Shown here: positions 1 to 64,000 of the stretch, piece by piece
Layout of the letters: each line of letters starts with the position of its first letter
Position numbering within the stretch: position 1 is the stretch's first letter
Assembly (NCBI GenBank): GCA_902546975.1
Contig: CACCLU010000004.1
Coordinates: forward strand, 89,134 to 153,133
DNA: 64,000 nucleotides
Direction of reading: 5' to 3'
Origin: an uncultured Alphaproteobacteria bacterium
GTDB lineage: Bacteria; Pseudomonadota; Alphaproteobacteria; HIMB59
Notes under the pieces: model-generated
Told to the model about the DNA's origin: nothing
Seen by the model: the letters and a program-made list of their open reading frames with translations, nothing else
Databases searched by the model: none
Made by a program: the position numbers and the translations under genes

Positions 1-757
1 CCGTTACTAAACCAAAACCTGAAGAAATTACTACTGCAATACTCACTTTGTCAAAAGCATATGCAGAGACCAAACAAAAATAACCTGTAGTTTCTAATAT
101 TCCTTGAAAAAATAAAATAGGAACTGCTTTTTTTGTCAGTGTTATTTTAGACTTCATAAAAAATAATAAGGAAGCAATACCCAATAAGCTAAAAAATCTT
201 ACATATATAACAGCCTCAATTGGATTTAAAGAATTAGAGGCCTCTTGAGAAAAAATAAGACCCAAAGCCAGCATACCACTTGCCATAAATGACACAATTA
301 GAGACTCTTTTATCTGTTTTTTTGATAAACCTAGGCTTTCTTTAAAACTATCAGCGCTTATGGATACAAATATTGCGCCGGATATTACAACAAGAGTGGC
401 AATCCACTGAGTCAGTGTGGGTTCACTTCCTAAAAAAAATCTTATGACAAAAACAAAAAAGGGGTTGGTCGCTGTTATCGAGGCTACAATTGATACTGGT
501 CCCATTTGAAGACCTCTGTATAAACAAAGAAGTCCAAACATTATTAAAATTCCTGATAGGAAACTATTACTCAAACCAATCGCGTTTGGAGAAAGACCAC
601 TTCCAAAAAAATAGAATAAAATTAAATAAAATATTGAGCCAACAACCAGCATCCAAAAAAGTGAATTTTTAAATCCAACTTCCTTTGATGAAAATCTAGC
701 TAAAAAATCTCCAACACCAAAACTAAAAGCTGAGAGAATACCCAATAAGATTGCCAT
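1..757 (-). CDS. EamA/DMT family transporter (3' end runs off the window)
   Basis: Hand translation from ATG at 757: MAILLGILSAFSFGVGDFLARFSSKEVGFKNSLFWMLVVGSIF..., a hydrophobic EamA-type N-terminus; absent from the ORF track, presumably because its stop lies outside the window. Confidence 0.8.
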   Translation of the reverse strand, partial: MAILLGILSAFSFGVGDFLARFSSKEVGFKNSLFWMLVVGSIFYLILFYFFGSGLSPNAIGLSNSFLSGILIMFGLLCLYRGLQMGPVSIVASITATNPFFVFVIRFFLGSEPTLTQWIATLVVISGAIFVSISADSFKESLGLSKKQIKESLIVSFMASGMLALGLIFSQEASNSLNPIEAVIYVRFFSLLGIASLLFFMKSKITLTKKAVPILFFQGILETTGYFCLVSAYAFDKVSIAVVISSGFGLVT

Positions 758-772
758 CAATATAACTAAAAT

Positions 773-1108
773 CTAAACGTGAAAACTCTCACCACAACCG
801 CATTCACTAGTCTGATTAGGATTTTTAAAAATAAACCTTTCTCCAAATTCTTCTTTAATAAAGTCCATTTCTGTGCCTATTACATACATAACTGCTTTGT
901 CCTCAATATATAGAGGAAACTTGTAATCATTGACTAGCTCACAACCTTGTATGTTATCATTACTCACATACTCCATTGTATAACTCAATCCCGCACAACC
1001 TTTAGTGCTTAAGCCAATCTTTAAACCAATAGCATTACTATTATTAACTAATAATTTAGAAATTTGTTCTTCAGCAGTTTTGGATAATGAAAATAAAGGA
1101 CTGGTCAT
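773..1108 (-). CDS. sufA: A-type Fe-S carrier (HesB/IscA/SufA family)
   Basis: KGCAGLSY and C-terminal CGCGESF motifs; last gene of the suf operon. Confidence 0.9.
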   Translation of the reverse strand: MTSPLFSLSKTAEEQISKLLVNNSNAIGLKIGLSTKGCAGLSYTMEYVSNDNIQGCELVNDYKFPLYIEDKAVMYVIGTEMDFIKEEFGERFIFKNPNQTSECGCGESFHV

Positions 1109-1109
1109 A

Positions 1110-1499
1110 CTAAAAACCTAAAACTAACTTAGCATTTTCACTCATCATATCTTTATTCCATGGTGGTTGAAAGGTTAGTTTTATACTGACTTGTCCTACA
1201 TCATTTAGTTCATGGACTTTTTTAGCAACCTCTAATGGAAAACTATCAGCAACTGGACAGTTAACTGTTGTCAGTGTCATGATAATTTTAATATTGTTAA
1301 AATTATCTATTGATATGTCGTAAATTAAACCAAGATCATAAATATTCATATCCATTTCAGGATCTTTTATATCTGTGAGAACTTTGATTATATGATCATT
1401 TGTTAATGTCACTGACTGTGATGACGATTTTTCTCCGTAAGTAATCTCACCTTCAGAACTTACTTTTGGCATAAAGTCAGAGAGTGTTTTATTATCCAT
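1110..1499 (-). CDS. sufT: SUF Fe-S assembly factor, DUF59/MIP18 (SufT-like)
   Basis: DPEMDMNIYDLGLIY, MTLTTVNCP and FQPPW motifs. Confidence 0.85.
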   Translation of the reverse strand: MDNKTLSDFMPKVSSEGEITYGEKSSSQSVTLTNDHIIKVLTDIKDPEMDMNIYDLGLIYDISIDNFNNIKIIMTLTTVNCPVADSFPLEVAKKVHELNDVGQVSIKLTFQPPWNKDMMSENAKLVLGF

Positions 1500-1502
1500 A
1501 GC

Positions 1503-2711
1503 CTATTGAAGAAGTTTTAGAGTTTTTTTCAAAGAGTCTATAAAATGATCAATATCATTAAGATCGTTATAAATACCAAAAGAGACTCTGCAAGAACCAG
1601 GGATACCTAACTTTTTCATAAATGGTTGGCAACAATGGTGACCTCCTCTAATCATAATTCCATACTGGTCAAGAAAAGTGGCAATATCATTAAAATTTTG
1701 GTTTTTAACATTAAAAGAAACAATGGATGTAGCATTTCCATCTTCATTAGAGCCATATATATCTACTTCTTTGAATTCACGTAAAGCTTTAATTAATGTA
1801 GATCTGAGTTTTTTTTCATTCAGAAAATAGTCTTGGTAATTATTATTATTCAAATATTCCATAGCGGTTTTAAAGCCAATTGCTGCCTCAATTGAAGGCG
1901 TACCCGGTTCAAATTTATTAGGTAACATAGCATAGGAAAAATCATTAGATGAAACTTCATTGATCATCCCTCCTCCAAGTGTTGGAGGATTTAATTTATT
2001 TAAAATATCTTCTTTACCATACATAATTCCAATACCAGATGGACCATAAAGTTTATGAGATGAAAAAGAGTAAAAATCACAATCTAAATCTTTTACGTCT
2101 ATTTTTAAGTGTGCTATTGATTGACAACCATCAACGGCAACATAAGTATCTTTATTAATTGATTTTTTAATCTTTTTAATATCAAGTATTTGGCCAGTTA
2201 CATTTGACATGTGTGTTAAAGAGAGAACCTTTGTGGAGTCATCACAATTATTAATGATATCGTCTTCAGATAGAATGCCATCTTTCAAAATAGGAATTAT
2301 TTTTAATTCTAAACCTAATTTTTTACATAAGTTCATCCAAGGCAAATAGTTTGAGTGATGTTCTAATTCTGTCACAACAATATTATCGCCCTCTTTAAGA
2401 TGTTCAGCTAATGAATTAGCAATAATATTTATAGAGTCAGTAGCCCCTCTTGTAAAAATTATTTCATCTGTAGAGTTAGAATTAATAAAATTTTTTGCTA
2501 CATCTCTAGATTTTTCATATAAATCTGTAGCATCTATACTAAGTGAATTCATTCCTCTATGAACATTTTCATAAGAATTTTCTAAAAATTCAGAAATAGA
2601 GTTAATTACTTGTTTGGGTTTCTGAGTACTTGCTGCAGAGTCAAGATAAGTAATAGCTTTGTCTCTAATCTTTTTATCTAAAATTGGAAAATCTAATTTA
2701 ATATTATTCAT
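1503..2711 (-). CDS. sufS: SufS-type cysteine desulfurase
   Basis: YLDSAASTQKP, PLP lysine in FSSHKLYGPSG, catalytic RGGHHCCQP. Confidence 0.95.
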   Translation of the reverse strand: MNNIKLDFPILDKKIRDKAITYLDSAASTQKPKQVINSISEFLENSYENVHRGMNSLSIDATDLYEKSRDVAKNFINSNSTDEIIFTRGATDSINIIANSLAEHLKEGDNIVVTELEHHSNYLPWMNLCKKLGLELKIIPILKDGILSEDDIINNCDDSTKVLSLTHMSNVTGQILDIKKIKKSINKDTYVAVDGCQSIAHLKIDVKDLDCDFYSFSSHKLYGPSGIGIMYGKEDILNKLNPPTLGGGMINEVSSNDFSYAMLPNKFEPGTPSIEAAIGFKTAMEYLNNNNYQDYFLNEKKLRSTLIKALREFKEVDIYGSNEDGNATSIVSFNVKNQNFNDIATFLDQYGIMIRGGHHCCQPFMKKLGIPGSCRVSFGIYNDLNDIDHFIDSLKKTLKLLQ

Positions 2712-3808
2712 GATAATAAACTTTCAATTAACTCATTTGAATAATTCTTTAGCATATCATCTTTTATTGACTCAATAATCTCAACAATAAATGCTTTTTT
2801 TAATATTTTTTTAGCTATTTCGCTATCAATTCCTCTGGACTTAAAATAATAAATTTGCTCGTCATCTAATTTGGAAACAGTAGACCCGTGACTACATTTT
2901 ACATCATCTGCATAAATTTCAAGTTCTGGTTTATTGTTGGCTTTCGATATGTCATCTAAAAGCAACGATCTGCTCATTTGATATCCATCAGTTTTCTGAG
3001 CAATAGAGTCAACATATATCTTTCCTTGAAAGTTTGTAATAGCGCCCTTCTCAACAATAGATTTAAAAATTTCTCTACTTGACGAAGAAGGCTTTAAATG
3101 TTGTATAAATGAATAATTGTCATTTACACCATAATTGTTGATATTAAGACCATATAAATCAAAATTACATTCGTGATTTAATGATGCATAAAACTCGTTT
3201 CTTGTATGGATATTATCTGATTGAAAAGAAACAAAGTTTAAATAAGAGTTGTCTTGTAAATTAGTCTCAAAGTATAAAAAAGATTTATTATTTGAAACAT
3301 TATAGTGAACTACATTTAACTTAGAACTATTAGATAAATCTAAGAAAATTGATTTAGGGTACTCATCATTTGATTTGCTATTAAAAATAATAAGATTGAC
3401 TTCGTTTGTAGAGGATTTAGATATATGTATGTTCTCATTTATTTGAGAAATATCTAAAAATAAATTTCTATCATCAAATGTATCTAAATTTACAGATTTA
3501 GTTTCCCTTTTTACTAAAGAGGAGACTCTAAAAAAGCTATCTTCATTATTGTAATTCCAGAGATTTAAATTAGTTGTCAAATCAAATGGATTTGAAATAT
3601 AAGAGGTAATATTTTTGGTATTATCTAATAGTTTAGAAAAATTTATATCTCTAAGTAAGATTTCGGATTTGACTTCTTTATGGAGTTGAGCGTATTTATA
3701 ATTTTCAATTTTAAAATTTTTATATGGGTTTTGATTATCTAAGATGTCTTTAGCATATTGAGATACACTTTCAGATTGTATCTTGTCTAAATTTAATACA
3801 AGTTCCAT
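2708..3808 (-). CDS. sufD: Fe-S assembly protein SufD (divergent N-terminus)
   Basis: C-terminal KPELEIYADDVKCSHGSTV; position between sufC and sufS. Confidence 0.9.
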   Translation of the reverse strand: MELVLNLDKIQSESVSQYAKDILDNQNPYKNFKIENYKYAQLHKEVKSEILLRDINFSKLLDNTKNITSYISNPFDLTTNLNLWNYNNEDSFFRVSSLVKRETKSVNLDTFDDRNLFLDISQINENIHISKSSTNEVNLIIFNSKSNDEYPKSIFLDLSNSSKLNVVHYNVSNNKSFLYFETNLQDNSYLNFVSFQSDNIHTRNEFYASLNHECNFDLYGLNINNYGVNDNYSFIQHLKPSSSSREIFKSIVEKGAITNFQGKIYVDSIAQKTDGYQMSRSLLLDDISKANNKPELEIYADDVKCSHGSTVSKLDDEQIYYFKSRGIDSEIAKKILKKAFIVEIIESIKDDMLKNYSNELIESLLS

Positions 3809-4554
3809 TAGGCGGTTTGAGATATCTCTTCGTAACCTTTTTCTTCTAGCTCTAAAGCTAAAGAGTAATCACCAGATTTTACGATTTTACCATCTGCAAT
3901 AATATGAACAAAATCAGGCTTTATATAATTTAAAAGTCTTTGATAATGAGTAATGACTAAGAAAGAATTATCATTATTTCTTAATTTATTTACTCCCTCA
4001 GAGACAATTCTTAAGGCATCAATATCTAAACCGGAGTCTGTTTCATCTAAAATAGCCATTTTGGGACTTAACATAGACATCTGTAAAATTTCTTGTTTCT
4101 TTTTTTCACCACCAGAGTAGTTAACATTTAGATCTCTTTTAAGCATTTCAGTACTTATATTCAATTCTTCTGCTTTTGATTTCATTAATTTAGCAAATTC
4201 TAATGCGTCCATTTCACTTTGACCTAAATATTTTCTTTTAGAATTGATTGCTGTTTTCAAAAAAAATGAAGTTTGCACACCAGGTATCTCCATTGGATAT
4301 TGAAATGCAAGAAATAATCCCTCGTTTGCTCTTTCATCAACATCTAATTCCAATAAATTTTTTCCATTGTAATCTATTGTTCCATCATTTATTTCATATT
4401 TATCTTTACCAGATAGCACGTAAGAGAGTGTGCTTTTACCAGAACCGTTAGGGCCCATAAGTGCGTGAACCTCACCTTTATTAATAGATAAATCCAAACC
4501 TTTAATTATTTTTTTTTCTTCAATAGAGACATGAAGGTTTTTAATTTCTAACAT
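3808..4554 (-). CDS. sufC: Fe-S assembly ATPase SufC
   Basis: Walker A GPNGSGKST, signature YSGGEKK, LDETDSGLDIDAL. Confidence 0.96.
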   Translation of the reverse strand: MLEIKNLHVSIEEKKIIKGLDLSINKGEVHALMGPNGSGKSTLSYVLSGKDKYEINDGTIDYNGKNLLELDVDERANEGLFLAFQYPMEIPGVQTSFFLKTAINSKRKYLGQSEMDALEFAKLMKSKAEELNISTEMLKRDLNVNYSGGEKKKQEILQMSMLSPKMAILDETDSGLDIDALRIVSEGVNKLRNNDNSFLVITHYQRLLNYIKPDFVHIIADGKIVKSGDYSLALELEEKGYEEISQTA

Positions 4555-6011
4555 TATCCAACGCTTCCCTCTAAGCTAATTGCGACTAATTTTTGAGCTT
4601 CAACAGCAAATTCCATTGGTAAATGTTGAAGTACCTCTTTACAAAAACCATTCACAATTAACCCTACTGCATCTTCACTGTTTAATCCTCTTTGCTGACA
4701 GTAAAATAATTGATCTTCGTTAATTTTTGAGGTTGTGGCCTCGTGCTCAACCATTGAGTCGGAATTACTTGACTCTATATATGGAACTGTATGAGCTCCA
4801 CATTGATTGCCTATTAATAGAGAGTCACATTGAGTAAAATTTCTCGCATTTTTGGCTTTCGACAAAATATTTACAAGGCCTCTATATGTATTATTAGCTT
4901 TTCCAGCTGAAATGCCTTTTGATATGATTTTAGAAGACGTGTTTTTACCAATGTGTATCATTTTTGTGCCAGTGTCAGCTTGTTGCATATTGTTAGTTAT
5001 GGCTACTGAATAAAATTCTCCTTTAGAGTTATCTCCTTGTAAAATGCAGCTTGGATATTTCCATGTAATTGCAGATCCTGTCTCGACTTGAGTCCAAGAT
5101 ATTTTAGAATTTTTCCCTCTGCAGGCACCTCTTTTGGTTACAAAGTTGTAGATGCCTCCCTTACCCTCTTTATCTCCTGGGTACCAGTTTTGAACTGTTG
5201 AATACTTAATTTCAGCATTATCTAGGGCAACTAACTCTACATTAGCAGCATGAAGTTGGTTTTCATCTCTCATTGGTGCAGTACAGCCTTCTAGGTAACT
5301 CACATAACTGTCTTTATCAGCGATTATAAGCGTTCTTTCGAATTGACCTGTGTTCATTGCATTAATTCTAAAATATGTTGATAATTCAACTGGGCACCTT
5401 ACTCCCTCAGGAATGTAAATAAATGATCCATCAGTGAAAACGGCTGAGTTTAATGCTGCGAAAGAATGATCTGATACTGGAATTACACTTCCTAGATATT
5501 TTTTTACTAATTCTGGGTGAGTTTTTACTGCCTCAGAAATTGAACAAAATACTATACCTAAGTCACTCAGTTGTTTTTTATATGTCGTGGCAACTGATAC
5601 GGAGTCGAAAACAGCATCAACAGCTATACCAGATAACATTTTTTGTTCTTTTAATGGAATTCCAAGTTTTTCATAAGTTTTTAGTATTTCTGGGTCTATT
5701 TCATCTAGTGACTTTGGTTTATCTTTTAAACTTTTGGGTATTGAGTAATAATAACAATCTTGATAATCAATTTCTGGAATATTCAATTTAGCCCATTGAG
5801 GCTTCGGTAATTTGTTGAAGACTTTAAATGCATTTAGTCTCCATTCAAGCATCCACTCTGGTTCATCTTTTTGGGCAGATATGAATTTTATTATTTCTTC
5901 ATTTAAACCTTTTGGAGGTCGGATCTCGTCTACTTCAGTAGAAAAACCATATTTGTAATCACTACTACCTAGTGTGTTTACTTGTTTAATTGTTTGTTCT
6001 GTAGCTGCCAT
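4554..6011 (-). CDS. sufB: Fe-S assembly scaffold SufB
   Basis: [32 protein letters not shown] motifs. Confidence 0.97.
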
Positions 6012-6071
6012 AGGTCTCGATATATATGATAAATAAGGATTTTTACAAGAAAATACGAGTAAATACCCTAA

Positions 6072-7172
6072 TTAGTTCAGTTTCTGTTTAATAATCCCAC
6101 CACCTAAAACCCTATCATTATCATACAAAACACAAGCTTGACCTTTTGTAATTGCCTCTGCGGGTTCATCAAACTCAAAAGAGTAGGAAGTAGATTGTTT
6201 AATTAGTTTTCCCTTTTTTGGTTCAGATAAAGATCTAATTTTTGCACTACAAGGAATTTCAACAATTTTTTTGGAAAGGTCGTACTCTGGCATAATAAAA
6301 TTCAAATCACCTAATAAGAGGGATTTACCTAACAAATCTTTCTTATCACCAACAATTATTTGGTTTTTATCTTTAATGATATCAACAACATAAAGTGGGT
6401 CTTCATTTGCTATACCTAAGCCTCTTCTTTGACCAACTGTAAAATTTTGAATACCGTCATGAAAAGATAAAACATTACCTAAAAGGTCGAGTATTTCACC
6501 TTTCTTCTTATTTGACTTAATAAATTTTTTATAATCTCCATCTGGAATGAAACATATATCTTGACTATCCTTCTTGTCATAAACGATAAGACCAAGATCC
6601 TCTGCTATTTTTCTAGTTTCTGCTTTAGATATCTCACCAAGAGGAAATCTTAGGTAATCTAATTGATCCTGTGTTGTTGCAAATAGAAAATAACTTTGAT
6701 CCTTCGATTTATCCTCAGCCCTATACATATGGGCATCTTTAGTTTTACCTTTTCTTCTAATGTAATGACCTGTTGCCATACAATCTGCCTCTAATTTTTT
6801 TGCAAAGTTCATTAAATCTCTAAACTTGACAGTCTCATTACACTTAACACAAGGTATGGGTGTCTCACCATTTTCGTAAGCGTTGATAAAGTAATCGATT
6901 ACATCTGATTTAAATGTTTTTTCATAATTAAATACATAATGGGGTATATCTAATTTTTGGGCAACTCTTCTAGCGTCATAAATATCAAGACCAGAACAAC
7001 AAGAACCTTTTTTTGCAGAGTTATTAGAAGTATAGAGCTGAAGAGTTATACCTATAACATTGTATCCCTCTTTTTTTAATAGACCAGCTGTGACAGAACT
7101 ATCTACTCCACCAGACATAGCAACCACCACTGTTGTGCTTGATGGATCTTTATTAAAACCTAATGAATTCAT
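6072..7172 (-). CDS. mnmA: tRNA 2-thiouridine(34) synthase
   Basis: AMSGGVDSSV, PCVKCNETVKF, ATGHY, KDQSYFL, DSQDICF, GQACVLY. Confidence 0.96.
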   Translation of the reverse strand: MNSLGFNKDPSSTTVVVAMSGGVDSSVTAGLLKKEGYNVIGITLQLYTSNNSAKKGSCCSGLDIYDARRVAQKLDIPHYVFNYEKTFKSDVIDYFINAYENGETPIPCVKCNETVKFRDLMNFAKKLEADCMATGHYIRRKGKTKDAHMYRAEDKSKDQSYFLFATTQDQLDYLRFPLGEISKAETRKIAEDLGLIVYDKKDSQDICFIPDGDYKKFIKSNKKKGEILDLLGNVLSFHDGIQNFTVGQRRGLGIANEDPLYVVDIIKDKNQIIVGDKKDLLGKSLLLGDLNFIMPEYDLSKKIVEIPCSAKIRSLSEPKKGKLIKQSTSYSFEFDEPAEAITKGQACVLYDNDRVLGGGIIKQKLN

Positions 7173-7204
7173 TTATAACTTGCTTTTTTTATCAAAAGTA
7201 ATCT

Positions 7205-7861
7205 ATGATCTCTTCTTTAATTATGCCAGAAGTATTTATACAAGGTGGTGAAGGTAAACTTCAAGCCAAATACTCACCTAGTGAACAAGAAAAACCAAAT
7301 ATAGCTATAATTCTCCATCCCAATCCTAAACACGGTGGAACTATGGACACTAAAGTTAATTATGCTGCATTTAAAGTGATGAAAGATGCGGGTTTTTCAA
7401 CGCTAAGAATAAATTTTCGCGGTGTTGGTAAGAGTGATGGTGCCTTTACTGAGGGAGAGGGAGAGCTAAATGATGCAAGTGTCTCTTTAGATTGGCTCCA
7501 AAAAAAAAATGAGGATTTTAGGTCTTGTTGGATTGTAGGATTCTCCTTTGGTGCATGGATTGGATTTCAAACTCTAATGAGAAGACCAGAAGTAGATGGA
7601 TTAATTTTAATAGCCCCACCTGTAAATTTGTACGATTTTAATTTTTTATCACCCTGTCCTATCAAAACATTGATAGTTAGAGCTGAACAAGATGAAATAG
7701 TAAAAAGAGATAACTTAAAAGAATTTTTTGAAACATTTAAAAAACAAAAAAATGCGGAAGTGTCAATGGAAACTATCTCAAAATCAAATCACTTATTTGA
7801 GGGAAAGCTAGATCCTCTTATGAACACTTTAAATAAGTATATTCAAAAACACAAAAGCTAA
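7205..7861 (+). CDS. Alpha/beta fold hydrolase of the conserved alphaproteobacterial isc/suf-adjacent type
   Basis: LHPNPKHGGTMD, NFRGVGKSDG, nucleophile elbow GFSFGAW, C-terminal NHLF. Confidence 0.85.
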   Translation: MISSLIMPEVFIQGGEGKLQAKYSPSEQEKPNIAIILHPNPKHGGTMDTKVNYAAFKVMKDAGFSTLRINFRGVGKSDGAFTEGEGELNDASVSLDWLQKKNEDFRSCWIVGFSFGAWIGFQTLMRRPEVDGLILIAPPVNLYDFNFLSPCPIKTLIVRAEQDEIVKRDNLKEFFETFKKQKNAEVSMETISKSNHLFEGKLDPLMNTLNKYIQKHKS

Positions 7862-8907
7862 CACTTTTCACCTAAGTAAATATTTTTTAAAACTTTTGTA
7901 GTTTCATAATATGTAGATTGTTTTTTTAGCATATATCTTATACCAAGTAATGCCATTCCTTGGGATTCAATGAAATCTCCGTCTATTTGGTAATTATCAA
8001 TTAAAGAAATGTTATCAAAATACTCAGTGAAAATTTTTTGTAAAGTTAGATTTTTTCTTCCACCGCCCATTAAAATAATTTTGAATTCTGATTGCAAGGA
8101 AATCAAAGAATTAATAGCAAATGGAATAACTTCAAGTAATGTATAAATTAAATCATTTAAATTTTTATCTTTAATAGAATTATCTATATATTTATGAAAA
8201 TAATTTCTGTCTAAAGATTTAGGAAGTTTTTCTAAAAAATACTTGTCACTTATTATTCTGTTAAATAGAACATCAATTTTTTGACCATTATTAGATAATG
8301 AACCATCAACATCAAATCTTTCTTTAGTTTTTTCAAAAATTAAATCATTAACGACGGCATTACCAAAAGAACTATCACCAGCAGTAATTTTTTGGTTATC
8401 AATAACAGTTATATTAGTAACACCTCCTATATTGACAAAAATAACCTTTTTTAAATCTAGTTGATTAGCTAAGACTCGGTGGAATTCTGGCATTATTGGT
8501 GCCCCATTACCACCATTTAACAAATCATTTTTTCTAAAGTTACATATAACAGGAGAGTTAGTGTTAAATCTAATACTCTTATCAAATAGTTGTATTGAAA
8601 TTTTTGTTTTTTGATCGTGGTATATTGTTTGTCCATGCATTGCAATTAAGTCTATTTCGAAATTATTTTTTTTAATAAAATTGTTTATAGAATCCTTATA
8701 TTCTTGATTTAGCTGGTTTATAACTTTGGTATCGTCTAGGTATCCTTTCAAAATTACATTACGTAATTTTAATTGCAGGTCATCACTATATGGAATGAAT
8801 TCATTTGATATATCAGTGACATATGAAACTCCATCAGATTTGACCAAGCTACAATCAATACCATCTAAAGAAGTACCAGACATGCAACCGAGGGCGATAT
8901 ATTCCAT
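7858..8907 (-). CDS. anmK: Anhydro-N-acetylmuramic acid kinase
   Basis: GCMSGTSLDGID, HGQTIYH, GGNGAP, NIGGVTNIT. Confidence 0.92.
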   Translation of the reverse strand: MEYIALGCMSGTSLDGIDCSLVKSDGVSYVTDISNEFIPYSDDLQLKLRNVILKGYLDDTKVINQLNQEYKDSINNFIKKNNFEIDLIAMHGQTIYHDQKTKISIQLFDKSIRFNTNSPVICNFRKNDLLNGGNGAPIMPEFHRVLANQLDLKKVIFVNIGGVTNITVIDNQKITAGDSSFGNAVVNDLIFEKTKERFDVDGSLSNNGQKIDVLFNRIISDKYFLEKLPKSLDRNYFHKYIDNSIKDKNLNDLIYTLLEVIPFAINSLISLQSEFKIILMGGGRKNLTLQKIFTEYFDNISLIDNYQIDGDFIESQGMALLGIRYMLKKQSTYYETTKVLKNIYLGEKC

Positions 8908-8940
8908 TTGATATCTATAAAATTATGTTAATTATTATAT

Positions 8941-10137
8941 ATGATAGATTATATACAGTTATTTAAAGATAGAAATCTATTCAATCAATGCACTAATGAA
9001 ATAGAACTTAATAATTTACTCAATAAGAAAAAAATTATTTTTTATATTGGATTTGATGCAACTGCTGATGCATTACATGCCGGAAGTCTTGTTCAATTAA
9101 GAGCTATTAAGACTCTAATCAAACATGGTCATCAGGCTATAGTACTATTAGGTGGAGGCACAACAAAAATTGGTGACCCCTCTGGCAAAGATGCCTCAAG
9201 ACAAATTTTAACTTACGAAACAATCCAAAAAAATATTGAGAATTTTAAAAGAATATTTGAACATTATTTTAGAGATTTGAAAGAAAATATAAAATTTATA
9301 AATAATGATCAATGGCTTGATAAATTAAATTACATAGAGTTATTGAGAGATTTGGGAAGTCAAGTTTCAATCAATCGTATGCTTACATTTGAGAGTGTTA
9401 AAGAGAGACTTAAAAGAGAGCAATCATTATCATTTTTAGAATTTAATTACATGATACTCCAAAGTTATGATTTTCTTCACTTAAATAAACATGAAAATTG
9501 TGAGTTGCAAATTGGCGGCTCGGATCAATGGGGTAATATCGTTTTGGGTATGGAAATTATATCAAAAATAAACAAAAAAGATGCTTTTGGTCTGACTACA
9601 CCTCTTTTAACTACCTCTACAGGTAAGAAGATGGGCAAGACCGAGCAAGGCGCTGTCTGGATAGATCAAAATAAATACAGCTCTTACGATTTCTATCAGT
9701 ATTGGAGAAATGTGGATGATAATGATGTGGAAAAACTATTACTTATTTTTAGTGATTTAGACAAAGAAGAAATAAAAATATTAATTAAAGAAGATATCAA
9801 TAATGCGAAAAAAAAATTAGCATATTTAGTGACAACAGATTGTCATTCAGAAAGCTCAGCACATGAGGCTGAAGAAAAAGCAAGATCAATTTTTGAAAAT
9901 AATTCTTTCGATAATATTGATGAAATTAACTTTAAAATAGACTCAAAACTCATAGATACACTAACATCCAATAGTACGGTCTCATCAAAATCTGAAGCAA
10001 AAAGGCTAATCGAGGGTGGTGGTATAAAGATTGACGACGAGCAAATCAACGATATTAATCTTACTATTGATAAGTCTTATAACGGAAAAATACTCAAGAT
10101 TGGTAAAAAAAAATATTTTAAAATTATCGTTAAGTAA
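8941..10137 (+). CDS. tyrS: Tyrosine--tRNA ligase
   Basis: YIGFDATADALHAGS, QIGGSDQWGNI, KMGKT, C-terminal S4 domain. Confidence 0.97.
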   Translation: MIDYIQLFKDRNLFNQCTNEIELNNLLNKKKIIFYIGFDATADALHAGSLVQLRAIKTLIKHGHQAIVLLGGGTTKIGDPSGKDASRQILTYETIQKNIENFKRIFEHYFRDLKENIKFINNDQWLDKLNYIELLRDLGSQVSINRMLTFESVKERLKREQSLSFLEFNYMILQSYDFLHLNKHENCELQIGGSDQWGNIVLGMEIISKINKKDAFGLTTPLLTTSTGKKMGKTEQGAVWIDQNKYSSYDFYQYWRNVDDNDVEKLLLIFSDLDKEEIKILIKEDINNAKKKLAYLVTTDCHSESSAHEAEEKARSIFENNSFDNIDEINFKIDSKLIDTLTSNSTVSSKSEAKRLIEGGGIKIDDEQINDINLTIDKSYNGKILKIGKKKYFKIIVK

Positions 10138-11146
10138 CCAATATATCTTTTATAGCATCATTAACAAAATTTAAATCATCTTTGGACTTACCTTCTCCAG
10201 CATAGTGACCGTAGCTTGAAGGAATGATTCGTAATTCACCATTTTTAATATTTTTTAATTCAATTTCATTATCCTCTGGGGGGAAGTATAAATCATTTTT
10301 ACCTGGCATTAAAATACATCGCGCAGTAATAGAGTTAAGAGCTTTATCAAATTGATTATTAAATTTATTATTGTTGCTAATGTCGTGCTCTTGCCAAGTT
10401 CTTATCATCGCTAATAAATCATTTGCATCCTTACGATAATAAATTCTATTCCAAAGTTTATCCAAAACTTCTTTTGCATCTTTGTAACCATCATCGATAT
10501 ATTTTTTTTCCCTAAACCAGTCTTGCCCATGCGCCCATCCAGCCCATACTCTTGCCATTGTTGTTTTTCCATTTTGAGGTTGTTTTTCATAAATTCCAGA
10601 ATTCCAGTTTGGATCTGAAGTCAAAGCAGCATATACACCCTCTAAAAATACATATGTATGCTCTGTGGTTTTCGCATGACCACACATTGAAATCATATTT
10701 TCTACCATGTCTGGAAAATATGACGCCCACTGAAAAGCTTGTTGTCCTCCCATTGACCAGCCTATTACTAATTTAATTTTTTCTATGTTAAATATTTCTT
10801 TTAGAAGTGTGTATTGTGCTTGCACGTTATCATATATTGTAATTAAGGGAAAATTAGGTCCATTAAAGGGTTTTTCTGTATTACTGGGTGAGGATGAAAC
10901 ACCATTACAAAACATATTTGGAATAATGATGAAATATTTATCTGGATCTATGGGAAAATTATTACCAATCAGATATCCTTGCTCAAGATGTGTACCAGCA
11001 TACCTAGTAGGAAATAAAATTACATTTGATTTGTCAGAATTTAGTTTCCCAAATGCTAAATAATTTAATTGTAAATCTATTATGTCACCTGATTTTAATT
11101 TGAAATTATTTAGTTGGTATTTATGTAGTTCCTCTTTACTAATCAA
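10130..11146 (-). CDS. Homoserine O-acetyltransferase-like (MetX-fold) alpha/beta hydrolase; substrate unknown
   Basis: IIIPNMFCNGVSSSPSN, GWSMGGQQAFQWA nucleophile elbow, DLYFPP Asp, YGHYAG His. Confidence 0.7.
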   Translation of the reverse strand: MISKEELHKYQLNNFKLKSGDIIDLQLNYLAFGKLNSDKSNVILFPTRYAGTHLEQGYLIGNNFPIDPDKYFIIIPNMFCNGVSSSPSNTEKPFNGPNFPLITIYDNVQAQYTLLKEIFNIEKIKLVIGWSMGGQQAFQWASYFPDMVENMISMCGHAKTTEHTYVFLEGVYAALTSDPNWNSGIYEKQPQNGKTTMARVWAGWAHGQDWFREKKYIDDGYKDAKEVLDKLWNRIYYRKDANDLLAMIRTWQEHDISNNNKFNNQFDKALNSITARCILMPGKNDLYFPPEDNEIELKNIKNGELRIIPSSYGHYAGEGKSKDDLNFVNDAIKDILVT

Positions 11147-12544
11147 TTAAAATAACTTTAAATATTCTTTGATTTCCCAATCAGTTGTAGTTGTATGATA
11201 TCTAGACCACTCATCATATTTATATCCAATAAAATTGTTTATCATAGCCTCAGAAAAAACTTTTTTAGTTAATTTATCAGCAGCAAAAGCGTCTACTGCC
11301 TCTAATAAATTTCTTGGCAGTGTAGTAACCTCTTTTTTTTCTTTCTCGGTCAAATCATAAAGACTTTTATTAGTTGGTTTTGGGGGCTTCATTTTTTTGT
11401 CGATACCCTCTGTAACAGCTGCGGCTAATAAAGAAAAAGTTAAATAAGGATTTTGAGTTAAATCAGACGCCCTATTTTCTATACAATATCTATTTTGCGG
11501 TAGTCTTATCATAGCTGATCTATTATTACTGCCGTATGTCATGTGTGTAGGAGCCCATGTATGACGGCCACCATCAAGGCCCTCAACAGTAGGAACAAAT
11601 CCATTATATGAGTTAACAGTTGGGCACGCTAGAGCTGTAATCGCTGCTCCATGTTTTAAAATTCCAGCGACAGCATTGTAGGCTTTATCAGAGAAATTAT
11701 TCCCATTCTTATATATGTTATTATTTTTCTTTTTAATTGATGCCACACTATGATTGATGTGAGCGCCAGCTCTCCAATCACTAATAGTTGTCTTTGGCAT
11801 AAATGATACAAAATATCCATATTTTTTTGCAACTTCCTTTAGTAATACTCTTAAAAATACAAATCTATCAGCCATCCCTAGAATATCTGTGTAACCGAAA
11901 TCTAATTCATACTGGCCATATGCACCCTCAGCAACGACGTCATGGAGATCCCATTTCAAATCATTATTTAAAATATCTATTATTTCTTTTAAAAAATGCA
12001 TTCCATCTATTGAGTACTCTGAGTCATACCCAAAAGCTTGTCTTCTCAAATTTATAGGATCTCTATCAATTGCTTTAACTGGTTTGTCGCCCTCCCACTT
12101 CATTAAGAAAAATTCAGGTTCAATACCAACAAAAAATTTCAAGTCAGATTTAGCGCTTTCCTTTATTTGTTTTTTTAACGTCATTCTCGGGCAAACATCG
12201 TAAGGTTTGTCATTCCAATATAAATCTGCAAAAACCCATGCACATGTTTTATCCCATGGACATATAACAAGACTATCCAAATCTGGCACAGGGATTTGAT
12301 CATTATCTGCTGGGGTTAATTCTGGAACAAAGGAAACAGAATGAACAGCAAATTGAGGGCCTTTACCCATACAAAGATCCTCAAAATCAGATATAGGCAT
12401 AGGCTTAGTTTTTGGACTACCCAGAAAATCAATCCAATTAGAATAAATGTATTTTACTCCTTTTTTTTCTAAATCCTTTTTTATTTTTCTAACTTTTTTT
12501 ACATCAGGTAAGGCGTCTTTAAAATTTTCAAAATATTGACCCAA
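11147..12544 (-). CDS. Glutamine synthetase-like gamma-glutamyl-amine ligase (paralog 3)
   Basis: GIEPEF, GQYELDF, FMPK, HINHS, NNRSAMIRLP, IENRASD..NPY; TTG start with GGAGGAG Shine-Dalgarno; flap reads TWAP rather than EAP. Confidence 0.85.
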   Translation of the reverse strand: MGQYFENFKDALPDVKKVRKIKKDLEKKGVKYIYSNWIDFLGSPKTKPMPISDFEDLCMGKGPQFAVHSVSFVPELTPADNDQIPVPDLDSLVICPWDKTCAWVFADLYWNDKPYDVCPRMTLKKQIKESAKSDLKFFVGIEPEFFLMKWEGDKPVKAIDRDPINLRRQAFGYDSEYSIDGMHFLKEIIDILNNDLKWDLHDVVAEGAYGQYELDFGYTDILGMADRFVFLRVLLKEVAKKYGYFVSFMPKTTISDWRAGAHINHSVASIKKKNNNIYKNGNNFSDKAYNAVAGILKHGAAITALACPTVNSYNGFVPTVEGLDGGRHTWAPTHMTYGSNNRSAMIRLPQNRYCIENRASDLTQNPYLTFSLLAAAVTEGIDKKMKPPKPTNKSLYDLTEKEKKEVTTLPRNLLEAVDAFAADKLTKKVFSEAMINNFIGYKYDEWSRYHTTTTDWEIKEYLKLF

Positions 12545-12620
12545 GTTAGTCTCCTCCTAAAATTTAAATCTTATCGAATTGAAATTATATGACCATAATA
12601 TAAAATTACTACTTCAAATT

Positions 12621-12866
12621 ATGAATATTGATTACTTTAAAAAATCATGGATTAAATTTTACAAAAGAGGCTTTATGATGGGATTCTTTGTTTTAACTTT
12701 TATACTCACTGTTGATCAGTTTTTACAGACACCACTTTTTTTTAGTAAGATTACAGATATAAAAGTATTTATGTTCATTATATCCACTATTTTTTTTGCA
12801 GCAGTGTTTTGTGGTCTTTTAGCAGTGATTTTTTTATCACTAATTATGATCGCTACTAAAAAATAA
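12621..12866 (+). CDS. Small hypothetical membrane protein (ATG start preferred over the upstream TTG at 12579)
   Basis: Fills an otherwise empty gap; two hydrophobic stretches; no recognisable family. Confidence 0.4.
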   Translation: MNIDYFKKSWIKFYKRGFMMGFFVLTFILTVDQFLQTPLFFSKITDIKVFMFIISTIFFAAVFCGLLAVIFLSLIMIATKK

Positions 12867-13607
12867 TTATAATTTAATATTTTCTAACCAATTCAGTAAT
12901 TCAAGTTCTCTGTTAAATTGATCTTCATTTTCAAAACTTTGTAATTTATTTAATAATGCTTCAAATTCATTTTCACTCATAATCTTTAAATAATTTCTTT
13001 TCCAATAACTCATTAATTTACCGATATAGTTGTATGGTAGTTCTGGATGATATTGAGTACAAAATATGTTTTGTTTTTTATGACATATAGATTGAATAGA
13101 ATGATTATTCTCAGAAATTATGTCAAAGTCCTTGGGAAGAGTTTCTAAACTATCGTAATGATGACCAGGGGCAGTAAATAAATTTTTTTTATTTTTATAA
13201 ACAAAATGATTTTTTATAATTTTTATTTTTTCAGAATATCCAAACTCTGGACTCATAGAACTTGATATTTTTCCTCCAAATGCTGTTACAACCACTTGAA
13301 GACCCCAACAACTTCCCCAAATTGGTCTTTCTAGAGTTGCTATTCTATCAAATATCTTCAACTGATTTTTATTGTGATCATTGTCATCATAAATATTACC
13401 GAGACCTCCGGTCCATAAAAAGGCATCGTAATCTTCAAAACTAAATTTATTTACATCCTCAATGTAAGGTTTATAAACCGAGATATTTGAGAGGGGATTT
13501 TGCTTTTTAATAATTTCTTCAAAAAAACTATATTGATAAGAAGAATTTGATTTAACATGTTCATTATCATGGTTTTGATCCATGCCACTGATAATTAGTA
13601 AATTCAA
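12867..13607 (-). CDS. Class I glutamine amidotransferase-like protein (putative gamma-glutamyl-amide hydrolase)
   Basis: WTGG, nucleophile GSCWGLQ, QYHPE; no synthase domain. Confidence 0.85.
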   Translation of the reverse strand: MNLLIISGMDQNHDNEHVKSNSSYQYSFFEEIIKKQNPLSNISVYKPYIEDVNKFSFEDYDAFLWTGGLGNIYDDNDHNKNQLKIFDRIATLERPIWGSCWGLQVVVTAFGGKISSSMSPEFGYSEKIKIIKNHFVYKNKKNLFTAPGHHYDSLETLPKDFDIISENNHSIQSICHKKQNIFCTQYHPELPYNYIGKLMSYWKRNYLKIMSENEFEALLNKLQSFENEDQFNRELELLNWLENIKL

Positions 13608-13616
13608 GTTTTCTGT

Positions 13617-13787
13617 TTATTTATGTCTAGAGAATTTCTTTTTTAAAATCAATTCGTTATCTTTTTTTGCAATTTTTCTTAAAATAAAAATCATAAATGC
13701 AATCCAAATAACTGCTGCTATTAGTTTATTTTCAGCTATTGATTGAATGAGATTTTGAAAAAAGAGATTTGAAGTGTTGTAATCCAT
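13617..13787 (-). CDS. Small single-TM protein (56 aa), not in the ORF track
   Basis: Hand translation MDYNTSNLFFQNLIQSIAENKLIAAVIWIAFMIFILRKIAKKDNELILKKKFSRHK; stop 10 nt before the GATase start. Confidence 0.5.
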   Translation of the reverse strand: MDYNTSNLFFQNLIQSIAENKLIAAVIWIAFMIFILRKIAKKDNELILKKKFSRHK

Positions 13788-13793
13788 TTATTA

Positions 13794-13819
13794 TAAGGCG
13801 GGGATAATTCCCCGCCTTA
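13794..13819. terminator. Perfect 11-bp hairpin after the amt operon
   Basis: TAAGGCGGGGA-taat-TCCCCGCCTTA, GC-rich in an AT-rich background. Confidence 0.7.
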
Positions 13820-13828
13820 AATTATACA

Positions 13829-14002
13829 TTATTTTGTTTTTTTTGCAGTATCAGACTCGTGTCTTGCTGTTGCCATAGTGACTAGCACGCATAGAGCAAT
13901 AACAAAAAGGGTCCAAAATATCAGTGCACCTTCACTGTTGGCATAAGTGAAATAAGCGTCCACACCTTCCCAACTATTTTCAGGTCCTGGAAATGTATTC
14001 AT
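13829..14002 (-). CDS. Small membrane protein (57 aa) co-transcribed with amt, not in the ORF track
   Basis: MNTFPGPENSWEGVDAYFTYANSEGALIFWTLFVIALCVLVTMATARHESDTAKKTK; strong SD AAGGAAGGAG; starts 21 nt after the amt stop. Confidence 0.75.
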   Translation of the reverse strand: MNTFPGPENSWEGVDAYFTYANSEGALIFWTLFVIALCVLVTMATARHESDTAKKTK

Positions 14003-14022
14003 ATTTTCTCCTTCCTTATATG

Positions 14023-15300
14023 TTACTGATATGCCTTGAGATTTAACTCAGCGCTATCAATACCTGCTTTTTGAACTGCATCTGGTACACGTAACCAATT
14101 CATCATTTTCATAATGAATGATAAACCATAACCAGGCACAAATCCTACTAAGAACATGACTATACATCCAACTAACTGTCCACCAAAACTTGTTGGAGGA
14201 ATATCACCAGATGCTGGATAGCCTGAAGCAAATAATCCCATTGCAATCACACCCCATATACCGGCAACTCCATGAACAGATATAGCTCCTACTGGATCAT
14301 CAATCTTGAAAACACTGTGTAACCAATTATTCGCAGGAATAATTATAACACCGCCAACAAAACCGAGAACAAAGGCTAATCCTGGATACCAAACATCAAG
14401 CCCAGACGCACAGGAGAAAATACCTGCAAGACCACCTGACATCATCCAGAATGGGTTACCTTTACTCATCCAGAATGCACCAATCATTCCTCCACCTAGA
14501 CCCATGAGGGTATTGAAAGCGAAAGATGATAATGTTGCTGGAGCACCGTAAATGTTTATCCATCCACCAAACTCTGCACCTGCCCAGATTAAACAACCAC
14601 CGAGGAATCCGAAGAAACCAACAATAATCATTAAAAGACCAATAAATGAGAAACGAAGATCATGACCCTCAATCTCATTCGCAGAACCGTCAGCATTGTA
14701 TTTACCAACTCTAGGTCCTAAGTTTAAGACAACTCCGAAAGCAAACCAACCTGCTACCATGTGAACAACACCAGCTGCTCCAACATCATGATATCCGAAT
14801 TGTGTTACTAACCAACCATCAGGATGCCAGCCCCATGAAGCGGCTAAGATCCATGCTACAGACCCTAAAACAACAGCCAAGAAAGTAAATGAGCTAATTC
14901 TTATTCTCTCAAGAACAGATCCTGAAAAAATAGATGCTGTAGTACAAGCAAATAATGTAAATGCTGCCCAGAAAACACCTGTGGCTTGGTCACTTAACAT
15001 TGGCCCCATAGATACATTCCATGGAGTACCATAACCGTCAAGTGCTATTGGAGTAAATCCCTCTGGAAATGCAAGATAAATATACCAACCAAATAACCAG
15101 AAGGTTGGTATCATAAACGCGAACGCTAAAAGGTTTTTTGTAGCTGAAGAGACCGCGTTTTTAAAACGAGACGATCCTACTTCATACATCAAGAAACCTA
15201 CGTGAATTGCAATCATTAACGCAGTACACCACCAATAGTAAGCTTCCATACTGACGTTCGCTTGCATCATCACGTACGATTCAAGTTCTTCAAGTGTCAT
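14023..15300 (-). CDS. amt: Amt-family ammonium/methylammonium transporter
   Basis: About 11 TM segments, twin His (GVVHMVAG, ISVHGVAG), DDPVGA, GxxER; SD AGGAGG. Confidence 0.92.
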   Translation of the reverse strand: MTLEELESYVMMQANVSMEAYYWWCTALMIAIHVGFLMYEVGSSRFKNAVSSATKNLLAFAFMIPTFWLFGWYIYLAFPEGFTPIALDGYGTPWNVSMGPMLSDQATGVFWAAFTLFACTTASIFSGSVLERIRISSFTFLAVVLGSVAWILAASWGWHPDGWLVTQFGYHDVGAAGVVHMVAGWFAFGVVLNLGPRVGKYNADGSANEIEGHDLRFSFIGLLMIIVGFFGFLGGCLIWAGAEFGGWINIYGAPATLSSFAFNTLMGLGGGMIGAFWMSKGNPFWMMSGGLAGIFSCASGLDVWYPGLAFVLGFVGGVIIIPANNWLHSVFKIDDPVGAISVHGVAGIWGVIAMGLFASGYPASGDIPPTSFGGQLVGCIVMFLVGFVPGYGLSFIMKMMNWLRVPDAVQKAGIDSAELNLKAYQ

Positions 15301-15533
15301 TATATGACCTCCTTATTAATTATTACTTTTTATTTTTATAAAAATAAAAAAGAACAGAGAAAAAATCTTTTTACAACTTTTTAGAATCTTCTTTCCTGTA
15401 CTTTTATGTATTTTACTTTTAATTGACTTAATTATAAAATCAAAAGAGATTAATTAATGTTAAAAAAAGATTGAGTTCAATTGTTTTTTTAATGGTATGC
15501 ACGATTTGCATATTTAGATAGAGGAGATATATA

Positions 15534-16841
15534 ATGGCAACTAACCTTCACCAATTTGCAAAAAAAAATGGTGTTAAATATTTTTTTGTAAGCTTTGTAG
15601 ATTTATTTGGAGTGCTCAGATCAAAGCTTGTACCTGCAACAGCTATAGATGAAATTCAATCTGAAGGTGCTGGATTTGCTGGTTTTGCAACATGGCTTGA
15701 TATGTCTCCAGCTGACTCTGATATGTTTGGTATGCCTGATGGTGATAGTGTTATCCAGCTTCCTTGGAATAAAGAAATAGCTTGGGTTGCCTCAGATTTG
15801 TTTATGGATGGTAAACCAGTAGAAACCTCACCCAGAATAGCCTTAAAAAGACAAATAGAAAAAGCAGCTAAAAAAAATCTTTATATGAAGTCAGGTGTTG
15901 AGTGTGAATTTTTTCTAGTTAATGAAGATGGGACTTCTTTATCAGATCAAAGGGATACGCAAGCAAAACCATGCTATGACTCCTCTGCATTAATGAGAAG
16001 ATATGATGTTATTACTGAAATATGTGACTCAATGATCTCACTTGGATGGAAACCTTACCAAAACGACCATGAGGATGCGAATGGTCAATTTGAAATGAAC
16101 TGGGATTTTTCAGATTGTTTAGTAACTGCAGATAGACATGCTTTTTTTAAATTCATGGTGAAATCTATTGCAGAAAAACATTCATTAAGGGCGACTTTCA
16201 TGCCCAAACCTTTCACAAATTTAACAGGCAATGGATGTCATTGTCATATTTCTATTTGGGATAAATCTGGCAAAAAAAATATGTTTTTAGATAAAAAAGA
16301 TGAATTAGGTTTATCCAAAACTGGTTACAATTTCTTAGGTGGAATAATGGAAAGTGCGGACAAAATGGCTGCTGTTTTTAATCCAACTGTAAACTCCTAT
16401 AAAAGAATTAACGGTAGTGTTACAACATCAGGTGCAACTTGGTCACCAAGTTCGATTACTTGGGCAGGTAACAACAGAACACACATGGTAAGAGTTCCTG
16501 GAGCAGGAAGATTTGAATTGAGATTAATGGATGGAGCTACAAATCCTTATTTACTTCAAGCAGGTATTTTACTTTTAGGATTGGACGGTTTAAATAATAA
16601 AAGAGACCCTGGTAAAAGATTAGATATTAATATGTACACAGAGGGTCACAAGGCTGGAAAAGTAAAGAAATTGCCATTAAATCTTCTTGATGCAATACGT
16701 GATTTTGATAAATCAAAAATCATTAGAGCAGGTTTTGGTGATGATTTAGTTAATAGCTATGTCAAACTAAAAAATCAAGATTGGGGTACTTTTAATAAAT
16801 ACCTTTCTAATTGGGAAAGAGAAACAACTCTAGATTGTTAA
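15534..16841 (+). CDS. gmaS: Gamma-glutamylmethylamide synthetase (GlnT/type III-annotated GS)
   Basis: GAGFAGFATWLDMSP, NDHEDANGQFEMNW, SGATWSP; methylamine-cluster context. Confidence 0.88.
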   Translation: MATNLHQFAKKNGVKYFFVSFVDLFGVLRSKLVPATAIDEIQSEGAGFAGFATWLDMSPADSDMFGMPDGDSVIQLPWNKEIAWVASDLFMDGKPVETSPRIALKRQIEKAAKKNLYMKSGVECEFFLVNEDGTSLSDQRDTQAKPCYDSSALMRRYDVITEICDSMISLGWKPYQNDHEDANGQFEMNWDFSDCLVTADRHAFFKFMVKSIAEKHSLRATFMPKPFTNLTGNGCHCHISIWDKSGKKNMFLDKKDELGLSKTGYNFLGGIMESADKMAAVFNPTVNSYKRINGSVTTSGATWSPSSITWAGNNRTHMVRVPGAGRFELRLMDGATNPYLLQAGILLLGLDGLNNKRDPGKRLDINMYTEGHKAGKVKKLPLNLLDAIRDFDKSKIIRAGFGDDLVNSYVKLKNQDWGTFNKYLSNWERETTLDC

Positions 16842-16848
16842 ATTATTT

Positions 16849-17403
16849 ATGACACCTGAAGTTTTACAAGAAAAGTTTCTTGATTGGCAATGTCAATCTA
16901 GAATTCAGGCATTTAGAACACAAAATGGCAGACCAAATTCATCTATGGCACCTATATTGCTTGATAAGAAAGGAAATGAACTTCTAAGAATTATTGTTGT
17001 AATTTCGGAAAATGATCCTGTAAACACTACAAAACTGTTTGAACACACTTTTAAACGAACTTACGATCCTGCTGATCGATTTGATAAAATGAATAAATTT
17101 TTATCTTCTGAATATTTTATGGATAAAGATAAATTTTCAGACTCTTTATTTGCTACTTTTCCAAAAAACTCAAGTATCTCAAAAAAAGTAGTTAAAGACG
17201 GCTCATGTATCTTAGATTTTATTCACCTTTCTACAAATTATAGATTGTCATGCTCTCCTTTTATTCTCGATAAAAATGAGGAACATTGGGAAAATATTTT
17301 TTGGCATAATAAAAATTTTAATTCTGGTTTGGGAAATGACATTGATGTTATAAAATTTATTCCAAACTGGAAAAAATCTAAATTAATAAGAATTAAAGAT
17401 TAA
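16849..17403 (+). CDS. Hypothetical protein co-transcribed with gmaS
   Basis: 184-aa ORF starting 7 nt after the gmaS stop and followed by a hairpin. Confidence 0.75.
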   Translation: MTPEVLQEKFLDWQCQSRIQAFRTQNGRPNSSMAPILLDKKGNELLRIIVVISENDPVNTTKLFEHTFKRTYDPADRFDKMNKFLSSEYFMDKDKFSDSLFATFPKNSSISKKVVKDGSCILDFIHLSTNYRLSCSPFILDKNEEHWENIFWHNKNFNSGLGNDIDVIKFIPNWKKSKLIRIKD

Positions 17404-17416
17404 AATATTTGAAAGT

Positions 17417-17440
17417 ATAAGGGAGCAAAGGCTCCCTTAT
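17417..17440. terminator. Hairpin between convergent operons, probably a bidirectional terminator
   Basis: ATAAGGGAGC-aaag-GCTCCCTTAT. Confidence 0.75.
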
Positions 17441-17450
17441 TTATAAAATT

Positions 17451-17927
17451 TTACTCAACTAACTTAAAGTTCTCACCCTTAGCGTATGTTCTTTTTAACT
17501 GTACCAAGGGATGATTAGGTGACATTTGAAACTTAATTAAAAGTTCTCTTGCTAACATATCTCTGTCTTGTTGGTTTTTTGGAAGTTTAATCTTCTTTGG
17601 TAAAGTTATCCAAGCGTTTGCATTTCTGTCAAACACAGCAGGGGTATCGCCTTCAAAACCCATATGGATGTCCTCTAACCAATTTAAATCATCCCAACCC
17701 ATAATTTCGATATATTGTTTAAGAAATGGTGTTAAGTGCTTGTAATCAGGAATTAGGTTAACATCATAACGATAGCCAATATGCTGGCCAATCATTTTTT
17801 CTCTTGATGTTTTAATTTCCTTATCTTTTAATTTAGCTCCGCCGACAACTTGATAACCTTTTGACTTAGTAGGTTTTTTTGATTTTGCAGAAGTTGATTT
17901 CTTTTTTGTAACTTTCTTTTTAACCAT
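17451..17927 (-). CDS. Hypothetical protein with Lys-rich N-terminal tail
   Basis: SD AGGAG; last gene of the 23893-17451 operon. Confidence 0.75.
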   Translation of the reverse strand: MVKKKVTKKKSTSAKSKKPTKSKGYQVVGGAKLKDKEIKTSREKMIGQHIGYRYDVNLIPDYKHLTPFLKQYIEIMGWDDLNWLEDIHMGFEGDTPAVFDRNANAWITLPKKIKLPKNQQDRDMLARELLIKFQMSPNHPLVQLKRTYAKGENFKLVE

Positions 17928-17936
17928 AATACTCTC

Positions 17937-19271
17937 CTAAATTGAGTGGTAGTTATCTACACCTACTGTTAAATCTGTACCAGCCAATGGAACTTTAGCC
18001 ATTGCTGATGACTCCATTGTCAATGCAGCTAGATCTTCTGGCTCAAGTGAGTGAATGTTTGTCTTACCACATGCTCTTGCTAACATTTGGCACTCAAGAG
18101 TCATAGTGCTAAGCAAATTATAAACTCTCTCTGCTGCCTCTGTTGGGTCTAATCTACTTCTAAGAACAGGATCCTGTGTGGCCACACCAACTGGACATCT
18201 ACCAGTATGGCAGTGATAGCAGTAACCTGCCTCCACTCCCATTTCTTTTTCATAATCAGCTTCTGGAATATCTTTGTTACAGTTCAGTGCTACTAATCCA
18301 GCTGTACCGATAGCAATAGCATCTGCACCAAGAGCTAAGGCTTTAGCCATATCAGCTCCATCTCTAATACCTCCAGCAAATACCAATGATATTTCACCAG
18401 TTTTACCAACATCGTCCAAAGCTCTTCTTGCTTCTCTAATTGCCCCAATACCAGGAATACCAGTATTAGCTGCTGCGATGTGTGGGCCAGCTGCTGTTGA
18501 GCCTTCCATAGAGTCTAAAAATATAGAGTCAGGGTCACATTTTGCTGCCATTCTGACATCGTCATAAACTCTTGATGCACCTAATTTCAATTGAATTGGC
18601 ACTTGATTGTCAGTTAATTCTCTTAATTCTTGAACCTTAAGAGCTAAATCGTCCGGTCCCATCCAGTCTGGGTGTCTAGCAGGGGATCTTTGATCAATAC
18701 CAGCAGGTAATGATCTCATCTCAGCTACTTGGTCAGTAACTTTCTGGCCCATTAAGTGACCACCCATCCCAACTTTTTGACCTTGGCCAATGAAAACCTC
18801 AATAGCGTCAGCTAATTGAGCATGGTGTGGGTTGAAGCCATACCTGGATTGAATACATTGATAATACCATTTGTGAGAGTACCTTCTCTCATCAGGTATC
18901 ATACCCCCTTCTCCAGAGCAAGTTGCACTTCCAGCCATTGATGAACCTCTAGCTAAAGCAGTTTTTGCTTCATAAGAAAGAGCACCAAAACTCATACTTG
19001 TTATGTAAACAGGAATATCAAGTTTGATAGGATTTTTTGCTCTAGGGCCTATTATTGTTTCTGTTAGACACTTCTCTCTGTAACCTTCAATAACAAATCT
19101 TGTTAATGTGCCTGGTAAAAAAACTAAATCATCCCAGTGAGGAATTTTTTTCATTAACGCCATACCACGCATACGATAACGACCAAGTTGTGATTTGATA
19201 TGAATGTCGTCCATTACCTCGGGGGTAAAAATTGAGTTTTGTCCTAATAATTGTGTATTACGTTTTGCCAT
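17937..19271 (-). CDS. FMN-binding glutamate synthase-family subunit (MgsC paralog retaining Cys cluster)
   Basis: SMSFGALS, SGEGG, GQGQKVGMGGHL, SPARHPD, CYHCHTGRCPVGVATQD. Confidence 0.88.
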   Translation of the reverse strand: MAKRNTQLLGQNSIFTPEVMDDIHIKSQLGRYRMRGMALMKKIPHWDDLVFLPGTLTRFVIEGYREKCLTETIIGPRAKNPIKLDIPVYITSMSFGALSYEAKTALARGSSMAGSATCSGEGGMIPDERRYSHKWYYQCIQSRYGFNPHHAQLADAIEVFIGQGQKVGMGGHLMGQKVTDQVAEMRSLPAGIDQRSPARHPDWMGPDDLALKVQELRELTDNQVPIQLKLGASRVYDDVRMAAKCDPDSIFLDSMEGSTAAGPHIAAANTGIPGIGAIREARRALDDVGKTGEISLVFAGGIRDGADMAKALALGADAIAIGTAGLVALNCNKDIPEADYEKEMGVEAGYCYHCHTGRCPVGVATQDPVLRSRLDPTEAAERVYNLLSTMTLECQMLARACGKTNIHSLEPEDLAALTMESSAMAKVPLAGTDLTVGVDNYHSI

Positions 19272-20107
19272 TAGCCTAATATTCCTTTCTTTTCTGCTGG
19301 CTCTAGATTGTCATAATTCCAGAGCATTCTTCCTGCAACGTATTTCTTAAATTTTGAAGCTGGGACCTTGCAATCAATCTCAGCATTTTTAATTTTTTGT
19401 TCTAGCCATCTAACCTCGTGTTCATTCATTTCACCAGGTACGCAGTCTGTTCCAAGCGAATGAGGCTCCCCTCCTACAAAAATGATTCCATCATACATTG
19501 AGTCACCCATGTTTGCGTTTACATCACCACAAACGATAATTCTTCCTCTTTGCATCATAAATCCAGTGTAAGCTCCAGCATTTCCGCCAATAAGAATAGT
19601 GCCACCTTTCATATCAATTCCAGTTCTTGCACCTGCATCGCCTTTAACTATAAGGTCACCGCCTCTAAGAGCAGCTCCAAAACAAGATCCTGCATTGTTT
19701 TCAACAACAACTTTTCCTGACATCATATTTTCAGCACATGACCAACCAACTCTTCCGTTAACTCTCACTGTTGGTCCATCGATACAACCGATACCAAAAT
19801 AACCTAAGCTACCCTCAAAGATTAAGTTTAACTTATTTAGAATTCCCACACCAAGTGAATGTTTTGCACCAGGGTTTTTAATAACTATAGACCCATATCC
19901 CTTTCGAATTGCATCTCTGATTTTTTGATTCAATTCATGAGCATCAATGCCTTCACAATCAATGGAGGTTCTTTTATTAAAATCAACTTCGTGATTACCG
20001 TAGTAGGTATAATTTTCTTCTTCTGTTACTTCAAAATATAATTTTTGCGATCTACCTGATAAATTTTCATCATCAAAAGCAGTAGTTCTTTTTGTTATGC
20101 CTGCCAT
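19271..20107 (-). CDS. GXGXG-domain protein (MgsB/GltB3 paralog) with N-terminal extension
   Basis: Repeated G-x-G-x-G beta-helix motifs (GDAGARTGIDMKGG, GNAGAYTGFMMQRG). Confidence 0.85.
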   Translation of the reverse strand: MAGITKRTTAFDDENLSGRSQKLYFEVTEEENYTYYGNHEVDFNKRTSIDCEGIDAHELNQKIRDAIRKGYGSIVIKNPGAKHSLGVGILNKLNLIFEGSLGYFGIGCIDGPTVRVNGRVGWSCAENMMSGKVVVENNAGSCFGAALRGGDLIVKGDAGARTGIDMKGGTILIGGNAGAYTGFMMQRGRIIVCGDVNANMGDSMYDGIIFVGGEPHSLGTDCVPGEMNEHEVRWLEQKIKNAEIDCKVPASKFKKYVAGRMLWNYDNLEPAEKKGILG

Positions 20108-21036
20108 ACTTTTACCTCCGCTTCATAAGGGTCATATGTTTTAATTTCGTGAGGAAATATATTCCTAATTGCAACTTCCTCTGATGCACATGCTACGATG
20201 TCTTTACTTTCGTAGATTACCATTGGCTTAGCGGCCATATGGTCTTTTGCCATTCCCAACTGATCCTTTGTTGCTACAACATATGTAAAAACTCCATCGA
20301 GCTCATCCAAGCTATCATGCATAGCTTTTTCTAGTTCAATGCCGTTAGCCATCTTATCAGCTATATAGACAGCAATTATTTCTGAGTCACAATTTGAATT
20401 AAACCTGTAACCTTTTCTTTCAAGTACTCTTCGATTGCCCCAATAGTTAGTCAATTGACCATTATGAACAACTGACACATCCTCAAAAGGAAAAGCCCAA
20501 TAAGGGTGTGCGGATTTAATATCTACATCAGACTCGGTAGCCATCCTTGTATGGCCAATACCGTGGGTACCCATAAATTTATCAAGGCCATATTGATTGG
20601 ATACAGTATTTGCATCGCCTAAGTCTTTAATGAGCTCAAGACCCTTACCAATAGATAAAATTTCAGTTTTTTCGACTGTTTCTATCTCAGTAGCCAAATC
20701 TGTGAGGTCACCTTTAAAATCAAATATATATCTGAAAGCGTATGGGGTGCTGGAGCTTTCTTTTGTTACTTTAGCACCATGTTTTTTTAAAATAGAGTCG
20801 ACAGCATTTTTTCTATTTTTTAAATCAGCAGGTGAGTCGACAGTTGCATTTACCTTTTCAGCCTCGTTTTCAGATATTTTAAATCTCATTACAAAGCCTT
20901 TTTTTAAAGGTGTTCCGTACATAGCATATCCTGTTGAGTCAGGTCCCCTATGTTTAAGACCTTGTAACATAAGGCCCATTTGTTCACCGACGTTGACTGT
21001 CTTCTTTTTATTTATAACTCCAGCTATTCCACACAT
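20095..21036 (-). CDS. Class II (Ntn) glutamine amidotransferase (MgsA paralog)
   Basis: N-terminal MCGIAG, HRGPDSTG, GHTRMATES, HNGQLTN, DSE. Confidence 0.88.
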   Translation of the reverse strand: MCGIAGVINKKKTVNVGEQMGLMLQGLKHRGPDSTGYAMYGTPLKKGFVMRFKISENEAEKVNATVDSPADLKNRKNAVDSILKKHGAKVTKESSSTPYAFRYIFDFKGDLTDLATEIETVEKTEILSIGKGLELIKDLGDANTVSNQYGLDKFMGTHGIGHTRMATESDVDIKSAHPYWAFPFEDVSVVHNGQLTNYWGNRRVLERKGYRFNSNCDSEIIAVYIADKMANGIELEKAMHDSLDELDGVFTYVVATKDQLGMAKDHMAAKPMVIYESKDIVACASEEVAIRNIFPHEIKTYDPYEAEVKVWQA

Positions 21037-21055
21037 ACTTTTCTCCTATCTTATC

Positions 21056-22525
21056 TTATGGTAAGCAATCTAGGTATTTATCGAGATCCCATTGAGTCGG
21101 AGTTGCTAAAAATTCTTCCCACTCATCTCTTTTATACTCCATAAACACTTTCATCATGTCACCTGGTAGAGCATCTTGTATTACCTTATCGGTTTCTAAT
21201 CGATCTAATGCCTCACCAAGAGTCATTGGTAATTTTTCAACTTGCTTACCAGCTTTCATTTGTTCATACATATTTTGTTGTTCAGGTTTGCCTGGATCCA
21301 TTTTCTTTGAAATACCATGGTCGAATGCTTTCAACAGGCCGCTTCCCATTAAGTATGGGTTGTGGGCTGAGTCAACTGATCGATATTCAAATCTACCAGG
21401 GGCAGATACCCTTAAACCACAGGTTCTGTTTTGATATCCCCAGTCCGCATAAACTGGAGCCCAAAAACCTGTATCCCAAAGTCTTCTATATGAATTCACA
21501 GTTGAGGAACCCAAGGCTGTTAAAGCAGGAAGGTGTTCCATGACACCACCAATTGCTTGAAGGCCTATTTTTCCAGGAATTCTTCTATCTTTTCCGTCCG
21601 GCATAAAGACATTTGTACCTCCCCTACGGTGATGAAATACATTTTCCATACCTGGGATAGTCTTGTTACCACATGGTATTAACTCATCTTTTCCGCCCTT
21701 CCAGAGTGAAATATTTGTGTGACACCCAGAAGCAGACACGCCAACAAATGGCTTACTCAGAAAACAAGCAATCAAATTAAATTCTCTTGCTACTTGAGCA
21801 CAGATTTGTCTGTAAGTTGATAACCTGTCAGCGTTTCTAACAACATCATCGTAGTTGAAATTTAGTTCTAATTGTCCAGGCGCGTCCTCATGGTCACCTT
21901 GGATAATGTCCAAACCCATTGCACGTGAATACTCAATTACTTTCATGTAAACAGGTCTTAATGATTCAAATTGATCAATGTGATAGCAGTAAGGCTTAGA
22001 GAAACCTGAGCCAGTCGGTGAACCATCTTCGTTTTTTGTTAACCACATCATTTCAGGTTCTGTCCCTGCTCGTAATTCTAGTTTGTGTTTCTTTTTAAAT
22101 TCTTCATGGGCTCTTTTTAAGTTACCTCTGCAATCAGATGTAAGATATCCACCAGGATCTTTTTCTTCTTCCCTGTTTCTAAAACAAGTACAAAAAACTC
22201 TGGCAATTCTTTTATCCCATGGAATTTGAACAAATGTTTCAGGGTCAGGTATACCCACTAATTCGTGAGCCTCTGGTCCATAACCTATGTAATCACCATG
22301 TCTATTTGTAAATAGATTAGCAGTAGCTCCATAAACTAATTGGAAACCTTTATTGGCTACACTCTCCCAATGATCTGCAGGAACACCTTTACCTACAATT
22401 CGACCTGTAACAGAAATAAATTGATAATAAATGTACTCAATTCCTAATTTATCAATTTTTTTTCTAACTTGTTTTATATAGTCTTGTCTCTTTTTATCCT
22501 TAACGTACGTTTCTAGCGCTGTCAT
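21056..22525 (-). CDS. Glutamine synthetase-like gamma-glutamyl-amine ligase (paralog 2, GMAS-like)
   Basis: GTEPEM, GDHEDAPGQLE, SASGCH, FWAP, NRTCGLR, FEYRSVD..NPY. Confidence 0.85.
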   Translation of the reverse strand: MTALETYVKDKKRQDYIKQVRKKIDKLGIEYIYYQFISVTGRIVGKGVPADHWESVANKGFQLVYGATANLFTNRHGDYIGYGPEAHELVGIPDPETFVQIPWDKRIARVFCTCFRNREEEKDPGGYLTSDCRGNLKRAHEEFKKKHKLELRAGTEPEMMWLTKNEDGSPTGSGFSKPYCYHIDQFESLRPVYMKVIEYSRAMGLDIIQGDHEDAPGQLELNFNYDDVVRNADRLSTYRQICAQVAREFNLIACFLSKPFVGVSASGCHTNISLWKGGKDELIPCGNKTIPGMENVFHHRRGGTNVFMPDGKDRRIPGKIGLQAIGGVMEHLPALTALGSSTVNSYRRLWDTGFWAPVYADWGYQNRTCGLRVSAPGRFEYRSVDSAHNPYLMGSGLLKAFDHGISKKMDPGKPEQQNMYEQMKAGKQVEKLPMTLGEALDRLETDKVIQDALPGDMMKVFMEYKRDEWEEFLATPTQWDLDKYLDCLP

Positions 22526-22546
22526 TTTATTCCTCCTCCTTTTACA

Positions 22547-23893
22547 TCAACTCCAAGGGAACGGGCTCTTTGAAACCGGATGTAACTTCCCTTCTTCATA
22601 ACGAGAAAATCTAAAAGGTTCTAGAATTTCAGATTTCTCACCAAGTAACTCATTAGATACAAGATCACCTAACCCAGCCATTTTGTATCCATGGTTTGCA
22701 TCAGCTATAATATATACGTTTTCTCTGTATCGGTCGAATACGGGAAAACGATCTGGAGTAACACAGCCAATACCGCCAGCTTTTTGCTTTTTGTATTTAG
22801 CGTGACATCCATCAAATTGCTTTTGGCAAAAAGCCAAAGCTGAGGTCCATTTATCCTCAAAAGAAGCCCTAGGTTGAAACTCATCTGAGTCATGACCATA
22901 AGGGTCAAGACTTATGTCGTTTACAGGTTTATTTATGTCATAAGGAGAGGAGCCGCCTTGTATACCATCTCTGTAGACATCGGGCTTATAGTAAAAACCC
23001 CACATAACATTTTCATGTATAACATCTCCTGTTTTATTTGAGACAAGTGTAGCTTCTGTATCAACATGAATAACTGGGTACTCTGTTCCGTTTGCTGTTT
23101 TATAACTTCTTGGATCAACTTCCAACTCACCCTCTTCAAGCGCCATGTATGACCACATAGGTATATCATCAGTAAATGAACCATCAGGTTTTTTTATTTT
23201 TACGGTGTTAGGTAATTCTAAAATTTCCCAAAATTTTCTTACCCAAGGGCCAGCCGCAACAACTAATTGAGTGCATTCAATTTTACCCTCTGAAGTTTCT
23301 ACAGCCGAAACTGCTCCACTACCATTAGAAGAAATTAAATTGTTAACAGTCACACCTTCTAAAACTTTTGCTCCAGCTGATACTGCTAACTTATGGAAGC
23401 CCTCTATAGCTCCTCTATTAGCTCCATATCCTGTTTTCTTTTCGTGTAAAACTGAAGTGATGCCTTGAGCTTGCCAATCTGGCAACATGTCTTTCATATA
23501 CTTATCACAATCTGATGCTCCCTCGATAAACTCAGAGTCAAATCCTATTTCTTTTTGCTGCTCATAAACTTCAGACATGCCCTCTTGCATAAGCTCGGAG
23601 TTGATCTGCATGTAGCCAACTGGCTTGTAAGTTAAAGCCTCAGCATTCTCATTCCAAACATTTACAGAATGAGCCATTAGTCTTCTCATTGCAGGCTGGT
23701 AGTAGTTGTTCCTTACAATTCCACATGCAACACCACTTGCTCCATTTGCAACTTTGGATTTTTCCAAAACGACTACAGAATTTTCTTTGAGTTGGCCTTT
23801 GCTGGATAATTTTTTACAAAGATGCCATGCGGTGCTCAGACCGTGAATTCCAGCCCCGATTATTAAATAGTCACATTTAGTAGGTAAGCTCAT
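22547..23893 (-). CDS. FAD-dependent oxidoreductase, DAO/SoxB superfamily (start moved to ATG 23893)
   Basis: GAGIHGLSTAWHL Rossmann motif, GASGVACG; SD GGAGG precedes ATG at 23893. Confidence 0.85.
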   Translation of the reverse strand: MSLPTKCDYLIIGAGIHGLSTAWHLCKKLSSKGQLKENSVVVLEKSKVANGASGVACGIVRNNYYQPAMRRLMAHSVNVWNENAEALTYKPVGYMQINSELMQEGMSEVYEQQKEIGFDSEFIEGASDCDKYMKDMLPDWQAQGITSVLHEKKTGYGANRGAIEGFHKLAVSAGAKVLEGVTVNNLISSNGSGAVSAVETSEGKIECTQLVVAAGPWVRKFWEILELPNTVKIKKPDGSFTDDIPMWSYMALEEGELEVDPRSYKTANGTEYPVIHVDTEATLVSNKTGDVIHENVMWGFYYKPDVYRDGIQGGSSPYDINKPVNDISLDPYGHDSDEFQPRASFEDKWTSALAFCQKQFDGCHAKYKKQKAGGIGCVTPDRFPVFDRYRENVYIIADANHGYKMAGLGDLVSNELLGEKSEILEPFRFSRYEEGKLHPVSKSPFPWS

Positions 23894-23952
23894 TATTTTA
23901 GTAACCTCCAAGCAGTTACATTTTGTCTGTGAGGTATGAAAAAAACACATTT

Positions 23953-23971
23953 TGTTTCATATTATGAAACA
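23953..23971. promoter_or_regulatory. Palindromic operator TGTTTCAT-ATT-ATGAAACA (perfect copy)
   Basis: Perfect inverted repeat upstream of the extra mgs-like operon; the same motif occurs at 24799, 32918 and 42246. Confidence 0.75.
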
Positions 23972-24010
23972 AAATTTTTATAAAAATCTATTATTTATCA
24001 ACAATAATCG

Positions 24011-24781
24011 TCAATTGGCAACAATTAGTCGAGAAATTTTAATCGAGGCAGATTGAAGGAGATCGACATAATACATCATAGTTTTTGGGTTTAAAATATT
24101 TTTACTTCCTGATAAAGCGATTCCGGCAAATGATCTTTTATCTTTGTCTAAAATAGCAACTCCTATTCCATAAGAGTTTTCAAAAGCTTCTCCATGATTA
24201 AGTGCATAACCGTTAGTTCTAATTTTGCCTAGTTGTCTTTTTAAATCATTTAAATTTGTAATTGTATTGTTTGTGTGTGGATAAAAATTATAACTACGAT
24301 AAATTGTTGCAATTTCATTTTCAGGTCTGTAAGCAAGCATGACTTTTCCCAAAGCACAGCAATGAGCGTCAAGTCTCATTCTAAAAGTTCTAATAGTTGC
24401 ATCATCATTGTTGTCAGAAATTTTATCAGAATGAACTATTTGAGATCCTTCAAGCATTGCCAAATAGGTAATTAAATTCGTTTTACTAGAGACCTCTTTT
24501 AGAATTTCTTTAGAAGTCTCAGAAATTGACTGAAGATAATCTGAGGTTTCTCCAAATTGAAAAGCTTTATGCCCCATAGTGTATGTATTCGATCCAGTAT
24601 TTTTATGGATATAACCAAGTTGAGATAAAACAGACAATAGTCTAAATGTAGTTGTTCTAGATAAAATTGCTTTTCTGGAAATATTCGATGCCTTCAACGG
24701 GAAAATTGATTTTGATAAAATTTCAAGAATTTTAAAAGATTTTTCCAGAGATTTATTTATATATTTTAAATTTTGTTGCAA
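24011..24781 (-). CDS. IclR family transcriptional regulator
   Basis: N-terminal KSLEKSFKILE..HTH (LSRTTTFRLLSVL..LGY), AHCCALGKVMLA, IRTNGYA; TTG start with GGAGG SD. Confidence 0.92.
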   Translation of the reverse strand: MQQNLKYINKSLEKSFKILEILSKSIFPLKASNISRKAILSRTTTFRLLSVLSQLGYIHKNTGSNTYTMGHKAFQFGETSDYLQSISETSKEILKEVSSKTNLITYLAMLEGSQIVHSDKISDNNDDATIRTFRMRLDAHCCALGKVMLAYRPENEIATIYRSYNFYPHTNNTITNLNDLKRQLGKIRTNGYALNHGEAFENSYGIGVAILDKDKRSFAGIALSGSKNILNPKTMMYYVDLLQSASIKISRLIVAN

Positions 24782-24798
24782 AACTGTCCTCCAACCAA

Positions 24799-24817
24799 TG
24801 TTCCACAGTATGAAACA
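24799..24817. promoter_or_regulatory. Operator copy TGTTCCACAGTATGAAACA upstream of iclR (putative autoregulation)
   Basis: Matches the 19-bp palindrome; 18 nt upstream of the iclR start. Confidence 0.65.
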
Positions 24818-24851
24818 TTATAGTATAGTTTAAGTTATTAGCAACTAGTGG

Positions 24852-26171
24852 TTAAATCTTACCAGGCACCCAACCGGTTCCCGCTAAAGGAACCCTTGCC
24901 ATTGCAGCAGCTTCAACTGTTAATGCACATAGGTCCTCAGGTTCAAGATTATGTAAATCGTTTTTACCACATGCCCTCGCTATAGTTTGGGCTTCAAGAG
25001 TCATAACCTTGAGATAATTAGATAATCTTTTTCCACCTTTTACTGGATCTAATCTTTTCATTAATTTTGGATCTTGTGTATTTATACCTGATGGGTCTTT
25101 ACCTTCATGCCAATCATCGAAAGCACCAGCTGTTGTTCCAAGTTTTTTGTAATCGCTCTCCCACTTTGGATCATTATCACCCAGTGCAATTAATGCTGAT
25201 GAACCAATGGAAACAGCATCAGCACCCAATGCCATAGCTTTTGCAACATCCGCACCATTTCTAATTCCACCTGAAATAATTAACTGAACCTTCCTGTGCA
25301 TATCTAAGTCTAATAAAGCATCTACTGCTGGCCTGATACATGCCAATGTTGGCTGACCTACGTTTTCGATAAATACCTCTTGTGTAGCTGCAGTACCTCC
25401 TTGCATGCCATCAAGCACCACCACATCAGCACCGGCTTTTACTGCAAGTGCAGTATCGTAGTAAGGCCTAGATCCTGCAATTTTTACAAATATGGGAACT
25501 TTCCAACCTGTTATTTCCCTGAGTTCTAAAATTTTAATTTCCAAATCATCTGGTCCAGTCCAATCTGGATGTCTACATGCTGATCTCTGATCAATTCCTT
25601 TTGGTAATGTTCTCATCTCGGCAACACGATCACTTATCTTTTGACCGAGTAACATACCTCCACCGCCAGGTTTAGCACCTTGACCTATCACAACTTCAAT
25701 AGCATCTGCTTTTCTTAAATCCTCTGGATTCATTCCATACCTTGAGGGAAGTAATTGGTAAACCAAATGCTTTGATTGTCCTCTCTCCTCAGGGGTCATG
25801 CCTCCATCGCCTGTTGTCGTTGAAGTCCCGGCAATACTAGCTCCTCTTCCAAGCGCTTCTTTCGCTGGTCCTGAGAGAGCTCCAAAGCTCATTCCAGCAA
25901 TTGTTATTGGAATATCTAATTCAAGCGGTTTTTTTGCAAATCTTGTTCCAAGAGTGACGTTAGTACTACACTTTTCTCTATAGCCCTCTAAAGGGTATCT
26001 TGACATTGATGCGCCTAAAAAAAGAAGATCGTCAAAATGAGGTAGTCTTTTTTTTGAACCACCGCCTCTAATGTCATAAATACCTGTTTCTGCAGCTCTT
26101 CGAATTTCAGAGTTTGTATAGTCATCAAATGTCCAAGATTTTCTTGGTGTAGTTTTAAATTTTTCTGCCAT
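24852..26171 (-). CDS. mgsC: N-methylglutamate synthase FMN subunit
   Basis: AGMSFGALS, TGDGG, GQGAKPGGGGMLLG, SACRHPDWTGPDDL; Cys-less FDDWHEGKDP. Confidence 0.85.
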   Translation of the reverse strand: MAEKFKTTPRKSWTFDDYTNSEIRRAAETGIYDIRGGGSKKRLPHFDDLLFLGASMSRYPLEGYREKCSTNVTLGTRFAKKPLELDIPITIAGMSFGALSGPAKEALGRGASIAGTSTTTGDGGMTPEERGQSKHLVYQLLPSRYGMNPEDLRKADAIEVVIGQGAKPGGGGMLLGQKISDRVAEMRTLPKGIDQRSACRHPDWTGPDDLEIKILELREITGWKVPIFVKIAGSRPYYDTALAVKAGADVVVLDGMQGGTAATQEVFIENVGQPTLACIRPAVDALLDLDMHRKVQLIISGGIRNGADVAKAMALGADAVSIGSSALIALGDNDPKWESDYKKLGTTAGAFDDWHEGKDPSGINTQDPKLMKRLDPVKGGKRLSNYLKVMTLEAQTIARACGKNDLHNLEPEDLCALTVEAAAMARVPLAGTGWVPGKI

Positions 26172-26854
26172 TAGTACTCCGATACATTATCTATATTAAA
26201 ATTATAAAGTTTTCTTGCTGAACCATACATTTTGAAGTTTTTAATCTCACTTTCATTTATACTTGCTTTTTTTAAAAGAGATCTCAAAATATTTTGATCT
26301 TTTTTATTCATTTTTTTCTCTTCGCAGTCAGCACCGAGTGATTTCACCTTACCCTTAATAAAAATATTTGCTTCATAGATACTGTCTCCCAGAGCGTCTC
26401 CAGCATCTCCACATATAACTAAATTTCCAGATTGAGCCATAAATGCAGACATATGGCCTACCGATCCTTTAACTATAATATCTATTCCTTTCATTGAAAT
26501 CCCACAACGTGAACTAGTATCACCATCAATGATCAAAGTTCCACCATGTGCTGTAGCACCGGCTGATTGGGATGCATTGCCCTTAACATGAACAGTTCCA
26601 GACATCATATTTTCTGCAACACCTGTGCCCACATTTCCATTTACAATGATATTTGCATTCATGTTCATACCAGCACAATAGTATCCTGTGTGACCATCAA
26701 TAGTGACTTCAATCTCGTCTTTTAGTCCAGCACAAATAGCGTGATTTCCATCTGGATTTGAAATTTTAAAAATCTTTTTGTTTGATTTTCTATCTATACT
26801 CTGAAGAGTTTCATTAACTTTTCTCAATGACTCTTTTTTTAAATTTAAATTCAT
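26171..26854 (-). CDS. mgsB: N-methylglutamate synthase GXGXG subunit
   Basis: GHTGYYCAGM, GNASQSAGATAHGG, RCGISMKG. Confidence 0.85.
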   Translation of the reverse strand: MNLNLKKESLRKVNETLQSIDRKSNKKIFKISNPDGNHAICAGLKDEIEVTIDGHTGYYCAGMNMNANIIVNGNVGTGVAENMMSGTVHVKGNASQSAGATAHGGTLIIDGDTSSRCGISMKGIDIIVKGSVGHMSAFMAQSGNLVICGDAGDALGDSIYEANIFIKGKVKSLGADCEEKKMNKKDQNILRSLLKKASINESEIKNFKMYGSARKLYNFNIDNVSEY

Positions 26855-27735
26855 TATTTGCCCCAGCTGTATACTTTTCCGGGCTCTGGTTCAAAAATTT
26901 TTGCTGAATTTACATTTGGTAAGTGTGCCATTGCTTGAAACTCTGAGGCAATAGCAACATAATCCTTTGTTTCTGCAACAACTGCGGGTTTACAAGCTAT
27001 CTCATCTCTAACAATTGCCATGCCATTTTTGGTTCCAGAAATAAATGTGTAAAAACCATCGAGGTCCTTCAGTCCATCCAAAAGTGTTTCTTTGAGTGAT
27101 TTTTTATCAGATAATCCGTTTGAAATATAACCTGCAGCGACTTCCGTATCATTCAAGGACTTTATTTCAATCCCTTTTTTCTGAAGCGATCTTCTTAAAT
27201 TGTTGTGATTTGACAAAGATCCGTTATGTACAAGACATTCATCCTCGCCTGTGGAATATGGATGAGAGCCATCTGTCGTGATTGCACTTTCTGTTGCCAT
27301 CCTTGTATGCCCAATAGCATGTGAGCCAGAAAACTTCTCTAGTGAAAAATTTTTAACAACATCCTTCGGATTTCCTACTTGTTTAAATATTTCTATGCAA
27401 CTACCATACCCAACTAAACTTAATTCATCATGATTTTTTAAAATTTCTATAAATTTCTTTGGCTTCATTGCTGTTTCAATTATTAAATGATCTGAAATAG
27501 ATTTTACTTTGATATCTTTTACTTGCTTAGATAGTTTTTTTGAAATTTCTTTTACTTGATCAGTATTAGAGCAGACCGAATATTTATATTTCTTTTTTTT
27601 CTCAGATGAGTATATCGCAAAACCTGCACTATCAGGACCACGCGTAGCCATACTATTCATCATTCCAGTAAGAAATTTACCTAATTGTGAATTATATTTT
27701 TTATTTTTTAAATATATTCCAACTATACCGCACAT
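26854..27735 (-). CDS. mgsA: N-methylglutamate synthase Ntn-amidotransferase subunit
   Basis: MCGIVG, RGPDSAG, GHTRMATES, HNGSLSNH. Confidence 0.85.
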   Translation of the reverse strand: MCGIVGIYLKNKKYNSQLGKFLTGMMNSMATRGPDSAGFAIYSSEKKKKYKYSVCSNTDQVKEISKKLSKQVKDIKVKSISDHLIIETAMKPKKFIEILKNHDELSLVGYGSCIEIFKQVGNPKDVVKNFSLEKFSGSHAIGHTRMATESAITTDGSHPYSTGEDECLVHNGSLSNHNNLRRSLQKKGIEIKSLNDTEVAAGYISNGLSDKKSLKETLLDGLKDLDGFYTFISGTKNGMAIVRDEIACKPAVVAETKDYVAIASEFQAMAHLPNVNSAKIFEPEPGKVYSWGK

Positions 27736-27740
27736 TAATA

Positions 27741-28337
27741 TTAAATACCCTCATACCCATACTCTAATGACGAGTCAGTAATGCTATGGTAAAAAGAACC
27801 ACCAAAGCTTCTTAATGCATAAAGGTTAAAACAAAACGGTTGGTCGTCTAAATAGTCGATCAGTATGTTAATTCCGTTATATGTCGTGTTCACGCAATTA
27901 TTTGGTTTAAACATATTTTCATTAAAATTTATTGGAGAACCTTTTTTTAAAACATTTTTTGCATTTACGCCTGATATTTGTAATACAGCTCTTGATTGTG
28001 AAATATCTGTAATGGCAAAATCCTCATCTCTAATCGATTTATAAATTTCGTCTTTCAAGTCAATTTTTTTTGAGATAATTAACCAGGTATCAGGACCGGT
28101 CCACAATACTCTTGTTTCTTGGTTGTGAGAAACTTTTAGACTTTCTGTCGGTAAATTAAGTTGATTTATGGTAACTTTTTCAATCTCAATTGAGCTTTTT
28201 TTAAATTTAGCAATTTGGATAATACTTAGGTCTTTTATTTCTGAAATTTTTAATAGGTTTTCTTTATTCTCATAGTCGCCAAACAAGCCGAGCTTATGAT
28301 CAAAATGAAGTGGTGATAGGTTTTGTGCTTGTTCCAT
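27741..28337 (-). CDS. soxG: Sarcosine oxidase gamma / N-methylglutamate dehydrogenase small subunit
   Basis: LWTGPDTWL, DISQSRAVLQISG, RSF; operon position. Confidence 0.85.
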   Translation of the reverse strand: MEQAQNLSPLHFDHKLGLFGDYENKENLLKISEIKDLSIIQIAKFKKSSIEIEKVTINQLNLPTESLKVSHNQETRVLWTGPDTWLIISKKIDLKDEIYKSIRDEDFAITDISQSRAVLQISGVNAKNVLKKGSPINFNENMFKPNNCVNTTYNGINILIDYLDDQPFCFNLYALRSFGGSFYHSITDSSLEYGYEGI

Positions 28338-31336
28338 TATGATCTTACCCTTGAGCCTTCGGGATCAACATAGTGTGAGGATACTACCTCAACAGGAATT
28401 GAAATATCTTTCAAAGGAGAGACAGCATATAGATTTTTACCAATTTTATTTTTACCATCTTTTATAATAGCTATGGAAAAAGGATTATTATATTCAACAC
28501 TCCAACAAGAAGATGAAACATGTCCAAGTTTAGGTATTGGGGCAACAGCACTATTATCTTCTATAATATGTGAACCCTCTGGGATCTTTGTTTTTTTGTC
28601 TAGTGGAACAAGTCCAACAATAGTTTGTCTATCCGACTCAGTGAATGCATCTTTAGATAAAGATCTTTTACCTATGAAATCTTTTTTCTGACTCACCATA
28701 CTATTCAGTCCAACATCAAAAGGAATAGTACGTCCGTCTAATTCTGCTCCTGCGACATGACCCATTTCTATTCTTAAGGTTGATAGAGCTTCTGTTCCGT
28801 ATGGTTGAATATCAAATGACTGTCCTACTTCCATGATCTTCTTCCACATATAAAGACCATAGTTTGACTCGACATTTACCTCATAAGCTAGTTCGCCAGA
28901 AAAAGAAATTCTATAAATTCTAGCTTTGATACCGTCTATTGAAGAGTCCACTAGCCCCATGAATGGTAAGCCCTCATTAGACATATCTACATCAGGAAAT
29001 AACTTAGATAAAAGATCTCTAGACTTTGGACCTGCCACTGCTATACCAGACCACTGTTCAGTAGTTGATAAGACATTTACATCTAAATCTGGCCATACAA
29101 CTTGTAAATAATACTCTAAGTGCGATAAAACATTTGCAGCTTGGGCAGTAGTGGTAGTCATATGAAAATGATTTTCAGATAATCGAGATGTTGTTCCATC
29201 ATCAAAAACCATGCCATCTTCCCTTAGCATTACTCCATATCTAGCTTTTCCAACGGGCAGTTTCAGCCATGCATTTGTATAAACTCTGTTTAAGAATTCT
29301 GGTGCATCCGGACCTTTAATATCAATCTTACCAAGTGTCGTAACATCACAAATTCCAACGTTTTTTCTTACATTTGCAGCTTCCCTATTAACAGCAGTGT
29401 TCATATCCTCAGAACCCCTTGGGTAGTATCTGGGTCTTTGCCATAAACCTGCTGCTACAAAAACAGCATTATTTTCCTCATGCCATGTATGAATGGGAGA
29501 TTTTCTTGTCGGTAAATAGTGATTACCAACTTCTCTACCTACGATAGCTCCAATTGTTACAGGAGTGTATGGTGGTCTAAATGTTGTATGACCAACTTCT
29601 GGAACAATCTTTTTTTCTATTTTAGATACATATTGCAAACCATTTAAATTACTTGTCTTACCTTGATCGCCGGCCATCCCAAGAGTTGTATATCTTTTGA
29701 CGTGCTCAATTGATCTGAAGCCTTCTCTAATTGCAAGCTCTACATCAGAAACTGCAACGTCATTTTGAAAGTCGATAAAGCGTTTTGGTTTTTTTCCAGA
29801 TGGTAAAGGCATACACCAGAGCTTTTCATGTTTTTCATAGCTAGGTTCATTTGAGTTGGGACTATTTGTAGGATTATTTTGATCTGTGAATTTGTTTGAT
29901 AAATCAAAGCCCACTTGAAAACCTTCAGCTAGAGATTGATTTAAGGTAAAAGAACCATTAGCAGCTCCAATTGCAGTTTCTTTCTGTCTTTTTTTATCTG
30001 GTACGAATGCATCAATATCATCGTTAAACTTTAATTTATTTCCAGCTTGGGAAGATAAATGAACCGTTGGTGTCCAGCCTCCGGACATACAAATGCAATC
30101 ACACTCTACTGTTTCTTCTAAAATAAAAGACTCTTTTGAAGAGTCAAGCTTACCAATGATAGCAGAGTTTATCTTCAAATGTCCTTTAGTGTCTGCGATC
30201 CCTGAATTAAATTTTATAGAAATACCCTTTTGCTGAACTTCCTTGACTAATTCACCGTTTGAGCTGTCTCGAGTGTCTACAATGATTGGTTCAATATCAT
30301 TTTTAATAAACTCAAGGGCAGTTGAATATGCTGTATCATTATTGGTAAATATAATTGGTTTCTTACCAACTAATGTTTCATAAACCTTCATATATTCTTT
30401 TGCTGCTGAGGCTAATACAATTCCTGGCCTATCATTGTTTCCAAAAGATATTGGTCTTTCAATAGAACCAGTTGAAACAATTACTTCTCCAGCTCTAATA
30501 TAATGTAGTCTTTGTCTTGGAGTGTATTTTGAGGGATTTTCAATATGATCGCTAACTCTTTCAATCATTACGGTCATATTGTGATCATAGTATCCAAAGA
30601 CTTGTGACCTTTTTTTTAATATTACATTTGGCATACTTTTTAGCTGGGAAATGGTATCACTAGCCCACTCTTTTCCTGACATGTTACCAATCGTAACTTC
30701 GTCAGTTAGAAGAGAGCCACCAAAATTAGGCTTGTCTTCTGCTAATATTACTCTTGCCCCGTTTTTTGCAGCAGCCAGAGCACTTGCGAGGCCTGATGGA
30801 CCAGAGCCAACAACGAGTACATCGCAGTGTTCATAATTATGCTCGTACCTATCTGGGTCAGGTAACAGTGGTGCTTTACCCATACCAGCAGCTTTTCTTA
30901 TAAATGGTTCATAGATTTTCATCCAAAAACTTTTTGGCCACATAAATGTTTTGTAATAGAAACCTGCAGGAAAAAAACGATTTAAGACATTATTGATTTC
31001 TCCAATATCAAATTGAACTGAGGGCCAACAATTTTGACTTTTAGCTTTTAATCCCTCAACTAACTCAACTTCGGTCGCAATGATATTAGGTTCAGATTTA
31101 TTACCATCATGCAATTGTACCATTGCATTTGGTTCTTCAACACCAACTCCCAAAAAACCGCGAGGGCGATGATACTTAAAACTTCTTCCAACTAAATGAA
31201 CACCATTTGCAATTAAAGCAGATGCAAGGGTGTCTCCTTCATAGCCATGATAAATAGTTCCGTTAAAAGTAAAGTTAATTTTTTTATCCTTATTAATAAG
31301 TCCGGTTGAGTTGGTTGTTCTAAAACTGTTAGACAT
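28337..31336 (-). CDS. soxA: Sarcosine oxidase alpha / N-methylglutamate dehydrogenase large subunit
   Basis: GRSFKYHRPRG, VGSGPSG, KRYTTLGM..DQGK, GcvT-like C-terminal half. Confidence 0.93.
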   Translation of the reverse strand: MSNSFRTTNSTGLINKDKKINFTFNGTIYHGYEGDTLASALIANGVHLVGRSFKYHRPRGFLGVGVEEPNAMVQLHDGNKSEPNIIATEVELVEGLKAKSQNCWPSVQFDIGEINNVLNRFFPAGFYYKTFMWPKSFWMKIYEPFIRKAAGMGKAPLLPDPDRYEHNYEHCDVLVVGSGPSGLASALAAAKNGARVILAEDKPNFGGSLLTDEVTIGNMSGKEWASDTISQLKSMPNVILKKRSQVFGYYDHNMTVMIERVSDHIENPSKYTPRQRLHYIRAGEVIVSTGSIERPISFGNNDRPGIVLASAAKEYMKVYETLVGKKPIIFTNNDTAYSTALEFIKNDIEPIIVDTRDSSNGELVKEVQQKGISIKFNSGIADTKGHLKINSAIIGKLDSSKESFILEETVECDCICMSGGWTPTVHLSSQAGNKLKFNDDIDAFVPDKKRQKETAIGAANGSFTLNQSLAEGFQVGFDLSNKFTDQNNPTNSPNSNEPSYEKHEKLWCMPLPSGKKPKRFIDFQNDVAVSDVELAIREGFRSIEHVKRYTTLGMAGDQGKTSNLNGLQYVSKIEKKIVPEVGHTTFRPPYTPVTIGAIVGREVGNHYLPTRKSPIHTWHEENNAVFVAAGLWQRPRYYPRGSEDMNTAVNREAANVRKNVGICDVTTLGKIDIKGPDAPEFLNRVYTNAWLKLPVGKARYGVMLREDGMVFDDGTTSRLSENHFHMTTTTAQAANVLSHLEYYLQVVWPDLDVNVLSTTEQWSGIAVAGPKSRDLLSKLFPDVDMSNEGLPFMGLVDSSIDGIKARIYRISFSGELAYEVNVESNYGLYMWKKIMEVGQSFDIQPYGTEALSTLRIEMGHVAGAELDGRTIPFDVGLNSMVSQKKDFIGKRSLSKDAFTESDRQTIVGLVPLDKKTKIPEGSHIIEDNSAVAPIPKLGHVSSSCWSVEYNNPFSIAIIKDGKNKIGKNLYAVSPLKDISIPVEVVSSHYVDPEGSRVRS

Positions 31337-31601
31337 TAAAGTCCTCGTTCATTTTACACGTATCAAAAATTTCATGTGTAGCGGTGTCTCTTGAGACTTT
31401 AAACCATTGTCTACATCCAGAAACATGATGCCATAGTTCTGAATGTTTTCCTCTTGGGTTGTCTCTGTAGTAAACAAAATTATCCCAATCCTCGGTTGAA
31501 ATTTCTTCTCCTAGTTGAGGTCTTTTTATAGTGGCGTCTCCGCCATAAGAAAATTCATTTTGTGAGCGCTTGCCACAGTATGGGCATTTTATTTCTAACA
31601 T
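31329..31601 (-). CDS. soxD: Sarcosine oxidase delta subunit
   Basis: CPYCG and WHHVSGCRQWF zinc ligands. Confidence 0.93.
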   Translation of the reverse strand: MLEIKCPYCGKRSQNEFSYGGDATIKRPQLGEEISTEDWDNFVYYRDNPRGKHSELWHHVSGCRQWFKVSRDTATHEIFDTCKMNEDFNV

Positions 31602-31604
31602 CTA

Positions 31605-32861
31605 TTAACCGATCCAAGGTTTAGGGCCTACCCCCTTTTCATCAATAATTTTTCCAGTATGGAATCTTTCAAGGTTAAAGTCTGAGTTGAGTTCATGTAC
31701 TTGATCTTGTGCTATTGTATGTGCAAAAACAAAACCTGAGCTAGGAGTAGCTTTAAAGCCTCCGTAGCACCAACCGCAATTAAGATATACACCCTCAATA
31801 TGAGTTTTATCGATTATTGGAGAACCATCCATGGACATATCCATAATACCTCCCCAAGTTCGAAGCATTTTGAGTCTACTAAAGTTTGGGAAGACAGCCA
31901 ATCCACCTGTTAAAACATGCTGTATCATTGGCATATTTCCTCTTTGAGCATAGCTGTTGTAACCATCTAAATCACCACCCATAACCATTTCACCTTTGTC
32001 AGATTGGCTGCAATAAAAGTGACCTGCTCCGAAAGTAACTACGTTATGAAGTAAAGGTTTAACTGGTTCTGAGACACAAGCTTGCAGAACATGTGCTTCA
32101 ATTGGAAGTCTCATATTTAACATGTCTGCTAAAAGTGTAGTGCTTCCAGCAACACACAATCCAACTTTTTTAGTTTTAATGTTTCCTCTTGATGTTTGAA
32201 CGCCTTCTATTTTTCCGTTATTAACATCAAAACCTGTCACTTCACAATTTTGAATTATATCGACACCCATGGAGTCTGCCTGTCTAGCATATCCCCAAGC
32301 AACTGCATCATGTCTTGCAGTTCCTCCACGTGGTTGCATTAAACCACCATGAATGGGAAAACGACATGTTTCTGAAAAATCTGCAAATGGGATCATCTTT
32401 TTTAAATCATCCCTTCCAAGAAGAATTGCATCAATACCATTTAATCTCATAGAGTTACCTCTTCTAGCGTAAGCATTCATTTGTGCATCAGAGTGAGCTA
32501 GGTTTATAATTCCTCTCGGTGAGTACATAACGTTGTAATTTAATTCTTGGCTAAGTGTTTCCCAAAGCTTCATACCAAACTCATAAAAATGAGCGTTTGA
32601 ATCAAACATATAGTTAGATCTCAAGATGGTAGTGTTTCTTCCAACATTACCTCCTCCAATCCAACCCTTTTCAAGTATGGCAACGTTTGTGATGCCATGT
32701 TCTTTTGCAAGATAATAAGCTGTTGCAAGACCATGACCACCGCCGCCTACAATTATGACATCGTATTCTTTTTTAGGCTCGGGGTCTTTCCAAGCTACCT
32801 CCCAATTTTCATGGTTGGTGAAAGCATTTTTTACTAAACTAAAAACTGAGTACTTTTGCAT
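31605..32861 (-). CDS. soxB: Sarcosine oxidase beta / N-methylglutamate dehydrogenase flavoprotein
   Basis: GGGGHGLATAYYLA, GGNVGRNTT, GTARHDAVAWGYAR, GWCYGGFK. Confidence 0.93.
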   Translation of the reverse strand: MQKYSVFSLVKNAFTNHENWEVAWKDPEPKKEYDVIIVGGGGHGLATAYYLAKEHGITNVAILEKGWIGGGNVGRNTTILRSNYMFDSNAHFYEFGMKLWETLSQELNYNVMYSPRGIINLAHSDAQMNAYARRGNSMRLNGIDAILLGRDDLKKMIPFADFSETCRFPIHGGLMQPRGGTARHDAVAWGYARQADSMGVDIIQNCEVTGFDVNNGKIEGVQTSRGNIKTKKVGLCVAGSTTLLADMLNMRLPIEAHVLQACVSEPVKPLLHNVVTFGAGHFYCSQSDKGEMVMGGDLDGYNSYAQRGNMPMIQHVLTGGLAVFPNFSRLKMLRTWGGIMDMSMDGSPIIDKTHIEGVYLNCGWCYGGFKATPSSGFVFAHTIAQDQVHELNSDFNLERFHTGKIIDEKGVGPKPWIG

Positions 32862-32917
32862 GATTCAATTAAACCTCTTCGAAAATATATATTCCTAATA
32901 TAATGCTACAATAAACC

Positions 32918-32936
32918 TGTTCCATAATATGAAACA
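32918..32936. promoter_or_regulatory. Operator copy TGTTCCATAATATGAAACA in the divergent soxB/tmm promoter region
   Basis: Near-perfect copy of the 19-bp palindrome. Confidence 0.75.
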
Positions 32937-33034
32937 ACATTTTTATTATCCCTGTATTTATTACAGATTATGACAAAAAATGGATTGGAAATTAAAATTT
33001 AATTATTAATATTAATTCAAATCGGAGGAGAATA

Positions 33035-34369
33035 ATGACAAAAGTTGCACTAATTGGTACAGGTCCCTGTGGACTATCTTTTTTAAGATCTCTGCATCAA
33101 GCGCAAAGCAAAGGCGAAAATATTCCTGAGGTTGTTGCCTTTGAAAAACAAGAAAGTTGGGGTGGTCTTTGGAATTATACTTGGAGAACCGGGTCTGATC
33201 AATATGGAGATCCAATTCACAATAGTATGTATAGATACCTTTGGTCGAATGGACCAAAAGAGTGTCTTGAATTTGCAGATTATTCTTTTGATGAGCATTT
33301 CAAAAAACCAATTCCCTCCTTCCCTCCAAGAGCCGTCCTTCAAGATTACATTTTAGGTCGTGCAGAAAATTCAGATGTAAAAAAATACGTAAAGTTTAAC
33401 ACAACTGTTACCTCTGTTGCTGATAATGGTAATGGATTTGATATTACATACCGAAATAAAAAAGACGATCAAACTAAAACTGAAAGTTTTGATAAATTAG
33501 TTGTTGCGACTGGACACTTCTCTGTTCCCTACATTCCTGAATATGAGGGAATGAATAGCTTTCCAGGGAGAATAATGCACTCTCATGATTTCAGAGACGC
33601 TGAAGAGTTTAGAGATAAAAACGTTGTCGTTCTCGGAAGTAGTTACTCTGCTGAAGATGTAGCGTTACAGTGCCATAAGTATGGAGCTAAAACTGTTACT
33701 ATTGGTTATAGAAACAATCCAATGGGTTTCAATTGGCCTGAAGGCATGAAAGAAGTACATTACATGGATAAGATCGATGGAAACAAAGCAGTTTTTAAAG
33801 ATGGCACAGTTCAAGAAATGGATGCCTTAATACTATGTACAGGTTACTTGCATCATTTTCCTTTTTTACCAGAAGATCTAAAATTAAAAACTCATAACAG
33901 GCTGTATCCTCCAAACTTATACAAAGGAGTAGTATGGCAAAATAATCAAAATTTGTTTTATCTTGGTATGCAAGATCAGTTTCATACTTTTAACATGTTT
34001 GATGCTCAAGCTTGGTATGTTAGAGACATAATAATGAACAAAATAACTCTGCCTTCAGCTGATGAGTTAGCAAAGGATATTGATAACTGGGTTAAAAAGG
34101 AAGAAGCCCTAGAGGATGCCTATCAAATGATTGATTTTCAAACAGATTATTGTGTGGATTTATGTTCTGCTGTTGACTACCCAAAAATTGACTTTGAGTT
34201 AATTCGCAAACATTTTTATGATTGGGAACACCATAAGGAAGAAAATATCCTGACCTATAGAGATAAATCCTTTTCCTCGCCAGTCACTGGCACCACTGGT
34301 CCCTCACATCATACTACATGGTTGGATGCTATGGATGACTCTATGTCTACATATTTAGATACAAAATAA
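33035..34369 (+). CDS. tmm: Trimethylamine monooxygenase (bacterial FMO)
   Basis: GTGPCG, GGLWNYTWRTG, SMYRYLWSNGPKECLEF, FMO motif FPGRIMHSHDFR, GSSYSAED. Confidence 0.93.
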   Translation: MTKVALIGTGPCGLSFLRSLHQAQSKGENIPEVVAFEKQESWGGLWNYTWRTGSDQYGDPIHNSMYRYLWSNGPKECLEFADYSFDEHFKKPIPSFPPRAVLQDYILGRAENSDVKKYVKFNTTVTSVADNGNGFDITYRNKKDDQTKTESFDKLVVATGHFSVPYIPEYEGMNSFPGRIMHSHDFRDAEEFRDKNVVVLGSSYSAEDVALQCHKYGAKTVTIGYRNNPMGFNWPEGMKEVHYMDKIDGNKAVFKDGTVQEMDALILCTGYLHHFPFLPEDLKLKTHNRLYPPNLYKGVVWQNNQNLFYLGMQDQFHTFNMFDAQAWYVRDIIMNKITLPSADELAKDIDNWVKKEEALEDAYQMIDFQTDYCVDLCSAVDYPKIDFELIRKHFYDWEHHKEENILTYRDKSFSSPVTGTTGPSHHTTWLDAMDDSMSTYLDTK

Positions 34370-34376
34370 ATAATAT

Positions 34377-34550
34377 ATGTCCAATCATACTCTTAATTTT
34401 ATTGGATGGGTTTTATTTATTATATCTGCTGTAGGCTTTATAATATCAAGTATTGGTAGTTTCTGGGCTATGTTTGGAAGTCTTTTTTTCTTTGTAGCTT
34501 GTTTTGTTTTTCTAATACCATTCTTTAGAAAAGAAAAAAATAAAGATTAA
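34377..34550 (+). CDS. Small two-TM protein (57 aa) directly after tmm, not in the ORF track
   Basis: MSNHTLNFIGWVLFIISAVGFIISSIGSFWAMFGSLFFFVACFVFLIPFFRKEKNKD; starts 7 nt after the tmm stop. Confidence 0.7.
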   Translation: MSNHTLNFIGWVLFIISAVGFIISSIGSFWAMFGSLFFFVACFVFLIPFFRKEKNKD

Positions 34551-35716
34551 GGAATATTTTTGTCAATCCCCTTTGGGATGAGTTTTTCTTTATCGTAAAA
34601 TGGTAAATCAATTATTTCGCAGTCAGCTAAATTATCATTAACAGAATCAACTTTAATTTGAAATTCTTTCCACTCACCAGGGTAGTCAAATCGTACATAA
34701 CCCACATACTTTTCTAAAGTAGGAGACCAAGTTGATGCTGAAAGATATCCAATTTTTTGTTCATTTGATGATAAATAAACTTTTGCTCTTGGAATAATTT
34801 CTTTATCGGTAGTTATACCAAATAATCTCTTTCCAAATTTTGTTGATAAAAATTCTAAAGCTTTTTTTCCAATAAAATTTTCTTTTTCCAAATCAACTAG
34901 AGAGCCTAATCCAATTTCATAAGGATTCATAGAAGAGTCAAAATCTGTGTTGTTATCTAGGATGCCTGCTTCAATTCTTCTTATATCCATTGATTCTAGA
35001 CCATCAAATGTCATACCCATCGGATATCCGATTTCACAAATAGTATCCCAAATTTTTTTATAATTAGTCTTATTTCCTAGAGTATAAATTTCGAAGCCTA
35101 ATTCAGAAGTCCATCCTGTTCTAGAGACATATACATTTTGATCAGCTATTTTTGAATAGCCTGAATGATAATATTTAAAATCATTGTTTATTTCTCCATT
35201 TGTCAGCTTTGAAATTATATCTTTAGAAATTGGACCTTGTATTTGTATCACTCGAGAATTAGGGTCAGTTATAGTAACTTCATAGTTTTTTTGATGAGCT
35301 TTTAACCAAGTTTCAAGGGGTCCATCAGGTTGGACGTACCAAAATTTATTTTGCTCTAATCTAAAAAGGACACCATCTATAAATATTCCGCCATTTTCAT
35401 AACAGGCAATTGCATATTTACCCCTGCCTACTTTCATATCTTTAATTTTGCGACAAAATATTTTATCAAGAAATTCCTCTGACTGTGGTCCCTCTATTTG
35501 AATAGGTTTTTCAGGTACATCATACATGACAGCTTTTCTTCTCAAATTCCAGTAACTATCTTTAATTTTATTTCCAACAGATATTGGAAAATAGCGATCG
35601 GCATATACACCATAAGAATTATCTTCTTTATGATAAAATTCAAAAAAAGGTCCTTTATCAAACCTGTTATCACTAATTGGTAAAGTTGAAGATTTATCTA
35701 AAAAAATTGAACTCAT
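34547..35716 (-). CDS. GcvT-family aminomethyltransferase / THF-dependent demethylase-like protein
   Basis: MYDVPE, IDGVLFRL, VSRTGWTSELGFEIY, RRIEAGILD; directly downstream of tdm. Confidence 0.85.
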   Translation of the reverse strand: MSSIFLDKSSTLPISDNRFDKGPFFEFYHKEDNSYGVYADRYFPISVGNKIKDSYWNLRRKAVMYDVPEKPIQIEGPQSEEFLDKIFCRKIKDMKVGRGKYAIACYENGGIFIDGVLFRLEQNKFWYVQPDGPLETWLKAHQKNYEVTITDPNSRVIQIQGPISKDIISKLTNGEINNDFKYYHSGYSKIADQNVYVSRTGWTSELGFEIYTLGNKTNYKKIWDTICEIGYPMGMTFDGLESMDIRRIEAGILDNNTDFDSSMNPYEIGLGSLVDLEKENFIGKKALEFLSTKFGKRLFGITTDKEIIPRAKVYLSSNEQKIGYLSASTWSPTLEKYVGYVRFDYPGEWKEFQIKVDSVNDNLADCEIIDLPFYDKEKLIPKGIDKNIP

Positions 35717-35732
35717 TTAAAAGATAAATAAA

Positions 35733-38084
35733 TTAGGATTTAACTCTTGATTTAGTTGGATCATAAAATGGGAAAGGTACAACCTTAGCCTTTATTCTTT
35801 TTTGTTGACCATCTAACTTACCTATTTCAACTTCAGTATTAAGCTCGCTGTATTTGACATTGATTTTACAAAGAGCAATATTTTTATTTAGAACAGGGGA
35901 TTTCATACCACTTGTTATAATGCCAACTTGTTCCCTTCCATTATTTGAAGGATGAACACAGTCACCATGCCCGGTAGTTTCATTTCCCTCAATCTCAAGT
36001 CCAACTAGTTTTCTTTGAGGGTTTGTCTTTCTTTCAAGTAAAGCTTCTTTACCAATAAAGTTATCTTCTTTTGATTTGAGAGGAACAGTAAAACCAATTC
36101 CCGCCTCAAACGGATCAGTTTGATCGTCGAATTCATAATTTGCAAAAACTAAACCAGCTTCAATTCTGACTAAATCCAAAGCGTCCAATCCCATAGGCAC
36201 AATTCCAAACTCCTCTCCGGCTTTCATTACAGCATCCCAAACTTCAGCAGCTTTACTCGGATGACAGAATATTTCATAACCTAGTTCACCTGTATATCCA
36301 GTTCTAGAAACCATTAAAGGAATTCCATCTAAAGTATTTAACCTAGCTATAGAAAACCTAAACCACTCTAAATCAGTCAATGATGTTTGATGAGGAGGGG
36401 TCCAGATTATCTTTTTTAATATTTCTCTACTCTTTGGCCCTTGGACGGAAACATTATGTAAATTATCAGTAGAAGATTTAATCCATACCTTTAAGTTATG
36501 TTCCTTTGCTTTTTCTCTTAACCATTCACCGCAATACTCATCTCCACAAATCCACCTAAAATTATCATCCGTCATTTTGAATAGTGTACCGTCATCAAGC
36601 ATACCTCCATGCTCGTAGCACATCGCAGTGTAAACAACTTGGCCAACAGATAGTTTTCTGATGTTTCTGGTGCAAGTCATTTGTAAAAGTTCTTCAGCGT
36701 CTGGGCCTCGTACTTCAAACTTTCTTAATGCTGATAGATCCATAATGATAGCCCGCTCTCTGCAAGCTTCATATTCTTGGTGCGCCCCGTAATTATTATA
36801 ATTAGAAGCTAACCAGAAGCCTTTGTACTCAACAATATTTTCAGTAAGTTTTGATACTCTTGGGTGAAAACCAGTTTCTTTAGTTAATTTTGGATCAGAG
36901 TCTGCTTTCATTCTAAATGCCATTCCTTTACTAAAAGGTCTATTCGGTCTATAGACTCTAACAAAAATGTCAGTAGGATTCCATCCATTAGCTGCATCTA
37001 CATCGTCTGGACAGGCAGAGGAGACACAAACTAAATTTTTCAGGGCTTTAAACATCACATAGTCTCCTGGTCTAGACCATGGTTCATCAAAAATTAAAGC
37101 ATTATTTGCATCAATGGCTGTGTTGTAAAATAAATTTATAGCATTCCAACCTAGTCTTTTTCTCACAGTAAACTTATCTAATACATAATTGAAATTATCT
37201 GAGCAATTTGGATGACCAAAATAGCCAATATCATCATAAAATTTCGAAGTACATGCAGTACCAAACGTATCATGTCTTCCGACAGTGTCTCTGTAGACTT
37301 CAACCATGGGCATTTGATTTTCATCGTAATATTTAGAATGGAGACCTGGCATTGGAAAAGCACTACCCATTAAATATCTACTATTAGTTGTATCTATTGA
37401 GAGCTCTTGGCCTTTTTGAAGGCTCTCTGAGTCGAATGCCATAAAGTCAGAACATTGTCTTCCATAAACATCAATTATCTGAATAAAATCTCCCTCTTTG
37501 ACCTCATAGGCCATTGCGGTATATCTTTTAACAAAAATTTCTTCAACAGGATCCATTAAAGGGTCTGGTAATAAAAATTCTCCCTCTTCACGTTTTTTAT
37601 TTCTTTGAACAATTACTCGTAGTTGGGATGCAGGAATATTTTCATGTGTAATTTCACTTTCGCCTGGTGCAGAAATTATACAAACAATGGAGTCGTTTGT
37701 TTTAAACTCCTCAATTGAACCTGAAAGTGAATTTTGAGAAAATACTAAAATCGATTGATTAATAGACTCTACCTCATATCCAAGTTTTTTTAATTTAGTA
37801 CGTGCTATTTGAGCTGACTCCTCCTCGCTCGTAAGGATTTTTTTTGTTAATTGTCCGTTGTGCTCGTTATTAAGACCTAAAGGTGATAGATTACACTCTC
37901 GCTTTGAATTAAAGCATACAATCTCGGCCTGTTGATGGCCTTCTAAATTAATTATTTTAATTTTGTCATCTGGTTCTAATTTTAATGTGAGAGAACCTCC
38001 ACCAATTACCAAATAATTTTCTAAGTCGTCACCAAGAGCTGGTAATCCAGGTTCATAAGGTTGAGTAACTCTTGGGATGATCAT
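35733..38084 (-). CDS. tdm: TMAO demethylase (DUF1989 + GcvT fusion)
   Basis: N-terminal DUF1989 repeats with GRQCSDF, HDTFGTAC, SSACPDD; C-terminal GcvT (DLSALRKFEV, RTGYTGELGYEI). Confidence 0.9.
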   Translation of the reverse strand: MIIPRVTQPYEPGLPALGDDLENYLVIGGGSLTLKLEPDDKIKIINLEGHQQAEIVCFNSKRECNLSPLGLNNEHNGQLTKKILTSEEESAQIARTKLKKLGYEVESINQSILVFSQNSLSGSIEEFKTNDSIVCIISAPGESEITHENIPASQLRVIVQRNKKREEGEFLLPDPLMDPVEEIFVKRYTAMAYEVKEGDFIQIIDVYGRQCSDFMAFDSESLQKGQELSIDTTNSRYLMGSAFPMPGLHSKYYDENQMPMVEVYRDTVGRHDTFGTACTSKFYDDIGYFGHPNCSDNFNYVLDKFTVRKRLGWNAINLFYNTAIDANNALIFDEPWSRPGDYVMFKALKNLVCVSSACPDDVDAANGWNPTDIFVRVYRPNRPFSKGMAFRMKADSDPKLTKETGFHPRVSKLTENIVEYKGFWLASNYNNYGAHQEYEACRERAIIMDLSALRKFEVRGPDAEELLQMTCTRNIRKLSVGQVVYTAMCYEHGGMLDDGTLFKMTDDNFRWICGDEYCGEWLREKAKEHNLKVWIKSSTDNLHNVSVQGPKSREILKKIIWTPPHQTSLTDLEWFRFSIARLNTLDGIPLMVSRTGYTGELGYEIFCHPSKAAEVWDAVMKAGEEFGIVPMGLDALDLVRIEAGLVFANYEFDDQTDPFEAGIGFTVPLKSKEDNFIGKEALLERKTNPQRKLVGLEIEGNETTGHGDCVHPSNNGREQVGIITSGMKSPVLNKNIALCKINVKYSELNTEVEIGKLDGQQKRIKAKVVPFPFYDPTKSRVKS

Positions 38085-38087
38085 TCT

Positions 38088-40160
38088 CTATGCTAATCCA
38101 AGAGCTTTTTTTCTTTCCTCGGCCCATTTTCTCACAATTACATCTACTGAAATAGCCATTAAAGAAACGAATAAACCTAGTGTTATAGCAACACCAGGAC
38201 CGTCTTGAGCTCTTGATAATGCTCCAAAAATAAGTTGGCCTAAATCTTCAGTTCCAATTAACGCTCCTAAAATTACCATTTGAAGAGTGAAAACAACTGT
38301 TTGATTAACGCCAAGCATAATTGTAGGGAAAGCTAATGGAATTTCAATATTTGTCCATCTTTGTATTCTCGAGACACCGGACATGGTGCCTGCTTCATGT
38401 AAGGAGAGTGGGACACTATTTAGACCCCAGACAGTATATCGAGTAGCAGGAACAGTAGCATAAACAATAGCAGCTATTAACACTGAGGTATCAGTAATAT
38501 TGAACAAGAAGATAACAGGTATTAAATAAACAAAGGATGGAAATGTTTCAAAAAAATCACACACGGAGAGAATAATTTTTGACCCCCTCTCAGTTTGTGC
38601 AAATATTGATCCAACTATTATTCCATTGAGAGATGCCATAATTACAGCAAATGTTGCCATGTACATTGTAATTAAAGCTCTGTCCCAATATTTTGACATA
38701 GCAATAAATAACATCATGCCCCCAACTAATAAGCTTGTTCTAATTCCACCAATGATATAAGCGACACCCATAGTAAGAGTCAACGTGGCAACTACTGGCA
38801 TACCTAGATAAGCTTTTTTCATAGGACCTAGAACTTCAGTTAGAAGAAACTTATTGAAAGAATTGAGAGAATAGAAAAAAGTTTCCCAAACCCAATCAAC
38901 AGCAGCATCAATATAGTGAGCAAAAGTAAAACCTTTTTCAATAGGTATGACATATAAGTAATTAATTTTATCGAAGTAACCATTTGCTATAAAAGCAATG
39001 ATTGAAAAAATTAAAATTGAGGTTCCAAAGATGATTAAGAGTTTATATCTTTGAAAAAAAGATAAATTTTCAAAATAATCAACTTGTTTATTCGCCCATG
39101 CTTTTGTAAATCGATCAAGGATAACAGCAATTAAGACGATACAAAAACCTGCTTCAGCAGCTTTGCCAATTTTTAAACTATTTAAGGCAATTTTTAAATT
39201 TAGACCAAGTCCTTTTGCACCAACGAAAGACGCAATTACAACCATTGCTAGGCATTGCATAATAACTGTATTGACACCGTTTAAAATATCTCGTCTAGCT
39301 GTTGGTATTAATACTTTAAATAAAAGCTGAGTTTTTGTACAACCGCTCATAAGTCCCGCTTCTACTACCTCAGGTGAAATTCGTTTTAATCCTAAAATGG
39401 TATTTCTTATCATTGGTGGGGTAGCAATTACTATAGTAGCTATCGAACCTGCATGATCGCCTAAACCAAATAAAGCTATAATAGGGACTAGATATGCAAA
39501 TTGAGGCATAGTTTGCATTACATTTAGTACTGGTTGCAAAGCTGTCTCAACTTTTCTATCTAGGTATCCCCATATTCCAAAGGATAGACCTAATACAAAA
39601 CAAATTGGTGTTGTAATTAGAACAAAAGAGAGTGTTTGTATAGATGGTACCCAATTTCCAAAGATTGATACATATAAAGATCCTATCCCTCCAAGTAAAG
39701 CCAATCTAATACCACCAAGTTGGAACCCAAGCAAAAAAGCACCGACTGTAGCTGCTGTCCATGGAAGTGCTGGCCATGTCATCCAATCATTATCTTTCAG
39801 CCAAGCATCACTAACAAAAACATCAATTATTTTGTCACCACCCAATAAAAGTTCTCTTACAAAAGTAATTAAAAATAATAAACCTTTAGATATAGATTTT
39901 GTGAATTCACGAAATGCTGCTTTTTCTTCATACATTTCAAATATGGGGTCCCATACTTTGAGAGGAAACCATTCATATAAAGCTGCATATATAATCTCAT
40001 TTAACTTAATTGGTATGAAAGCTAATATAGAGGGAAGTCTCCAAAAATAGTTACCCTCATTATGTGGCACTAAATTGTATAAAAGCAAAAATACAATTAA
40101 TAAAATACCAAACTGAGCTAGTTTTGAAGATCTAATGATATTTAAATAATTCTTATCCAC
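38088..40160 (-). CDS. tmoV: TMAO ABC transporter permease (two fused ProW-like domains)
   Basis: Two repeats (LNVMQTMPQFAYLVP, CDFFETFPSFVYLIP), each followed by an EAA-like loop. Confidence 0.85.
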   Translation of the reverse strand: MDKNYLNIIRSSKLAQFGILLIVFLLLYNLVPHNEGNYFWRLPSILAFIPIKLNEIIYAALYEWFPLKVWDPIFEMYEEKAAFREFTKSISKGLLFLITFVRELLLGGDKIIDVFVSDAWLKDNDWMTWPALPWTAATVGAFLLGFQLGGIRLALLGGIGSLYVSIFGNWVPSIQTLSFVLITTPICFVLGLSFGIWGYLDRKVETALQPVLNVMQTMPQFAYLVPIIALFGLGDHAGSIATIVIATPPMIRNTILGLKRISPEVVEAGLMSGCTKTQLLFKVLIPTARRDILNGVNTVIMQCLAMVVIASFVGAKGLGLNLKIALNSLKIGKAAEAGFCIVLIAVILDRFTKAWANKQVDYFENLSFFQRYKLLIIFGTSILIFSIIAFIANGYFDKINYLYVIPIEKGFTFAHYIDAAVDWVWETFFYSLNSFNKFLLTEVLGPMKKAYLGMPVVATLTLTMGVAYIIGGIRTSLLVGGMMLFIAMSKYWDRALITMYMATFAVIMASLNGIIVGSIFAQTERGSKIILSVCDFFETFPSFVYLIPVIFLFNITDTSVLIAAIVYATVPATRYTVWGLNSVPLSLHEAGTMSGVSRIQRWTNIEIPLAFPTIMLGVNQTVVFTLQMVILGALIGTEDLGQLIFGALSRAQDGPGVAITLGLFVSLMAISVDVIVRKWAEERKKALGLA

Positions 40161-41166
40161 CGAATAAAACTTTTATAACTTTAGAAGGGTTTATAGAGCC
40201 AACTACTGAATTTTTATCATCAACAACTTTAATAATTTCTTTACTATTTAAAATTTTTTCTGCTACGGTTTCTATAATATCATCTTTTTTAACAGCTATT
40301 TCTCCGGAGGCATGTGGATCAGAGGCATCCATGATTGACTCTATCTTCAATACTTTTTCACGAGGGACATCCTCAGTAAATTTCCTAACATAGTCAGTAG
40401 CAGGATTTAAAACTATATTATCTGGTTTGTCTAATTGTTCTATTATTCCATCTTTCATAATAGCTATTCTATCAGCAAGCCTCAATGCTTCGTCAAAGTC
40501 ATGAGTGACAAACATAATTGTTTTATTCAAAACAGACTGGAGTCTCAAAAACTCGTCTTGCATTTCTTTTCTAATTAGAGGATCAAGTGCAGAGAAAGGC
40601 TCATCTAAAAACCAAATATCAGGTTCAACTGCTAATGACCGCGCAATTCCAACTCTTTGTTGCTGTCCACCAGAGAGTTCTCTTGGAAAGTAATTTTCTC
40701 TACCCTTTAGGCCTACAAGCTCAACCATTTCAAGTGCTTTATGAATGCTATTTTCAGTAGTGACTCCTTTTACTTGAAGCGGAAAAGCAATATTTTCTAA
40801 AACTGTTTTATGTGGAAGAAGAGCGAAATTTTGAAATACCATTCCCATCTTTTCTCTTCTTAGTTCGATTAATTGCTTATTATTCATTAAGCAAATATCC
40901 TCACCATCAATTAAAATTTTACCAGAAGTTGCGTCTGTTAATCTAGATATACACCTTAGTAATGTTGATTTTCCTGATCCAGAGAGACCCATAACTACAA
41001 GCATTTCTCCCTGATTTACATCAAAAGAAGCATTGTTAACGCCAACTATGCACCCTGCTTCTTGAAATTTTTTGGCGTCTACATTCCCTCCACTTTCAGA
41101 TAAAAGTGTCTGAGCGTTATTACCAAAAATTTTATAGACAGATGAACAGCTAATAGTTGGTGACAT
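40153..41166 (-). CDS. tmoW: TMAO/betaine ABC transporter ATPase
   Basis: GLSGSGKST, LSGGQQQRVG, DEPFSALDPLIR (ProV-like). Confidence 0.88.
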   Translation of the reverse strand: MSPTISCSSVYKIFGNNAQTLLSESGGNVDAKKFQEAGCIVGVNNASFDVNQGEMLVVMGLSGSGKSTLLRCISRLTDATSGKILIDGEDICLMNNKQLIELRREKMGMVFQNFALLPHKTVLENIAFPLQVKGVTTENSIHKALEMVELVGLKGRENYFPRELSGGQQQRVGIARSLAVEPDIWFLDEPFSALDPLIRKEMQDEFLRLQSVLNKTIMFVTHDFDEALRLADRIAIMKDGIIEQLDKPDNIVLNPATDYVRKFTEDVPREKVLKIESIMDASDPHASGEIAVKKDDIIETVAEKILNSKEIIKVVDDKNSVVGSINPSKVIKVLFGG

Positions 41167-41192
41167 AAATTAATCTTTCCTAAAATAAAATT

Positions 41193-41221
41193 AATTCCCC
41201 CCTCAAAAAGAGGGAGGAATT
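41193..41221 (-). terminator. Hairpin between tmoX and tmoW
   Basis: Minus strand AAUUCCUCCCUC-UUUUU-GAGGGGGGAAUU, fully paired using one U:G wobble, followed by a U-rich tract. Confidence 0.65.
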
Positions 41222-41234
41222 CAAATTAGAAATA

Positions 41235-42176
41235 TTACTTCATAAATAGATCTATTTGATCTCTATTATTTGCAATATATGCAGTTGCAGCTTCAGCATG
41301 AGTCATGCCTTCGTTGTCAACGTAGTTTGCCATTTCACCAATGTTAGGTGCTGTAAATTCCATTTTTGTATAGAACTTATATGCAGATGTATGAGTGATT
41401 GGGAACTTAATGTGAGCAGCTTTTTTAAGCCAACCTTTTGGAGAACCACAACCAGTAGTCTCTAAAGAACCACCTTGTTCTAGTCTACATCCCTCGAAGT
41501 ATGGAGGAAATTCAATGAAAGTAAAACCAGCTGCATCTGTAAAGTTTGGAGACCAGTTAAAGATAATTGTGCCTCTTCCCTCTTTTTTAGCTGCTTCTAA
41601 TTCAGCCCATAATGCATCTGCAGTACCTGCAAATTTTACCATCCATAAATCATCTATACCAAGACCTTTAAGTCTGTTAGGCATAACTTCTGTGTGCCAC
41701 TCATAAGGACCTTCTAACCATCTACCTTTACCTTCAGAGTCTGGTGTTGCAAAGTTTGCTGCACACTCTGGAGATTTAAGTGCTTCCCAGCTTGGAAGAC
41801 CAGGACATAATCCATCTTCGATTACCCAGTTAGGAACACCCATTTCTTCAAAAGTAATAAGGTCGTGACTTCCAGCATCAATTAATCCACCTTTATCCAT
41901 AGCTTCATAAAAAGGCAGAGCCATTGTTGACTCCCAAGTTTCGTGAGCAACGTGAAGTTCACCTACTCTGACAGCTTCATATCTTGTTGCTGACTCAGCA
42001 GGGACTAATTCAACATCATAACCAAGCTCTTCAAAAGCTTGTGCCATAACGTTAGCCATAACGATTTGGCTTGACCAGTTTAAAACTGGAATTCTAATCG
42101 GGTCTGCTGCTTTTGCTACAGTTGTAAAACCAGCAAACAGGACTAGAGCGTAAAATAATGAAATAAATTTTTTCAT
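41235..42176 (-). CDS. tmoX: TMAO ABC transporter substrate-binding protein
   Basis: Signal peptide; NWSSQ, HETWE, EEMGVPNWV, FNWSPNF; adjacent to tdm. Confidence 0.85.
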   Translation of the reverse strand: MKKFISLFYALVLFAGFTTVAKAADPIRIPVLNWSSQIVMANVMAQAFEELGYDVELVPAESATRYEAVRVGELHVAHETWESTMALPFYEAMDKGGLIDAGSHDLITFEEMGVPNWVIEDGLCPGLPSWEALKSPECAANFATPDSEGKGRWLEGPYEWHTEVMPNRLKGLGIDDLWMVKFAGTADALWAELEAAKKEGRGTIIFNWSPNFTDAAGFTFIEFPPYFEGCRLEQGGSLETTGCGSPKGWLKKAAHIKFPITHTSAYKFYTKMEFTAPNIGEMANYVDNEGMTHAEAATAYIANNRDQIDLFMK

Positions 42177-42245
42177 TTACTCCTCCTATATCTATTATAA
42201 TAGTAGAAGTAATATAGGGCATAAGACAACAAGGTTGAAGCCTAA

Positions 42246-42264
42246 AAATCCATAATATGAAACA
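42246..42264. promoter_or_regulatory. Operator copy AAATCCATAATATGAAACA upstream of tmoX
   Basis: 16/19 identical to the 32918 copy. Confidence 0.6.
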
Positions 42265-42301
42265 ACTAGTCTTTAAAAAAAACCAAAAAATCAATAAAAA
42301 A

Positions 42302-43345
42302 ATGATTTTTGTGAGTAAAGAAAATCTGTCGCATAATTACAGGCAAATCGATAAGTTCTCAGGTAATTCAAAGATTATAAGCGTAATTAAAGGTGATGGC
42401 TATGGGCACGGCCTTTTGGAATGTTGTAAAATATTAAAAACAAATAAATGTAAAGATTTTTATGTAGCTAGGTTAGATGATGCTATCAAGCTGAGAGAAA
42501 ATTTTAAAAATATAAATATTTACCTTTTATCAGGTGTGATTTCAAACAATGATTTAAAAGAAATAAAAAAACATAAAATAATTCCAATTATTAATAATGT
42601 CGATCAATTATCTTTATTAAAAACTTCACAAAAACTTAAGTACGTTTTACATGTTGATACTGGAATGAATCGTCTTGGATTGCAGGCAAGCGAACTTGAG
42701 AAATATTCAAATTTAATCGATAAACAAAATATTATTTTTTTAATGTCTCACCTATCTTCTGCGGATGATTTAAAAAAAAATGAGTCTAGTAAACAATTAA
42801 ATAAACTTATTGACCTAAATAAAAATTTTAACTTACCTTTAAGTATTGCTAATTCATCTGGGATTTTTTTAGGAAAGCAGTATCATTTAAATTATGTAAG
42901 ACCTGGAAAAAGTCTATACGGAATTAATCCTTTCTATAAAAAAAGATTTAACTTAAGACAGGTTATGAGTATTTACTCACCTATATTACAAGTTCAAAAT
43001 GTCAGAAAAGGAAATTCAATTGGCTACAGCCAAACTTATAAACTTAAAAAAGACTTAAAAGTTGCAACAATAGATTTTGGTTACTCTGATGGATTTCTTA
43101 GAAGCGGAAGTAATAAAGCATCTGTTTATATAGATAAATTTCAATGTAGAATTTTAGGAAGAGTTTCAATGGACTTGATTACGATTGATGTGTCTAAAGT
43201 TCCCAATAACAAATTGTATTTAGGCAAACCTGTCGAAATAATTGGAAGTAATCAACGATATGAAAGAATTGCATACGAAACTGGGACTAATGAACACGAG
43301 ATTTTAATTTCTTTAGGCAGGAACTTAAGAAAAGTATATATATAA
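42302..43345 (+). CDS. alr: Alanine racemase (start probably 42302; the track start at 42257 lies inside the operator)
   Basis: VIKGDGYGHG PLP lysine, HVDTGMNRLG, MSHLSSAD, ANSSG, GYSDG, GRVSMD. Confidence 0.93.
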   Translation: MIFVSKENLSHNYRQIDKFSGNSKIISVIKGDGYGHGLLECCKILKTNKCKDFYVARLDDAIKLRENFKNINIYLLSGVISNNDLKEIKKHKIIPIINNVDQLSLLKTSQKLKYVLHVDTGMNRLGLQASELEKYSNLIDKQNIIFLMSHLSSADDLKKNESSKQLNKLIDLNKNFNLPLSIANSSGIFLGKQYHLNYVRPGKSLYGINPFYKKRFNLRQVMSIYSPILQVQNVRKGNSIGYSQTYKLKKDLKVATIDFGYSDGFLRSGSNKASVYIDKFQCRILGRVSMDLITIDVSKVPNNKLYLGKPVEIIGSNQRYERIAYETGTNEHEILISLGRNLRKVYI

Positions 43346-43348
43346 GTC

Positions 43349-45112
43349 ATGTACGAAGCTCCAATTAAAGATTTAAATTTTGTAATTAAAAATCTAATAG
43401 ATTTAGGCAAACTAAATAAAGTTAGTGATTACTCTGAATTTTCTGATGATTTAGTTGAAGCTGTTCTTGAAGAGGCAGGAAAAATAGCTTCTGAAGTGTT
43501 AGACCCTTGTAACCTTTCAGGAGACCATGAGGGCTCAAAAAGACTAGATACTGGTGAAGTCGTAACTCCTAAAGGCTACAAAGAGGCTTATGAGAGTTTA
43601 AGAGATGGTGGGTGGTTTGGCTTAGAGGCCAAAGAAAAATTTGGTGGTCAACAGATACCAGTAACTTTATCTGCCGCTGTTAATGAGATTTGGCATAGTT
43701 CTAATATGTCATTAGCGCTTTGCCACCTATTAACACAAGGTTTGATATATGCTTTACAAAAATCAGCATCAGAAGATCAAAAAAGCTTTTATATACCAAA
43801 ATTAGCATCAGGTCATTGGACAGGAACAATGAATTTAACTGAACCACAATCCGGAACAGACCTGTCTACGATTAAAACTAAAGCCATAAAAGAAAATGGT
43901 CATTATAAAATTTATGGACAAAAAATTTATATTACCTATGGGGAGCATGATTTATCTGAGAATATTATTCATTTGGTTTTAGCCAGAACACCTGAAGCGC
44001 CAGAGGGTAATAAAGGTATTTCTGTTTTTCTTGTTCCTAAATTTATTCCAAATGATGACGGCAGTATTGGCAAGAAAAATGATGTAGCCTGTTTGTCTAT
44101 TGAAAAAAAACTTGGTGTTAAAGGTTCTCCTACTGCAGTTTTACAGTTTGGTGAAAAGGATGGAGCAATTGGTTATTTAGTTGGAGAAGAAAATCAGGGT
44201 TTAAATATAATGTTCGAAATGATGAACCATGCAAGGTTCTCAGTTGGAGTACAAGGACTTGCTGTTTCTGAAAGAGCTTACCAGCAATCTAAAATGTATG
44301 CTTTTGATAGAGTTCAAGGAGTTCCGATTGATGGTCAGAAAGGTGATCCTATTATTCATCACCCAGATGTGCTTCGATTATCCTCGACTATGAAATCAGA
44401 AATCGAAGCTATGAGAGCTCTTGCAATTTATGGAGCTTTTGCTTTGGATATGACTAAGTCAGAAGAGAGTGAATATTGGGAAACAAAATCATCTTTAATG
44501 ATACCTATTATTAAAGGGTGGTTGACTGAAAGATCACTAGAGATTACATCAAACGCTATTCAAATTCATGGTGGAATGGGCTTTATTGAAGAAACAGGAA
44601 TCGCACAACATTATAGAGATGCTAGAATTCTCCCAATATATGAGGGCACCACTGCAATTCAAGCAAATGATTTAGTTTTTAGGAAGACGCTTCGAGACAA
44701 TGGTAAAAGCATATTAGAATTAATTGATGAAATTAAAACCGATACAGAAGGATCTGCGAGTTCAGATCGATTACAAGAGTTATGTAAAAAAATGGATAGC
44801 TCAATTGACTCTGCAAAAAAAGTTGTTGAGCACATTGTTTCTACTTCTAACAATAAAAAAAGACCTGCTGTATCGAGTGTTAATTATTTAATGATGTTAG
44901 GTTATATTTTTGGGGGTTGGATGATGATTAAAACTGCCAAAAAATCACTCGAACTAAAAGATAAAGGCGAAATTGATAATGAATTTCTGGATGCAAAAAT
45001 AGCTACATCAAGTATTTATGTATCAAGTATTTTGCCTAAAATTGATAGTTTAGCTTCCATAATTTTACATGGAGATGAAGATGTTTTAGCTATGAAACAT
45101 CAATGGTTGTAA
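43349..45112 (+). CDS. Acyl-CoA dehydrogenase (DmdC-like long type)
   Basis: TGTMNLTEPQSGTDL, QKIYITYGEHD, EKKLGVKGSPT, QIHGGMGFIEE, IYEGTTAIQA. Confidence 0.88.
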   Translation: MYEAPIKDLNFVIKNLIDLGKLNKVSDYSEFSDDLVEAVLEEAGKIASEVLDPCNLSGDHEGSKRLDTGEVVTPKGYKEAYESLRDGGWFGLEAKEKFGGQQIPVTLSAAVNEIWHSSNMSLALCHLLTQGLIYALQKSASEDQKSFYIPKLASGHWTGTMNLTEPQSGTDLSTIKTKAIKENGHYKIYGQKIYITYGEHDLSENIIHLVLARTPEAPEGNKGISVFLVPKFIPNDDGSIGKKNDVACLSIEKKLGVKGSPTAVLQFGEKDGAIGYLVGEENQGLNIMFEMMNHARFSVGVQGLAVSERAYQQSKMYAFDRVQGVPIDGQKGDPIIHHPDVLRLSSTMKSEIEAMRALAIYGAFALDMTKSEESEYWETKSSLMIPIIKGWLTERSLEITSNAIQIHGGMGFIEETGIAQHYRDARILPIYEGTTAIQANDLVFRKTLRDNGKSILELIDEIKTDTEGSASSDRLQELCKKMDSSIDSAKKVVEHIVSTSNNKKRPAVSSVNYLMMLGYIFGGWMMIKTAKKSLELKDKGEIDNEFLDAKIATSSIYVSSILPKIDSLASIILHGDEDVLAMKHQWL

Positions 45113-45113
45113 T

Positions 45114-45605
45114 TTGGAAAAATTCAAAAATAAATTAAGTAATTTTTTTAGTTGGCTTTCAAAGGCAGAATTAGTTGAGCTAGACTCAGTGGATACTAGC
45201 GAAGATCCAATCAGACCAGACATTGACAATGAATTTCGCACCTCGTATGGCCGCAAGATTTATGGATTAAAATCTAATGAAGATGTTGAAGGGTTTATTT
45301 GTCTAGCATTCTGTAACGATGTACCACAAACAATGAAAGAATTAGACTTAATGAGCAAAAATGCTTTTCATGAAAAAAACGCAAACATTGCTGTAGCCTA
45401 TACTGTTTGGTCAAGAAAAAGAGGAGCAGGTAAACAAACTATTTTTACAACAAAAAAGCTTGTTAAAGATGAGATGAAAAATATAGATCGCTTTATCACA
45501 CTTTCTCCTTTGACGCCTATTGCAACACATTTTCATATAAAGCATGGTGCTAAATTAGTAAATATCAATGCAACTTCCCAAAACTTTGAATACGACTTTA
45601 ATTAG
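45114..45605 (+). CDS. Hypothetical protein, malonyl-CoA decarboxylase/GNAT-like mini-domain
   Basis: AVAYTVWS, RGAGK and RFITLSP resemble motifs of the MCD catalytic domain; TTG start. Confidence 0.55.
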   Translation: MEKFKNKLSNFFSWLSKAELVELDSVDTSEDPIRPDIDNEFRTSYGRKIYGLKSNEDVEGFICLAFCNDVPQTMKELDLMSKNAFHEKNANIAVAYTVWSRKRGAGKQTIFTTKKLVKDEMKNIDRFITLSPLTPIATHFHIKHGAKLVNINATSQNFEYDFN

Positions 45606-47239
45606 GTCCCAGAGTAAATAGGCCCACCCCCACCCTCAGGAGTTACCCACTCAATATTTTGAGAAGGTTCTTTAATATCGCATGTCTTACAATGAATACA
45701 ATTTTGAGAATTAATTTTTAAAATTTTTTTTTGGAGGTCATTATCAAATTCAACTTCATACACACCTGCAGGGCAATACCTTTGGGCAGGTTCGTCGTAT
45801 TCTTCAATAGTAAAATTAGTTGACAGATCTTTATCATTAAGTAACAAATGGTTAGGTTGATCATCTGCGTGGTTAGTTCCTGATAAATAAACTGAGCTGG
45901 GTTTATCAAAAGTAATAACACCATCATATTTAGGATAAGTAATTTTTTTTGCTTTTTTAGCTGGGATCAAAGATTCATGATCAGCATGCTTATGTTGAAG
46001 GGTAAACGGAAGTTTACCTCCAAATATTTTTTGATCTAATCCAGTAAAAATCATTGCAGGTATTAGGCCCCATTGAAAACTGGGCTTTACATTTCTTGCT
46101 TTGTATAATTCCTCATATACCCATGAGTTTTTGAATTTTGACTCATACTCTGACAGTTCTTTATTACTATTTATGTGATCATTGATGACTTCTGCAGCAA
46201 TTATTCCACTTTTCATTGCGGTATGTGATCCTTTAATTTTTGGCATATTTAGAGTGCCTGCATCACATCCTATCAATAACGCCCCAGGCATATACATTTG
46301 TGGAAGACTCTGCAATCCTCCCTCTATTAGAGCTCTTGCTCCATAAGAAATTCTTTTACCACCATCTAATAATTTTTTGATATCAGGGTGAGTTTTAAAC
46401 TGTTGAAATTCATCATAAGGAGAAAGGTATGGATTCTTATAATCCAAACCTATTACGTAACCTAAGTATATTTGATTATTTTCAGCGTGATAACAAAAAC
46501 TACCTCCATATGTATCACTTTCAAGAGGCCAACCAACACTGTGAGAAACTTTACCGATTAGATGATTTTCAGAATTGATCTCCCAAATTTCTTTAAAGCC
46601 TATACCGTATTGTTGAGGAGATTTGTTGTTCGAGTCTAAATTAAATTTTTTAAGGACCTCTTTTCCCAGGTGACCTCTACAACCCTCTGATAAAACTGTA
46701 ACTTTACCTTTGATATTAATCCCAGGTTCATAATTATCTTTAGGTTTAAAATTTTTGTCTAAACCCATATCACCTGTTTGAACACCAATAACCTTTTGAT
46801 CGTTATCATAAAGTAATTTACTAGCTGCAAATCCTGGAAAGATCTCTACTCCTAAGTTTTCGGCAAATTCACCTAACCATTTGCAAAGATTAGATAAGCT
46901 AATAATGTAGTTTCCATGATTTTTTAAAACATTTGGTAAAAAAAAGTTTGGCACCTTCATACTTTTAGTTTTTGTATAAAATAAAAAATCTTCTGATGTT
47001 ACTGATGTATTGATTGGACTATTAAGATCTTTCCAATTTGGAATGAGTTCATCTAAAGCCTTAGTTTCAAAAACATTACCACTTAAAATATGAGCACCGA
47101 CTTCAGATGCTTTTTCTAGTACACAAATAGACAAATTCGTATCGAGTTGTTTTAGTTTAATTGCTGTTGATAAACCAGCTGGACCAGCTCCAACTATTAC
47201 TACATCGTAATTTAATTCTTCTCTCTGCACTTCGCTCAT
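45602..47239 (-). CDS. Electron transfer flavoprotein-ubiquinone oxidoreductase
   Basis: VGAGPAGLS, GAHILSG, C-terminal YCPAGVYE and NCIHCKTCDIK [4Fe-4S] motifs. Confidence 0.95.
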   Translation of the reverse strand: MSEVQREELNYDVVIVGAGPAGLSTAIKLKQLDTNLSICVLEKASEVGAHILSGNVFETKALDELIPNWKDLNSPINTSVTSEDFLFYTKTKSMKVPNFFLPNVLKNHGNYIISLSNLCKWLGEFAENLGVEIFPGFAASKLLYDNDQKVIGVQTGDMGLDKNFKPKDNYEPGINIKGKVTVLSEGCRGHLGKEVLKKFNLDSNNKSPQQYGIGFKEIWEINSENHLIGKVSHSVGWPLESDTYGGSFCYHAENNQIYLGYVIGLDYKNPYLSPYDEFQQFKTHPDIKKLLDGGKRISYGARALIEGGLQSLPQMYMPGALLIGCDAGTLNMPKIKGSHTAMKSGIIAAEVINDHINSNKELSEYESKFKNSWVYEELYKARNVKPSFQWGLIPAMIFTGLDQKIFGGKLPFTLQHKHADHESLIPAKKAKKITYPKYDGVITFDKPSSVYLSGTNHADDQPNHLLLNDKDLSTNFTIEEYDEPAQRYCPAGVYEVEFDNDLQKKILKINSQNCIHCKTCDIKEPSQNIEWVTPEGGGGPIYSGT

Positions 47240-47261
47240 AATGTTGATTATATATTAAATA

Positions 47262-48215
47262 TTACGATTCTATCTGATTAAGTAGATCTAACTCTTTAAT
47301 AATTTCAGGTATTGCTTGAAATAAATCCGAAGAAAGTCCGTAGTCAGCTATATTAAATATTGGTGCCTCTAAATCCTTATTAATAGCGACTATGACTTTA
47401 CTTTCTTTCATACCCGCTAAATGCTGTATTGCACCGGATATACCTACGGCAATATAAAGCTCAGGAGCAACCATTTTACCAGTTTGTCCGACTTGGTATT
47501 CATTGCCAATATATCCTGAATCAACAGCAGCTCTCGACGCTCCAACAGCTGCATTAAGTTTATCAGCTAAATCATATAAAAGTTTAAAATTATCAGAGTT
47601 TTCTAGTCCTCTACCTCCAGACACAACCACTCGAGCATTGCCCAATTCAGGTCTGTCACTCTTTGATACTTCTCTACTTACGAATGTTGTTTTAACCTCT
47701 GAATCGATGAAAGGAATATTTTCTACAGCAGCATCGCCCCCTGCTTCTTCACATTTTTCAAAAGAAGTGGGCCTGATAGTCATTAAATTAATTTTTTGAT
47801 CAGTTTGAACATAAGAAATAGCGTTTCCCGCGTAAATAGGTCTAATAAAAGTATCTTGGGACTCTATGCCTATAATATCACTTATTTGCGTAACATCTAA
47901 CTGAGCAGATACTCTAGGTAGCAGGTTTTTTCCAAATGTACTAGAAGGTGCTAAAATGTGTGAATAGTTTTCAGCTAAATTAGAAATTATTGGAGATGAT
48001 AATTCTGGTATTTGATTTTCTAATTTCTCATGATCACAAATAATTACTTTTTTAACTAACTGTATTGATTTTGCACTTTTAGCAAGTTCTTCAATTTTAT
48101 TCCCTAAAATTAAAAGATGAATATCTTCGCTTAATTTTTCGGCAGCACTAATAGTATTAAGAGTTGATGATTTTAAATTTTTGTTATCATGTTCCGCTAC
48201 TACAAGTACAGACAT
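47262..48215 (-). CDS. etfA: Electron transfer flavoprotein alpha subunit
   Basis: VVSGGRG, GASRAAVD, QVGQTGK, GISGAIQHLAGM. Confidence 0.95.
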   Translation of the reverse strand: MSVLVVAEHDNKNLKSSTLNTISAAEKLSEDIHLLILGNKIEELAKSAKSIQLVKKVIICDHEKLENQIPELSSPIISNLAENYSHILAPSSTFGKNLLPRVSAQLDVTQISDIIGIESQDTFIRPIYAGNAISYVQTDQKINLMTIRPTSFEKCEEAGGDAAVENIPFIDSEVKTTFVSREVSKSDRPELGNARVVVSGGRGLENSDNFKLLYDLADKLNAAVGASRAAVDSGYIGNEYQVGQTGKMVAPELYIAVGISGAIQHLAGMKESKVIVAINKDLEAPIFNIADYGLSSDLFQAIPEIIKELDLLNQIES

Positions 48216-48965
48216 TTATATTACTTTTGCCTCGTATTTTAGTTTTTGAACCAATTCTTTTACATCATTAACCATAATCCCTGCTTTTCTTTTTGGAGGC
48301 TCAATTACTTTTAAGGTTTTAATTTTTGATGATGTATCAATTCCAAGAGTGTCAATATCAATTGTCTCAAGAGGTTTTTTTTTAGCCTTCATTATATTTG
48401 GAAGAGAGGCAAACCTTGGTGTGTTTAATCTTAAATCACATGTTAAAACAGCTGGAAGTGAAGTCTCTAGGTTTTCAATACCTTCATCTATCTCCCTTGA
48501 TATAAAAACTTTATTATTTTCAATTTTTAAATTTGAAATAAAACATCCTTGTGGCCAATTTAATAATGCAGATAAAATCTGACCTGTTTGATTTGAGTCA
48601 TCATCGATAGCTTGTTTACCCATTAAAACGAGATCTGGTTTTTCTTTATCAATTATTATTTTTAGTGTTTTAGCTACTGCTAATGGCTCTAATGTGTTTT
48701 GACTTTTAACCAATATAGACCTATCAATTCCCATAGCCATAGATGTTCTTAAAACATCTTGGGATTTATCATCTCCAATAGATACAGATATTATCTCATT
48801 TGCAAGACCCTGTTCCTTAAGCTTTACTGCCTCTTCAATGGCATTTTCATCTGGTGGATTAACAGACATTTTAACATTTTGAGTTTCTACTCCACTATTG
48901 TCGCTTTTTACTCTTATCTGCACTTTGTAATCAACGACCCTTTTGACAGCAACTAAAACTTTCAT
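48216..48965 (-). CDS. etfB: Electron transfer flavoprotein beta subunit (start at ATG 48965)
   Basis: MKVLVAVKRVVDY, GKQAIDDDSNQTG, PRFASLPNIMKAKKK. Confidence 0.95.
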   Translation of the reverse strand: MKVLVAVKRVVDYKVQIRVKSDNSGVETQNVKMSVNPPDENAIEEAVKLKEQGLANEIISVSIGDDKSQDVLRTSMAMGIDRSILVKSQNTLEPLAVAKTLKIIIDKEKPDLVLMGKQAIDDDSNQTGQILSALLNWPQGCFISNLKIENNKVFISREIDEGIENLETSLPAVLTCDLRLNTPRFASLPNIMKAKKKPLETIDIDTLGIDTSSKIKTLKVIEPPKRKAGIMVNDVKELVQKLKYEAKVI

Positions 48966-49017
48966 TTGAATTTCAATAAAATAAACTAAGTTAAACAACT
49001 TACAAGATCCAAAAACT

Positions 49018-49563
49018 ATGACAAATATTAAGAAGAGGAAGATCTACAAAAATATTTATGAATTATTAATTAAATATACTAATAAACTTGATTTTAAAGA
49101 GATAAGAGAAAATTACATTTATAATGGAAATAGTGTCTCAGCTATTTGTTTTAATAAACAAGATCAAGTTTTTTATTTCACAAGACAGATGAGACCAAAT
49201 TATTTTTTTAATAAATTTTCACCTTACCCTCTGGAAATAGTAGCAGGTGGGATTAACAAGAAAGAAACAAGTAGACAGGCTATTATCAGAGAAATAAAAG
49301 AGGAACTTGGAGTCAAACCTATTTCGGTAAAAAAGTTGGAGTCACTCATTATTGCCCCAGATATTTTAGAAGAAATTACTGATATCTATCTTGCATACGT
49401 ACCTAGAATTACAAACTTTAAAATTATAAATCCTAATGAGGGAGAATATATAAAGATAATCCCGATGAAAAAAAAACAAATTTTAGAAATTTTAAAAACA
49501 AATAGAACACAAAATATTGTTACAAAATACTCTTTTTTAAAAATAAAAGAGCTTAAGATTTAA
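49018..49563 (+). CDS. NUDIX hydrolase (ADP-ribose pyrophosphatase-like)
   Basis: Nudix box GGINKKETSRQAIIREIKEELG; RQMR. Confidence 0.85.
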   Translation: MTNIKKRKIYKNIYELLIKYTNKLDFKEIRENYIYNGNSVSAICFNKQDQVFYFTRQMRPNYFFNKFSPYPLEIVAGGINKKETSRQAIIREIKEELGVKPISVKKLESLIIAPDILEEITDIYLAYVPRITNFKIINPNEGEYIKIIPMKKKQILEILKTNRTQNIVTKYSFLKIKELKI

Positions 49564-51985
49564 TCTTAATCATCTCTTTATCATAGATAGGATAAAGATG
49601 CACATTGCAGGGAACTTTTTTAGTAGCTATCTCTAATTCATAATTACCATTTTCTACAAAATTTTGATCAATAACATCTTTGCTTCTTATGTACCCATAA
49701 CCAATAGATTTGCCTATGGTGTATCCATAACCTCCACTTGATAACCAACCTACTTGTTTACCATCTCTAAATATAGTTTCTCTTCCTAAAAGGATTTGAT
49801 TTGGATCATCGCACGTAAAACCTGCAAAAATCTTTTTCAAACCTTTTGATTTTTGATTTAATAGTGCTTTTTTTCCAATGAAATCTTTGTCAGAGTTAAT
49901 TTTAGTTGCCCATCCTAATCCAGCCTCAAGAGGAGTATGGTCTGGCCCGATATCTGAACCCCAAGCTCTGTAGCCCTTTTCTAAACGACAACTCTCTATA
50001 CATCGATATCCAGCATTAACTAATCCAAATTGATTTCCATATTCCATTATTTTTGAATAAATTTCTGAGGAAAAATCTATTGGGAAATGGAGCTCCCAAC
50101 CTAACTCACCCATATAGGTTATTCTAATTGCATAAACATCTTTTGATGCAATTTTGATTTTTTTACATGTAGCAAATGGAAAATTATCATTTGATAAATC
50201 TGTATTTGTAAGTCCTTGAAGGATCTTTCTAGAATTTGGTCCCATTAATGAAAAAACTGAATTATCAAATGTTATATTTTTAACTTCTACTTCTAAATTA
50301 TTTGGAATATTTGAAATTATCCAATCATAGTCATGGGTCATAAAACCTGTTCCAGTTATTATATAAAAGGTATTTTTATCTATAACTGTTATTGTTAAAT
50401 CACATTCAATTCCACCATCGTCATTCAACATTTGGGTATAGATTGTCGAACCAATTGGTCTTTCAATTTTATTTGCACATAAATACTCTAAAGCTTGTAG
50501 TGAGTCTTTACCTGATACAATAAACTTAGCGAAAGATGTTTGGTCAATTAGAACAGCACTCTCTCTTGCGGCCTTTACTTCATTTCCAACAAATTCAAAC
50601 CAATTTTGTCTGTCAAAGGAATAAATATCCCTAGGCTCACTTCCTTTTGGTGCAAACCAATTAGGTCTCTCCCAACCCATTTTTTCACCAAAGCATGCAT
50701 TTGAGCTTTTAAGTTTTTCATAAATTGGAGATTTTTTAAATTCTCTCACTGAGGAGTTTTCCTCAAAAGGCCATGCCATAGTGTAATGTTTAGCATAAGC
50801 CTCATAAGTTCTTTTTCTTACCCACTCCAAATCTTGATGGGGTTTTCCAAATCTTCTTATATCAACTGGCCATAAATCGTAAGGTGGTCTTCCATTAGCT
50901 ACCCATTCTGCAAGTGCCATACCCGCTCCACCTCCAGCAGCTATCCCATATGCGTTGAAACCTGCGCCAACATAAAAGTTTTTTAATTCAGGACTCTCTC
51001 CTAAAATAAAGTTTCCATCTGGAGTAAAACTCTCTGGTCCATTTATTAATTCTTTGACCCCAGCAGTTTCAAGACTAGGGACTCTTCCAAGAGCATTATT
51101 CATTATTTGTTCAAAATGATCGTAATTTGAGTCTAAAAGTGAAAAATGAAAATCTTCTGGGACTGATTTTTCAGCCCATGATAAAGGGTTAGGTTCATAC
51201 CCTCCCATTGCAAGGCCTCCAACTTCCTCTTTAAAATAAATTAACCTGTCAGGATCTCTTAAAGTAGGAAGGTCTGATTTAACACCCTCTATTTTTTCAG
51301 TAACCAAATATTGATGTTGAAAAGATACTAAAGGGACATTAACTCCAACATCTTGTGCAAACTGTCTGGTCCACTGACCACAACAACAAACAATTTTTTC
51401 ACACTTTACTTTACCTTTAGATGTTTCAATACCTTCAATTACGCCATTATTTATAATTACCTTTGATACTCTAGTTTCCTCAAATATTTTTGCTCCTTTG
51501 TTTCTAGCTCCTTTAGCCAATGCTTGTGAAATATCTGTCGGATTTGCTTGTCCATCTGTAGGAAGGAAGGCTGCTCCATAAACATCATCTATATTCATGA
51601 TTGGCCATAAATCTTGAGCCTCTTTTGGAGTAAGTAGTTCCATCTTCAAACCAAATGAATGAGCTGTAGTAGTTTGTCTTAAAACCTCCTGCCATCTCTC
51701 TTTATTACAAGCTAGTCTCAATCCACCATTCATCTTCCATCCTGTTCCTAATCCTGTTTCTTTTTCAAGCTTGTCATAAAGATCAACAGAATATCCTAAT
51801 AATTGTGTAATATTTGCATTTGTTCTTAATTGGCCAACTAGTCCAGCAGCATGCCATGTACTACCAGATGTTAATTTACCACTTTCAATAAGTACAACTT
51901 CATGTCCTAAATCAGCTAAGTGATATACAGTAGAGCAACCCACTATACCACCCCCAATTACTACAATTTTTGAACTATCTATCAT
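49553..51985 (-). CDS. FAD-dependent N-methyl-amino-acid dehydrogenase, DAO + GcvT fusion (dimethylglycine/sarcosine dehydrogenase family)
   Basis: GGGIVG, GSTWHAAG, NGPESFTPD, GWERPNWF, RLEKGYRAWG. Confidence 0.9.
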   Translation of the reverse strand: MIDSSKIVVIGGGIVGCSTVYHLADLGHEVVLIESGKLTSGSTWHAAGLVGQLRTNANITQLLGYSVDLYDKLEKETGLGTGWKMNGGLRLACNKERWQEVLRQTTTAHSFGLKMELLTPKEAQDLWPIMNIDDVYGAAFLPTDGQANPTDISQALAKGARNKGAKIFEETRVSKVIINNGVIEGIETSKGKVKCEKIVCCCGQWTRQFAQDVGVNVPLVSFQHQYLVTEKIEGVKSDLPTLRDPDRLIYFKEEVGGLAMGGYEPNPLSWAEKSVPEDFHFSLLDSNYDHFEQIMNNALGRVPSLETAGVKELINGPESFTPDGNFILGESPELKNFYVGAGFNAYGIAAGGGAGMALAEWVANGRPPYDLWPVDIRRFGKPHQDLEWVRKRTYEAYAKHYTMAWPFEENSSVREFKKSPIYEKLKSSNACFGEKMGWERPNWFAPKGSEPRDIYSFDRQNWFEFVGNEVKAARESAVLIDQTSFAKFIVSGKDSLQALEYLCANKIERPIGSTIYTQMLNDDGGIECDLTITVIDKNTFYIITGTGFMTHDYDWIISNIPNNLEVEVKNITFDNSVFSLMGPNSRKILQGLTNTDLSNDNFPFATCKKIKIASKDVYAIRITYMGELGWELHFPIDFSSEIYSKIMEYGNQFGLVNAGYRCIESCRLEKGYRAWGSDIGPDHTPLEAGLGWATKINSDKDFIGKKALLNQKSKGLKKIFAGFTCDDPNQILLGRETIFRDGKQVGWLSSGGYGYTIGKSIGYGYIRSKDVIDQNFVENGNYELEIATKKVPCNVHLYPIYDKEMIKIKS

Positions 51986-52842
51986 TATAGTTTATCAAAC
52001 GACTCCTCAAATTTTTTGAGATTATCTGAAGTATACTCAGCATAATTAAATTCTATCTTAGAAGTGATCTCAGAGACCATACTCCACATTGTCTCTCTTA
52101 ATAAACTAGCAGTTTTCATTGCGTTATATTTAATTATTAAATCTTTTAATGGTTTTTCTTTAAAATACATTTCTAAAACTTCATTTTCTAGATTTTCATC
52201 TAAATCATTATTAGAAGATAAACCCCCTATATCAAACAAAGGATCATTAAAACCACCATATTCCCAATCTACTACCCATATTTTAGAACCATCATCAAGA
52301 AAATTTGCAGCCAATAAATCATTATGACCAAATACAATTTCTCTTGGAGAGGAGAGTTTTTCTAACTTTTCTGCTTTTTTTAACAAACTTGGAATTAATG
52401 AAATGTGAGAGCTATTATTATTTAATAAGTAATTTGAGTAGTACTTTATGACATAAAAAACCCAGAAAATTTGAGGCTGACCTGATAACTTGTTAGGTAT
52501 TTCATCATGAATTTTTCTTATGATCGGAACAATTTTATTTAAATTTTCTCTTACAGTTTTTGGTTCAAGAGTTTTACTTTCAATGAATTCTAAGACCAAT
52601 ACTCCAGGTTCATTATAAATTAATTTTGGAGACACCCCTATTTGATAGGCTGCTTCACTAACAATAATTTCGTTTGATCGATAAACTAGATGTTCTGGTA
52701 TATCTAAACCTAATCTAACAACTGATTTAGAACCAGAGTCTGATACTAAGAAATTAAGATTTGTAATTCCTCCCTCTAAAGGTTCAATATTTTCAAGATT
52801 TTTCCATATTGGAAGACTCTTGATTTTATTTTCAAATTCCAT
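51985..52842 (-). CDS. Choline/ethanolamine kinase-family phosphotransferase
   Basis: GGITNLNF, HNDLLAANF, VDWEYGG. Confidence 0.85.
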   Translation of the reverse strand: MEFENKIKSLPIWKNLENIEPLEGGITNLNFLVSDSGSKSVVRLGLDIPEHLVYRSNEIIVSEAAYQIGVSPKLIYNEPGVLVLEFIESKTLEPKTVRENLNKIVPIIRKIHDEIPNKLSGQPQIFWVFYVIKYYSNYLLNNNSSHISLIPSLLKKAEKLEKLSSPREIVFGHNDLLAANFLDDGSKIWVVDWEYGGFNDPLFDIGGLSSNNDLDENLENEVLEMYFKEKPLKDLIIKYNAMKTASLLRETMWSMVSEITSKIEFNYAEYTSDNLKKFEESFDKL

Positions 52843-52965
52843 TTGATTAAAACATACTGATCTTTGAATTATTTTCTACGGATAAAATCCAAAAACATTT
52901 GAAATTTTTTATAGAATTTTTTTTAAAAGCTATAATAATCTCCATATATATATTTAGGAGGTAGT

Positions 52966-54003
52966 ATGGATCTAATACAGAGACTCAATGAAGGAACTAT
53001 TTTGTGTGCAGAAGGCTATCTTTTTGCAATGGAGAGAAGAGGATATTTACAGGCAGGAACTTACGTTCCTGAGGTTGTTCTTGATAATCCTGAAGTAGTA
53101 ACTCAACTTCATAGAGAGTTTATTAGAGCTGGTAGTGATGTTGTTCAAGCATTTACTTATTACGGTCACAGAGAAAAGTTGCGTTTGATTGGAAAGGAAG
53201 AATTATTAGAACCTCTTCAAAAAAATGCATTAGAAATTGCAAAAAATGCTGCAGCTGAGTTTCCCCAGTTAGATTTAATGATAGCTGGTAATGTAGCTAA
53301 TACTAATATTTATGACCCTGATGACAAACAATCTCACATTGATTGTCAAAAAATGTTTGAAGAACAAATAGCTTGGGCAAAAGAAGCTAATGTTGATTTT
53401 GTTATTGCTGAAACAATTAATTGGACTGAAGAAGCTAAATTAGCATTAAAGGAAATTAAAAATGCAGGTTTAATAGCTGTCGTAAATCTTGCTATACCTA
53501 AAGGTGACAAAACAAGAGAAGGCCATAGTGCTGCAGAGGCCTGTAAAATTTTGGAAGACCATGGTGCTGATGTAGTTGGCCTTAATTGTTATCGTGGTCC
53601 TGAAATGACAATGAAACTGCTGCCAAGCATTAGAGAAAAAGTCTCATGCCATGTGGCTGCATTACCTGTTCCATATAGAACAACTGAAGAATTCCCAACA
53701 CACATGTATATAGAGGATCCAAATTGTAATTGTTTAGATGGTAATGTTTCTCATATTGCTCTTGATGGATTAACATGTAACAGGTTTGAAATGGCTGAAT
53801 TCACCAAACAATGTATGGACATCAATGTAAATTTTATTGGTATTTGTTGCGGTGCCGACCCTCATCATGTAAGAGAAATGGCAGTTGCTATGGGTAGAAA
53901 ACCAATTTCTTATAAATATTACCCTGATATGAGCAAACATTTTTCTCATGGCACAGAAAGCAGTCTTAAGGACATTAACAAAACTAACGAATGGCTTAAA
54001 TAA
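52966..54003 (+). CDS. Homocysteine S-methyltransferase (betaine-homocysteine methyltransferase-like)
   Basis: AEGYLFAMERRGY, Zn ligands GLNC and GICCG; SD AGGAGG. Confidence 0.88.
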   Translation: MDLIQRLNEGTILCAEGYLFAMERRGYLQAGTYVPEVVLDNPEVVTQLHREFIRAGSDVVQAFTYYGHREKLRLIGKEELLEPLQKNALEIAKNAAAEFPQLDLMIAGNVANTNIYDPDDKQSHIDCQKMFEEQIAWAKEANVDFVIAETINWTEEAKLALKEIKNAGLIAVVNLAIPKGDKTREGHSAAEACKILEDHGADVVGLNCYRGPEMTMKLLPSIREKVSCHVAALPVPYRTTEEFPTHMYIEDPNCNCLDGNVSHIALDGLTCNRFEMAEFTKQCMDINVNFIGICCGADPHHVREMAVAMGRKPISYKYYPDMSKHFSHGTESSLKDINKTNEWLK

Positions 54004-54033
54004 TTAATAAGACTTATAAAAAATAAATTTTAG

Positions 54034-54765
54034 ATGAGTATATGGGGAAAACTTTTAGCTGGGACTTTTGGTTTTGCTCTTGGGGGGCCAATCGGAGCTA
54101 TGTTAGGTGTAATAGCGGGTCACAGTGTTGATCGTATTCGAAACCAAAAATCTGACTCTAATATAGCCTCTAATTCACCACAAGAAATTATAACGATAGG
54201 TATAATTATTTTAGCAGCTAAACTGGCTAAAGCAGATGGTCAAGTTACAACTGATGAAATAAGCGCCTTTAAAGAAAAATTTAAAATACCTCCTGATTTT
54301 CAAAGTGATGTTAGCAAAATATTTAATGAAGCTAAAAAAAGCTCTGATGACTATCATCAATATGCTCAACAAATAGGAATGCTATTTCGTGGACAGCCTC
54401 AAGTTTTGGAGCAAATTTTAAACTTACTTTTTTATATCGCAGAGGCTGATGGTGAAATCAGCGACTCAGAAATAGTATTTATTCAAAATTGTTCTGATTA
54501 TTTTGGACTAAATAAAGCTCAATATGAAAGCATAAAAACTATGTGGCTGGATAAACAAATTGATCCATACAAAATTTTAGGAGTTGAGAAAAGTTTTTCT
54601 GATGGTGAAATTAGAAAGAGATGGATACAGCTAAGCAAAGAGTTACACCCTGACCAATTAAGGGCACAGGGTGTTCCTCAAGAATTAATCATTAAATCTG
54701 AAGACAGACTATCCGAGATAAATCAAGCCTACGATAAAATAAAAAGTATTCGCAAAATCAATTAA
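54034..54765 (+). CDS. djlA: DjlA-like co-chaperone (TerB + J domain)
   Basis: N-terminal GGPIGAMLG anchor, KLAKADG, C-terminal J domain with HPD. Confidence 0.82.
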
Positions 54766-54965
54766 ACTTTTTTTAACTGATCTGCTTTGGATTTGCCTTT
54801 GTCTTCAACAACTTCAAATTCGACTTTGTCGCCTTCATCGAGGCGGTCTAAACCTGCTTGTTGAACAGCTGTGATGTGGACAAAGATATCTTTATCTTCT
54901 CCATCAGGGGCAATAAACCCATATCCTTTTTTTGGGTTAAACCATTTCACTGTTCCTGTAGCCAT
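54762..54965 (-). CDS. Cold-shock protein
   Basis: GTVKWFN, KGYGFI (RNP1), DIFVH (RNP2). Confidence 0.95.
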
Positions 54966-55109
54966 TTATAGTCCTTTCTTAATCTTAAGTAGTAAATATT
55001 TAGCGTATCCAAACATAGTTAAAAATTTTATGAGATTTTTTTAATTAGTATTCAAATAATAAGCCTAAATATTGGTAAACTTTTTATAGCAATTTTTCTA
55101 AATTTAAAG

Positions 55110-55901
55110 TTAAAAATGGTAAACCGGGCCGCTACCTTTACCAATTTTATACAAACTTCCTTTAATTATGGCTCTTTTTATATAATTTCTTGATTTTTTG
55201 ACAGAATTTAAAATATCTTCACCTAAAGCTAAATTCGAAGCAATTGCTGACGATAAAGTACACCCAGTTCCATGTGTGTTTTTACTTTTAATGATACTAG
55301 ACTCAAAAAAGTGAATTTTTTTATTTTTTTTTATAAATAGACAGTCGAATATTTTTCCATTTTTAATTAAACCTTTGATCAGTATATCCTTAGCGCCAAT
55401 TTTTTCTAAAATTTGAATTGCATTAATCATATCATCTTTACTATTAATCTTGGTATTTGTAAGAATTTCTGCCTCCTTCAAATTAGGAGTAATTATCATA
55501 GATTTTGTTATAAGGTTTTTAGTTAAACTTGATATAGCGCTTTTCTTTAAGAGTAAATAACCAGATGTTGAAACCATAACAGGGTCTAAAACAACTTTAG
55601 ATATTTTATAGTTGTCAATAAATTTTGAAATTTCTTGAATAATTTTTTTATCACTTAACATACCAATCTTTATTGAGTCTGGTTTAATATCACTACACGT
55701 CGTATTAAGTTGTTCTCTTATAAACTTTGGGGTTGTATTAAAAATACTTTTTACCTCTTGAGTATTTTGTGCAGTTAAAGCAGTAATTACAGACATCGCA
55801 TAACATTTAAAGTATGTTATAGTTTTAATATCAGCTTGGATACCTGCTCCTCCTGATGAGTCAGAACCTGCAATTGTTAATACAGTTTTATATCTTTTCA
55901 T
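55110..55901 (-). CDS. thiD: Hydroxymethylpyrimidine/phosphomethylpyrimidine kinase
   Basis: TIAGSDSSGGAGIQAD, DPVMVS, TPNL.EA, HGTGCT. Confidence 0.95.
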   Translation of the reverse strand: MKRYKTVLTIAGSDSSGGAGIQADIKTITYFKCYAMSVITALTAQNTQEVKSIFNTTPKFIREQLNTTCSDIKPDSIKIGMLSDKKIIQEISKFIDNYKISKVVLDPVMVSTSGYLLLKKSAISSLTKNLITKSMIITPNLKEAEILTNTKINSKDDMINAIQILEKIGAKDILIKGLIKNGKIFDCLFIKKNKKIHFFESSIIKSKNTHGTGCTLSSAIASNLALGEDILNSVKKSRNYIKRAIIKGSLYKIGKGSGPVYHF

Positions 55902-56511
55902 AACTTGAAATAATTTTACTTACATCCATGCAATTCATTTTAATATTACCTTTTAATAAAGAGGATATCATAGCAACTCCATGGATTTTTAGTTTAAGTA
56001 TACTATTTACATCACTAATATTGATACCTCCTATTGCTATTAAAGGGATTTTTGTAGTTTTAGCACAAATTTTAAGCCCGCTTAAACCAAAATAATTTTT
56101 CATTTCTTTTTTTGTATTTGACGAGAAGGCTGAAACACCTATGTAGTCAACTCCCTTTAACTTTTTTACCTTTATGAATTCATTTTTATTACTTGCTGAA
56201 ACTCCTATTATAGCTTTTCTTCCCAATAATTTCCTAGCTTGATTATAGGGTAAATCATCCATACCAACATGTGCACCATGAGCATTTATAGATTTCGCAA
56301 TATCCACACGATCATTGACAATGAGGGTTTTTTTAAATTTAACACAATCTTTTTTTAAATCTTTCCCTAAGTTGTATAAATCAATTGTTTTTAAATTTTT
56401 AAACCTTAATTGAATACAATCGACCTTACTCTCAAATATTATTTTCAAATAATTATCCAACTTACTTAATGGTGTAAGTTTATCGTCAGTAACAAAACAA
56501 AATTTAAACAC
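55888..56511 (-). CDS. thiE: Thiamine phosphate synthase
   Basis: QLRFK, VNDRVD, GAHVGMDD, IAIGGI. Confidence 0.92.
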   Translation of the reverse strand: MFKFCFVTDDKLTPLSKLDNYLKIIFESKVDCIQLRFKNLKTIDLYNLGKDLKKDCVKFKKTLIVNDRVDIAKSINAHGAHVGMDDLPYNQARKLLGRKAIIGVSASNKNEFIKVKKLKGVDYIGVSAFSSNTKKEMKNYFGLSGLKICAKTTKIPLIAIGGINISDVNSILKLKIHGVAMISSLLKGNIKMNCMDVSKIISSYEKI

Positions 56512-57301
56512 TAGTAATTTTTAAATTATCTAAAATTTCTTTTTCTGTAATATTATTTAATTTGTTCAAGAAATTTACTTGAAAATCTCCTGGCCCCTCT
56601 GATTTTGATGCTGCGAGTTCTCCTGCGATTGAAAAAATAGCCGCTGAGCTTATCGCAGATTTGTATAAACTTTCACCTACAGAAGCAAATGCTCCTACTA
56701 TGCACGATAAAGAGCAACCGATAGCTGTAACCTTCGTCATAACACTTGATCCATTTGAAATTTTAGTGACATTATCTTCATAAATAATGAAGTCGTCTCT
56801 ACCGCTTATAAATACAACACAATTATTCTCGTTAGATAAAATTTTTCCAGACTCAATAGCTGCGTGACTTTCAATTGATGAGTCAACTCCCTTTGAAGAT
56901 ATTTTATTTTGATCTACTAGTGATTGAATTTCAGATGCGTTTCCTCTGATAATTAATTTTTTAGAGCTTTTAATAATGTCAAGAGAAGTTTGAGTTCTTA
57001 ACTTACTCGCACCTGAACCCACAGGGTCTAATATGATTGGTTTTTCTTGTTCAACATAATATTTAGAAGCCTCTAAAAAGCTAGGCCTCCAATTATCGTC
57101 TAACGTTCCAATATTATTAACAAGACAAGACGATATAGCAGCTATTTCTTTAAGTTCATTTGTTGCATGAGACATCAAAGGAGATGCTCCGATAGAGAGA
57201 AGAATATTAGCGTTTATGTTCATTGCCACGTAATTTGTAATACAATGTACAAGCGCTCCTTTATGTCTTAAGTTTTTTAAATCATTATAAATATGTTCCA
57301 T
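56504..57301 (-). CDS. thiM: Hydroxyethylthiazole kinase
   Basis: VHCITNYV, ILDPVG, IRGNASEI, TAIGCS. Confidence 0.93.
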   Translation of the reverse strand: MEHIYNDLKNLRHKGALVHCITNYVAMNINANILLSIGASPLMSHATNELKEIAAISSCLVNNIGTLDDNWRPSFLEASKYYVEQEKPIILDPVGSGASKLRTQTSLDIIKSSKKLIIRGNASEIQSLVDQNKISSKGVDSSIESHAAIESGKILSNENNCVVFISGRDDFIIYEDNVTKISNGSSVMTKVTAIGCSLSCIVGAFASVGESLYKSAISSAAIFSIAGELAASKSEGPGDFQVNFLNKLNNITEKEILDNLKITSV

Positions 57302-58686
57302 TATATACCTTTCCTTTTCATCAAAAGTGTCAATATTGTTGAAAATAGAATTGGCACTAAAAATGATGAGAATAATTTATAGTTATTAATAAATGTGAAA
57401 TTAATATTTAGAAAATCGCTCATTATATTTTTGCTGAATGAGGGATCAGGAAATATTAATACTCCCAGTAGTAAGCTCAAAAAAGAGATTATATATATTT
57501 GTTTTGTAGAGATATTAAAACCAAATAATCCCAACAGAAAAGGTAAAACTAAGCAACAACAAATTAAATCAGCAATTAAGAAGACGTATAAGACATTGTA
57601 GCCTTGCGAGGATAGTATGAAAACTGCCACCAAGAAAACAATAATAAAGTATAAGTTTGAAGAGGATTTTAAGGAGTAACTTGTGCTTAGGGAGACAATC
57701 TGAGAATTTATAGCATTTATTAATGTATCAATACTACTCAATACAAGAGAAGCAGCTAATATTACAAAAATGTATTTTATAAATGAAGTCTCGAGTAAAC
57801 CGAAAAGTTTCACAAATGTTAAATCAGGATCATCCATTGAGTAAAGTGAGATTGAAACTAGTCCAGAGTATCCAATGAAATAAACAATTATAAATATAAT
57901 TAAAGCAGATATAACTAAGCCAATACTAAGCGTTTTATTATCTTTAGCAGCATAAATTCTTTGCCAATTACCATGGTGAAAAAGATTGGTAAATGTAACT
58001 GCTACTAAAAAAGTCAAACCTGTTATCCATAGGAATTGATTATTAAAATCAAATAAATTAGCATTTTCGATCATAAATGAAGAGTTATCTGAAAAGTCTT
58101 GGAAAGGAATTTTAAAAACTAAAAACAAACAAATTCCTATAATGAATATGAATTGAATTAAATCGGTAAATATTGTTGCCGACAATCCTCCAATTAGAAC
58201 GTACGATAAAGCAATTAATATAATTATCATTGAAGAAATCCAATATGGTGTATCATTTAAAAAATTAAAGAACTTTGAGATAGATGTAATTTCAGCTATT
58301 AAGAAAACTGTCATATAAACTAAAGAAACTATTATAACAAAGTGGGATAAGTTCTTACCAAACCGTTTTTCGATACAATCGTGAAAGCCTGTTGAGTTTG
58401 GAAAAACCTTTCTTACATATTTTCCTATAAAGATGAATAAAACTAAAGGCATCGCAGCTCCAAGAGCATAACCAATCACATTACCCATTCCACCCCAAGT
58501 AGCTGCTGCGGCAGGCGAAAATATTATCCAAAAACCCAATGCGGAAGATACAAAAGAAGATATTGAAAAAAATAAGTTATATTTATTTTTAATAACAAAT
58601 TTATCATCTGATAATTCATTTTTTTTCAAAAAAAAGAATGACGCAGTAAAAATTAATCCAAATAAAATTAAAAAAAGAATTTCCAT
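57301..58686 (-). CDS. thiV: Sodium:solute symporter, ThiV-type thiamine-precursor transporter
   Basis: About 13 TM segments, GGLSATIFTDLIQ, NLFHHGNWQRIYAAK; first gene after a TPP riboswitch. Confidence 0.8.
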   Translation of the reverse strand: MEILFLILFGLIFTASFFFLKKNELSDDKFVIKNKYNLFFSISSFVSSALGFWIIFSPAAAATWGGMGNVIGYALGAAMPLVLFIFIGKYVRKVFPNSTGFHDCIEKRFGKNLSHFVIIVSLVYMTVFLIAEITSISKFFNFLNDTPYWISSMIIILIALSYVLIGGLSATIFTDLIQFIFIIGICLFLVFKIPFQDFSDNSSFMIENANLFDFNNQFLWITGLTFLVAVTFTNLFHHGNWQRIYAAKDNKTLSIGLVISALIIFIIVYFIGYSGLVSISLYSMDDPDLTFVKLFGLLETSFIKYIFVILAASLVLSSIDTLINAINSQIVSLSTSYSLKSSSNLYFIIVFLVAVFILSSQGYNVLYVFLIADLICCCLVLPFLLGLFGFNISTKQIYIISFLSLLLGVLIFPDPSFSKNIMSDFLNINFTFINNYKLFSSFLVPILFSTILTLLMKRKGI

Positions 58687-58715
58687 CTAATTTGCTCCTG
58701 TTTTAAAAGTATTTA

Positions 58716-58797
58716 AGGGAAACTTCCTACGCCAGAATTACCTGGATCAGGTTCGAGGGTTAAGTATTACCTTTCTCAGCCTTTCAGCACCCCTTAA
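58716..58797 (-). promoter_or_regulatory. TPP riboswitch (THI box)
   Basis: Minus strand GGGGTGC..GCTGAGA..ACCC.TCGAACCTGATCCAGGTAATTCTGGCGTAGGAA, about 40 nt upstream of the thiV start. Confidence 0.93.
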
Positions 58798-58872
58798 AAT
58801 TCCATATTATCAAACTAACTAAAATAAATCAATTATCTTTACTAAAAACTAATTTAATATTAAAAACATCAC

Positions 58873-60363
58873 ATGAAAATAATTGAAAACTTCTCTGACT
58901 CTAAATTAATATCTAGTAATTCAGAAGACTTCATAAAATTATATAAACCTAGTACGGGTGAGGAATATGCGCATGTTCCAAAAACAACAAGAGATGAATT
59001 TGAAAAAATTATCAATAAAATGAAATTAGCACAACCTTTATGGGCTAATACACCCATTACAAAAAGAAGTGAAATTTTATTTAAATTTAAAAATTTAATT
59101 GAAAAAAATTATGATTTAATAGCAAAAATAATATCTGAAGAACATGGCAAAGTTTTTTCTGATGCTAAAGGATCTTTGCAGAGAGGTCTTGAAGTAGTTG
59201 ACTTTGCATGCGGTATTCCTCATTTATTGAAAGGAAATCACTCAATTAACGTTGGAACAAACGTAGATTTGTTTGATATTAAGCAGCCTTTGGGAATTTG
59301 TGCTGGTATTACACCATTTAATTTCCCAGCTATGGTTCCAATGTGGATGTTTCCATTATCTATAGCATGTGGAAATGCCTTTATGCTAAAACCTTCTGAG
59401 AAAGTTCCTCAATGCTCTTTAAAACTTGCAGAGTTAATGAGTGAAGCTGGTCTACCTGATAACGTCCTCACAGTCGTAAATGGCGATAAAAATATTGTAG
59501 ATCTTATACTTCAGTGTGAAGATATTTCTTCAGTAAGTTTTGTTGGCTCAACACCTGTTGCAAAGTACATTTACACCGAATGTTCAAAAACAAATAAGAG
59601 AGTTCAAGCTCTTGGTGGTGCTAAAAACCATATGCTTATAATGGAAGACGCGAATTTAGAGGATGCAGTTAATGGACTAATTGGAGCAGCTTTTGGATCT
59701 GCTGGTGAACGTTGTATGGCAACATCAGTTGCTATGCCTGTTGGAAATATTCAAAAACCATTTATGGATTTGCTAAAGGAGAAGGCAACTAAAATCAAAG
59801 TTGGGGAGTCTTTAGACCCACAAAGCGAAATGGGACCTCTCATTACAAAGGAACACAAACAAAAAGTTCTATCTTATATTGAAAAAGGTGTTCAAGAGGG
59901 TGCGAAATTAGAGTTAGATGGAAGAGAAATTAGTCTTCAAGGTTATGAAAATGGTAATTTTGTAGGTCCTACAATATTTAATAATGTTACTGATGGTATG
60001 ACTATATACAAAGAAGAGATTTTTGGCCCTGTTTTATCTGTCCTTAATATGAATAATTTTGAAGAGGCTATAAAACTGATTAATAAACATCAGTTTGGCA
60101 ATGGCACTTCTATTTATACATCAAGTGGTTCATTAGCGAGAAATTTTATGAAAAATGTCCAAATAGGAATGGTTGGGATAAACATTCCTATTCCAGTTCC
60201 AATGTCTTTTTATACTTTTGGTGGCTGGAAAGGTTCAATATTTGGTGGTCATGGAATGCACGGAGAAGAAGGGATTAATTTTTATACCAAACGTAAGACA
60301 ATAACATCGAGATGGCCAGATGATGTCGCAGGGGCTTCACTCAACATGCCAACTATGAAATAA
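58873..60363 (+). CDS. mmsA: CoA-acylating methylmalonate-semialdehyde dehydrogenase
   Basis: ITPFNFPAMVP, KPSE, FVGSTP, GGAKNH, SAGERCMA, EEIFGPV, FGGWK.S.FG. Confidence 0.92.
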   Translation: MKIIENFSDSKLISSNSEDFIKLYKPSTGEEYAHVPKTTRDEFEKIINKMKLAQPLWANTPITKRSEILFKFKNLIEKNYDLIAKIISEEHGKVFSDAKGSLQRGLEVVDFACGIPHLLKGNHSINVGTNVDLFDIKQPLGICAGITPFNFPAMVPMWMFPLSIACGNAFMLKPSEKVPQCSLKLAELMSEAGLPDNVLTVVNGDKNIVDLILQCEDISSVSFVGSTPVAKYIYTECSKTNKRVQALGGAKNHMLIMEDANLEDAVNGLIGAAFGSAGERCMATSVAMPVGNIQKPFMDLLKEKATKIKVGESLDPQSEMGPLITKEHKQKVLSYIEKGVQEGAKLELDGREISLQGYENGNFVGPTIFNNVTDGMTIYKEEIFGPVLSVLNMNNFEEAIKLINKHQFGNGTSIYTSSGSLARNFMKNVQIGMVGINIPIPVPMSFYTFGGWKGSIFGGHGMHGEEGINFYTKRKTITSRWPDDVAGASLNMPTMK

Positions 60364-60369
60364 TGGATT

Positions 60370-60651
60370 ATGGACAAATTTAAAGACAGACAAAAAGCCT
60401 TTGAAGCAGAGCAAAGCCAAAAAGAGCAAACAGAATTTGAAAAAAGAAATTCAAGAAACAAAATCTTTGCTCAATACATTTTAGATGATATTGGACAATC
60501 CGATAATTCAGAATTACTGAGAGAAATAATATTATCTGATCTTGAGGAACCAGGAGATGAAGACATAGTACGTAAAGCCTTAGATGTATTAGCTAAAAAT
60601 AATAGTAGTCTGACTAGAGAAGATCTAGTAAAAAAACTCTCAGAAATATAA
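60370..60651 (+). CDS. DUF1476 protein (F1Fo-ATPase inhibitor zeta-like)
   Basis: FKDRQKAFEA...RNSRNK and EEPGDEDIVRK resemble the alphaproteobacterial zeta subunit. Confidence 0.7.
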   Translation: MDKFKDRQKAFEAEQSQKEQTEFEKRNSRNKIFAQYILDDIGQSDNSELLREIILSDLEEPGDEDIVRKALDVLAKNNSSLTREDLVKKLSEI

Positions 60652-60652
60652 T

Positions 60653-61093
60653 CTACCAAGACCCATTATTTTGCATACTGGCCCAAGGCTCTTTTATTTC
60701 AAGGCTCTCACCTTTTTGAAGTAACTCTATTGATATGCCGTCTGGTGATTTTATGAATGCCATATATCCATCTCTAGGAGGCCTGTTTATCACAACATCC
60801 TTTTTAATCAGATTTTCACAAACTTGATAAATATTATCTACTCTAAAAGCTAGATGACCAAAATTTCTGCCACCTTTGTATTCTTCTTTGTCCCAATTGT
60901 AAGTTAATTCTAAAAGAGGTTTCTTTTTACTATCAGCAGTGTCTTTATCATCAGGAGCACAAAGAAAAATTAGAGTAAATCGACCCTTTTCACTCTCTTT
61001 TCTCGAGTATTCAATTAGTCCTAATTTATTACAATAAAAGTCAAGTGATTGCTCAATATCACTTACTCGAACCATTGTGTGCAAATATTCCAT
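60653..61093 (-). CDS. gloA: Lactoylglutathione lyase (glyoxalase I, VOC family)
   Basis: YLHTMVRV, LELTYNWD, GRNFGHLAF, SPDGISIELLQ. Confidence 0.88.
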   Translation of the reverse strand: MEYLHTMVRVSDIEQSLDFYCNKLGLIEYSRKESEKGRFTLIFLCAPDDKDTADSKKKPLLELTYNWDKEEYKGGRNFGHLAFRVDNIYQVCENLIKKDVVINRPPRDGYMAFIKSPDGISIELLQKGESLEIKEPWASMQNNGSW

Positions 61094-61136
61094 TAAGATT
61101 AAATATCAAAAAATTTTAAATCTGTCCAAAAAATTT

Positions 61137-62009
61137 CTAAAATTGCTTATTGCTTCCAAGGACTATTTTTTTTCGAAGGACAGTTTCACGATAAAAAATA
61201 TATCCGACTGAAAATAAAATTAATGGACCTCCTAGTAGCACCTCTTTCGAGAGAAACTCACCAAAAAAAATATAACCGATGACAAATGCCCAAACAACAG
61301 AAGTGAAGTCTAAAGGAGCAAGAACAGAGGCTTCTGCTAATTGAAAAGATTTTGTAAGACAAAATTGAGCAGTAAACCCTAAAAAACCTGAAGCAATTAG
61401 AAAAACTAAGTCTAAATTATTTGGCCATATCCAATCATCACTATAGAAAAATAAACTTGAAACTGTTCCAAATAAAGTAAAGGCCCATACCGTTAAAATA
61501 TTATTATTAGTTATTAATATTTTTTTTAGAATTATCACTGCCATTGACAAAAATATACTAGCTAAAAGTGGTAAAACAGAATAATTGTTTAATAAATTCA
61601 CGTCCGGTTTCAAAATAATTACTACTCCAATAAAGCCAATAATAATTGCAATTATCCTCCTATATCCAATTTTTTCACCCAGAAAAAAAATTGATAATAT
61701 AGATATAAAAAAAACAGATGAAAAACTGATTGTTTGCATTTCGATCAGTGGAACATATCTAAGAGATATGAAGAAAAGACTCATTGCTGAAATTCCTACT
61801 AAACCTCTAAAAAAATGAAGTTTATAATTGTTAATAGAAGATATTTTTAGATTTAAATAATAAATGACAACTATCAATGGAATAAGAGCAAATAGATTTC
61901 TGAAAAAAACTACCTCAAATAATGGTAAGTTGTCGCCTGTTGCTTTTATACATACACTCATTAAAACAAAAAAAAGGACGGACAAAGACTTGTAGATAAA
62001 TGCTGACAT
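61137..62009 (-). CDS. EamA/DMT family transporter
   Basis: Ten TM segments, EVVFFRNLF, FLGEKIG, LAPLDF. Confidence 0.88.
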   Translation of the reverse strand: MSAFIYKSLSVLFFVLMSVCIKATGDNLPLFEVVFFRNLFALIPLIVVIYYLNLKISSINNYKLHFFRGLVGISAMSLFFISLRYVPLIEMQTISFSSVFFISILSIFFLGEKIGYRRIIAIIIGFIGVVIILKPDVNLLNNYSVLPLLASIFLSMAVIILKKILITNNNILTVWAFTLFGTVSSLFFYSDDWIWPNNLDLVFLIASGFLGFTAQFCLTKSFQLAEASVLAPLDFTSVVWAFVIGYIFFGEFLSKEVLLGGPLILFSVGYIFYRETVLRKKIVLGSNKQF

Positions 62010-62037
62010 GTGGTTAATCTAAATATATTAAATATGA

Positions 62038-62823
62038 ATGAATTTACTAATAGTTAATGGATATGACAAAAACGGATGGGGTAAACTAGCTAGATATGGA
62101 TTACAACCAATATGTGAGTTTTACAGAGACCAACTAAAAATAATTAATTCAAAAATAAAAACTACATTCATTTATCCATCTATGAACTTAGATGAAAATT
62201 ATGATGAAAGTTTCATCAAATCATTTACCGGCATTGTGTGGACAGGTTCAAGTCTCAATATTTATGATAATACAAGAGAAATTAAAAACCAAATTTCTCT
62301 CATGAAAAAGTTATCAAAGTTAAAGGTAAATATGTTTGGTAGTTGTTGGGGTATGCAACTTTTTACTGTTGCAAATGGTGGCGCAGTTAAAAAAAATCCT
62401 AAAGGTAGAGAAATTGGAATAGCCTATAATATAAGTATTAATAAATATGGTGCGCATCATCCAATGTACAAAGATAAGCCCCTGATATTTGATGCTTTTG
62501 CTTCTCATATTGACCATATATCCCAAAAGCCTAATAGATCTCATGTTCTGTCAGACAATCATTACTCAATTCAGTCTCTTATAAGCAATAAATTTTGGGG
62601 TACTCAATATCATCCTGAATTTAATTTTAAATACACAGGACAAATTTTAAATGCAAGAAAAAATATTTTACTTAAAGAAAAACTGTTTAGTAAAAATCAA
62701 ATACAAGAGTTAATCAAAGACTTTAAAAGACCTAATAACAAGAGTTATAGTCAATCTTTGTTAAAAGATACGTTAAGACACAAAGAATTAAAAAATTGGC
62801 TAAGTTATTTAAGAAAGAATTAA
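62038..62823 (+). CDS. Class I glutamine amidotransferase-like protein (paralog of 12867-13607)
   Basis: IVWTGSSL, GSCWGMQ, GREIG, QYHPE. Confidence 0.85.
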   Translation: MNLLIVNGYDKNGWGKLARYGLQPICEFYRDQLKIINSKIKTTFIYPSMNLDENYDESFIKSFTGIVWTGSSLNIYDNTREIKNQISLMKKLSKLKVNMFGSCWGMQLFTVANGGAVKKNPKGREIGIAYNISINKYGAHHPMYKDKPLIFDAFASHIDHISQKPNRSHVLSDNHYSIQSLISNKFWGTQYHPEFNFKYTGQILNARKNILLKEKLFSKNQIQELIKDFKRPNNKSYSQSLLKDTLRHKELKNWLSYLRKN

Positions 62824-63371
62824 TATAATTCTTTAAATTCTTTCAGATTATTACAAACTGAAAATAAATCTTTAAAGTTTTTATAAGCAAATTTGGAGTT
62901 CATTACTTTCTTGTATTGATTAATTATATCAGACCAATAATTATTATAATTAAACAAAATACATTTTTTACCCTTTATAACACCCAATTGAAGAGCGCTG
63001 ATTACTAAACTAATTTCTTCTATTGTACCCCCACCCCCGGGTAAAGCGACAAAACTATCTGACAATTGTAAAAACTTTTTTTTTCTTTGCTCCATTGTTT
63101 TCGTAACATATATTTTGTTAATTTTTGTGTGAATTTTCTCACGCTTATCTAGAAAAGATGGGATGATACCAGTTACATGGGCGTTATATTTTAATGCTGT
63201 CTTAGCAACAACACCCATTAATCCATTTTCTCCACCTCCATAAACAATGTCATAATCATTTTGTGCTAGATATTTTGTAACTGTTATAGCTAAATCTTTA
63301 AAATTTTTGTTTGATCCAAACATAGATCCGCAAAATACGGCAACTTTATGTTTAGAATTTTTTAATTTCAT
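62820..63371 (-). CDS. LOG family protein (TIGR00730)
   Basis: VAVFCGS, VYGGG..GLMG, RKKKF, PGGGGTIEE. Confidence 0.92.
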   Translation of the reverse strand: MKLKNSKHKVAVFCGSMFGSNKNFKDLAITVTKYLAQNDYDIVYGGGENGLMGVVAKTALKYNAHVTGIIPSFLDKREKIHTKINKIYVTKTMEQRKKKFLQLSDSFVALPGGGGTIEEISLVISALQLGVIKGKKCILFNYNNYWSDIINQYKKVMNSKFAYKNFKDLFSVCNNLKEFKELY

Positions 63372-63402
63372 ATAGATTTACTGTACAACAATATTTAAAA
63401 AA

Positions 63403-63693
63403 ATGACTAAAAAAAATAACATTGAAGAGCTTAAAAAAGTAAGAAAGAAAATTGATAATATTGATAACAAGATTATAGAGCTGATTGGTGATAGATTTAA
63501 AGAAATACACAAAGTCACTAAATTAAAGGAAAATAGAGAAGAAATAATTGATCACGAAAGAATTACTCATATTTTAAAGTCTGTTCAATCAAAAGCAAAA
63601 AAAAATAAAATTGACTCTGAAATAATTGTTAGAATTTGGCAAATTTTTATACAAGAAGCTATTAAACTAGAGTCTGCAAAAATAAAAAAATAA
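63403..63693 (+). CDS. Chorismate mutase (AroQ type)
   Basis: LKKVRKKIDNIDNKIIELIGDR, IIDHERI. Confidence 0.85.
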   Translation: MTKKNNIEELKKVRKKIDNIDNKIIELIGDRFKEIHKVTKLKENREEIIDHERITHILKSVQSKAKKNKIDSEIIVRIWQIFIQEAIKLESAKIKK

Positions 63694-64000
63694 TCACACC
63701 AAAACGATTACTAACATTATAAATAAAATTGATATTAGAATTGTGCCTGCAAAACTTGGTGTTGTAACTTTAATGTAGGATAAATTACTAAATTTATAAG
63801 ACTTACTTAATACTTGTTTAAAAGATAAACCTAAATTTTTATATAAACTATCTGTTAATAAACCTATTTTTTTAAATAAGGGTTTACCAATACCAGGTAA
63901 CATTTTTCTGTAAAACCAATCAGAATTTAAAACGGTTGATCTAATCTCGGAGGGATAAAGTTTAAATTTAACTAAAAATAAAAATGCAATAATTGCAAAA
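63694..64000 (-). CDS. mrpD: C-terminus of Na+/H+ antiporter subunit D (Mrp/Mnh), partial
   Basis: The frame continues past the track start to the window edge: FAIIAFLFLVKFKLYPSEIRSTVLNSDWFYRK, resembling the alphaproteobacterial MrpD tail. Confidence 0.6.
   Translation of the reverse strand, partial: FAIIAFLFLVKFKLYPSEIRSTVLNSDWFYRKMLPGIGKPLFKKIGLLTDSLYKNLGLSFKQVLSKSYKFSNLSYIKVTTPSFAGTILISILFIMLVIVLV

Follow-up and report, generated by a model that had tools for sequence, protein, structure and literature searches.

Between tyrS and alr, a streamlined marine alphaproteobacterium carries a catabolic supercluster for methylated amines that is inherited vertically, fixed in its synteny and not mobile. 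The organism's relatives are SAR11-like single-cell genomes, probably of the HIMB59/AEGEAN-169 type. The supercluster contains a very conserved and so far unstudied seven-gene cassette, which, on genomic grounds, we propose as the strongest candidate for the dimethylamine (DMA) step that has long been missing in such bacteria. Taken as a whole, the explanation that combines a stable supercluster, the cassette as a DMA route and a shared regulon appears to us somewhat better than an even bet, and its central element, that the cassette is a Dmm-independent route for DMA, falls slightly short of even on sequence evidence. The window, the whole 64-kb stretch of DNA that was analysed, belongs to a 94%-complete assembly of 1.29 Mb. 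Family profile searches of the window ORFs placed the methylated-amine gene block at 10130-42176 and bore out the earlier description of its content. The block carries tmoXWV-tdm, tmm, mgdABCD-mgsABC, gmaS and amt; a further ligase/synthase set, which has a flavoprotein and an IclR regulator of its own; and two hydrolases that accompany a third GS-like ligase. The features are as follows.

8941-10137: tyrS, flank of the block
10130-11146, minus strand: MetX-like alpha/beta hydrolase, partner of GSL1 (NCBIfam PRK07581 subfamily, 424.6 bits; Pfam Abhydrolase_1)
11147-12544, minus strand: GSL1, GS-like gamma-glutamyl ligase with a remodelled amine pocket (TIGR03105, 358.7 bits, below the 469.6 cut-off)
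12579-12866, plus strand: orf95, small hydrophobic ORF
12867-13607, minus strand: class I glutamine amidotransferase/Peptidase C26-like protein (Pfam GATase 68.8 bits, Peptidase_C26 27.1 bits)
13794-13819: hairpin after the 57-aa ORF
13829-14002, minus strand: 57-aa single-helix membrane ORF, 3' of amt (from its translation)
14023-15300, minus strand: Amt-family transporter, ammonium or methylammonium (TIGR00836, 212.5 bits, below cut-off)
15534-16841, plus strand: GmaS, canonical gamma-glutamylmethylamide synthetase (TIGR03105, 643.3 bits, cut-off 469.6)
16849-17403, plus strand: orf184, cassette companion, convergent to orf158
17451-17927, minus strand: orf158, final cassette gene, always directly after MgsC2
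17937-19271, minus strand: MgsC2, FMN-domain subunit of a split glutamate-synthase-like enzyme (matches the GltB FMN region)
19271-20107, minus strand: MgsB2, GXGXG subunit (Pfam GXGXG, 59 bits)
20095-21036, minus strand: MgsA2, Ntn-type (class II) amidotransferase subunit (glmS/purF-type GATase matches)
21056-22525, minus strand: GSL3, cassette GS-like ligase (TIGR03105, 300.9 bits, below the 469.6 cut-off)
22547-23893, minus strand: DAO-family FAD flavoprotein (Pfam DAO, 121.5 bits)
23953-23971: putative operator 1, perfect palindrome TGTTTCATATTATGAAACA, about 60 bp upstream of the DAO start
24011-24781, minus strand: IclR-family transcriptional regulator (PcaR/KdgR/BhcR/IclR-type NCBIfam matches)
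24799-24817: putative operator 2, TGTTCCACAGTATGAAACA, upstream of iclR
24852-27735, minus strand: MgsC1-MgsB1-MgsA1, canonical N-methylglutamate synthase
27741-32861, minus strand: MgdD-C-B-A (soxG-A-D-B type), N-methylglutamate dehydrogenase
32918-32936: putative operator 3, TGTTCCATAATATGAAACA, in the divergent mgdA/tmm promoter region
33035-34369, plus strand: Tmm, trimethylamine monooxygenase (NF058570, 738.4 bits, cut-off 675)
34547-35716, minus strand: free-standing GcvT-fold aminomethyltransferase-like protein, 3' of tdm (Pfam GCV_T, GCV_T_C)
35733-38084, minus strand: Tdm, TMAO demethylase, products DMA and formaldehyde (NF053776, 1158.4 bits, cut-off 1100)
38088-42176, minus strand: TmoW (fused double permease), TmoV and TmoX, betaine-type ABC importer assigned to TMAO
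42257-43345: alr, flank of the block

The three GS-like ligases (GmaS, GSL1 and GSL3) and two MgsABC sets (24852-27735 and 17937-21036) of the original prediction were all recovered. Its statement that almost every gene relates to TMA, TMAO or monomethylamine (MMA) fits about 20 of the 28 genes at family level, but not the GSL1 module (four genes), orf184, orf158 or the 57-aa ORF, which have no demonstrated methylated-amine link. TmoXWV (TIGR01186, 340 bits, above cut-off; ProW/choW-type permeases; OpuAC, 104.8 bits) is assigned to TMAO because of its synteny with tdm, as in PMC8918994. In the first of five units, for uptake and initial conversion, TmoXWV brings in TMAO, Tmm converts TMA to TMAO and Tdm cleaves TMAO to DMA and formaldehyde; the second unit is the canonical MMA route of GmaS, MgsABC and MgdABCD. 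The Mgd matches score above cut-off for TIGR01372 (1328.7 bits), TIGR01373 (693.8 bits) and TIGR01374 (121.1 bits) and below it for TIGR01375 (82.6 bits); GmaS aligns with the RhGmaS structure 7cql at 613 bits and keeps every pocket and catalytic residue checked; and MgsC1-B1-A1 are orthologous to SAR11_1313-1315 glxBCD (PMC3160333), a canonical trio that is missing genome-wide in 8 of 12 Pelagibacter genomes. In Pelagibacter, as in several other Alphaproteobacteria, an amt gene comes after the cassette. Here, amt and the 57-aa ORF, conserved at 53-100% in the genus and in the relatives L057 and G002, form the fourth of the five units into which we divide the block. The GcvT-like gene is genus-specific (69% identity in G002), with no ortholog adjoining tdm in the Pelagibacter or other alphaproteobacterial loci compared.

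The third unit is the IclR regulator followed by an autonomous and widespread paralogous cassette, with orf184 next to it. The cassette proper, DAO-GSL3-MgsA2B2C2-orf158, recurs as a conserved set in 18 of the 20 alphaproteobacterial loci sampled, with GC of 0.40-0.69. Identity across families reaches 64-76% for GSL3, 79-86% for MgsC2 and 65-78% for orf158. Within a set of 11 species GSL3 does not vary at all (100% identity), and it shares 75-78% with its Pelagibacter counterparts, where tyrS shows about 50%. The DAO gene, which by comparison with orthologs most likely starts at 23893 and not at 23950, is orthologous to SAR11_1304, the 'monomeric sarcosine oxidase' of HTCC1062, which responds to N limitation with strong induction (PMC3870248); the best fold matches of its low-confidence structure model are SoxB, ProDH beta, DMGDH and MSOX. 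In alignment, GSL3 retains the GmaS-type Tyr147, Gln175, Asp177, Glu179, Glu186, Asn188 and Lys30' and has three insertions. MgsA2 keeps the N-terminal MCGI, and MgsC2 carries the glutamate-synthase-type Cys motif CYHCHTGRCPVGVATQDP, at which MgsC1 reads FDDWHEGKDPSGINTQDP and has lost the motif. For orf158 no Pfam or NCBIfam match was found, nor any fold match for its AF2 model (pLDDT 60); orf184, also without a match among Pfam or NCBIfam families, adjoins the cassette in 13 of the 20 loci at 28-37% identity and is absent from the Pelagibacter loci examined.

None of the paralogs is a recent duplicate: the GS-like proteins are 28-31% identical to each other and the Mgs subunit pairs 32-50% (MgsA 32%, MgsB 37%, MgsC 50%), the GS-like paralogs fall into separate deep clades, with GSL3 sister to GmaS on a long stem, and every paralog is under strong purifying selection. 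The genome has two more GS-family genes that are not part of the block, one on contig 3 and the other, GlnA, a short way upstream of the window. The differences at functional sites in GSL1, GSL3 and MgsC2 make different roles likely, which agrees in part with the earlier suggestion that the paralogs were kept for different amines.

The IclR-family regulator (E down to 2e-32, all matches below equivalog cut-offs) may bind the palindrome TGTTYCA-N5-TGRAACA, which occurs four times in the 1.29-Mb genome, three of them in block promoters. Relatives L002-L013, L057 and G002 have operator 1 at the equivalent position, and G002 also keeps operator 3; the sites are kept in relatives with iclR and absent from Pelagibacter loci without it. 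The fourth site lies about 60 bp upstream of a dimethylformamidase-like operon elsewhere in the genome, whose large subunit is a full-length homolog of N,N-dimethylformamidase (DMFase; 648 bits to 6lvb_A) that retains the Tyr/Tyr/Glu ligands and is preceded by a small-subunit-like ORF; in G002, a DMFase paralog sits inside the block, between tmm and tdm. The putative operator would join the cassette, iclR, the mgd-mgs/tmm promoter and the DMFase-like operon into one DMA-centred regulon.

The predicted lack of a DMA monooxygenase holds genome-wide. Profile searches of the 94%-complete genome found no Dmm operon and no PF00724 gene (TMA/DMA dehydrogenase type), and the sole PF11927 (DmmA family) match is weak (57.6 bits), a lone 237-aa ORF that lies on a different contig and has no dmmB/C/D-like genes beside it. 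Among 401 evenly drawn Alphaproteobacteria, Tdm occurs in 33, GSL3 in 38 and both in 24 (odds ratio 67, p = 1e-21), with GSL3 no more than 10 kb from tdm in at least 10 families. The 33 Tdm carriers comprise 23 with GSL3 only, six with a strong PF11927 match only, one with both and three with neither, two of these last being drafts from genera that otherwise carry GSL3; this exclusion (Fisher p = 4.8e-4 by genome, 0.004 by family) covers 21 families, in statistics that take no account of relatedness. We favor the DMA reading because the cassette co-occurs with tdm and often adjoins it, because cassette and DmmA-family genes are almost mutually exclusive among tdm carriers, because the genome makes DMA (through Tdm, and perhaps through the DMFase homolog) but has no known consumer, and because a putative operator is common to the cassette and the DMFase-like operon. 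Some DMA step must exist in HTCC1062, which shows weak growth when TMAO is its only source of N (PMC8918994), and a GmaS ligates DMA, though poorly (Km 16 mM; PMC7948447). In the reactions that we infer, GSL3 would use ATP to trap DMA on the gamma-carboxyl of glutamate, MgsA2 would hydrolyse the gamma-amide with the amine channelled to MgsC2, MgsC2 would form N,N-dimethylglutamate on a 2-oxo/imino-glutarate skeleton, the DAO flavoprotein would take off one methyl as formaldehyde to give N-methylglutamate, and MgdABCD would complete the oxidation.

Several observations count against the DMA reading. Tdm is missing from 14 of the 38 GSL3 carriers and canonical GmaS from 10, and PF11927 is broader than DmmA (36 of 43 carriers without Tdm). 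Under N limitation in HTCC1062, the GSL3 and MgsC2 orthologs go slightly down and DAO goes up (PMC3870248), opposite responses that speak against simple co-regulation. The main rival, which we consider rather unlikely, is a second, self-contained MMA (N-methylglutamate) pathway, in which GSL3 would be a GmaS isoenzyme, MgsA2B2C2 an N-methylglutamate synthase and the DAO protein a monomeric N-methylglutamate oxidase, possibly tuned to another affinity or to nitrogen scavenging, with DMA excreted or handled otherwise. GSL3, from the sister clade of GmaS, keeps all mappable GmaS pocket residues including Asp177, so MMA would fit as well as DMA; the 10 carriers without canonical GmaS suggest that the cassette can stand alone; and 8 of 12 Pelagibacter genomes have Mgs genes of the cassette type only and retain gmaS, so the cassette synthase may be their N-methylglutamate synthase. 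N-methyl amino-acid oxidases are also the best matches of the low-confidence DAO model, and Lidbury et al. proposed a genuine oceanic DMA bottleneck (PMC5520151). However, a second MMA pathway leaves unexplained the cassette/DmmA-family exclusion among Tdm carriers, the cassette's position beside tdm and not mgd, the two complete sets under purifying selection in a streamlined genome and the putative operator common to the cassette and a homolog of a DMA-producing amidase, and it gives no account of nitrogen from TMAO in HTCC1062 (PMC8918994).

The third GS-like ligase, paired with the MetX-like hydrolase and the class I amidase, is the fifth unit. GSL1 retains the metal and ATP residues and shows Asp177->Val, Gln175->Asp and Asn188->Asp, having lost Asp177, the amine-deprotonating residue of GmaS. 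It forms its own deep clade, Ca. Thioglobus is among the marine genomes that encode homologs at about 62% identity, and the pair of a GS-like protein and an Abhydrolase_1 protein of about 336 aa recurs in all three unrelated contexts inspected. The GATase/Peptidase C26-like protein is a candidate gamma-glutamyl-amide hydrolase; orf95, between it and GSL1, had no family match in Pfam/NCBIfam profile searches and is conserved at the same position within the genus (45-99%). The cassette, the GSL1 module or both might have different small primary amines as substrates (ethanolamine, ethylamine, aminopropanol, polyamines), to be processed by glutamylation, oxidation and release. This would follow the logic of the gamma-glutamylation pathways Puu (putrescine), Ipu (isopropylamine) and Atd/Tdn (aniline), in which a GS-like ligase works with a PuuD-type class I amidase or a PuuB-type FAD oxidase and of which the third module and the cassette each display part. 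That would mean a wider amine range, and the Tdm-less carriers, the remodelled GSL1 pocket with new Asp at 175 and 188, the hydrolase and, elsewhere, Rieske oxygenases accompanying GSL1, the adjoining amidase of the PuuD fold class and the known promiscuity of GS-like ligases (PMC7948447) are consistent with it. We nonetheless judge it improbable: all three ligases score 182-242 bits against the 650 cut-off of the gamma-glutamylputrescine synthetase (PuuA) model, no aldehyde dehydrogenase, P450 or dioxygenase partner was found within the 64-kb window, and elsewhere the cassette is surrounded by tdm, tmm, tmoXVW, amt and sox/mgd genes and not by genes for polyamines or ethanolamine. GSL1 also departs from those pathways in having a MetX-fold hydrolase as its partner. 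Instead of the wider range first suggested, the evidence points more specifically to DMA, for the second module.

Comparison of tyrS-alr neighbourhoods showed a 32.1-kb interval of identical order in six independently assembled sister species, which rules out an assembly chimera, the same order with one 13.6-kb insertion in G002, and the same genes clustered, but in a different order, in Pelagibacter. That the block is a horizontally acquired or variable island, or a chimera, is hardly credible: its GC exceeds that of the flanks (0.34-0.41 versus 0.27-0.32), GSL3-family proteins are 82-87% identical between distant taxa, hinting at old cassette transfers, and G002 has its extra 13.6 kb, but the GC excess sits at codon positions 1 and 2 with GC3 (0.17-0.30) within about 1-2.5 SD of the genome mean (0.207 +/- 0.036), the window holds, as predicted, no tRNA or integrase-like ORF and no direct repeat common to both borders above chance, and flanking genes overlap or abut the block, the 8-bp overlap between tyrS and the first gene leaving no space for an attachment site. 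The term 'island', if it meant acquisition or variability, was thus misplaced, and the supposedly unexpected redundancy has published precedents in SAR11, already described with three GS copies, gltB2, extra sox genes and no dmm (PMC3160333, PMC3870248, PMC5520151).

The N-methylglutamate pathway (GmaS, MgsABC, MgdABCD), known from Methyloversatilis universalis, Methylocella silvestris, Ruegeria pomeroyi and HTCC1062 (SAR11_1313-1316), is present in one full copy in the block, and the cassette repeats its GS-like ligase, Ntn amidotransferase, GXGXG and FMN subunits with an amine-oxidising flavoprotein. The cassette differs in a ligase below the GmaS/GSIII model cut-off with three insertions, in the glutamate-synthase-type Cys motif of MgsC2, in a single DAO-family protein and not a four-subunit Mgd, in the added conserved orf158 and orf184, and in being tdm-linked and complementary to dmm. 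Region SAR11_1302-1316 of HTCC1062 (Sun 2011, Smith 2013, Lidbury 2014/2017, Gao 2022) shares its gene families with the block, among them the cassette (SAR11_1304-1309), amt (1310), glxBCD and glnT, and also lacks dmmDABC. In contrast, the block described here, in a host of another family or order, encloses tmm and mgdABCD, has the IclR regulator with three putative operator sites, does not place the cassette directly 3' of tdm, and adds the third GS-like module and the free GcvT-like gene. DmmDABC, the heme-dependent oxidative N-demethylase, occupies the functional slot proposed for the cassette (DMA to a monomethyl compound and formaldehyde) but is unrelated to the cassette in sequence or mechanism, Dmm being a PAS-heme oxygenase with a reductase, whereas the route proposed for the cassette is ATP-dependent glutamylation followed by flavin oxidation. 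The DMFase-like homolog, contained in the flotillin-associated rhodopsin (FAR) cluster (Haro-Moreno 2023), aligns full length with two-subunit DmfA1A2 of Paracoccus/Methylobacterium (PDB 6LVB), with the metal ligands conserved; neither the operator common to its operon and the block nor the DMFase paralog inside the G002 block has been described previously. If the DMA reading is true, the cassette would supply the DMA step to genomes having neither Dmm nor DMA dehydrogenase.

The interval between tyrS and alr (10130-42176), hereafter the block, was mapped from an ORF listing and family scans, which bore out the gene content first claimed for it: genes for methylated amines, with three GS-like ligases and two MgsABC sets. 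Its features and their flanks are as follows.

8941-10137, plus strand, tyrS
10130-11146, minus strand, MetX-like alpha/beta hydrolase
11147-12544, minus strand, GSL1, a GS-like ligase
12579-12866, plus strand, 95-aa hydrophobic ORF (orf95)
12867-13607, minus strand, class I amidotransferase / Peptidase C26-like protein
13829-14002, minus strand, 57-aa membrane ORF with a single helix, just downstream of amt
14023-15300, minus strand, amt
15534-16841, plus strand, gmaS (TIGR03105 643.3 bits, cut-off 469.6)
16849-17403, plus strand, orf184
17451-17927, minus strand, orf158
17937-21036, minus strand, MgsC2, MgsB2, MgsA2
21056-22525, minus strand, GSL3
22547-23893, minus strand, DAO-family flavoprotein, start corrected from orthologs
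24011-24781, minus strand, IclR regulator
24852-27735, minus strand, MgsC1, MgsB1, MgsA1
27741-32861, minus strand, MgdDCBA of the soxG-A-D-B type
33035-34369, plus strand, tmm (738.4 bits, cut-off 675)
34547-35716, minus strand, free GcvT-like gene
35733-38084, minus strand, tdm (1158.4 bits, cut-off 1100)
38088-42176, minus strand, tmoW, tmoV, tmoX
42257-43345, plus strand, alr

We refer to GmaS, MgsABC1 and MgdABCD as set 1, to the DAO flavoprotein, GSL3, MgsA2B2C2 and orf158, with orf184 alongside, as the cassette or second module, and to GSL1, the MetX-like hydrolase and the class I amidase as the third module. Genes in the block are tightly packed, with minimal spacers and several overlaps. 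For the DAO gene, the longest ORF (22547-23950, minus strand) begins 19 codons upstream of the start common to all orthologs (MSLPTK...); the true start is most likely 23893, which leaves a 117-bp promoter region containing a predicted operator. Searches of Pfam, NCBIfam and PDB sequences returned no match for orf95, orf158 or orf184, and the predicted structure of orf158 (pLDDT 60) gave no match in a fold search. The 57-aa ORF is kept throughout the genus, at the related locus L057 (63%) and in the more distant congener G002 (53%); it is followed by a GC-rich hairpin (13794-13819), and no PII gene lies near it or amt. Rfam matched nothing inside the block, and the riboswitch-like elements reported upstream of Pelagibacter amt are either not in Rfam or absent here. 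The sole Rfam match in the window is a TPP riboswitch (58707-58802, minus strand; 55 bits, gathering score 54.3) upstream of a 461-aa ORF (57301-58686).

Though originally described as an island, the block lacks the marks of one. As first noted, searches of the window and borders found no tRNA, no integrase-like ORF and no direct repeat common to both borders above chance. At one border, tyrS runs 8 bp into the first block gene. Six other species of the genus keep tyrS and alr 32,115-32,128 bp apart, and gene order is the same in 12 independent single-cell or metagenome assemblies, which excludes the assembly chimera raised as a possible objection. The order is also kept in G002 (tyrS 82% identical), where tmm and the GcvT-like gene are separated by a 13.6-kb insertion that extends the block to 45.7 kb (G002:C1:76000-126500; loci L105-L107). 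Overall GC of the block is higher than that of its flanks, with the excess at codon positions 1 and 2, and its GC3 (0.17-0.30) lies near the genome mean (0.207 +/- 0.036 in 707 long ORFs). With no integrase or recombinase, tRNA, att repeats, deviant codon composition or variability among close relatives, a mobile genomic island is rejected, and we conclude that the block, a catabolic supercluster, is fixed and passed on vertically.

Paralog redundancy had been presented as a surprise in a streamlined genome, but it is already on record for SAR11. In HTCC1062, SAR11_1303 is tdm, SAR11_1304 ('monomeric sarcosine oxidase') is the DAO ortholog, SAR11_1305 (glnT) the GSL3 ortholog, SAR11_1306-1308 (including gltB2) the MgsA2B2C2 orthologs, SAR11_1310 amt, SAR11_1313-1315 (glxBCD) the MgsABC1 orthologs and SAR11_1316 (glnT) the GmaS ortholog, and the three GS copies and the additional sox genes were singled out as remarkable in a streamlined SAR11 genome (PMC3160333, PMC3870248). 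The host of the present block has a 1.29-Mb genome (12 contigs, 94% completeness) whose nearest public relatives are GORG single-cell genomes, and typical Pelagibacter-like genomes are placed in a different order. The host probably belongs to a HIMB59/AEGEAN-169-like lineage.

Recent duplication with identical specificity is refuted by identities of 28-50% between paralogs, deep clades and residue differences. The three ligases share 28-31% mutual identity, and the Mgs pairs share 50% (MgsC), 37% (MgsB) and 32% (MgsA). In the ligase tree GSL3, GmaS and GSL1 form three deep clades; the GSL3 clade, sister to that of GmaS, has a long stem and very short branches inside it. Eleven species share an identical GSL3 (100%); its identity is 87-89% in congeners with tyrS 72-83% identical, and 75-78% in Pelagibacter-type genomes with tyrS ~50% identical. 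Residue numbering follows GmaS (PMC7948447), mapped via alignment to 7cql. The metal, ATP and glutamate residues are present in all three ligases, as is the Trp flap; GSL3 also retains Tyr147, Gln175, Asp177, Glu179, Glu186, Asn188 and Lys30', has insertions of ~10, 7 and 23 residues and carries Ile for Tyr174, and in GSL1 Asp177 is replaced by Val, Gln175 by Asp and Asn188 by Asp. Both MgsA1 and MgsA2 begin MCGI. The MgsC2 motif CYHCHTGRCPVGVATQDP aligns with FDDWHEGKDPSGINTQDP of MgsC1, and we take its CH-x3-CP part to correspond to two of the three GltB residues that ligate the 3Fe-4S cluster. Our confidence is high that this supercluster is conserved and not mobile and that its paralogs differ in function.

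Set 1 represents the canonical N-methylglutamate pathway by its gene content. GmaS aligns with RhGmaS (7cql) at 613 bits and keeps Asp177, Glu186 and the Trp300 flap, and the synthase trio (Ntn amidotransferase, GXGXG and FMN domains) adjoins a four-gene soxBDAG-type dehydrogenase that scores above cut-off (TIGR01372 1328.7, TIGR01373 693.8 and TIGR01374 121.1 bits). Tdm and Tmm pass NCBIfam equivalog cut-offs and are assigned as TMAO catabolic genes, and tdm adjoins a betaine-type ABC transporter, the predicted TmoXWV (TmoV 340 bits, cut-off 326.6; TmoX with an OpuAC domain).

For the dimethylamine (DMA) that Tdm would release, the genome has no Dmm (dimethylamine monooxygenase) operon, and PF00724 (TMA/DMA dehydrogenase, FMN + 4Fe-4S, OYE-type) had no match in it, with the control positive in 13 of 14 reference genomes. 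All SAR11 lack dmmDABC, and in the literature SAR11-type bacteria are considered to have no DMA-degrading enzyme (Lidbury 2017, PMC5520151). The step, open since 2013, was called unknown by Smith et al. and Gao et al. (PMC3870248, PMC8918994); the latter, reporting weak growth of HTCC1062 with TMAO as sole nitrogen source, suggested 'an isoenzyme of DmmDABC' (PMC8918994).

Like the N-methylglutamate pathway, the cassette has a ligase, the A, B, C order, the Ntn Cys and GmaS pocket residues, but where that pathway uses the MgdABCD heterotetramer dehydrogenase, the cassette has a single DAO-family protein instead. GSL3 fails the GmaS/GSIII model (TIGR03105 300.9 vs 469.6 bits, in two stretches owing to its insertions). 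Resemblance to a Puu-type pathway extends to fold class only (class I amidase to PuuD, DAO protein to PuuB); the ligases score 181.7-242 bits against the NF045547 cut-off of 650, and the block has no aldehyde dehydrogenase (PuuC). The DAO model is poor (pLDDT 54.8), with the FAD domain alone confident, and its best fold matches, a weak ranking from a low-confidence model, are heterotetrameric SoxB, proline dehydrogenase beta, dimethylglycine dehydrogenase and monomeric sarcosine oxidase.

The cassette is widespread. Close GSL3 relatives are encoded at at least 597 loci in a scan of one genome per species, and are annotated at source only as 'glutamine synthetase (family protein)'. At 68 Pelagibacter-type loci the genes run tmoWVX (minus strand), tdm, DAO, GSL3, MgsA2, B2, C2, orf158, amt, sometimes MgsA1B1C1, and gmaS. 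Among 20 loci compared from other alphaproteobacterial families (GC 0.40-0.69), 18 have GSL3-MgsA2B2C2-orf158, with DAO adjacent in 15 of those and a convergent orf184 in 13, and in 8 of the 20 the cassette adjoins tdm, tmm or tmoXVW. Steroidobacteraceae MAGs encode relatives 82-87% identical to a Dongiaceae-type alphaproteobacterial ortholog, and for the GSL3-family proteins P0155, P0156, P0159 and P0228, from MAGs of Steroidobacteraceae and other Gammaproteobacteria, the identity to such an ortholog is 82-85%, a similarity that suggests cassette transfer between classes or extreme constraint. At one further locus, L101 (G374:C8:213000-232999, in one alphaproteobacterial genome), a GSL3 ortholog (69%) occurs without MgsA2B2C2 and adjoins a MetX-like hydrolase (44%), a GmaS-like/GSL1-sister ligase (41%) and canonical gmaS-mgsABC-mgdA; such a mixture of genes may be useful in assigning each ligase to its synthase.

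A possible link of the cassette to DMA was tested by co-occurrence. In 401 Alphaproteobacteria drawn evenly by family, Tdm was found in 33 genomes, a GSL3 ortholog (54-76% identity) in 38 and both in 24 (odds ratio 67, Fisher p = 1e-21), with tdm and GSL3 less than 10 kb apart in at least 10 families. Strong matches to PF11927, the DmmA family, occurred in 7 of the 33 Tdm carriers, a family broader than DmmA given that 36 of its 43 carriers in the class lack Tdm. Only one Tdm carrier (G392) has both GSL3 and PF11927; 23 have GSL3 alone, 6 PF11927 alone and 3 neither, two of these last being drafts from genera otherwise with GSL3 (Fisher p 4.8e-4 by genome and 0.004 by family, kinship uncorrected).

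On these grounds it is quite possible, if short of probable, that the cassette handles DMA, and we tentatively propose that DAO-GSL3-MgsA2B2C2-orf158 constitutes a previously unrecognised, Dmm-independent DMA pathway via gamma-glutamyl-dimethylamide and N,N-dimethylglutamate. GSL3 would ligate DMA, perhaps also monomethylamine (MMA), to glutamate, trapping gamma-glutamyl-dimethylamide; such chemistry is possible, since a GmaS ligates DMA at a Km of 16 mM (PMC7948447). MgsA2 would then hydrolyse the amide and channel the amine to MgsC2, where it would be fixed as N,N-dimethylglutamate, the DAO protein would take a methyl off as formaldehyde to give N-methylglutamate, and MgdABCD would oxidise the latter. 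The literature searched contained no functional study of SAR11_1304-1309 or of the proposed intermediates.

The main alternative, that the cassette is a second MMA route, is in our judgement somewhat less likely, and several observations speak for it. Canonical MgsC is missing genome-wide from 8 of 12 Pelagibacter genomes, including several closed isolates (reached via loci L018, L033, L050, L030, L039, L031, L049 and L014), which carry only the cassette type with gmaS beside it in all 8, so that the cassette synthase may process gamma-glutamylmethylamide. Ten of the 38 GSL3 carriers have no canonical GmaS (six of these at least 90% complete), 14 of the 38 have no Tdm, and the GSL3 pocket is GmaS-like. 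Under N limitation HTCC1062 strongly increased the DAO protein, with the GSL3 and MgsC2 orthologs slightly down (PMC3870248). Set against these are the association of GSL3 with Tdm and its near-exclusion of PF11927 among Tdm carriers. Within the DMA reading, direct flavin oxidation of gamma-glutamyl-dimethylamide is unlikely, as an amide nitrogen is a poor flavin substrate, and the N,N-dimethylglutamate route is preferred. The free GcvT-like gene was rejected as the DMA enzyme, being genus-confined, missing beside tdm elsewhere and, as a THF methyltransferase on a neutral secondary amine, chemically unattractive; its product more likely captures formaldehyde, like DmmD. A hidden DmmA was considered and rejected on gene context, the single PF11927 match in the genome (57.6 bits) being a stand-alone 237-aa, HODM alpha-subunit-like ORF (contig 1, 44397-45110; also in two congeners) among unrelated genes, with no reductase or THF-binding neighbours.

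Regulation of the proposed DMA pathway may be traced through a predicted operator. The regulator matches IclR-family models, and the palindrome TGTTYCA-N5-TGRAACA has only four copies in the 1.29-Mb genome. The four-site operator had been placed in the window, where three strict sites do lie: a perfect 19-mer at 23953, ~60 bp upstream of the DAO start, one at 24799 upstream of iclR, and one at 32918 in the mgdA/tmm divergent promoter. The fourth is on another contig (contig 2), ~60 bp upstream of an operon resembling N,N-dimethylformamidase (DMFase). Sites are kept in iclR-bearing relatives (L002-L013, L057, G002), and none was found at any Pelagibacter locus, all of which lack iclR.

In the contig 2 operon the small subunit precedes the large one. 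The large subunit matches 6lvb_A over its full length (647.9 bits) and Pfam DMFA2_C at 306.8 bits, and is identical at the positions aligned to Y399, Y440 and E521, which we take to be the Fe-binding Tyr/Tyr/Glu ligands; the small subunit matches 6lvb_B at E = 0.007. By family criteria the pair is assigned as a putative N,N-dimethylformamidase, and beside Tdm it is a possible second source of DMA in this genome. DMFase-like genes occur in 20 of 25 genomes of the genus and in 0 of 16 of the neighbouring family. The operon lies in a flotillin-associated rhodopsin cluster (contig 2 of the host genome, 253562-262887, outside the window) with a rhodopsin-like 232-aa ORF, a 662-aa flotillin-like ORF, an SCP2-like ORF, an alpha/beta hydrolase and a sodium:solute symporter, followed by the predicted IclR-type operator, the two DMFase subunits and a 119-aa ORF. 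Such clusters have been described for Pelagibacterales, HIMB59 and Pseudothioglobus (PMC10308929). The G002 insertion also holds a paralog of the DMFase pair (59%), together with an amt-like gene, an amide/urea-type ABC transporter with a 475-aa binding protein, a flotillin-like gene and a 171-aa ORF.

That the paralogs act on different amines, the original interpretation, is partly supported: they are old, constrained and different, but the evidence favours dimethylamine and not a broad range. The third module is the sole part of the block that could support a "wider amine range". GSL1 and the MetX-like hydrolase are set at zero spacing, and marine metagenomes commonly contain GSL1 homologs (~62% identity), as does the gammaproteobacterial Ca. 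Thioglobus. A ~336-aa Abhydrolase_1 protein directly follows the ligase in 3 of 3 contexts (L102, L103, L104), Rieske oxygenase alpha subunits and glyoxalase-fold proteins flank the pair in 2 of the 3, and in Thioglobus a GmaS-type gene lies between the two.

Dimethylamine is a climate-relevant aerosol precursor. The block and the comparative tests yield a seven-gene candidate, with a probable regulator and operator, for the missing DMA step. If the DMA reading is true, the 'metabolic bottleneck' that has been proposed in SAR11-type bacteria would be closed by the cassette, the marine heterotrophs of highest abundance would consume DMA from TMAO and from dimethylformamidase-type amidases, and in the host lineage this use would stand under an IclR regulator. 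Surveys with canonical-type mgsABC would miss the cassette-only Pelagibacter genomes. Should the cassette instead be a second MMA route, estimates of marine methylamine turnover from gmaS and mgsABC only would need revision, since most sampled Pelagibacter genomes have the cassette-type synthase only.

Follow-up and report, generated by a model that had tools for sequence, protein, structure and literature searches.

The window analysed here, a 64,000-nucleotide stretch of DNA from an uncultured alphaproteobacterium (GCA_902546975.1, CACCLU010000004.1:89134-153133), carries a glutamine synthetase (GS)-like ligase gene flanked by genes for two hydrolases of different folds, and raises the question of which of these genes act together, and on which compounds. 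A first-pass annotation had taken all three, the ligase, a class I glutamine amidotransferase (GATase) and a MetX-like hydrolase, as one module of a glutamylate-modify-deglutamylate pathway for an amine. We observed that the functional unit consists of two genes, an operon in which the MetX-like hydrolase (Hle) is the obligate partner of the ligase (LIG), and that LIG-Hle is a conserved, uncharacterised unit which many abundant marine bacteria carry in their methylated-amine islands. We found no published description of it.

Organization of the locus

Every ORF named in the first-pass annotation is present where it had been placed. The features of the region are as follows.

10130-11146, minus strand: Hle, 338 residues, predicted serine alpha/beta hydrolase of the MekB/CgHle type (PRK07581)
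11147-12544, minus strand: LIG, 465 residues, predicted GS-fold ATP-dependent carboxylate-amine ligase
12551-12589, minus strand: expression signals of LIG (ribosome-binding site, -10 box), seen by direct reading of the sequence
12621-12866, plus strand: o81, 81 residues, membrane protein with two transmembrane segments
12867-13607, minus strand: GAT-L, 246 residues, stand-alone protein of the class I GATase fold
13617-13787, minus strand: sm56, 56-residue ORF with one transmembrane segment, upstream of the GATase
13797-13816, minus strand: GC-rich hairpin, GGCGGGGA-TAAT-TCCCCGCC, between sm57 and sm56
13829-14002, minus strand: sm57, 57-residue microprotein of the divergent amt
14023-15300, minus strand: divergent amt, an Amt-family channel gene (PF00909)
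15534-16841: true GmaS, neighbour of LIG (TIGR03105, 643.3 bits)
62038-62823: core GATase paralogue

As had been annotated, the LIG stop codon directly abuts the Hle start, with zero spacing and a TAA-TTG junction that can be read in the sequence (...TTATTT TAA TTG ATT AGT...), and the stand-alone GATase gene and the small transmembrane ORF sm56 lie upstream on the same strand. The zero spacing is retained in all relatives within the genus and in one SAR116 locus. All three genes are under purifying selection (dN/dS 0.03-0.06 in LIG, 0.06-0.12 in Hle, 0.13-0.22 in the GATase), which is strong for LIG and Hle.

Three features had been missed: o81, the ribosome-binding site and -10 box that belong to LIG itself, and a 7-bp hairpin. 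The o81 ORF fills the gap between GATase and LIG, being convergent with the former and divergent from the latter; 11 diverged loci were examined, and in 10 of the 10 that yielded the ORF its start, MNI(D/S)xFK, and the motif DQxLxNPxF were kept (dN/dS ~0.09). A profile search detected no homologue of o81 outside the genus loci, and no Pfam family matched; o81 appears to be specific to the genus of the source genome. The 76-bp spacer between the divergent LIG and o81 genes holds both signals of LIG, a strong ribosome-binding site at 12551-12559 (TAGGAGGAG) and, at 12584-12589, a -10 box that is a perfect TATAAT. The IclR palindrome that forms the operator of other methylated-amine operons of the island was absent from the LIG promoter. 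With o81 on the opposite strand and LIG's own signals in between, the GATase gene lies outside the LIG operon. We propose that the pair came to this genome as part of an accessory cassette, made up of GATase, o81, LIG and Hle, whose insertion site lies between tyrS and the amt unit.

Distribution of LIG, Hle and the GATase

We used two samples, one of 44 LIG genomes or loci outside the HIMB59 order and the other order-wide, with 51 LIG-positive genomes (genus n = 61, 45 of them LIG-positive and 16 LIG-negative); the sister family in the same order comprised 6 LIG-positive and 54 LIG-negative genomes. A single-copy orthologue of Hle occurred in 42 of the 44 genomes outside the order, Hle was present in 50 of the 51 in the order-wide sample, and the two genes were same-strand neighbours in about 34 of the 44 non-HIMB59 loci, from at least 4 phyla. 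Adjacency was seen in SAR324, SUP05, SAR116, sponge symbionts and a verrucomicrobium. This pairing, in genomes with methylated-amine genes (see below), bears out the earlier suggestion of an uncharacterised amine-linked ligase and hydrolase unit. As to the co-location of all three genes, LIG and Hle do co-locate across lineages, and the GATase accompanies them in one genus only.

GAT-L matched PF00117 (E = 6.4e-19; 68.8 bits vs the gathering cut-off of 22.8) and Peptidase_C26 (E = 4.3e-06), and has the triad Cys100-His187-Glu189 in the motifs GSC100WG and YH187PE189. Over its full length GAT-L shares 29% identity with the core GATase, of which it is a lineage-specific paralogue confined to the genus; the core paralogue and one distant homologue adjoin EamA transporters. 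We also considered whether GAT-L acts with a known synthase (GuaA, TrpE, PabB, CarB), as the first-pass annotation had allowed, and rejected this: all equivalog models scored far under their cut-offs and no synthase gene is adjacent.

We regard it as unlikely that, within the genus, the GATase, LIG and Hle constitute one glutamylate/deglutamylate system in which the GATase, alone or with Hle, hydrolyses a gamma-glutamyl amide made by LIG, whether to finish the pathway or as a relief valve that keeps a toxic glutamine analogue from accumulating. A GAT-L orthologue was present in 44 of the 45 LIG-positive and 0 of the 16 LIG-negative genus genomes, as the neighbour of LIG in every genus locus, and the intact triad, the Peptidase_C26 signal, the purifying selection and the precedents of AtdA2, PuuD and IpuF are all consistent with such a role; yet co-occurrence inside one genus can come from linkage in one cassette, and between the GATase and LIG lie the opposite-strand o81 and separate expression signals. 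Elsewhere, LIG occurs without GAT-L: no orthologue was found in the 44 non-HIMB59 LIG loci, where the sole match was a half-length one of 26% identity (locus L066), or in the 6 LIG-positive genomes of the sister family, and distant GATase homologues lie in unrelated gene contexts. Also, GATase and Hle differ in history, dS between two close genomes being 2.08 for the GATase vs 0.13 for Hle. The gene-neighbourhood check thus did not sustain the three-gene module, and we conclude that GAT-L is a local addition rather than part of the conserved system, although it may act as a second hydrolase. The annotated relief valve for gamma-glutamyl-(di)methylamide in particular is conceivable, though none of the observations favours it specifically.

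Family and putative active site of LIG

LIG matched Gln-synt_C (E = 2.5e-82), and its closest match in the PDB was the GmaS structure 9qur (1.1e-63). On the GmaS model TIGR03105 it scored 358.7 bits, under the cut-off of 469.6 that the neighbouring true GmaS exceeds, and the LIG family formed a separate clade beside GmaS (support 100/99). We mapped the LIG residues onto RhGmaS (7CQL). The metal, ATP and acyl-phosphate residues are intact (E142, E144, E206, E213, H262, E356, R358, R342 and R347) and the altered residues are V204, D202, D215, W257-R258 and N314-G315; kept and altered residues alike are invariant across the LIG family (alignment A1).

LIG resembles GmaS (RhGmaS 7CQL-7CQX, PMC7948447; 9QUR) in its GS fold, its length, its metal, ATP and acyl-phosphate residues, the amine-pocket residues Tyr147, Glu179, Glu186 and Lys30', and its setting in a methylated-amine island. 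Like GmaS, it is without the ammonium-site Asp50' (QFAVHS for FDGSS) and the flap Glu327 (TWAP), the flap Glu being Trp. With both residues lost, LIG likely takes an organic amine as its nucleophile. It differs from GmaS in that the two are only ~30% identical, in that LIG is always paired with a serine hydrolase whereas GmaS is not, and at five mapped positions (Asp177 = Val204, Gln175 = Asp202, Asn188 = Asp215, Arg288 = Gly315 and Gly231 = Arg258). GmaS Arg312, Asp177 and Glu186 have been described as strictly conserved (PMC7948447); in LIG the first and last of this catalytic trio are kept as R342 and E213, and the second is Val204. The motifs NSYNG and DWRAGAH of LIG stand where the canonical ones are NSYKR and NG(S/N)G, so that the arginine for the glutamate alpha-carboxylate, GS Arg321 or RhGmaS Arg288, is gone (Gly315), and Arg258, part of a new Trp-Arg on the adjacent loop, takes the place of GS Gly265 or RhGmaS Gly231. 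All six other GS-family proteins of the genome retain (K/R)R and G/A where LIG has changed.

Judged from these residues, LIG is predicted to be an intact ATP-dependent GS-fold ligase, and not a GmaS or a standard gamma-glutamyl-amine synthetase, with its amine and acid pockets both apparently remodelled. Canonical anchoring of L-glutamate appears to be absent; possibly, the new Arg258 still binds glutamate. Since the glutamate site is altered, the acid used by LIG may differ from glutamate, and with the alpha-carboxylate Arg and the GmaS catalytic Asp both absent the label "glutamylation" is uncertain.

It is very unlikely, in our view, that LIG is a second gamma-glutamylmethylamide synthetase for monomethylamine, with another affinity or regulation and fed by the divergent Amt channel. 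GmaS is the nearest characterised family, LIG adjoins amt and gmaS, and some SAR324 genomes have mgsABC and LIG with no GmaS above the cut-off. However, such an isoenzyme is difficult to reconcile with Val for Asp177, Gly for Arg288 and a TIGR03105 score so far under the cut-off, and it leaves Hle without a role; in the SAR324 locus L052, moreover, a gmaS remnant and split mgs genes indicate decay of the pathway and not replacement by LIG.

Relationship of Hle to esterases

Hle matched Abhydrolase_1 and scored 424.6 bits on NCBIfam PRK07581, over the cut-off of 332. Its nearest solved relatives, at full length, were 5e4y (1.9e-55) and 5d6o (1.5e-50), with which its triad, Ser131-Asp285-His314, aligns. 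The PDB entries concerned, 5E4Y/5EFZ for MekB of Pseudomonas veronii and 5D6O/5D7B for CgHle of Corynebacterium glutamicum, are labelled "homoserine O-acetyltransferase"; Toelzer et al. in 2016 reportedly described both proteins as homoserine-transacetylase-like esterases. Hle shares with them PTxY(A/S)GT, GNG(L/V)SSS and G(W/G)SMG(G/A)QQ in addition to the aligned triad, and is predicted to be a short-acyl esterase of the MekB/CgHle subfamily, with Ser-Asp-His as catalytic residues; as such it would be expected to hydrolyse short-chain esters and to have no acetyl-CoA transferase activity. MekB differs in following a Baeyer-Villiger monooxygenase, whereas the partner of Hle is always a GS-like ligase. 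We rejected Hle as a MetX homoserine O-acetyltransferase, for which its scores are far under the cut-offs (TIGR01392, 147.8 against 500; PRK00175, 136.4 against 331). Its catalytic His is followed by Tyr in place of the Asp of the MetX motif GHDAFL. The characterised relatives of Hle are small-ester esterases, not amidases.

A weak Esterase-D signal in Hle (PF00756, E = 4.7e-4) would suit a thioesterase. LIG might then make a thiol cofactor that carries a gamma-glutamyl group (gamma-glutamyl-cysteamine or gamma-glutamyl-cysteine, for example), and Hle, as an analogue of glyoxalase II or S-formyl-thiol hydrolase, would complete an oxygenase-fed glyoxalase I or formaldehyde route as an accessory to aldehyde detoxification. 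Glyoxalase I is often adjacent and the islands release much formaldehyde, but the scheme is purely inferential, genes for cofactor synthesis are rarely found inside catabolic islands, and LIG-negative strains of the genus cope without the pair; we hold it to be highly improbable.

Methylated-amine genes and other neighbours of LIG-Hle

LIG genomes are mostly those of methylated-amine degraders: outside the HIMB59 order, true GmaS occurred in 35 of the 44, a Tdm-type ORF in at least 32, and a Dmm/HODM alpha-like gene in 1. In Thioglobus, mgsABC and gmaS lie between LIG and Hle, and in SAR324 LIG adjoins mgsCBA, amt and tdm. Tdm was present in 4 of 6 LIG-positive vs 8 of 54 LIG-negative genomes of the sister family, and in three of the LIG-positive, Tdm-bearing ones LIG is 15-20 kb from tdm. 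Within the source genus, the 16 of 61 genomes without LIG-Hle still have tdm, gmaS and a second Mgs-like module; the pair is therefore unnecessary there for processing dimethylamine from TMAO.

In most other lineages the pair has further company: Rieske oxygenases of the CntA/Stc2 type (one or two), glyoxalase I, a cupin and a 2-hydroxyacid dehydrogenase. Frequent neighbours of LIG are the glyoxalase, which is bona fide GloA-like, and the dehydrogenase, which is of the D-2-hydroxyacid type. The LIG-adjacent Rieske proteins of SAR324, SUP05 and sponge symbionts had as top matches (2.4e-30 to 6.5e-29) the carnitine monooxygenase CntA (6Y8J) and the stachydrine demethylase Stc2 (3VCA). In the source genus and SAR116 the pair stands without adjacent Rieske or glyoxalase genes. 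The Rieske partner is not part of the feature in the window, a tblastn search (E <= 1e-5) having found no homologue of it in the source genome, nor did that genome have homologues of the cupin and Lrp regulator partners. Between tyrS and amt in the window there is no modifying oxidoreductase, so that the modify step of the annotated pathway has no enzyme in the module.

These neighbours, together with the altered acid pocket, bring up a different substrate, namely that LIG activates another cationic acid (N-methylglutamate, a betaine-type acid such as gamma-butyrobetaine or carnitine, or D-glutamate) and that Hle works as an esterase on an ester form of the substrate. LIG and Hle would then belong to a pathway of quaternary-amine cleavage with the Rieske oxygenase, glyoxalase I and 2-hydroxyacid dehydrogenase, of which the source genus keeps only part. 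Loss in LIG of an Arg that the six other GS-family proteins keep, Trp-Arg at the site where the alpha-amino and alpha-carboxylate groups are bound by Asn264-Gly265, Rieske partners nearest to CntA and Stc2, the adjacent glyoxalase and dehydrogenase, and the esterase relatives of Hle all point in this direction. Yet the Arg of LIG has perhaps just been relocated and still binds glutamate, the source genus and SAR116 have LIG-Hle without those neighbours, and no catabolic logic is known for spending ATP on amide synthesis with a betaine; we consider this reading rather unlikely.

Comparison with gamma-glutamylation systems and proposed function

Gamma-glutamylation modules comprise PuuA/PuuD for putrescine, IpuC/IpuF for isopropylamine, and AtdA1/AtdA2 and TdnQ/TdnT for aniline. 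NpaA1/NpaA2 is the corresponding module for 1-naphthylamine, and the aniline and 1-naphthylamine systems combine a GS-like ligase, a Rieske oxygenase and a hydrolase (PMC11335346). LIG-Hle is similar in coupling a GS-like ligase with a hydrolase and, as in the latter two systems, in having Rieske oxygenases next to the ligase in most lineages. In contrast to all of these systems, the hydrolase of the pair belongs to the MetX superfamily, as a serine esterase of the alpha/beta fold, and is not a class I GATase/C26 cysteine hydrolase, the glutamate site is altered and the source genome is without an oxygenase partner; the Rieske partners elsewhere are of the alpha-only CntA/Stc2 quaternary-amine type and not two-subunit ring dioxygenases. 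We rejected a Puu/Ipu/Atd-type module for the locus: it has no co-inherited GATase/C26 hydrolase outside the genus and no clustered modifying oxidoreductase.

The reading that we tentatively favour, while granting it somewhat less than an even chance, is that LIG-Hle captures a small cationic nitrogen compound of methylated-amine catabolism by fixing it on glutamate or a close analogue. Via an acyl phosphate, LIG would transfer the acyl group to an organic amine. In this model the captured compound is something other than ammonium and probably also other than monomethylamine, and dimethylamine, or a different C1-C2 amine or hydroxylamine, would be the best candidate. The product would be an ATP-costing amide of the captured compound on glutamate or the analogue, and at a later step Hle would cut the acyl bond of this conjugate or of a derivative, in the role that class I GATase-type hydrolases have in the Puu, Ipu and Atd/Tdn pathways. 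In most lineages the Rieske oxygenases, glyoxalase I, cupin and 2-hydroxyacid dehydrogenase would work around the pair. The data show the genes to be real, their pairing and distribution, the residue changes and the operon signals; which acid and amine are used, which reaction comes first and what Hle does are inferred. Several observations count against this capture model: the altered glutamate site of LIG, the esterase relatives of Hle, the genus genomes free of LIG-Hle, the lack of an IclR operator and the missing partners.

A further reading, which we think doubtful and indeed quite unlikely, is that LIG-Hle, with the Rieske oxygenase where present, supplies the missing dimethylamine step of bacterioplankton that lack Dmm (SAR324, SUP05, HIMB59 and SAR11-type). 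LIG would fix the dimethylamine that Tdm releases, giving a conjugate of the gamma-glutamyl-dimethylamide type that would be demethylated while bound and lead to the GMA/NMG route or to glutamine, with Hle handling a labile acyl or carbinolamide intermediate. More radically, LIG might O-acylate an N-oxygenated methylamine made by Tmm, and Hle would complete a redox-free demethylation.

The amt unit upstream of the cassette

The hairpin at 13797-13816 has a 7-bp all-GC stem, splits amt and sm57 from sm56 and the GATase, and is likely a terminator or attenuator of the amt-sm57 transcript. In the LIG-negative allele a similar hairpin is followed by an analogous small transmembrane ORF. The sm56 ORF is conserved in the genus loci (dN/dS 0.23-0.33) and is to be grouped with the amt unit, not with LIG. 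The divergent amt matched PF00909 (E = 5.6e-62) and scored under both NCBIfam Amt cut-offs; the amt at the same site in LIG-negative genus genomes is only 45% identical to it, and the divergent amt and sm57 are the allele that accompanies the LIG cassette.

Organization of the LIG-Hle region

The region under study forms one end of a methylated-amine island in the 1.29-Mb, low-G+C genome of an alphaproteobacterium of the HIMB59 (AEGEAN-169) type. The island also contains amt (a divergent Amt-family channel gene), gmaS, two mgsABC-like sets, a sarcosine-oxidase-like set, tmm, tdm and a TMAO transporter. The first-pass annotation had combined three genes of the region, GATase, LIG and Hle, into a glutamylation module accompanied by a small membrane ORF. 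All four ORFs were found where they had been placed, and another gene, o81, fills the 322-bp gap between GATase and LIG on the opposite strand:

10130-11146, minus strand: Hle, MekB/CgHle-type serine hydrolase, 338 aa
11147-12544, minus strand: LIG, glutamine-synthetase-like ligase, 465 aa
12621-12866, plus strand: o81, membrane protein with two TM helices, 81 aa
12867-13607, minus strand: GATase, stand-alone class I glutamine amidotransferase-fold protein, 246 aa
13617-13787, minus strand: sm56, one-TM ORF, 56 aa

As had also been claimed, the ligase and hydrolase genes have zero spacing, with the TAA stop codon of LIG read directly against the TTG start codon of Hle. A strong ribosome-binding site for LIG, TAGGAGGAG, and a perfect TATAAT (-10 box) are located ahead of LIG in the 76-bp divergent spacer, and downstream of amt and its 57-aa microprotein, sm57, there is an all-GC 7-bp hairpin (13797-13816). 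The o81 reading frame, with its MNI(D/S)xFK start and a DQxLxNPxF motif, was kept in all 10 of the diverged genus loci that yielded the ORF (11 were examined), and its dN/dS was ~0.09. A profile search detected no homologue of o81 beyond the genus, which rules it out as a conserved member of a module. A single operon extending from amt to Hle is ruled out by the GC hairpin, the conserved opposite-strand gene and LIG's own ribosome-binding site and -10 box; as predicted from sequence, the transcription units are likely to be amt-sm57, sm56-GATase, o81 on the opposite strand, and LIG-Hle. Co-regulation with the IclR regulon of the island is likewise ruled out, since the IclR-regulon palindrome was not found near LIG, GATase or amt with up to 3 mismatches allowed. 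A separate palindrome, TATGCACGATTTGCATA, is present at 15496-15512 between the divergent amt and gmaS, ~20 bp ahead of the ribosome-binding site of gmaS; it is distinct from the IclR operator of the island and may be a nitrogen-regulator site.

Conservation of the LIG-Hle pair

We mapped the window proteins onto 80 genomic loci with LIG relatives, 44 of them outside the HIMB59 order. In ~34 of these 44 loci, an Hle orthologue (40-59% identical) was observed downstream of LIG on the same strand; the paired loci came from SAR116, SAR324, SUP05/Thioglobus, sponge symbionts, other Gammaproteobacteria, Kiloniellaceae and one verrucomicrobium. Exactly one Hle orthologue per genome was present in 42 of the 44 non-HIMB59 LIG genomes. 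Of 121 genomes sampled evenly from the order, 51 had LIG, 53 had Hle and 50 had both, and in the three Hle-only genomes Hle was located at contig edges. In one single-cell genome (G142, locus L031), LIG and Hle lie ~32 kb apart on one contig rather than abutting, which could reflect rearrangement or an assembly artefact.

The LIG tree placed the window's genus and SAR116 on a common long stem (0.82 changes per site, support 100/100), with the SAR116 sequences nested inside the HIMB59 genus and the combined group sister to SUP05. This nesting indicates transfer. The SAR116 loci L040 and L041 (8309-12409) carry a bare LIG-Hle pair, 84-86% (LIG) and 57-59% (Hle) identical to that of the window, divergent from a two-subunit Fe-S hydro-lyase of the fumarase/tartrate dehydratase type and convergent with an MFS transporter. 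A full-text literature search found no published account of this ligase family or of its pairing with Hle, and the pair would be the first example of a GS-like ligase with a MetX-fold serine hydrolase as fixed partner.

Predicted active sites of LIG and Hle

LIG carries a Gln-synt_C domain. Its best model is that of GmaS (TIGR03105), on which it scored 358.7 bits, below the 469.6 cut-off, as compared with 643.3 for the adjacent true GmaS; its nearest solved relatives are also GmaS structures (9QUR, 1.1e-63; 7CQL, 2e-57). Residues were mapped from RhGmaS, whose residue roles have been described (PMC7948447), through a HMMER alignment and an alignment of the seven GS-family proteins of the genome. 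Residues that serve the metals, ATP and the acyl phosphate are kept (E142, E144, E206, E213, H262, E356, R358, R342 and R347). LIG resembles GmaS in having Ala in place of the ammonium-site Asp50' and Trp in place of the flap Glu. In contrast, the GmaS amine-pocket residues Asp177, Gln175 and Asn188 are replaced by Val204, Asp202 and Asp215, respectively; Asp177 is reported to be strictly conserved in GmaS and to deprotonate methylamine (PMC7948447). The acid pocket also differs from that of GmaS, in that the glutamate-binding Arg288 (GS Arg321) is replaced by Gly315, and Gly231 (GS Gly265) by Arg258, with Trp257 just before it. The LIG-specific pocket residues are invariant throughout the LIG family, and the canonical acid-site residues are present in all 6 of the other GS-family members that the genome encodes.

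From these residues, LIG is predicted to be a working ligase with an amine pocket unlike that of GmaS, and its acid would be either bound in a new manner or other than L-glutamate. That LIG is a second GmaS isoenzyme is very unlikely: its closest solved relatives are GmaS structures, but its amine and acid pockets differ from those of GmaS. LIG should be annotated neither as glutamine synthetase nor as GmaS. The window's genome encodes seven GS-family proteins in 1.29 Mb, namely GlnA, GmaS, LIG, the 489-aa ligase of the second module and three PuuA-like proteins; their genes lie at 51 and 261 kb of contig C3, 3 kb of C9 and 81 kb of C4, with three in the window. For a genome of this size, that is an unusual emphasis on amine ligation.

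Hle scored above the NCBIfam PRK07581 cut-off and failed all MetX models. Its full-length identity to PDB entries 5E4Y and 5D6O, the homoserine-transacetylase-like esterases MekB and CgHle, is ~40-45%, and Ser131, Asp285 and His314 of Hle line up with their triads. Of the 16 genomes of the genus without LIG, 13 also lack Hle and three have copies of it at contig edges. This absence, with scores far under the MetX cut-offs, rules out Hle as the cell's MetX, and homoserine O-acetyltransferase is the wrong label for it. The pair might also be read as serving a thiol cofactor, with Hle as a thioesterase, which we regard as very unlikely.

Association with methylated-amine genes

GmaS above its curated cut-off was present in 35 of the 44 non-HIMB59 LIG genomes and a Tdm-type DUF1989-GcvT protein in at least 32; a Dmm/HODM alpha-like gene was present in only 1. 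By comparison, gmaS is reported in ~23% of surface-ocean genomes (PMC7948447). The dmmDABC genes are noted as missing in SAR11, marine Gammaproteobacteria and Deltaproteobacteria, and most of the abundant degraders (SAR11, SUP05 and SAR324) possess Tmm, Tdm and GmaS yet lack a dimethylamine monooxygenase, a recognised pathway gap (PMC5520151). In the sister family, LIG forms a separate lineage (~60% identical), and Tdm was found in 4 of 6 LIG-positive versus 8 of 54 LIG-negative genomes, with LIG 15-20 kb from tdm in three of the LIG-positive genomes that have Tdm. These GmaS and Tdm counts, together with the sister-family pattern, show that the tie of LIG to methylated-amine islands is robust and has arisen more than once. 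Within the window's genus, however, 16 of 61 genomes lack LIG-Hle yet have tdm, gmaS and the second Mgs-like module, and the LIG promoter lacks the IclR palindrome typical of the other island operons, both of which argue against a core role in this genus.

De novo clustering of the neighbours of LIG over the 44 non-HIMB59 loci gave the following.

Neighbours of LIG outside the HIMB59 order
Recurrent: Lrp/AsnC regulator, immediately upstream of LIG
Recurrent: EutQ-like cupin, after Hle
Recurrent: one or two alpha-only Rieske oxygenases, closest to CntA and Stc2
Recurrent: GloA-like glyoxalase I
Recurrent: D-2-hydroxyacid dehydrogenase
Occasional: class III aminotransferase with aldehyde dehydrogenase, or PhyH dioxygenase

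In Thioglobus, LIG and Hle are separated by an insertion of mgsABC and gmaS, and in SAR324 LIG is flanked by mgsCBA and tdm, with amt nearby. In one SAR324 locus (L052; 4969-7957 and 16813-17211), mgsC and mgsA are both broken up, each into two ORFs, and a 132-aa C-terminal GS-like fragment is probably a gmaS remnant; LIG, Rieske, Hle, amt and tdm are intact alongside. This suggests decay of the N-methylglutamate route with retention of the LIG module, and it weakens the idea that LIG feeds GMA to Mgs in GmaS-less SAR324. No homologues of the Rieske, Lrp or cupin partners were detected in the window's genome, and this copy has no modifying enzyme. The rebuilt acid pocket and the oxygenases closest to CntA and Stc2 might be accommodated by a quaternary-amine pathway in which LIG uses an acid other than glutamate; we consider this unlikely.

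The best-supported reading, which we hold tentatively, is that LIG-Hle is a two-enzyme unit for amine capture and acyl cleavage. LIG would ligate a small cationic nitrogen compound, not ammonium and probably not monomethylamine, and Hle would later cut an acyl bond of the conjugate or of a derivative of it; oxygenases and aldehyde-handling enzymes are additions in most lineages. Which acid and which amine react, which step comes first and what Hle does are inferred in this scheme. The first-pass interpretation is supported in part: an uncharacterised amine-linked ligase-hydrolase system stands, glutamylation is putative, and GATase as a conserved member does not stand.

A large flux of N and C in the surface ocean runs through methylated amines, which also give rise to marine aerosols. 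LIG-Hle is a widespread, strongly conserved pair that very abundant ocean bacteria carry in their methylated-amine islands. Its occurrence in the same islands in at least 4 phyla, its strong purifying selection and the rebuilding of both ligase pockets make it a specific candidate for new amine chemistry that can be put to the test.

The GATase gene and recombination at the site

A GATase orthologue was present in 44 of 45 LIG-positive and none of 16 LIG-negative genomes of the window's genus. None was found in the 6 LIG-positive genomes of the sister family or beside LIG outside the order, where the sole match (L066) was weak (26%) and half-length. Homologues of GATase are almost confined to the HIMB59-type lineage, the few distant ones having unrelated neighbours. 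Neighbourhood and phyletic analysis thus rules out GATase as a conserved LIG partner, and it should not be counted as part of the LIG-Hle system; a three-gene GATase-LIG-Hle system, which could apply at most within this genus, where the co-occurrence favours it, is quite unlikely. GATase has a core GATase paralogue, 29% identical over the full length (62038-62823, plus strand, 261 aa), which is found in nearly every genome of the order. The core gene is divergent from an EamA transporter gene (61137-62009, minus strand), and a distant homologue in Parasphingorhabdus likewise directly follows an EamA gene. We do not claim pseudogenisation of GATase from the in-frame stops in genome G148, because Hle is interrupted there as well and the assembly seems prone to error.

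LIG-negative genomes of the genus retain the same synteny (anmK, tyrS, small TM ORF, hairpin, small TM ORF, amt, gmaS, second Mgs-like module) and lack GATase, o81, LIG and Hle at this site. Their amt (L099, L100 and L101) is only 45% identical to that of the window (14023-15300). Two alleles are observed: a divergent amt with the four-gene cassette, and the 45%-identical amt with its own small TM ORFs and hairpin and no cassette. We compared dS between two genomes with nearly identical flanks.

Synonymous divergence (dS) across the site
tyrS (flank): 0.07
Hle: 0.13
gmaS (flank): 0.19
LIG: 0.79
amt: 1.06
o81: 1.65
GATase: 2.08

Comparison of the window with L012 and L026 gave flank values of 0.05-0.19 against a central peak, a mosaic divergence over 12545-15300, and the GATase alleles were only 60% identical where the flanks were 98-100% identical. 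The peak in mid-region identifies a recombining, variable islet, and the mosaic indicates allele replacement by recombination, centred on GATase and o81. Physical linkage can explain the co-occurrence of GATase and LIG within the genus. A second Amt, 32% identical, is encoded on contig C1 of the window's genome.

Follow-up and report, generated by a model that had tools for sequence, protein, structure and literature searches.

A gmaS gene and two orphan Trp-flap relatives of the glutamine synthetase fold in a HIMB59-type alphaproteobacterial genome

The window, a 64,000-nucleotide stretch of one contig from an uncultured alphaproteobacterium of the HIMB59 lineage, contains three genes for proteins of the glutamine synthetase (GS) fold, gmaS, GS-B and GS-C (Table 1). 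The 1.29 Mb genome has seven GS-family genes, among them a canonical glnA (C4:81267-82682) that carries the motifs DGSS, PGYEAP and NLYDLP and is located ~7 kb upstream of where the window starts. The gmaS product aligns with RhGmaS (7CQL) over its full length (E 1.7e-183) and has all seven residues of the RhGmaS methylamine pocket; by sequence, the gene is an orthodox gmaS. GS-B and GS-C match PF00120, stay under every NCBIfam cut-off and are two conserved orphan families. Orthologs of GS-B are 71-76% identical and occur in Pelagibacter and other Alpha- and Gammaproteobacteria, and those of GS-C are ~60% identical and occur in Thioglobus-type and other marine genomes.

Table 1. Coordinates of the GS-fold genes, their active-site segments and their neighbours in the window.
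Feature	Position	Strand	Basis or remark
MetX-like alpha/beta hydrolase or acyltransferase, abuts GS-C	10130..11146	-	NF005757, 424 bits vs cut-off 332
GS-C, orphan GS-like ligase, 465 aa, TTG start	11147..12544	-	proposed relocated arginine
GS-C flap motif GRHTWAP (Trp330)	11549..11569	-	longest flap of the three
GS-C NSYNG	11600..11614	-	Gly315 in place of Arg321; alignment
GS-C DWRAGAHIN	11753..11779	-	Trp257/Arg258 at Asn264/Gly265 positions; Asn264 at His271 position
GS-C changed amine-pocket segment HDVVAEGAYGQYELDF	11897..11944	-	Q175 to Asp202, D177 to Val204, N188 to Asp215
Class I glutamine-amidotransferase-like protein, upstream of GS-C	12867..13607	-	PF00117, Peptidase_C26
gmaS, gamma-glutamylmethylamide synthetase, 435 aa	15534..16841	+	TIGR03105, 643 bits vs cut-off 469.6
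GmaS flap motif SGATWSP	16428..16448	+	Trp303, equivalent to Trp300 of RhGmaS
158-aa protein without known family, GS-B module	17451-17927	-	
FMN glutamate-synthase-like protein, GS-B module	17937-19271	-	Pfam
GXGXG protein, GS-B module	19271-20107	-	Pfam
Class II GATase, GS-B module	20095-21036	-	Pfam
GS-B, orphan GS-like ligase, 489 aa	21056..22525	-	second gene of conserved six-gene module
GS-B flap motif DTGFWAP (Trp355)	21455..21475	-	aligned to PGYEAP of GS
GS-B 39-residue insertion, residues 279-317	21575..21691	-	after His269 strand; alignment gap elsewhere
GS-B amine-pocket segment QGDHEDAPGQLELNF	21857..21901	-	alignment with RhGmaS
DAO-family flavoprotein, first GS-B module gene	22547..23950	-	PF01266

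Among solved structures, MmGmaS (9QUR) and RhGmaS are closest to the three proteins in both sequence and fold. MmGmaS is the best solved match of GS-B and GS-C on both counts, and the AF2 models of the two (pLDDT 89 and 90, the latter matching MmGmaS with a TM of 0.94) are confident, complete GS subunits, although both proteins share no more than 26-31% identity with the GmaS enzymes of known structure. Only the gmaS product passes TIGR03105, on which GS-B scores 301 and GS-C 359 bits. The PuuA model NF045547 (cut-off 650) gives 242, 228 and 182 bits for GmaS, GS-B and GS-C, and NpaA1 (8WWU) is a much weaker match than MmGmaS (86-138 vs 193-334 bits). A tree of 133 sequences unites the true GS in a single clan (support 1.0) and places GmaS, GS-B and GS-C outside it, among sequences of which 89% carry Trp at the flap. 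PuuA and the aryl-amine ligases belong to a different clade, E. coli PuuA clustering with the genome's three other GS-like genes. Like the three proteins, PuuA and the NpaA1/AtdA1 'GoaS' enzymes have lost the flap Glu and Asp50' and kept the metal site; the flap of E. coli PuuA carries Tyr, aromatic like the Trp of the three.

In GmaS, GS-B and GS-C the Glu327 column contains Trp, both when HMMER aligns them to solved structures of GS and GmaS and when MAFFT aligns them with GlnA and PuuA of E. coli. The earlier placement of a W(S/A)P flap at this position is thus borne out, and the motifs SGATWSP, DTGFWAP and GRHTWAP, as well as DHEDAPGQ in GS-B and VAEGAYGQ and DWRAGAHIN in GS-C, are found in the genes given for them. 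In addition, Asp50' is replaced by Ala in GmaS, Val in GS-B and Ala in GS-C, and Ser53' is missing in GmaS and GS-B. The metal ligands E129, E131, E212, E220, H269 and E357 are present in all three, as are the phosphate-binding arginines R339, R344 and R359, and both sets are invariant in orthologs. The claim that metal and ATP ligands are retained holds for all six metal ligands and needs a qualification for ATP, as both GS-B and GS-C have Asn at H271. This Asn is a natural variant, since 12 of the 53 true GS sampled have it too. In RhGmaS, the flap Glu, which is Glu304 in B. subtilis GS, has given way to Trp300, and Asp50' to Ala48' (Wang 2021, PMC7948447). All three proteins share the Trp and the loss of Asp50', together with the GS-I fold and the neighbour-subunit Lys30' of the solved GmaS enzymes (RhGmaS PDB 7CQL-7CQX; MmGmaS). 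The Trp flap is no chance feature, being kept in 120 of 120 GS-B and 119 of 120 GS-C orthologs. However, it is not special to this locus: it was published earlier for GmaS (Wang 2021) and is the rule throughout the GmaS-like radiation at large, with Trp in 47 of the 53 non-GS representatives that were sampled. Because it is so widely shared, the Trp flap with a non-acidic residue at Asp50' cannot discriminate within the radiation.

The amine sites do differ among the three. The spacer from NSY(K/R)R to the flap residue is 11 residues long in GmaS, 6 in GS-B and 14 in GS-C, against 5 in GS, and the Asp50' loop is longer than in E. coli GlnA by 0, 10 and 2 residues, respectively. The methylamine pocket of RhGmaS consists of Y147, Q175, D177, E179, E186, N188 and K30', of which D177 and E186 are catalytic (Wang 2021). 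Its first shell is matched at 7/7 positions in GmaS, 7/7 in GS-B and 4/7 in GS-C. In GS-B, Gln209, Asp211, Glu213, Glu220 and Asn222 correspond to Q175, D177, E179, E186 and N188, and the pocket residues of this segment are essentially invariant in 120 orthologs. GS-B thus combines the full GmaS amine pocket with a shorter flap, an extended neighbour-subunit loop, located where NpaA1 has its substrate loop, and a 39-residue surface insertion. The insertion has no counterpart in GS or GmaS, all other aligned sequences being gapped, and is modelled as ordered (pLDDT ~90). The flap itself has low pLDDT (65-76), as expected of a mobile lid. In GS-C, the three pocket changes relative to GmaS are conserved among orthologs.

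GmaS and GS-B retain Arg321, which binds the alpha-carboxylate of glutamate, and their residue 265 is small. GS-C carries NSYNG instead of NSYKR, and so lacks Arg321, a loss that had been overlooked in the sequence-only reading. NSYNG is found in 120 of 120 orthologs, and so is each of the W, R and N of DWRAGAHIN. The rebuilt glutamate site combines Gly321 with Trp264-Arg265 and keeps Glu131, the alpha-amino contact. The Arg265/Gly321 swap reaches relatives of GS-C at 32-52% identity, where Arg265 pairs with Gly321 in 14 sequences and with Arg321 in none, and one sequence has Gly at both positions. From this co-variation we propose that the anchoring arginine has been relocated from 321 to 265 (R321G with G265R). 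The earlier description of three amine gamma-glutamyl ligases with differing pockets is therefore upheld as to the pockets, whereas its gamma-glutamyl part is insecure for GS-C because the alpha-carboxylate site is rebuilt. The MetX-like partner stands beside or near GS-C orthologs in seven other contexts. In other genomes GS-C is accompanied by Rieske oxygenases, so that ligase, oxygenases and hydrolase are paired as around the aryl-amine ligases; as a point against the reading given here, the oxygenases are lacking at the HIMB59-type locus. The class I GATase-like gene is missing beside GS-C in all other contexts checked, including relatives at 84% identity, and its protein is probably outside the GS-C unit.

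The GS-B module comprises the DAO flavoprotein, GS-B and the genes spanning 17451..21036 (-). Its gene order is the same in four other genomes (FMN subunit 78-82%, 158-aa protein 68-70% identity), with the flavoprotein (48-54% identity) immediately upstream of GS-B, and in two of these four tdm lies directly downstream of the module. The logic is that of the N-methylglutamate pathway (GmaS, MgsABC, MgdABCD), a ligase with an MgsABC-like enzyme and an N-alkylglutamate oxidase, but a monomeric DAO stands in for four-subunit Mgd, the ligase is diverged and a 158-aa protein is added. Among 401 evenly drawn Pseudomonadota genomes, 22 have full-length Tdm; 20 of these carry DmmC and lack GS-B, and 2 carry GS-B and lack DmmC, a complementarity drawn from a small number of independent lineages (DmmC in five families, GS-B in two). 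The module has no homology to DmmABC of the dimethylamine monooxygenase DmmDABC. In the sister family of the host genus, 6 of 30 genomes carry GS-B and the same six carry Tdm, at a distance of 1.5-5 kb; DmmC is present in 0 of 61. Exceptions in the host genus are four MAGs with Tdm and no GS-B match and two with GS-B and no Tdm match, all 81-94% complete; in G200, GS-B is present and a nearby Tdm-like gene exists only as fragments. Since the module travels with tdm and occurs where dmm does not, dimethylamine is the leading candidate substrate of GS-B on this genomic association. A dedicated enzyme is plausible, since the Km of RhGmaS for dimethylamine is ~600 times worse than for methylamine.

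For GS-B, we consider it a possible but less favored alternative that the protein is a second methylamine (or ethylamine or ammonia) ligase, its module duplicating the N-methylglutamate pathway, either redundantly or under different regulation, for instance in nitrogen scavenging. The first shell of the methylamine pocket is kept in full, including the proposed bases D177 and E186, so GS-B could equally act on methylamine or ethylamine; the module mirrors GmaS/MgsABC/Mgd gene for gene, and SAR11_1304, the ortholog of its flavoprotein neighbour, is strongly induced under nitrogen limitation (Smith 2013). However, SAR11_1305 (glnT), numbered beside it, is not induced, and every complete GS-B carrier checked (this genome, G200 and G012) also has an orthodox GmaS, a redundancy unexpected in streamlined genomes of 1.2-1.4 Mb. 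The module follows tdm and not gmaS, and GS-B departs from GmaS in flap, neighbour loop and insertion. An alternative for GS-C, which we likewise regard as possible but less favored, is that it is not a gamma-glutamyl ligase: it would join a carboxylate other than L-glutamate to an amine, or take part in an acyl-transfer route with the MetX-like protein. The invariance and co-variation of the two glutamate-site changes speak for this, as do the partner's family of CoA-dependent O-acyltransferases and neighbours that are frequently methylmalonyl-CoA or 2-hydroxyacid enzymes. Against it, GS-C retains Glu131, Arg359 and the entire metal site, and all characterised enzymes of the GS fold use glutamate (PMC11335346). 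Since positive charge remains in the pocket, glutamate could bind from the other side.

The sequence-only reading had also held that none of the three is an ammonia-assimilating GS, and we reach the same view: all score below the GlnA cut-off (TIGR00653, 429; GmaS 278, GS-B 247, GS-C 274 bits), all lack Asp50' and Glu327, and the canonical glnA lies elsewhere. The ammonium site of GlnA (Asp50', Ser53', Glu327) reads D, S, E in the host and E. coli proteins; with GlnA of E. coli/S. typhimurium and B. subtilis the three share the fold, the two-metal and ATP sites and the acyl-phosphate chemistry. SAR11 annotations would make at least one of them a low-affinity 'GlnT/GSIII' glutamine synthetase that helps assimilate ammonium. 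TIGR03105 is indeed named 'type III glutamate--ammonia ligase' in NCBIfam, an amt gene lies between gmaS and GS-C at 14023-15300, and RhGmaS forms glutamine from NH4+ with the same kcat as with methylamine, so that complementation of a glnA mutant cannot discriminate. Yet the Km of RhGmaS is 8.7 mM for NH4+ against 27 uM for methylamine, and in SAR11 it is glnA alone that responds to nitrogen limitation, making this role very improbable. A micromolar-Km preference for methylamine over ammonium is known only for RhGmaS, MmGmaS and a few others. GS paralogs with non-enzymatic roles occur in other organisms, a precedent for reading GS-B or GS-C as catalytically dead, regulatory or structural. We find this extremely unlikely, as in 120 orthologs of each, across 60-76% identity between bacterial classes, nothing changes at the six metal ligands, the phosphate-binding arginines or the proposed catalytic carboxylates, and the modelled subunits are complete.

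Taken together, the sequences make it probable that all three proteins are active ligases of the GS-I fold that join carboxylates to amines at the expense of ATP and belong to the GmaS-like Trp-flap radiation, with the roles proposed for each. By analogy with RhGmaS, the acid substrate would be phosphorylated at the conserved two-metal site, the organic amine would be deprotonated by an active-site carboxylate rather than Asp50', and the tetrahedral intermediate would be resolved by the Glu220 equivalent rather than a flap glutamate. From the alignments and the published GmaS structures, we propose that the Trp-bearing flap serves only as a hydrophobic lid. Ammonium assimilation in this cell would be left to the canonical glnA. 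GmaS would make gamma-glutamylmethylamide. For GS-B and GS-C, all substrate assignments are putative. GS-C, with its remodelled amine pocket and apparently shifted arginine, would act with the MetX-like alpha/beta hydrolase on some nitrogen compound; as its acid it may use glutamate in an altered binding mode or a different carboxylate. GS-B would glutamylate the dimethylamine released by Tdm, working with the DAO flavoprotein, the three-part glutamate-synthase-like enzyme and the 158-aa protein of its module, in parallel to GmaS/MgsABC/Mgd. GS-B thus makes a good candidate for the dimethylamine step that is missing from ocean bacteria.

The window (GC ~32%) is a methylated-amine island in a genome of 1.29 Mb (12 contigs, 94% complete). 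It carries three genes of the glutamine synthetase (GS) type, namely gmaS, GS-B and GS-C, the latter two representing orphan families of GS-like ligases. Promoter and terminator sites in 10000-24200 were no commoner than in shuffled sequence, and the scan was uninformative on operon limits.

Features of the methylated-amine island (window positions)
Feature	Position	Strand
MetX-like alpha/beta hydrolase, abuts GS-C	10130-11146	
GS-C, third GS-like gene	11147-12544	-
Class I amidotransferase	12867-13607	
amt	14023-15300	
gmaS	15534-16841	+
184-aa protein	16849-17403	+
158-aa protein	17451-17927	-
Second operon: DAO flavoprotein, GS-like ligase (GS-B), class II GATase, GXGXG, FMN glutamate-synthase-like, 158-aa protein	23950 down to 17451	
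GS-B	21056-22525	-
mgsABC	24852-27735	
mgdABCD-like genes	27741-32861	
tmm	33035-34369	
tdm	35733-38084	
IclR regulator (in island)		

A sequence-only reading had proposed that all three proteins carry a Trp-containing flap in place of the catalytic flap of GS. The motifs SGATWSP (GmaS), DTGFWAP (GS-B, Trp355) and GRHTWAP (GS-C, Trp330) were found in the sequence where it had placed them, and each Trp falls in the Glu327 column in alignments to solved structures of GS and GmaS and to GlnA and PuuA of E. coli (Asp50', E129, H269, Arg321, Glu327 and the like follow S. typhimurium/E. coli GS numbering). At the Asp50' position, the alignment has Ala in GmaS, Val in GS-B and Ala in GS-C. The metal ligands E129, E131, E212, E220, H269 and E357 are indeed retained in all three, as are R339, R344 and R359. 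His271 is Asn in GS-B and GS-C, which we regard as a natural variant because 12 of 53 sampled true GS also have Asn. GS-B has QGDHEDAPGQLELNF, like GmaS. GS-C contains the segments VVAEGAYGQYELDF and DWRAGAHIN described for it, and also NSYNG where NSYKR is expected, which had been missed. The flap Trp occurs in 120/120 GS-B and 119/120 GS-C orthologs, and W264, R265, N271 and G321 are each present in 120/120 GS-C orthologs. Since they are conserved in 119-120 of 120 orthologs, the flap and the GS-C segment features are not chance.

The proposal that none of the three is an ammonia-assimilating GS also holds. All score under the cut-off of the GlnA model, and a separate canonical glnA lies ~7 kb upstream of window position 1 (contig C4:81267-82682). 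This gene has FDGSS, HHEVA, NGSGMHCH, NSYKRLVPGYEAP and the NLYDLP adenylylation motif, and groups with E. coli GlnA. In SAR11 under nitrogen limitation, glnA alone responds, and neither 'glnT' gene does (Smith 2013). Complementation of a glnA mutant is a weak discriminator here, because the published kcat of RhGmaS (PDB 7CQL) is ~4 s-1 for both NH4+ and methylamine, with a Km of 8.7 mM versus 27 uM. An overexpressed GmaS-type enzyme could thus complement such a mutant at high ammonium without being the GS of the cell. The product of gmaS reaches 643 bits with TIGR03105 (cut-off 469.6), aligns to RhGmaS end to end (E 1.7e-183) and has 7/7 of the RhGmaS methylamine-pocket residues. Judged by its sequence, it is a GmaS.

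Structural work on RhGmaS had already described the flap replacement. There, the counterpart of B. subtilis GS Glu304 is Trp300 and that of Asp50' is Ala48'; the loop merely gates the site, and proton transfers are made by D177 and E186 (Wang et al., PMC7948447). The paper on the aryl-amine ligase NpaA1 extends the equal loss to glutamyl-organic-amine synthetases in general (PMC11335346). Our tree of 133 sequences comprised the seven GS-family proteins of this genome, GlnA and PuuA of E. coli, sequences sampled from the two orphan families and the closest 50%-identity representatives in a set of 1.84 billion proteins; GlnA, PuuA and these representatives served as reference ligases, and NpaA1 was compared through PDB scores. 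True GS form a single clan (support 1.0) in which D50, S53 and E327 are nearly invariant, and the flap Trp is found in 47 of 53 non-GS representatives. Therefore, the observation is real, but the Trp flap is the signature of a large clade and no peculiarity of these three genes. The sequence-only reading was right in outline, added little to published GmaS knowledge and missed the main functional lead for GS-B. The flap merely confirms a published rule separating amine ligases from true glutamine synthetases, a rule that can still help to correct 'glutamine synthetase / glnT' annotations, which are widespread. It is the two orphan families that matter here.

GS-B falls under the cut-off of every curated model, yet its conservation is extremely high. 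Sequences 71-76% identical to one another occur in this genome, in Pelagibacter, in Geminicoccaceae, in Gammaproteobacteria and in two complete genomes from further families of Alphaproteobacteria; the Pelagibacter cluster has 4,125 member sequences. The cluster members of ten representative relatives are named just 'glutamine synthetase (family protein)', which gave no functional lead. GS-B retains 7/7 of the RhGmaS amine-pocket residues (Lys46, Tyr181, Gln209, Asp211, Glu213, Glu220 and Asn222). Its flap spacer has 6 residues, compared with 11 in GmaS and 5 in GS, and its Asp50' loop, at about residues 69-88, exceeds those of GS and GmaS by 10 residues; the substrate loop of NpaA1 sits where GS-B has this lengthened loop. 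A 39-residue insertion (residues 279-317; window 21575-21691, minus strand) follows the His269 strand and is missing from GS and GmaS. AlphaFold predicts it as an ordered beta/alpha element (pLDDT ~90), which might cover the ATP site or dock to other proteins of the module. The AF2 model is of high confidence (pLDDT 89, pTM 0.91) and has MmGmaS (9QUR; PMC12588301) as its top structural match, level with archaeal and Gram-positive GS.

The gene order DAO, GS-B, GATase, GXGXG, FMN subunit, 158-aa protein is kept in four unrelated genomes. The 158-aa protein has no Pfam family, a lysine-rich N-terminus and 68-70% identity across these four; it always lies 3' of the FMN subunit and is therefore the sixth conserved gene of the module. 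The 184-aa protein also lacks a Pfam family and has counterparts, 30-32% identical, beside the module in the complete comparison genomes G200 and G012 (4.6 Mb), both from other families. The gene tdm lies directly downstream of the module in two genomes, and amt, tmm or mgd-like genes are adjacent elsewhere. All three complete GS-B carriers have an orthodox GmaS, and no DmmA or DmmC, components of the dimethylamine (DMA) monooxygenase DmmDABC, was found in them. Among 401 Pseudomonadota genomes drawn evenly, 22 had a full-length Tdm. Of these 22, DmmC without GS-B is present in 20 and GS-B without DmmC in two; no Tdm carrier has both or lacks both. As query for DmmC we used a sequence from a Rhizobium plasmid with an annotated dmmA. 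In the sister family of the genus, GS-B and Tdm occur in the identical 6 of 30 genomes, 1.5-5 kb apart, and DmmC was found in 0/61 genomes of the order. This association of GS-B with Tdm and Dmm is suggestive and not proven, because the genomes are related to each other and represent few independent lineages.

Besides the GS-B module, G200 (locus L020:15112-15785) carries gmaS, amt, mgd-like genes and two short fragments that resemble Tdm (matches of 143 and 87 aa); full-length Tdm gave no match in this genome. The fragments could be remnants of a decayed tdm or belong to another gene of the GcvT type. On a Rhizobium leguminosarum plasmid (NZ_CP022667.1, 124358-154703), a compact methylated-amine cluster of a soil bacterium has tdm, a tmm-like oxidoreductase, dmmC (DUF3445), dmmB (PDR/VanB), dmmA, dmmD (aminomethyltransferase), purU, glnT (gmaS) and mgs. 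It can serve as a reference for the genes whose place the GS-B module would take.

GS-B would most likely glutamylate the DMA produced by Tdm, because SAR11, according to the literature, lacks dmmDABC and has no known route for DMA, and because DMA is a poor substrate of GmaS (published Km 16 mM). Smith 2013 left the DMA pathway of SAR11-type bacteria in question, and Lidbury 2017 reported a metabolic bottleneck at the dimethylamine step in marine methylated-amine degradation. No functional study of either orphan ligase came up in our literature searches on HIMB59 and GmaS, SAR11_1305 and a GS-like route for dimethylamine in Pelagibacter. After glutamylation, the amidotransferase/FMN enzyme might move the amine onto a 2-oxoglutarate-derived acceptor, and the DAO flavoprotein might remove one methyl group, feeding the ordinary N-methylglutamate route. 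Alternatively, GS-B may serve a second methylamine or ethylamine pathway. This is a serious rival, because the first-shell amine pocket of GS-B is unchanged from GmaS. We tentatively propose, at somewhat less than an even chance, that GS-B is a glutamate-dimethylamine ligase, the entry to a glutamate-linked DMA pathway that would stand in for the DMA monooxygenase in pelagic bacteria, SAR11 and the HIMB59 type among them.

Like GS-B, GS-C falls under the cut-off of every curated model. Thioglobus-type and other marine genomes encode orthologs of ~60% identity, and a Rhodobacteraceae plasmid one of 54%. Of the seven amine-pocket residues, GS-C departs from RhGmaS at three (Q175D, D177V, N188D), and with a spacer of 14 its flap is longer than those of GmaS and GS-B. 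The model is of high confidence (pLDDT 90) and matches MmGmaS best (TM 0.94). Arg321 is replaced by Gly315 and Asn264-Gly265 by Trp257-Arg258, in 120/120 orthologs and in relatives at 32-52% identity. In the tree set, 14 sequences have the combination R265/G321, one has G/G and none has R/R. The anchoring arginine thus appears to have been moved, not lost. With these replacements, the label 'gamma-glutamyl' given to GS-C is too specific. Independently of the proposal for GS-B, GS-C may be the first ligase of the GS fold to use an acid that is not glutamate.

The MetX-like hydrolase/acyltransferase is the conserved partner of GS-C, present in seven other contexts. Elsewhere, the pair lies among Rieske oxygenase, VOC/glyoxalase, cupin, 2-hydroxyacid dehydrogenase or methylmalonyl-CoA genes, an arrangement that follows the ligase, oxygenase and hydrolase scheme of the routes for aniline and isopropylamine. 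One marine genome (GCA_902606745.1, L022:9566-10879) has a second GS-like gene (437 aa) between the GS-C ortholog and the hydrolase. The class I amidotransferase was rejected as a conserved partner, being missing beside GS-C in 8/8 other contexts, including relatives at 84% identity. A 322-bp gap (12545-12866) separates it from GS-C, whereas GS-C (from 12544) and the hydrolase abut at 11147/11146. This fits two separate units.

Across the genome there are seven PF00120 genes, the canonical glnA and six GS-like ligases, whose flap residues are W, W, W, W, F and Y (Y in E. coli PuuA). In the three ligase genes outside the window (C3:51004-52374, C9:3601-4968 and C3:260727-262121), the flap residue is Phe, Trp (here with an EEG insert) and Tyr. 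One of them is in an operon with an aldehyde dehydrogenase and Fe-ADH, one adjoins a polyamine-type ABC transporter and a DAO gene, and one is near GST, fatty-acid desaturase, 3-hydroxyacyl-CoA dehydrogenase and TauD/gamma-butyrobetaine-hydroxylase-like genes. Within the genus, GS-B is found in 24/30 and GS-C in 23/30 genomes, spaced as in the window, and there are 6-8 GS-family candidates per genome versus 2-6 in the sister family. One GlnA and six GS-like ligases in 1.29 Mb suggest that glutamylating amines is a major way in which this streamlined lineage acquires nitrogen. In GS-C, a substrate-anchoring arginine would have been relocated in a coordinated way within a very old enzyme fold, which might point to a new class of substrates. 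Ocean metagenomes contain GS-B in great abundance, with more than 4,000 member sequences in a single SAR11 cluster, and its proposed role, if true, would remove the bottleneck that has been reported for the breakdown of methylated amines in the sea.
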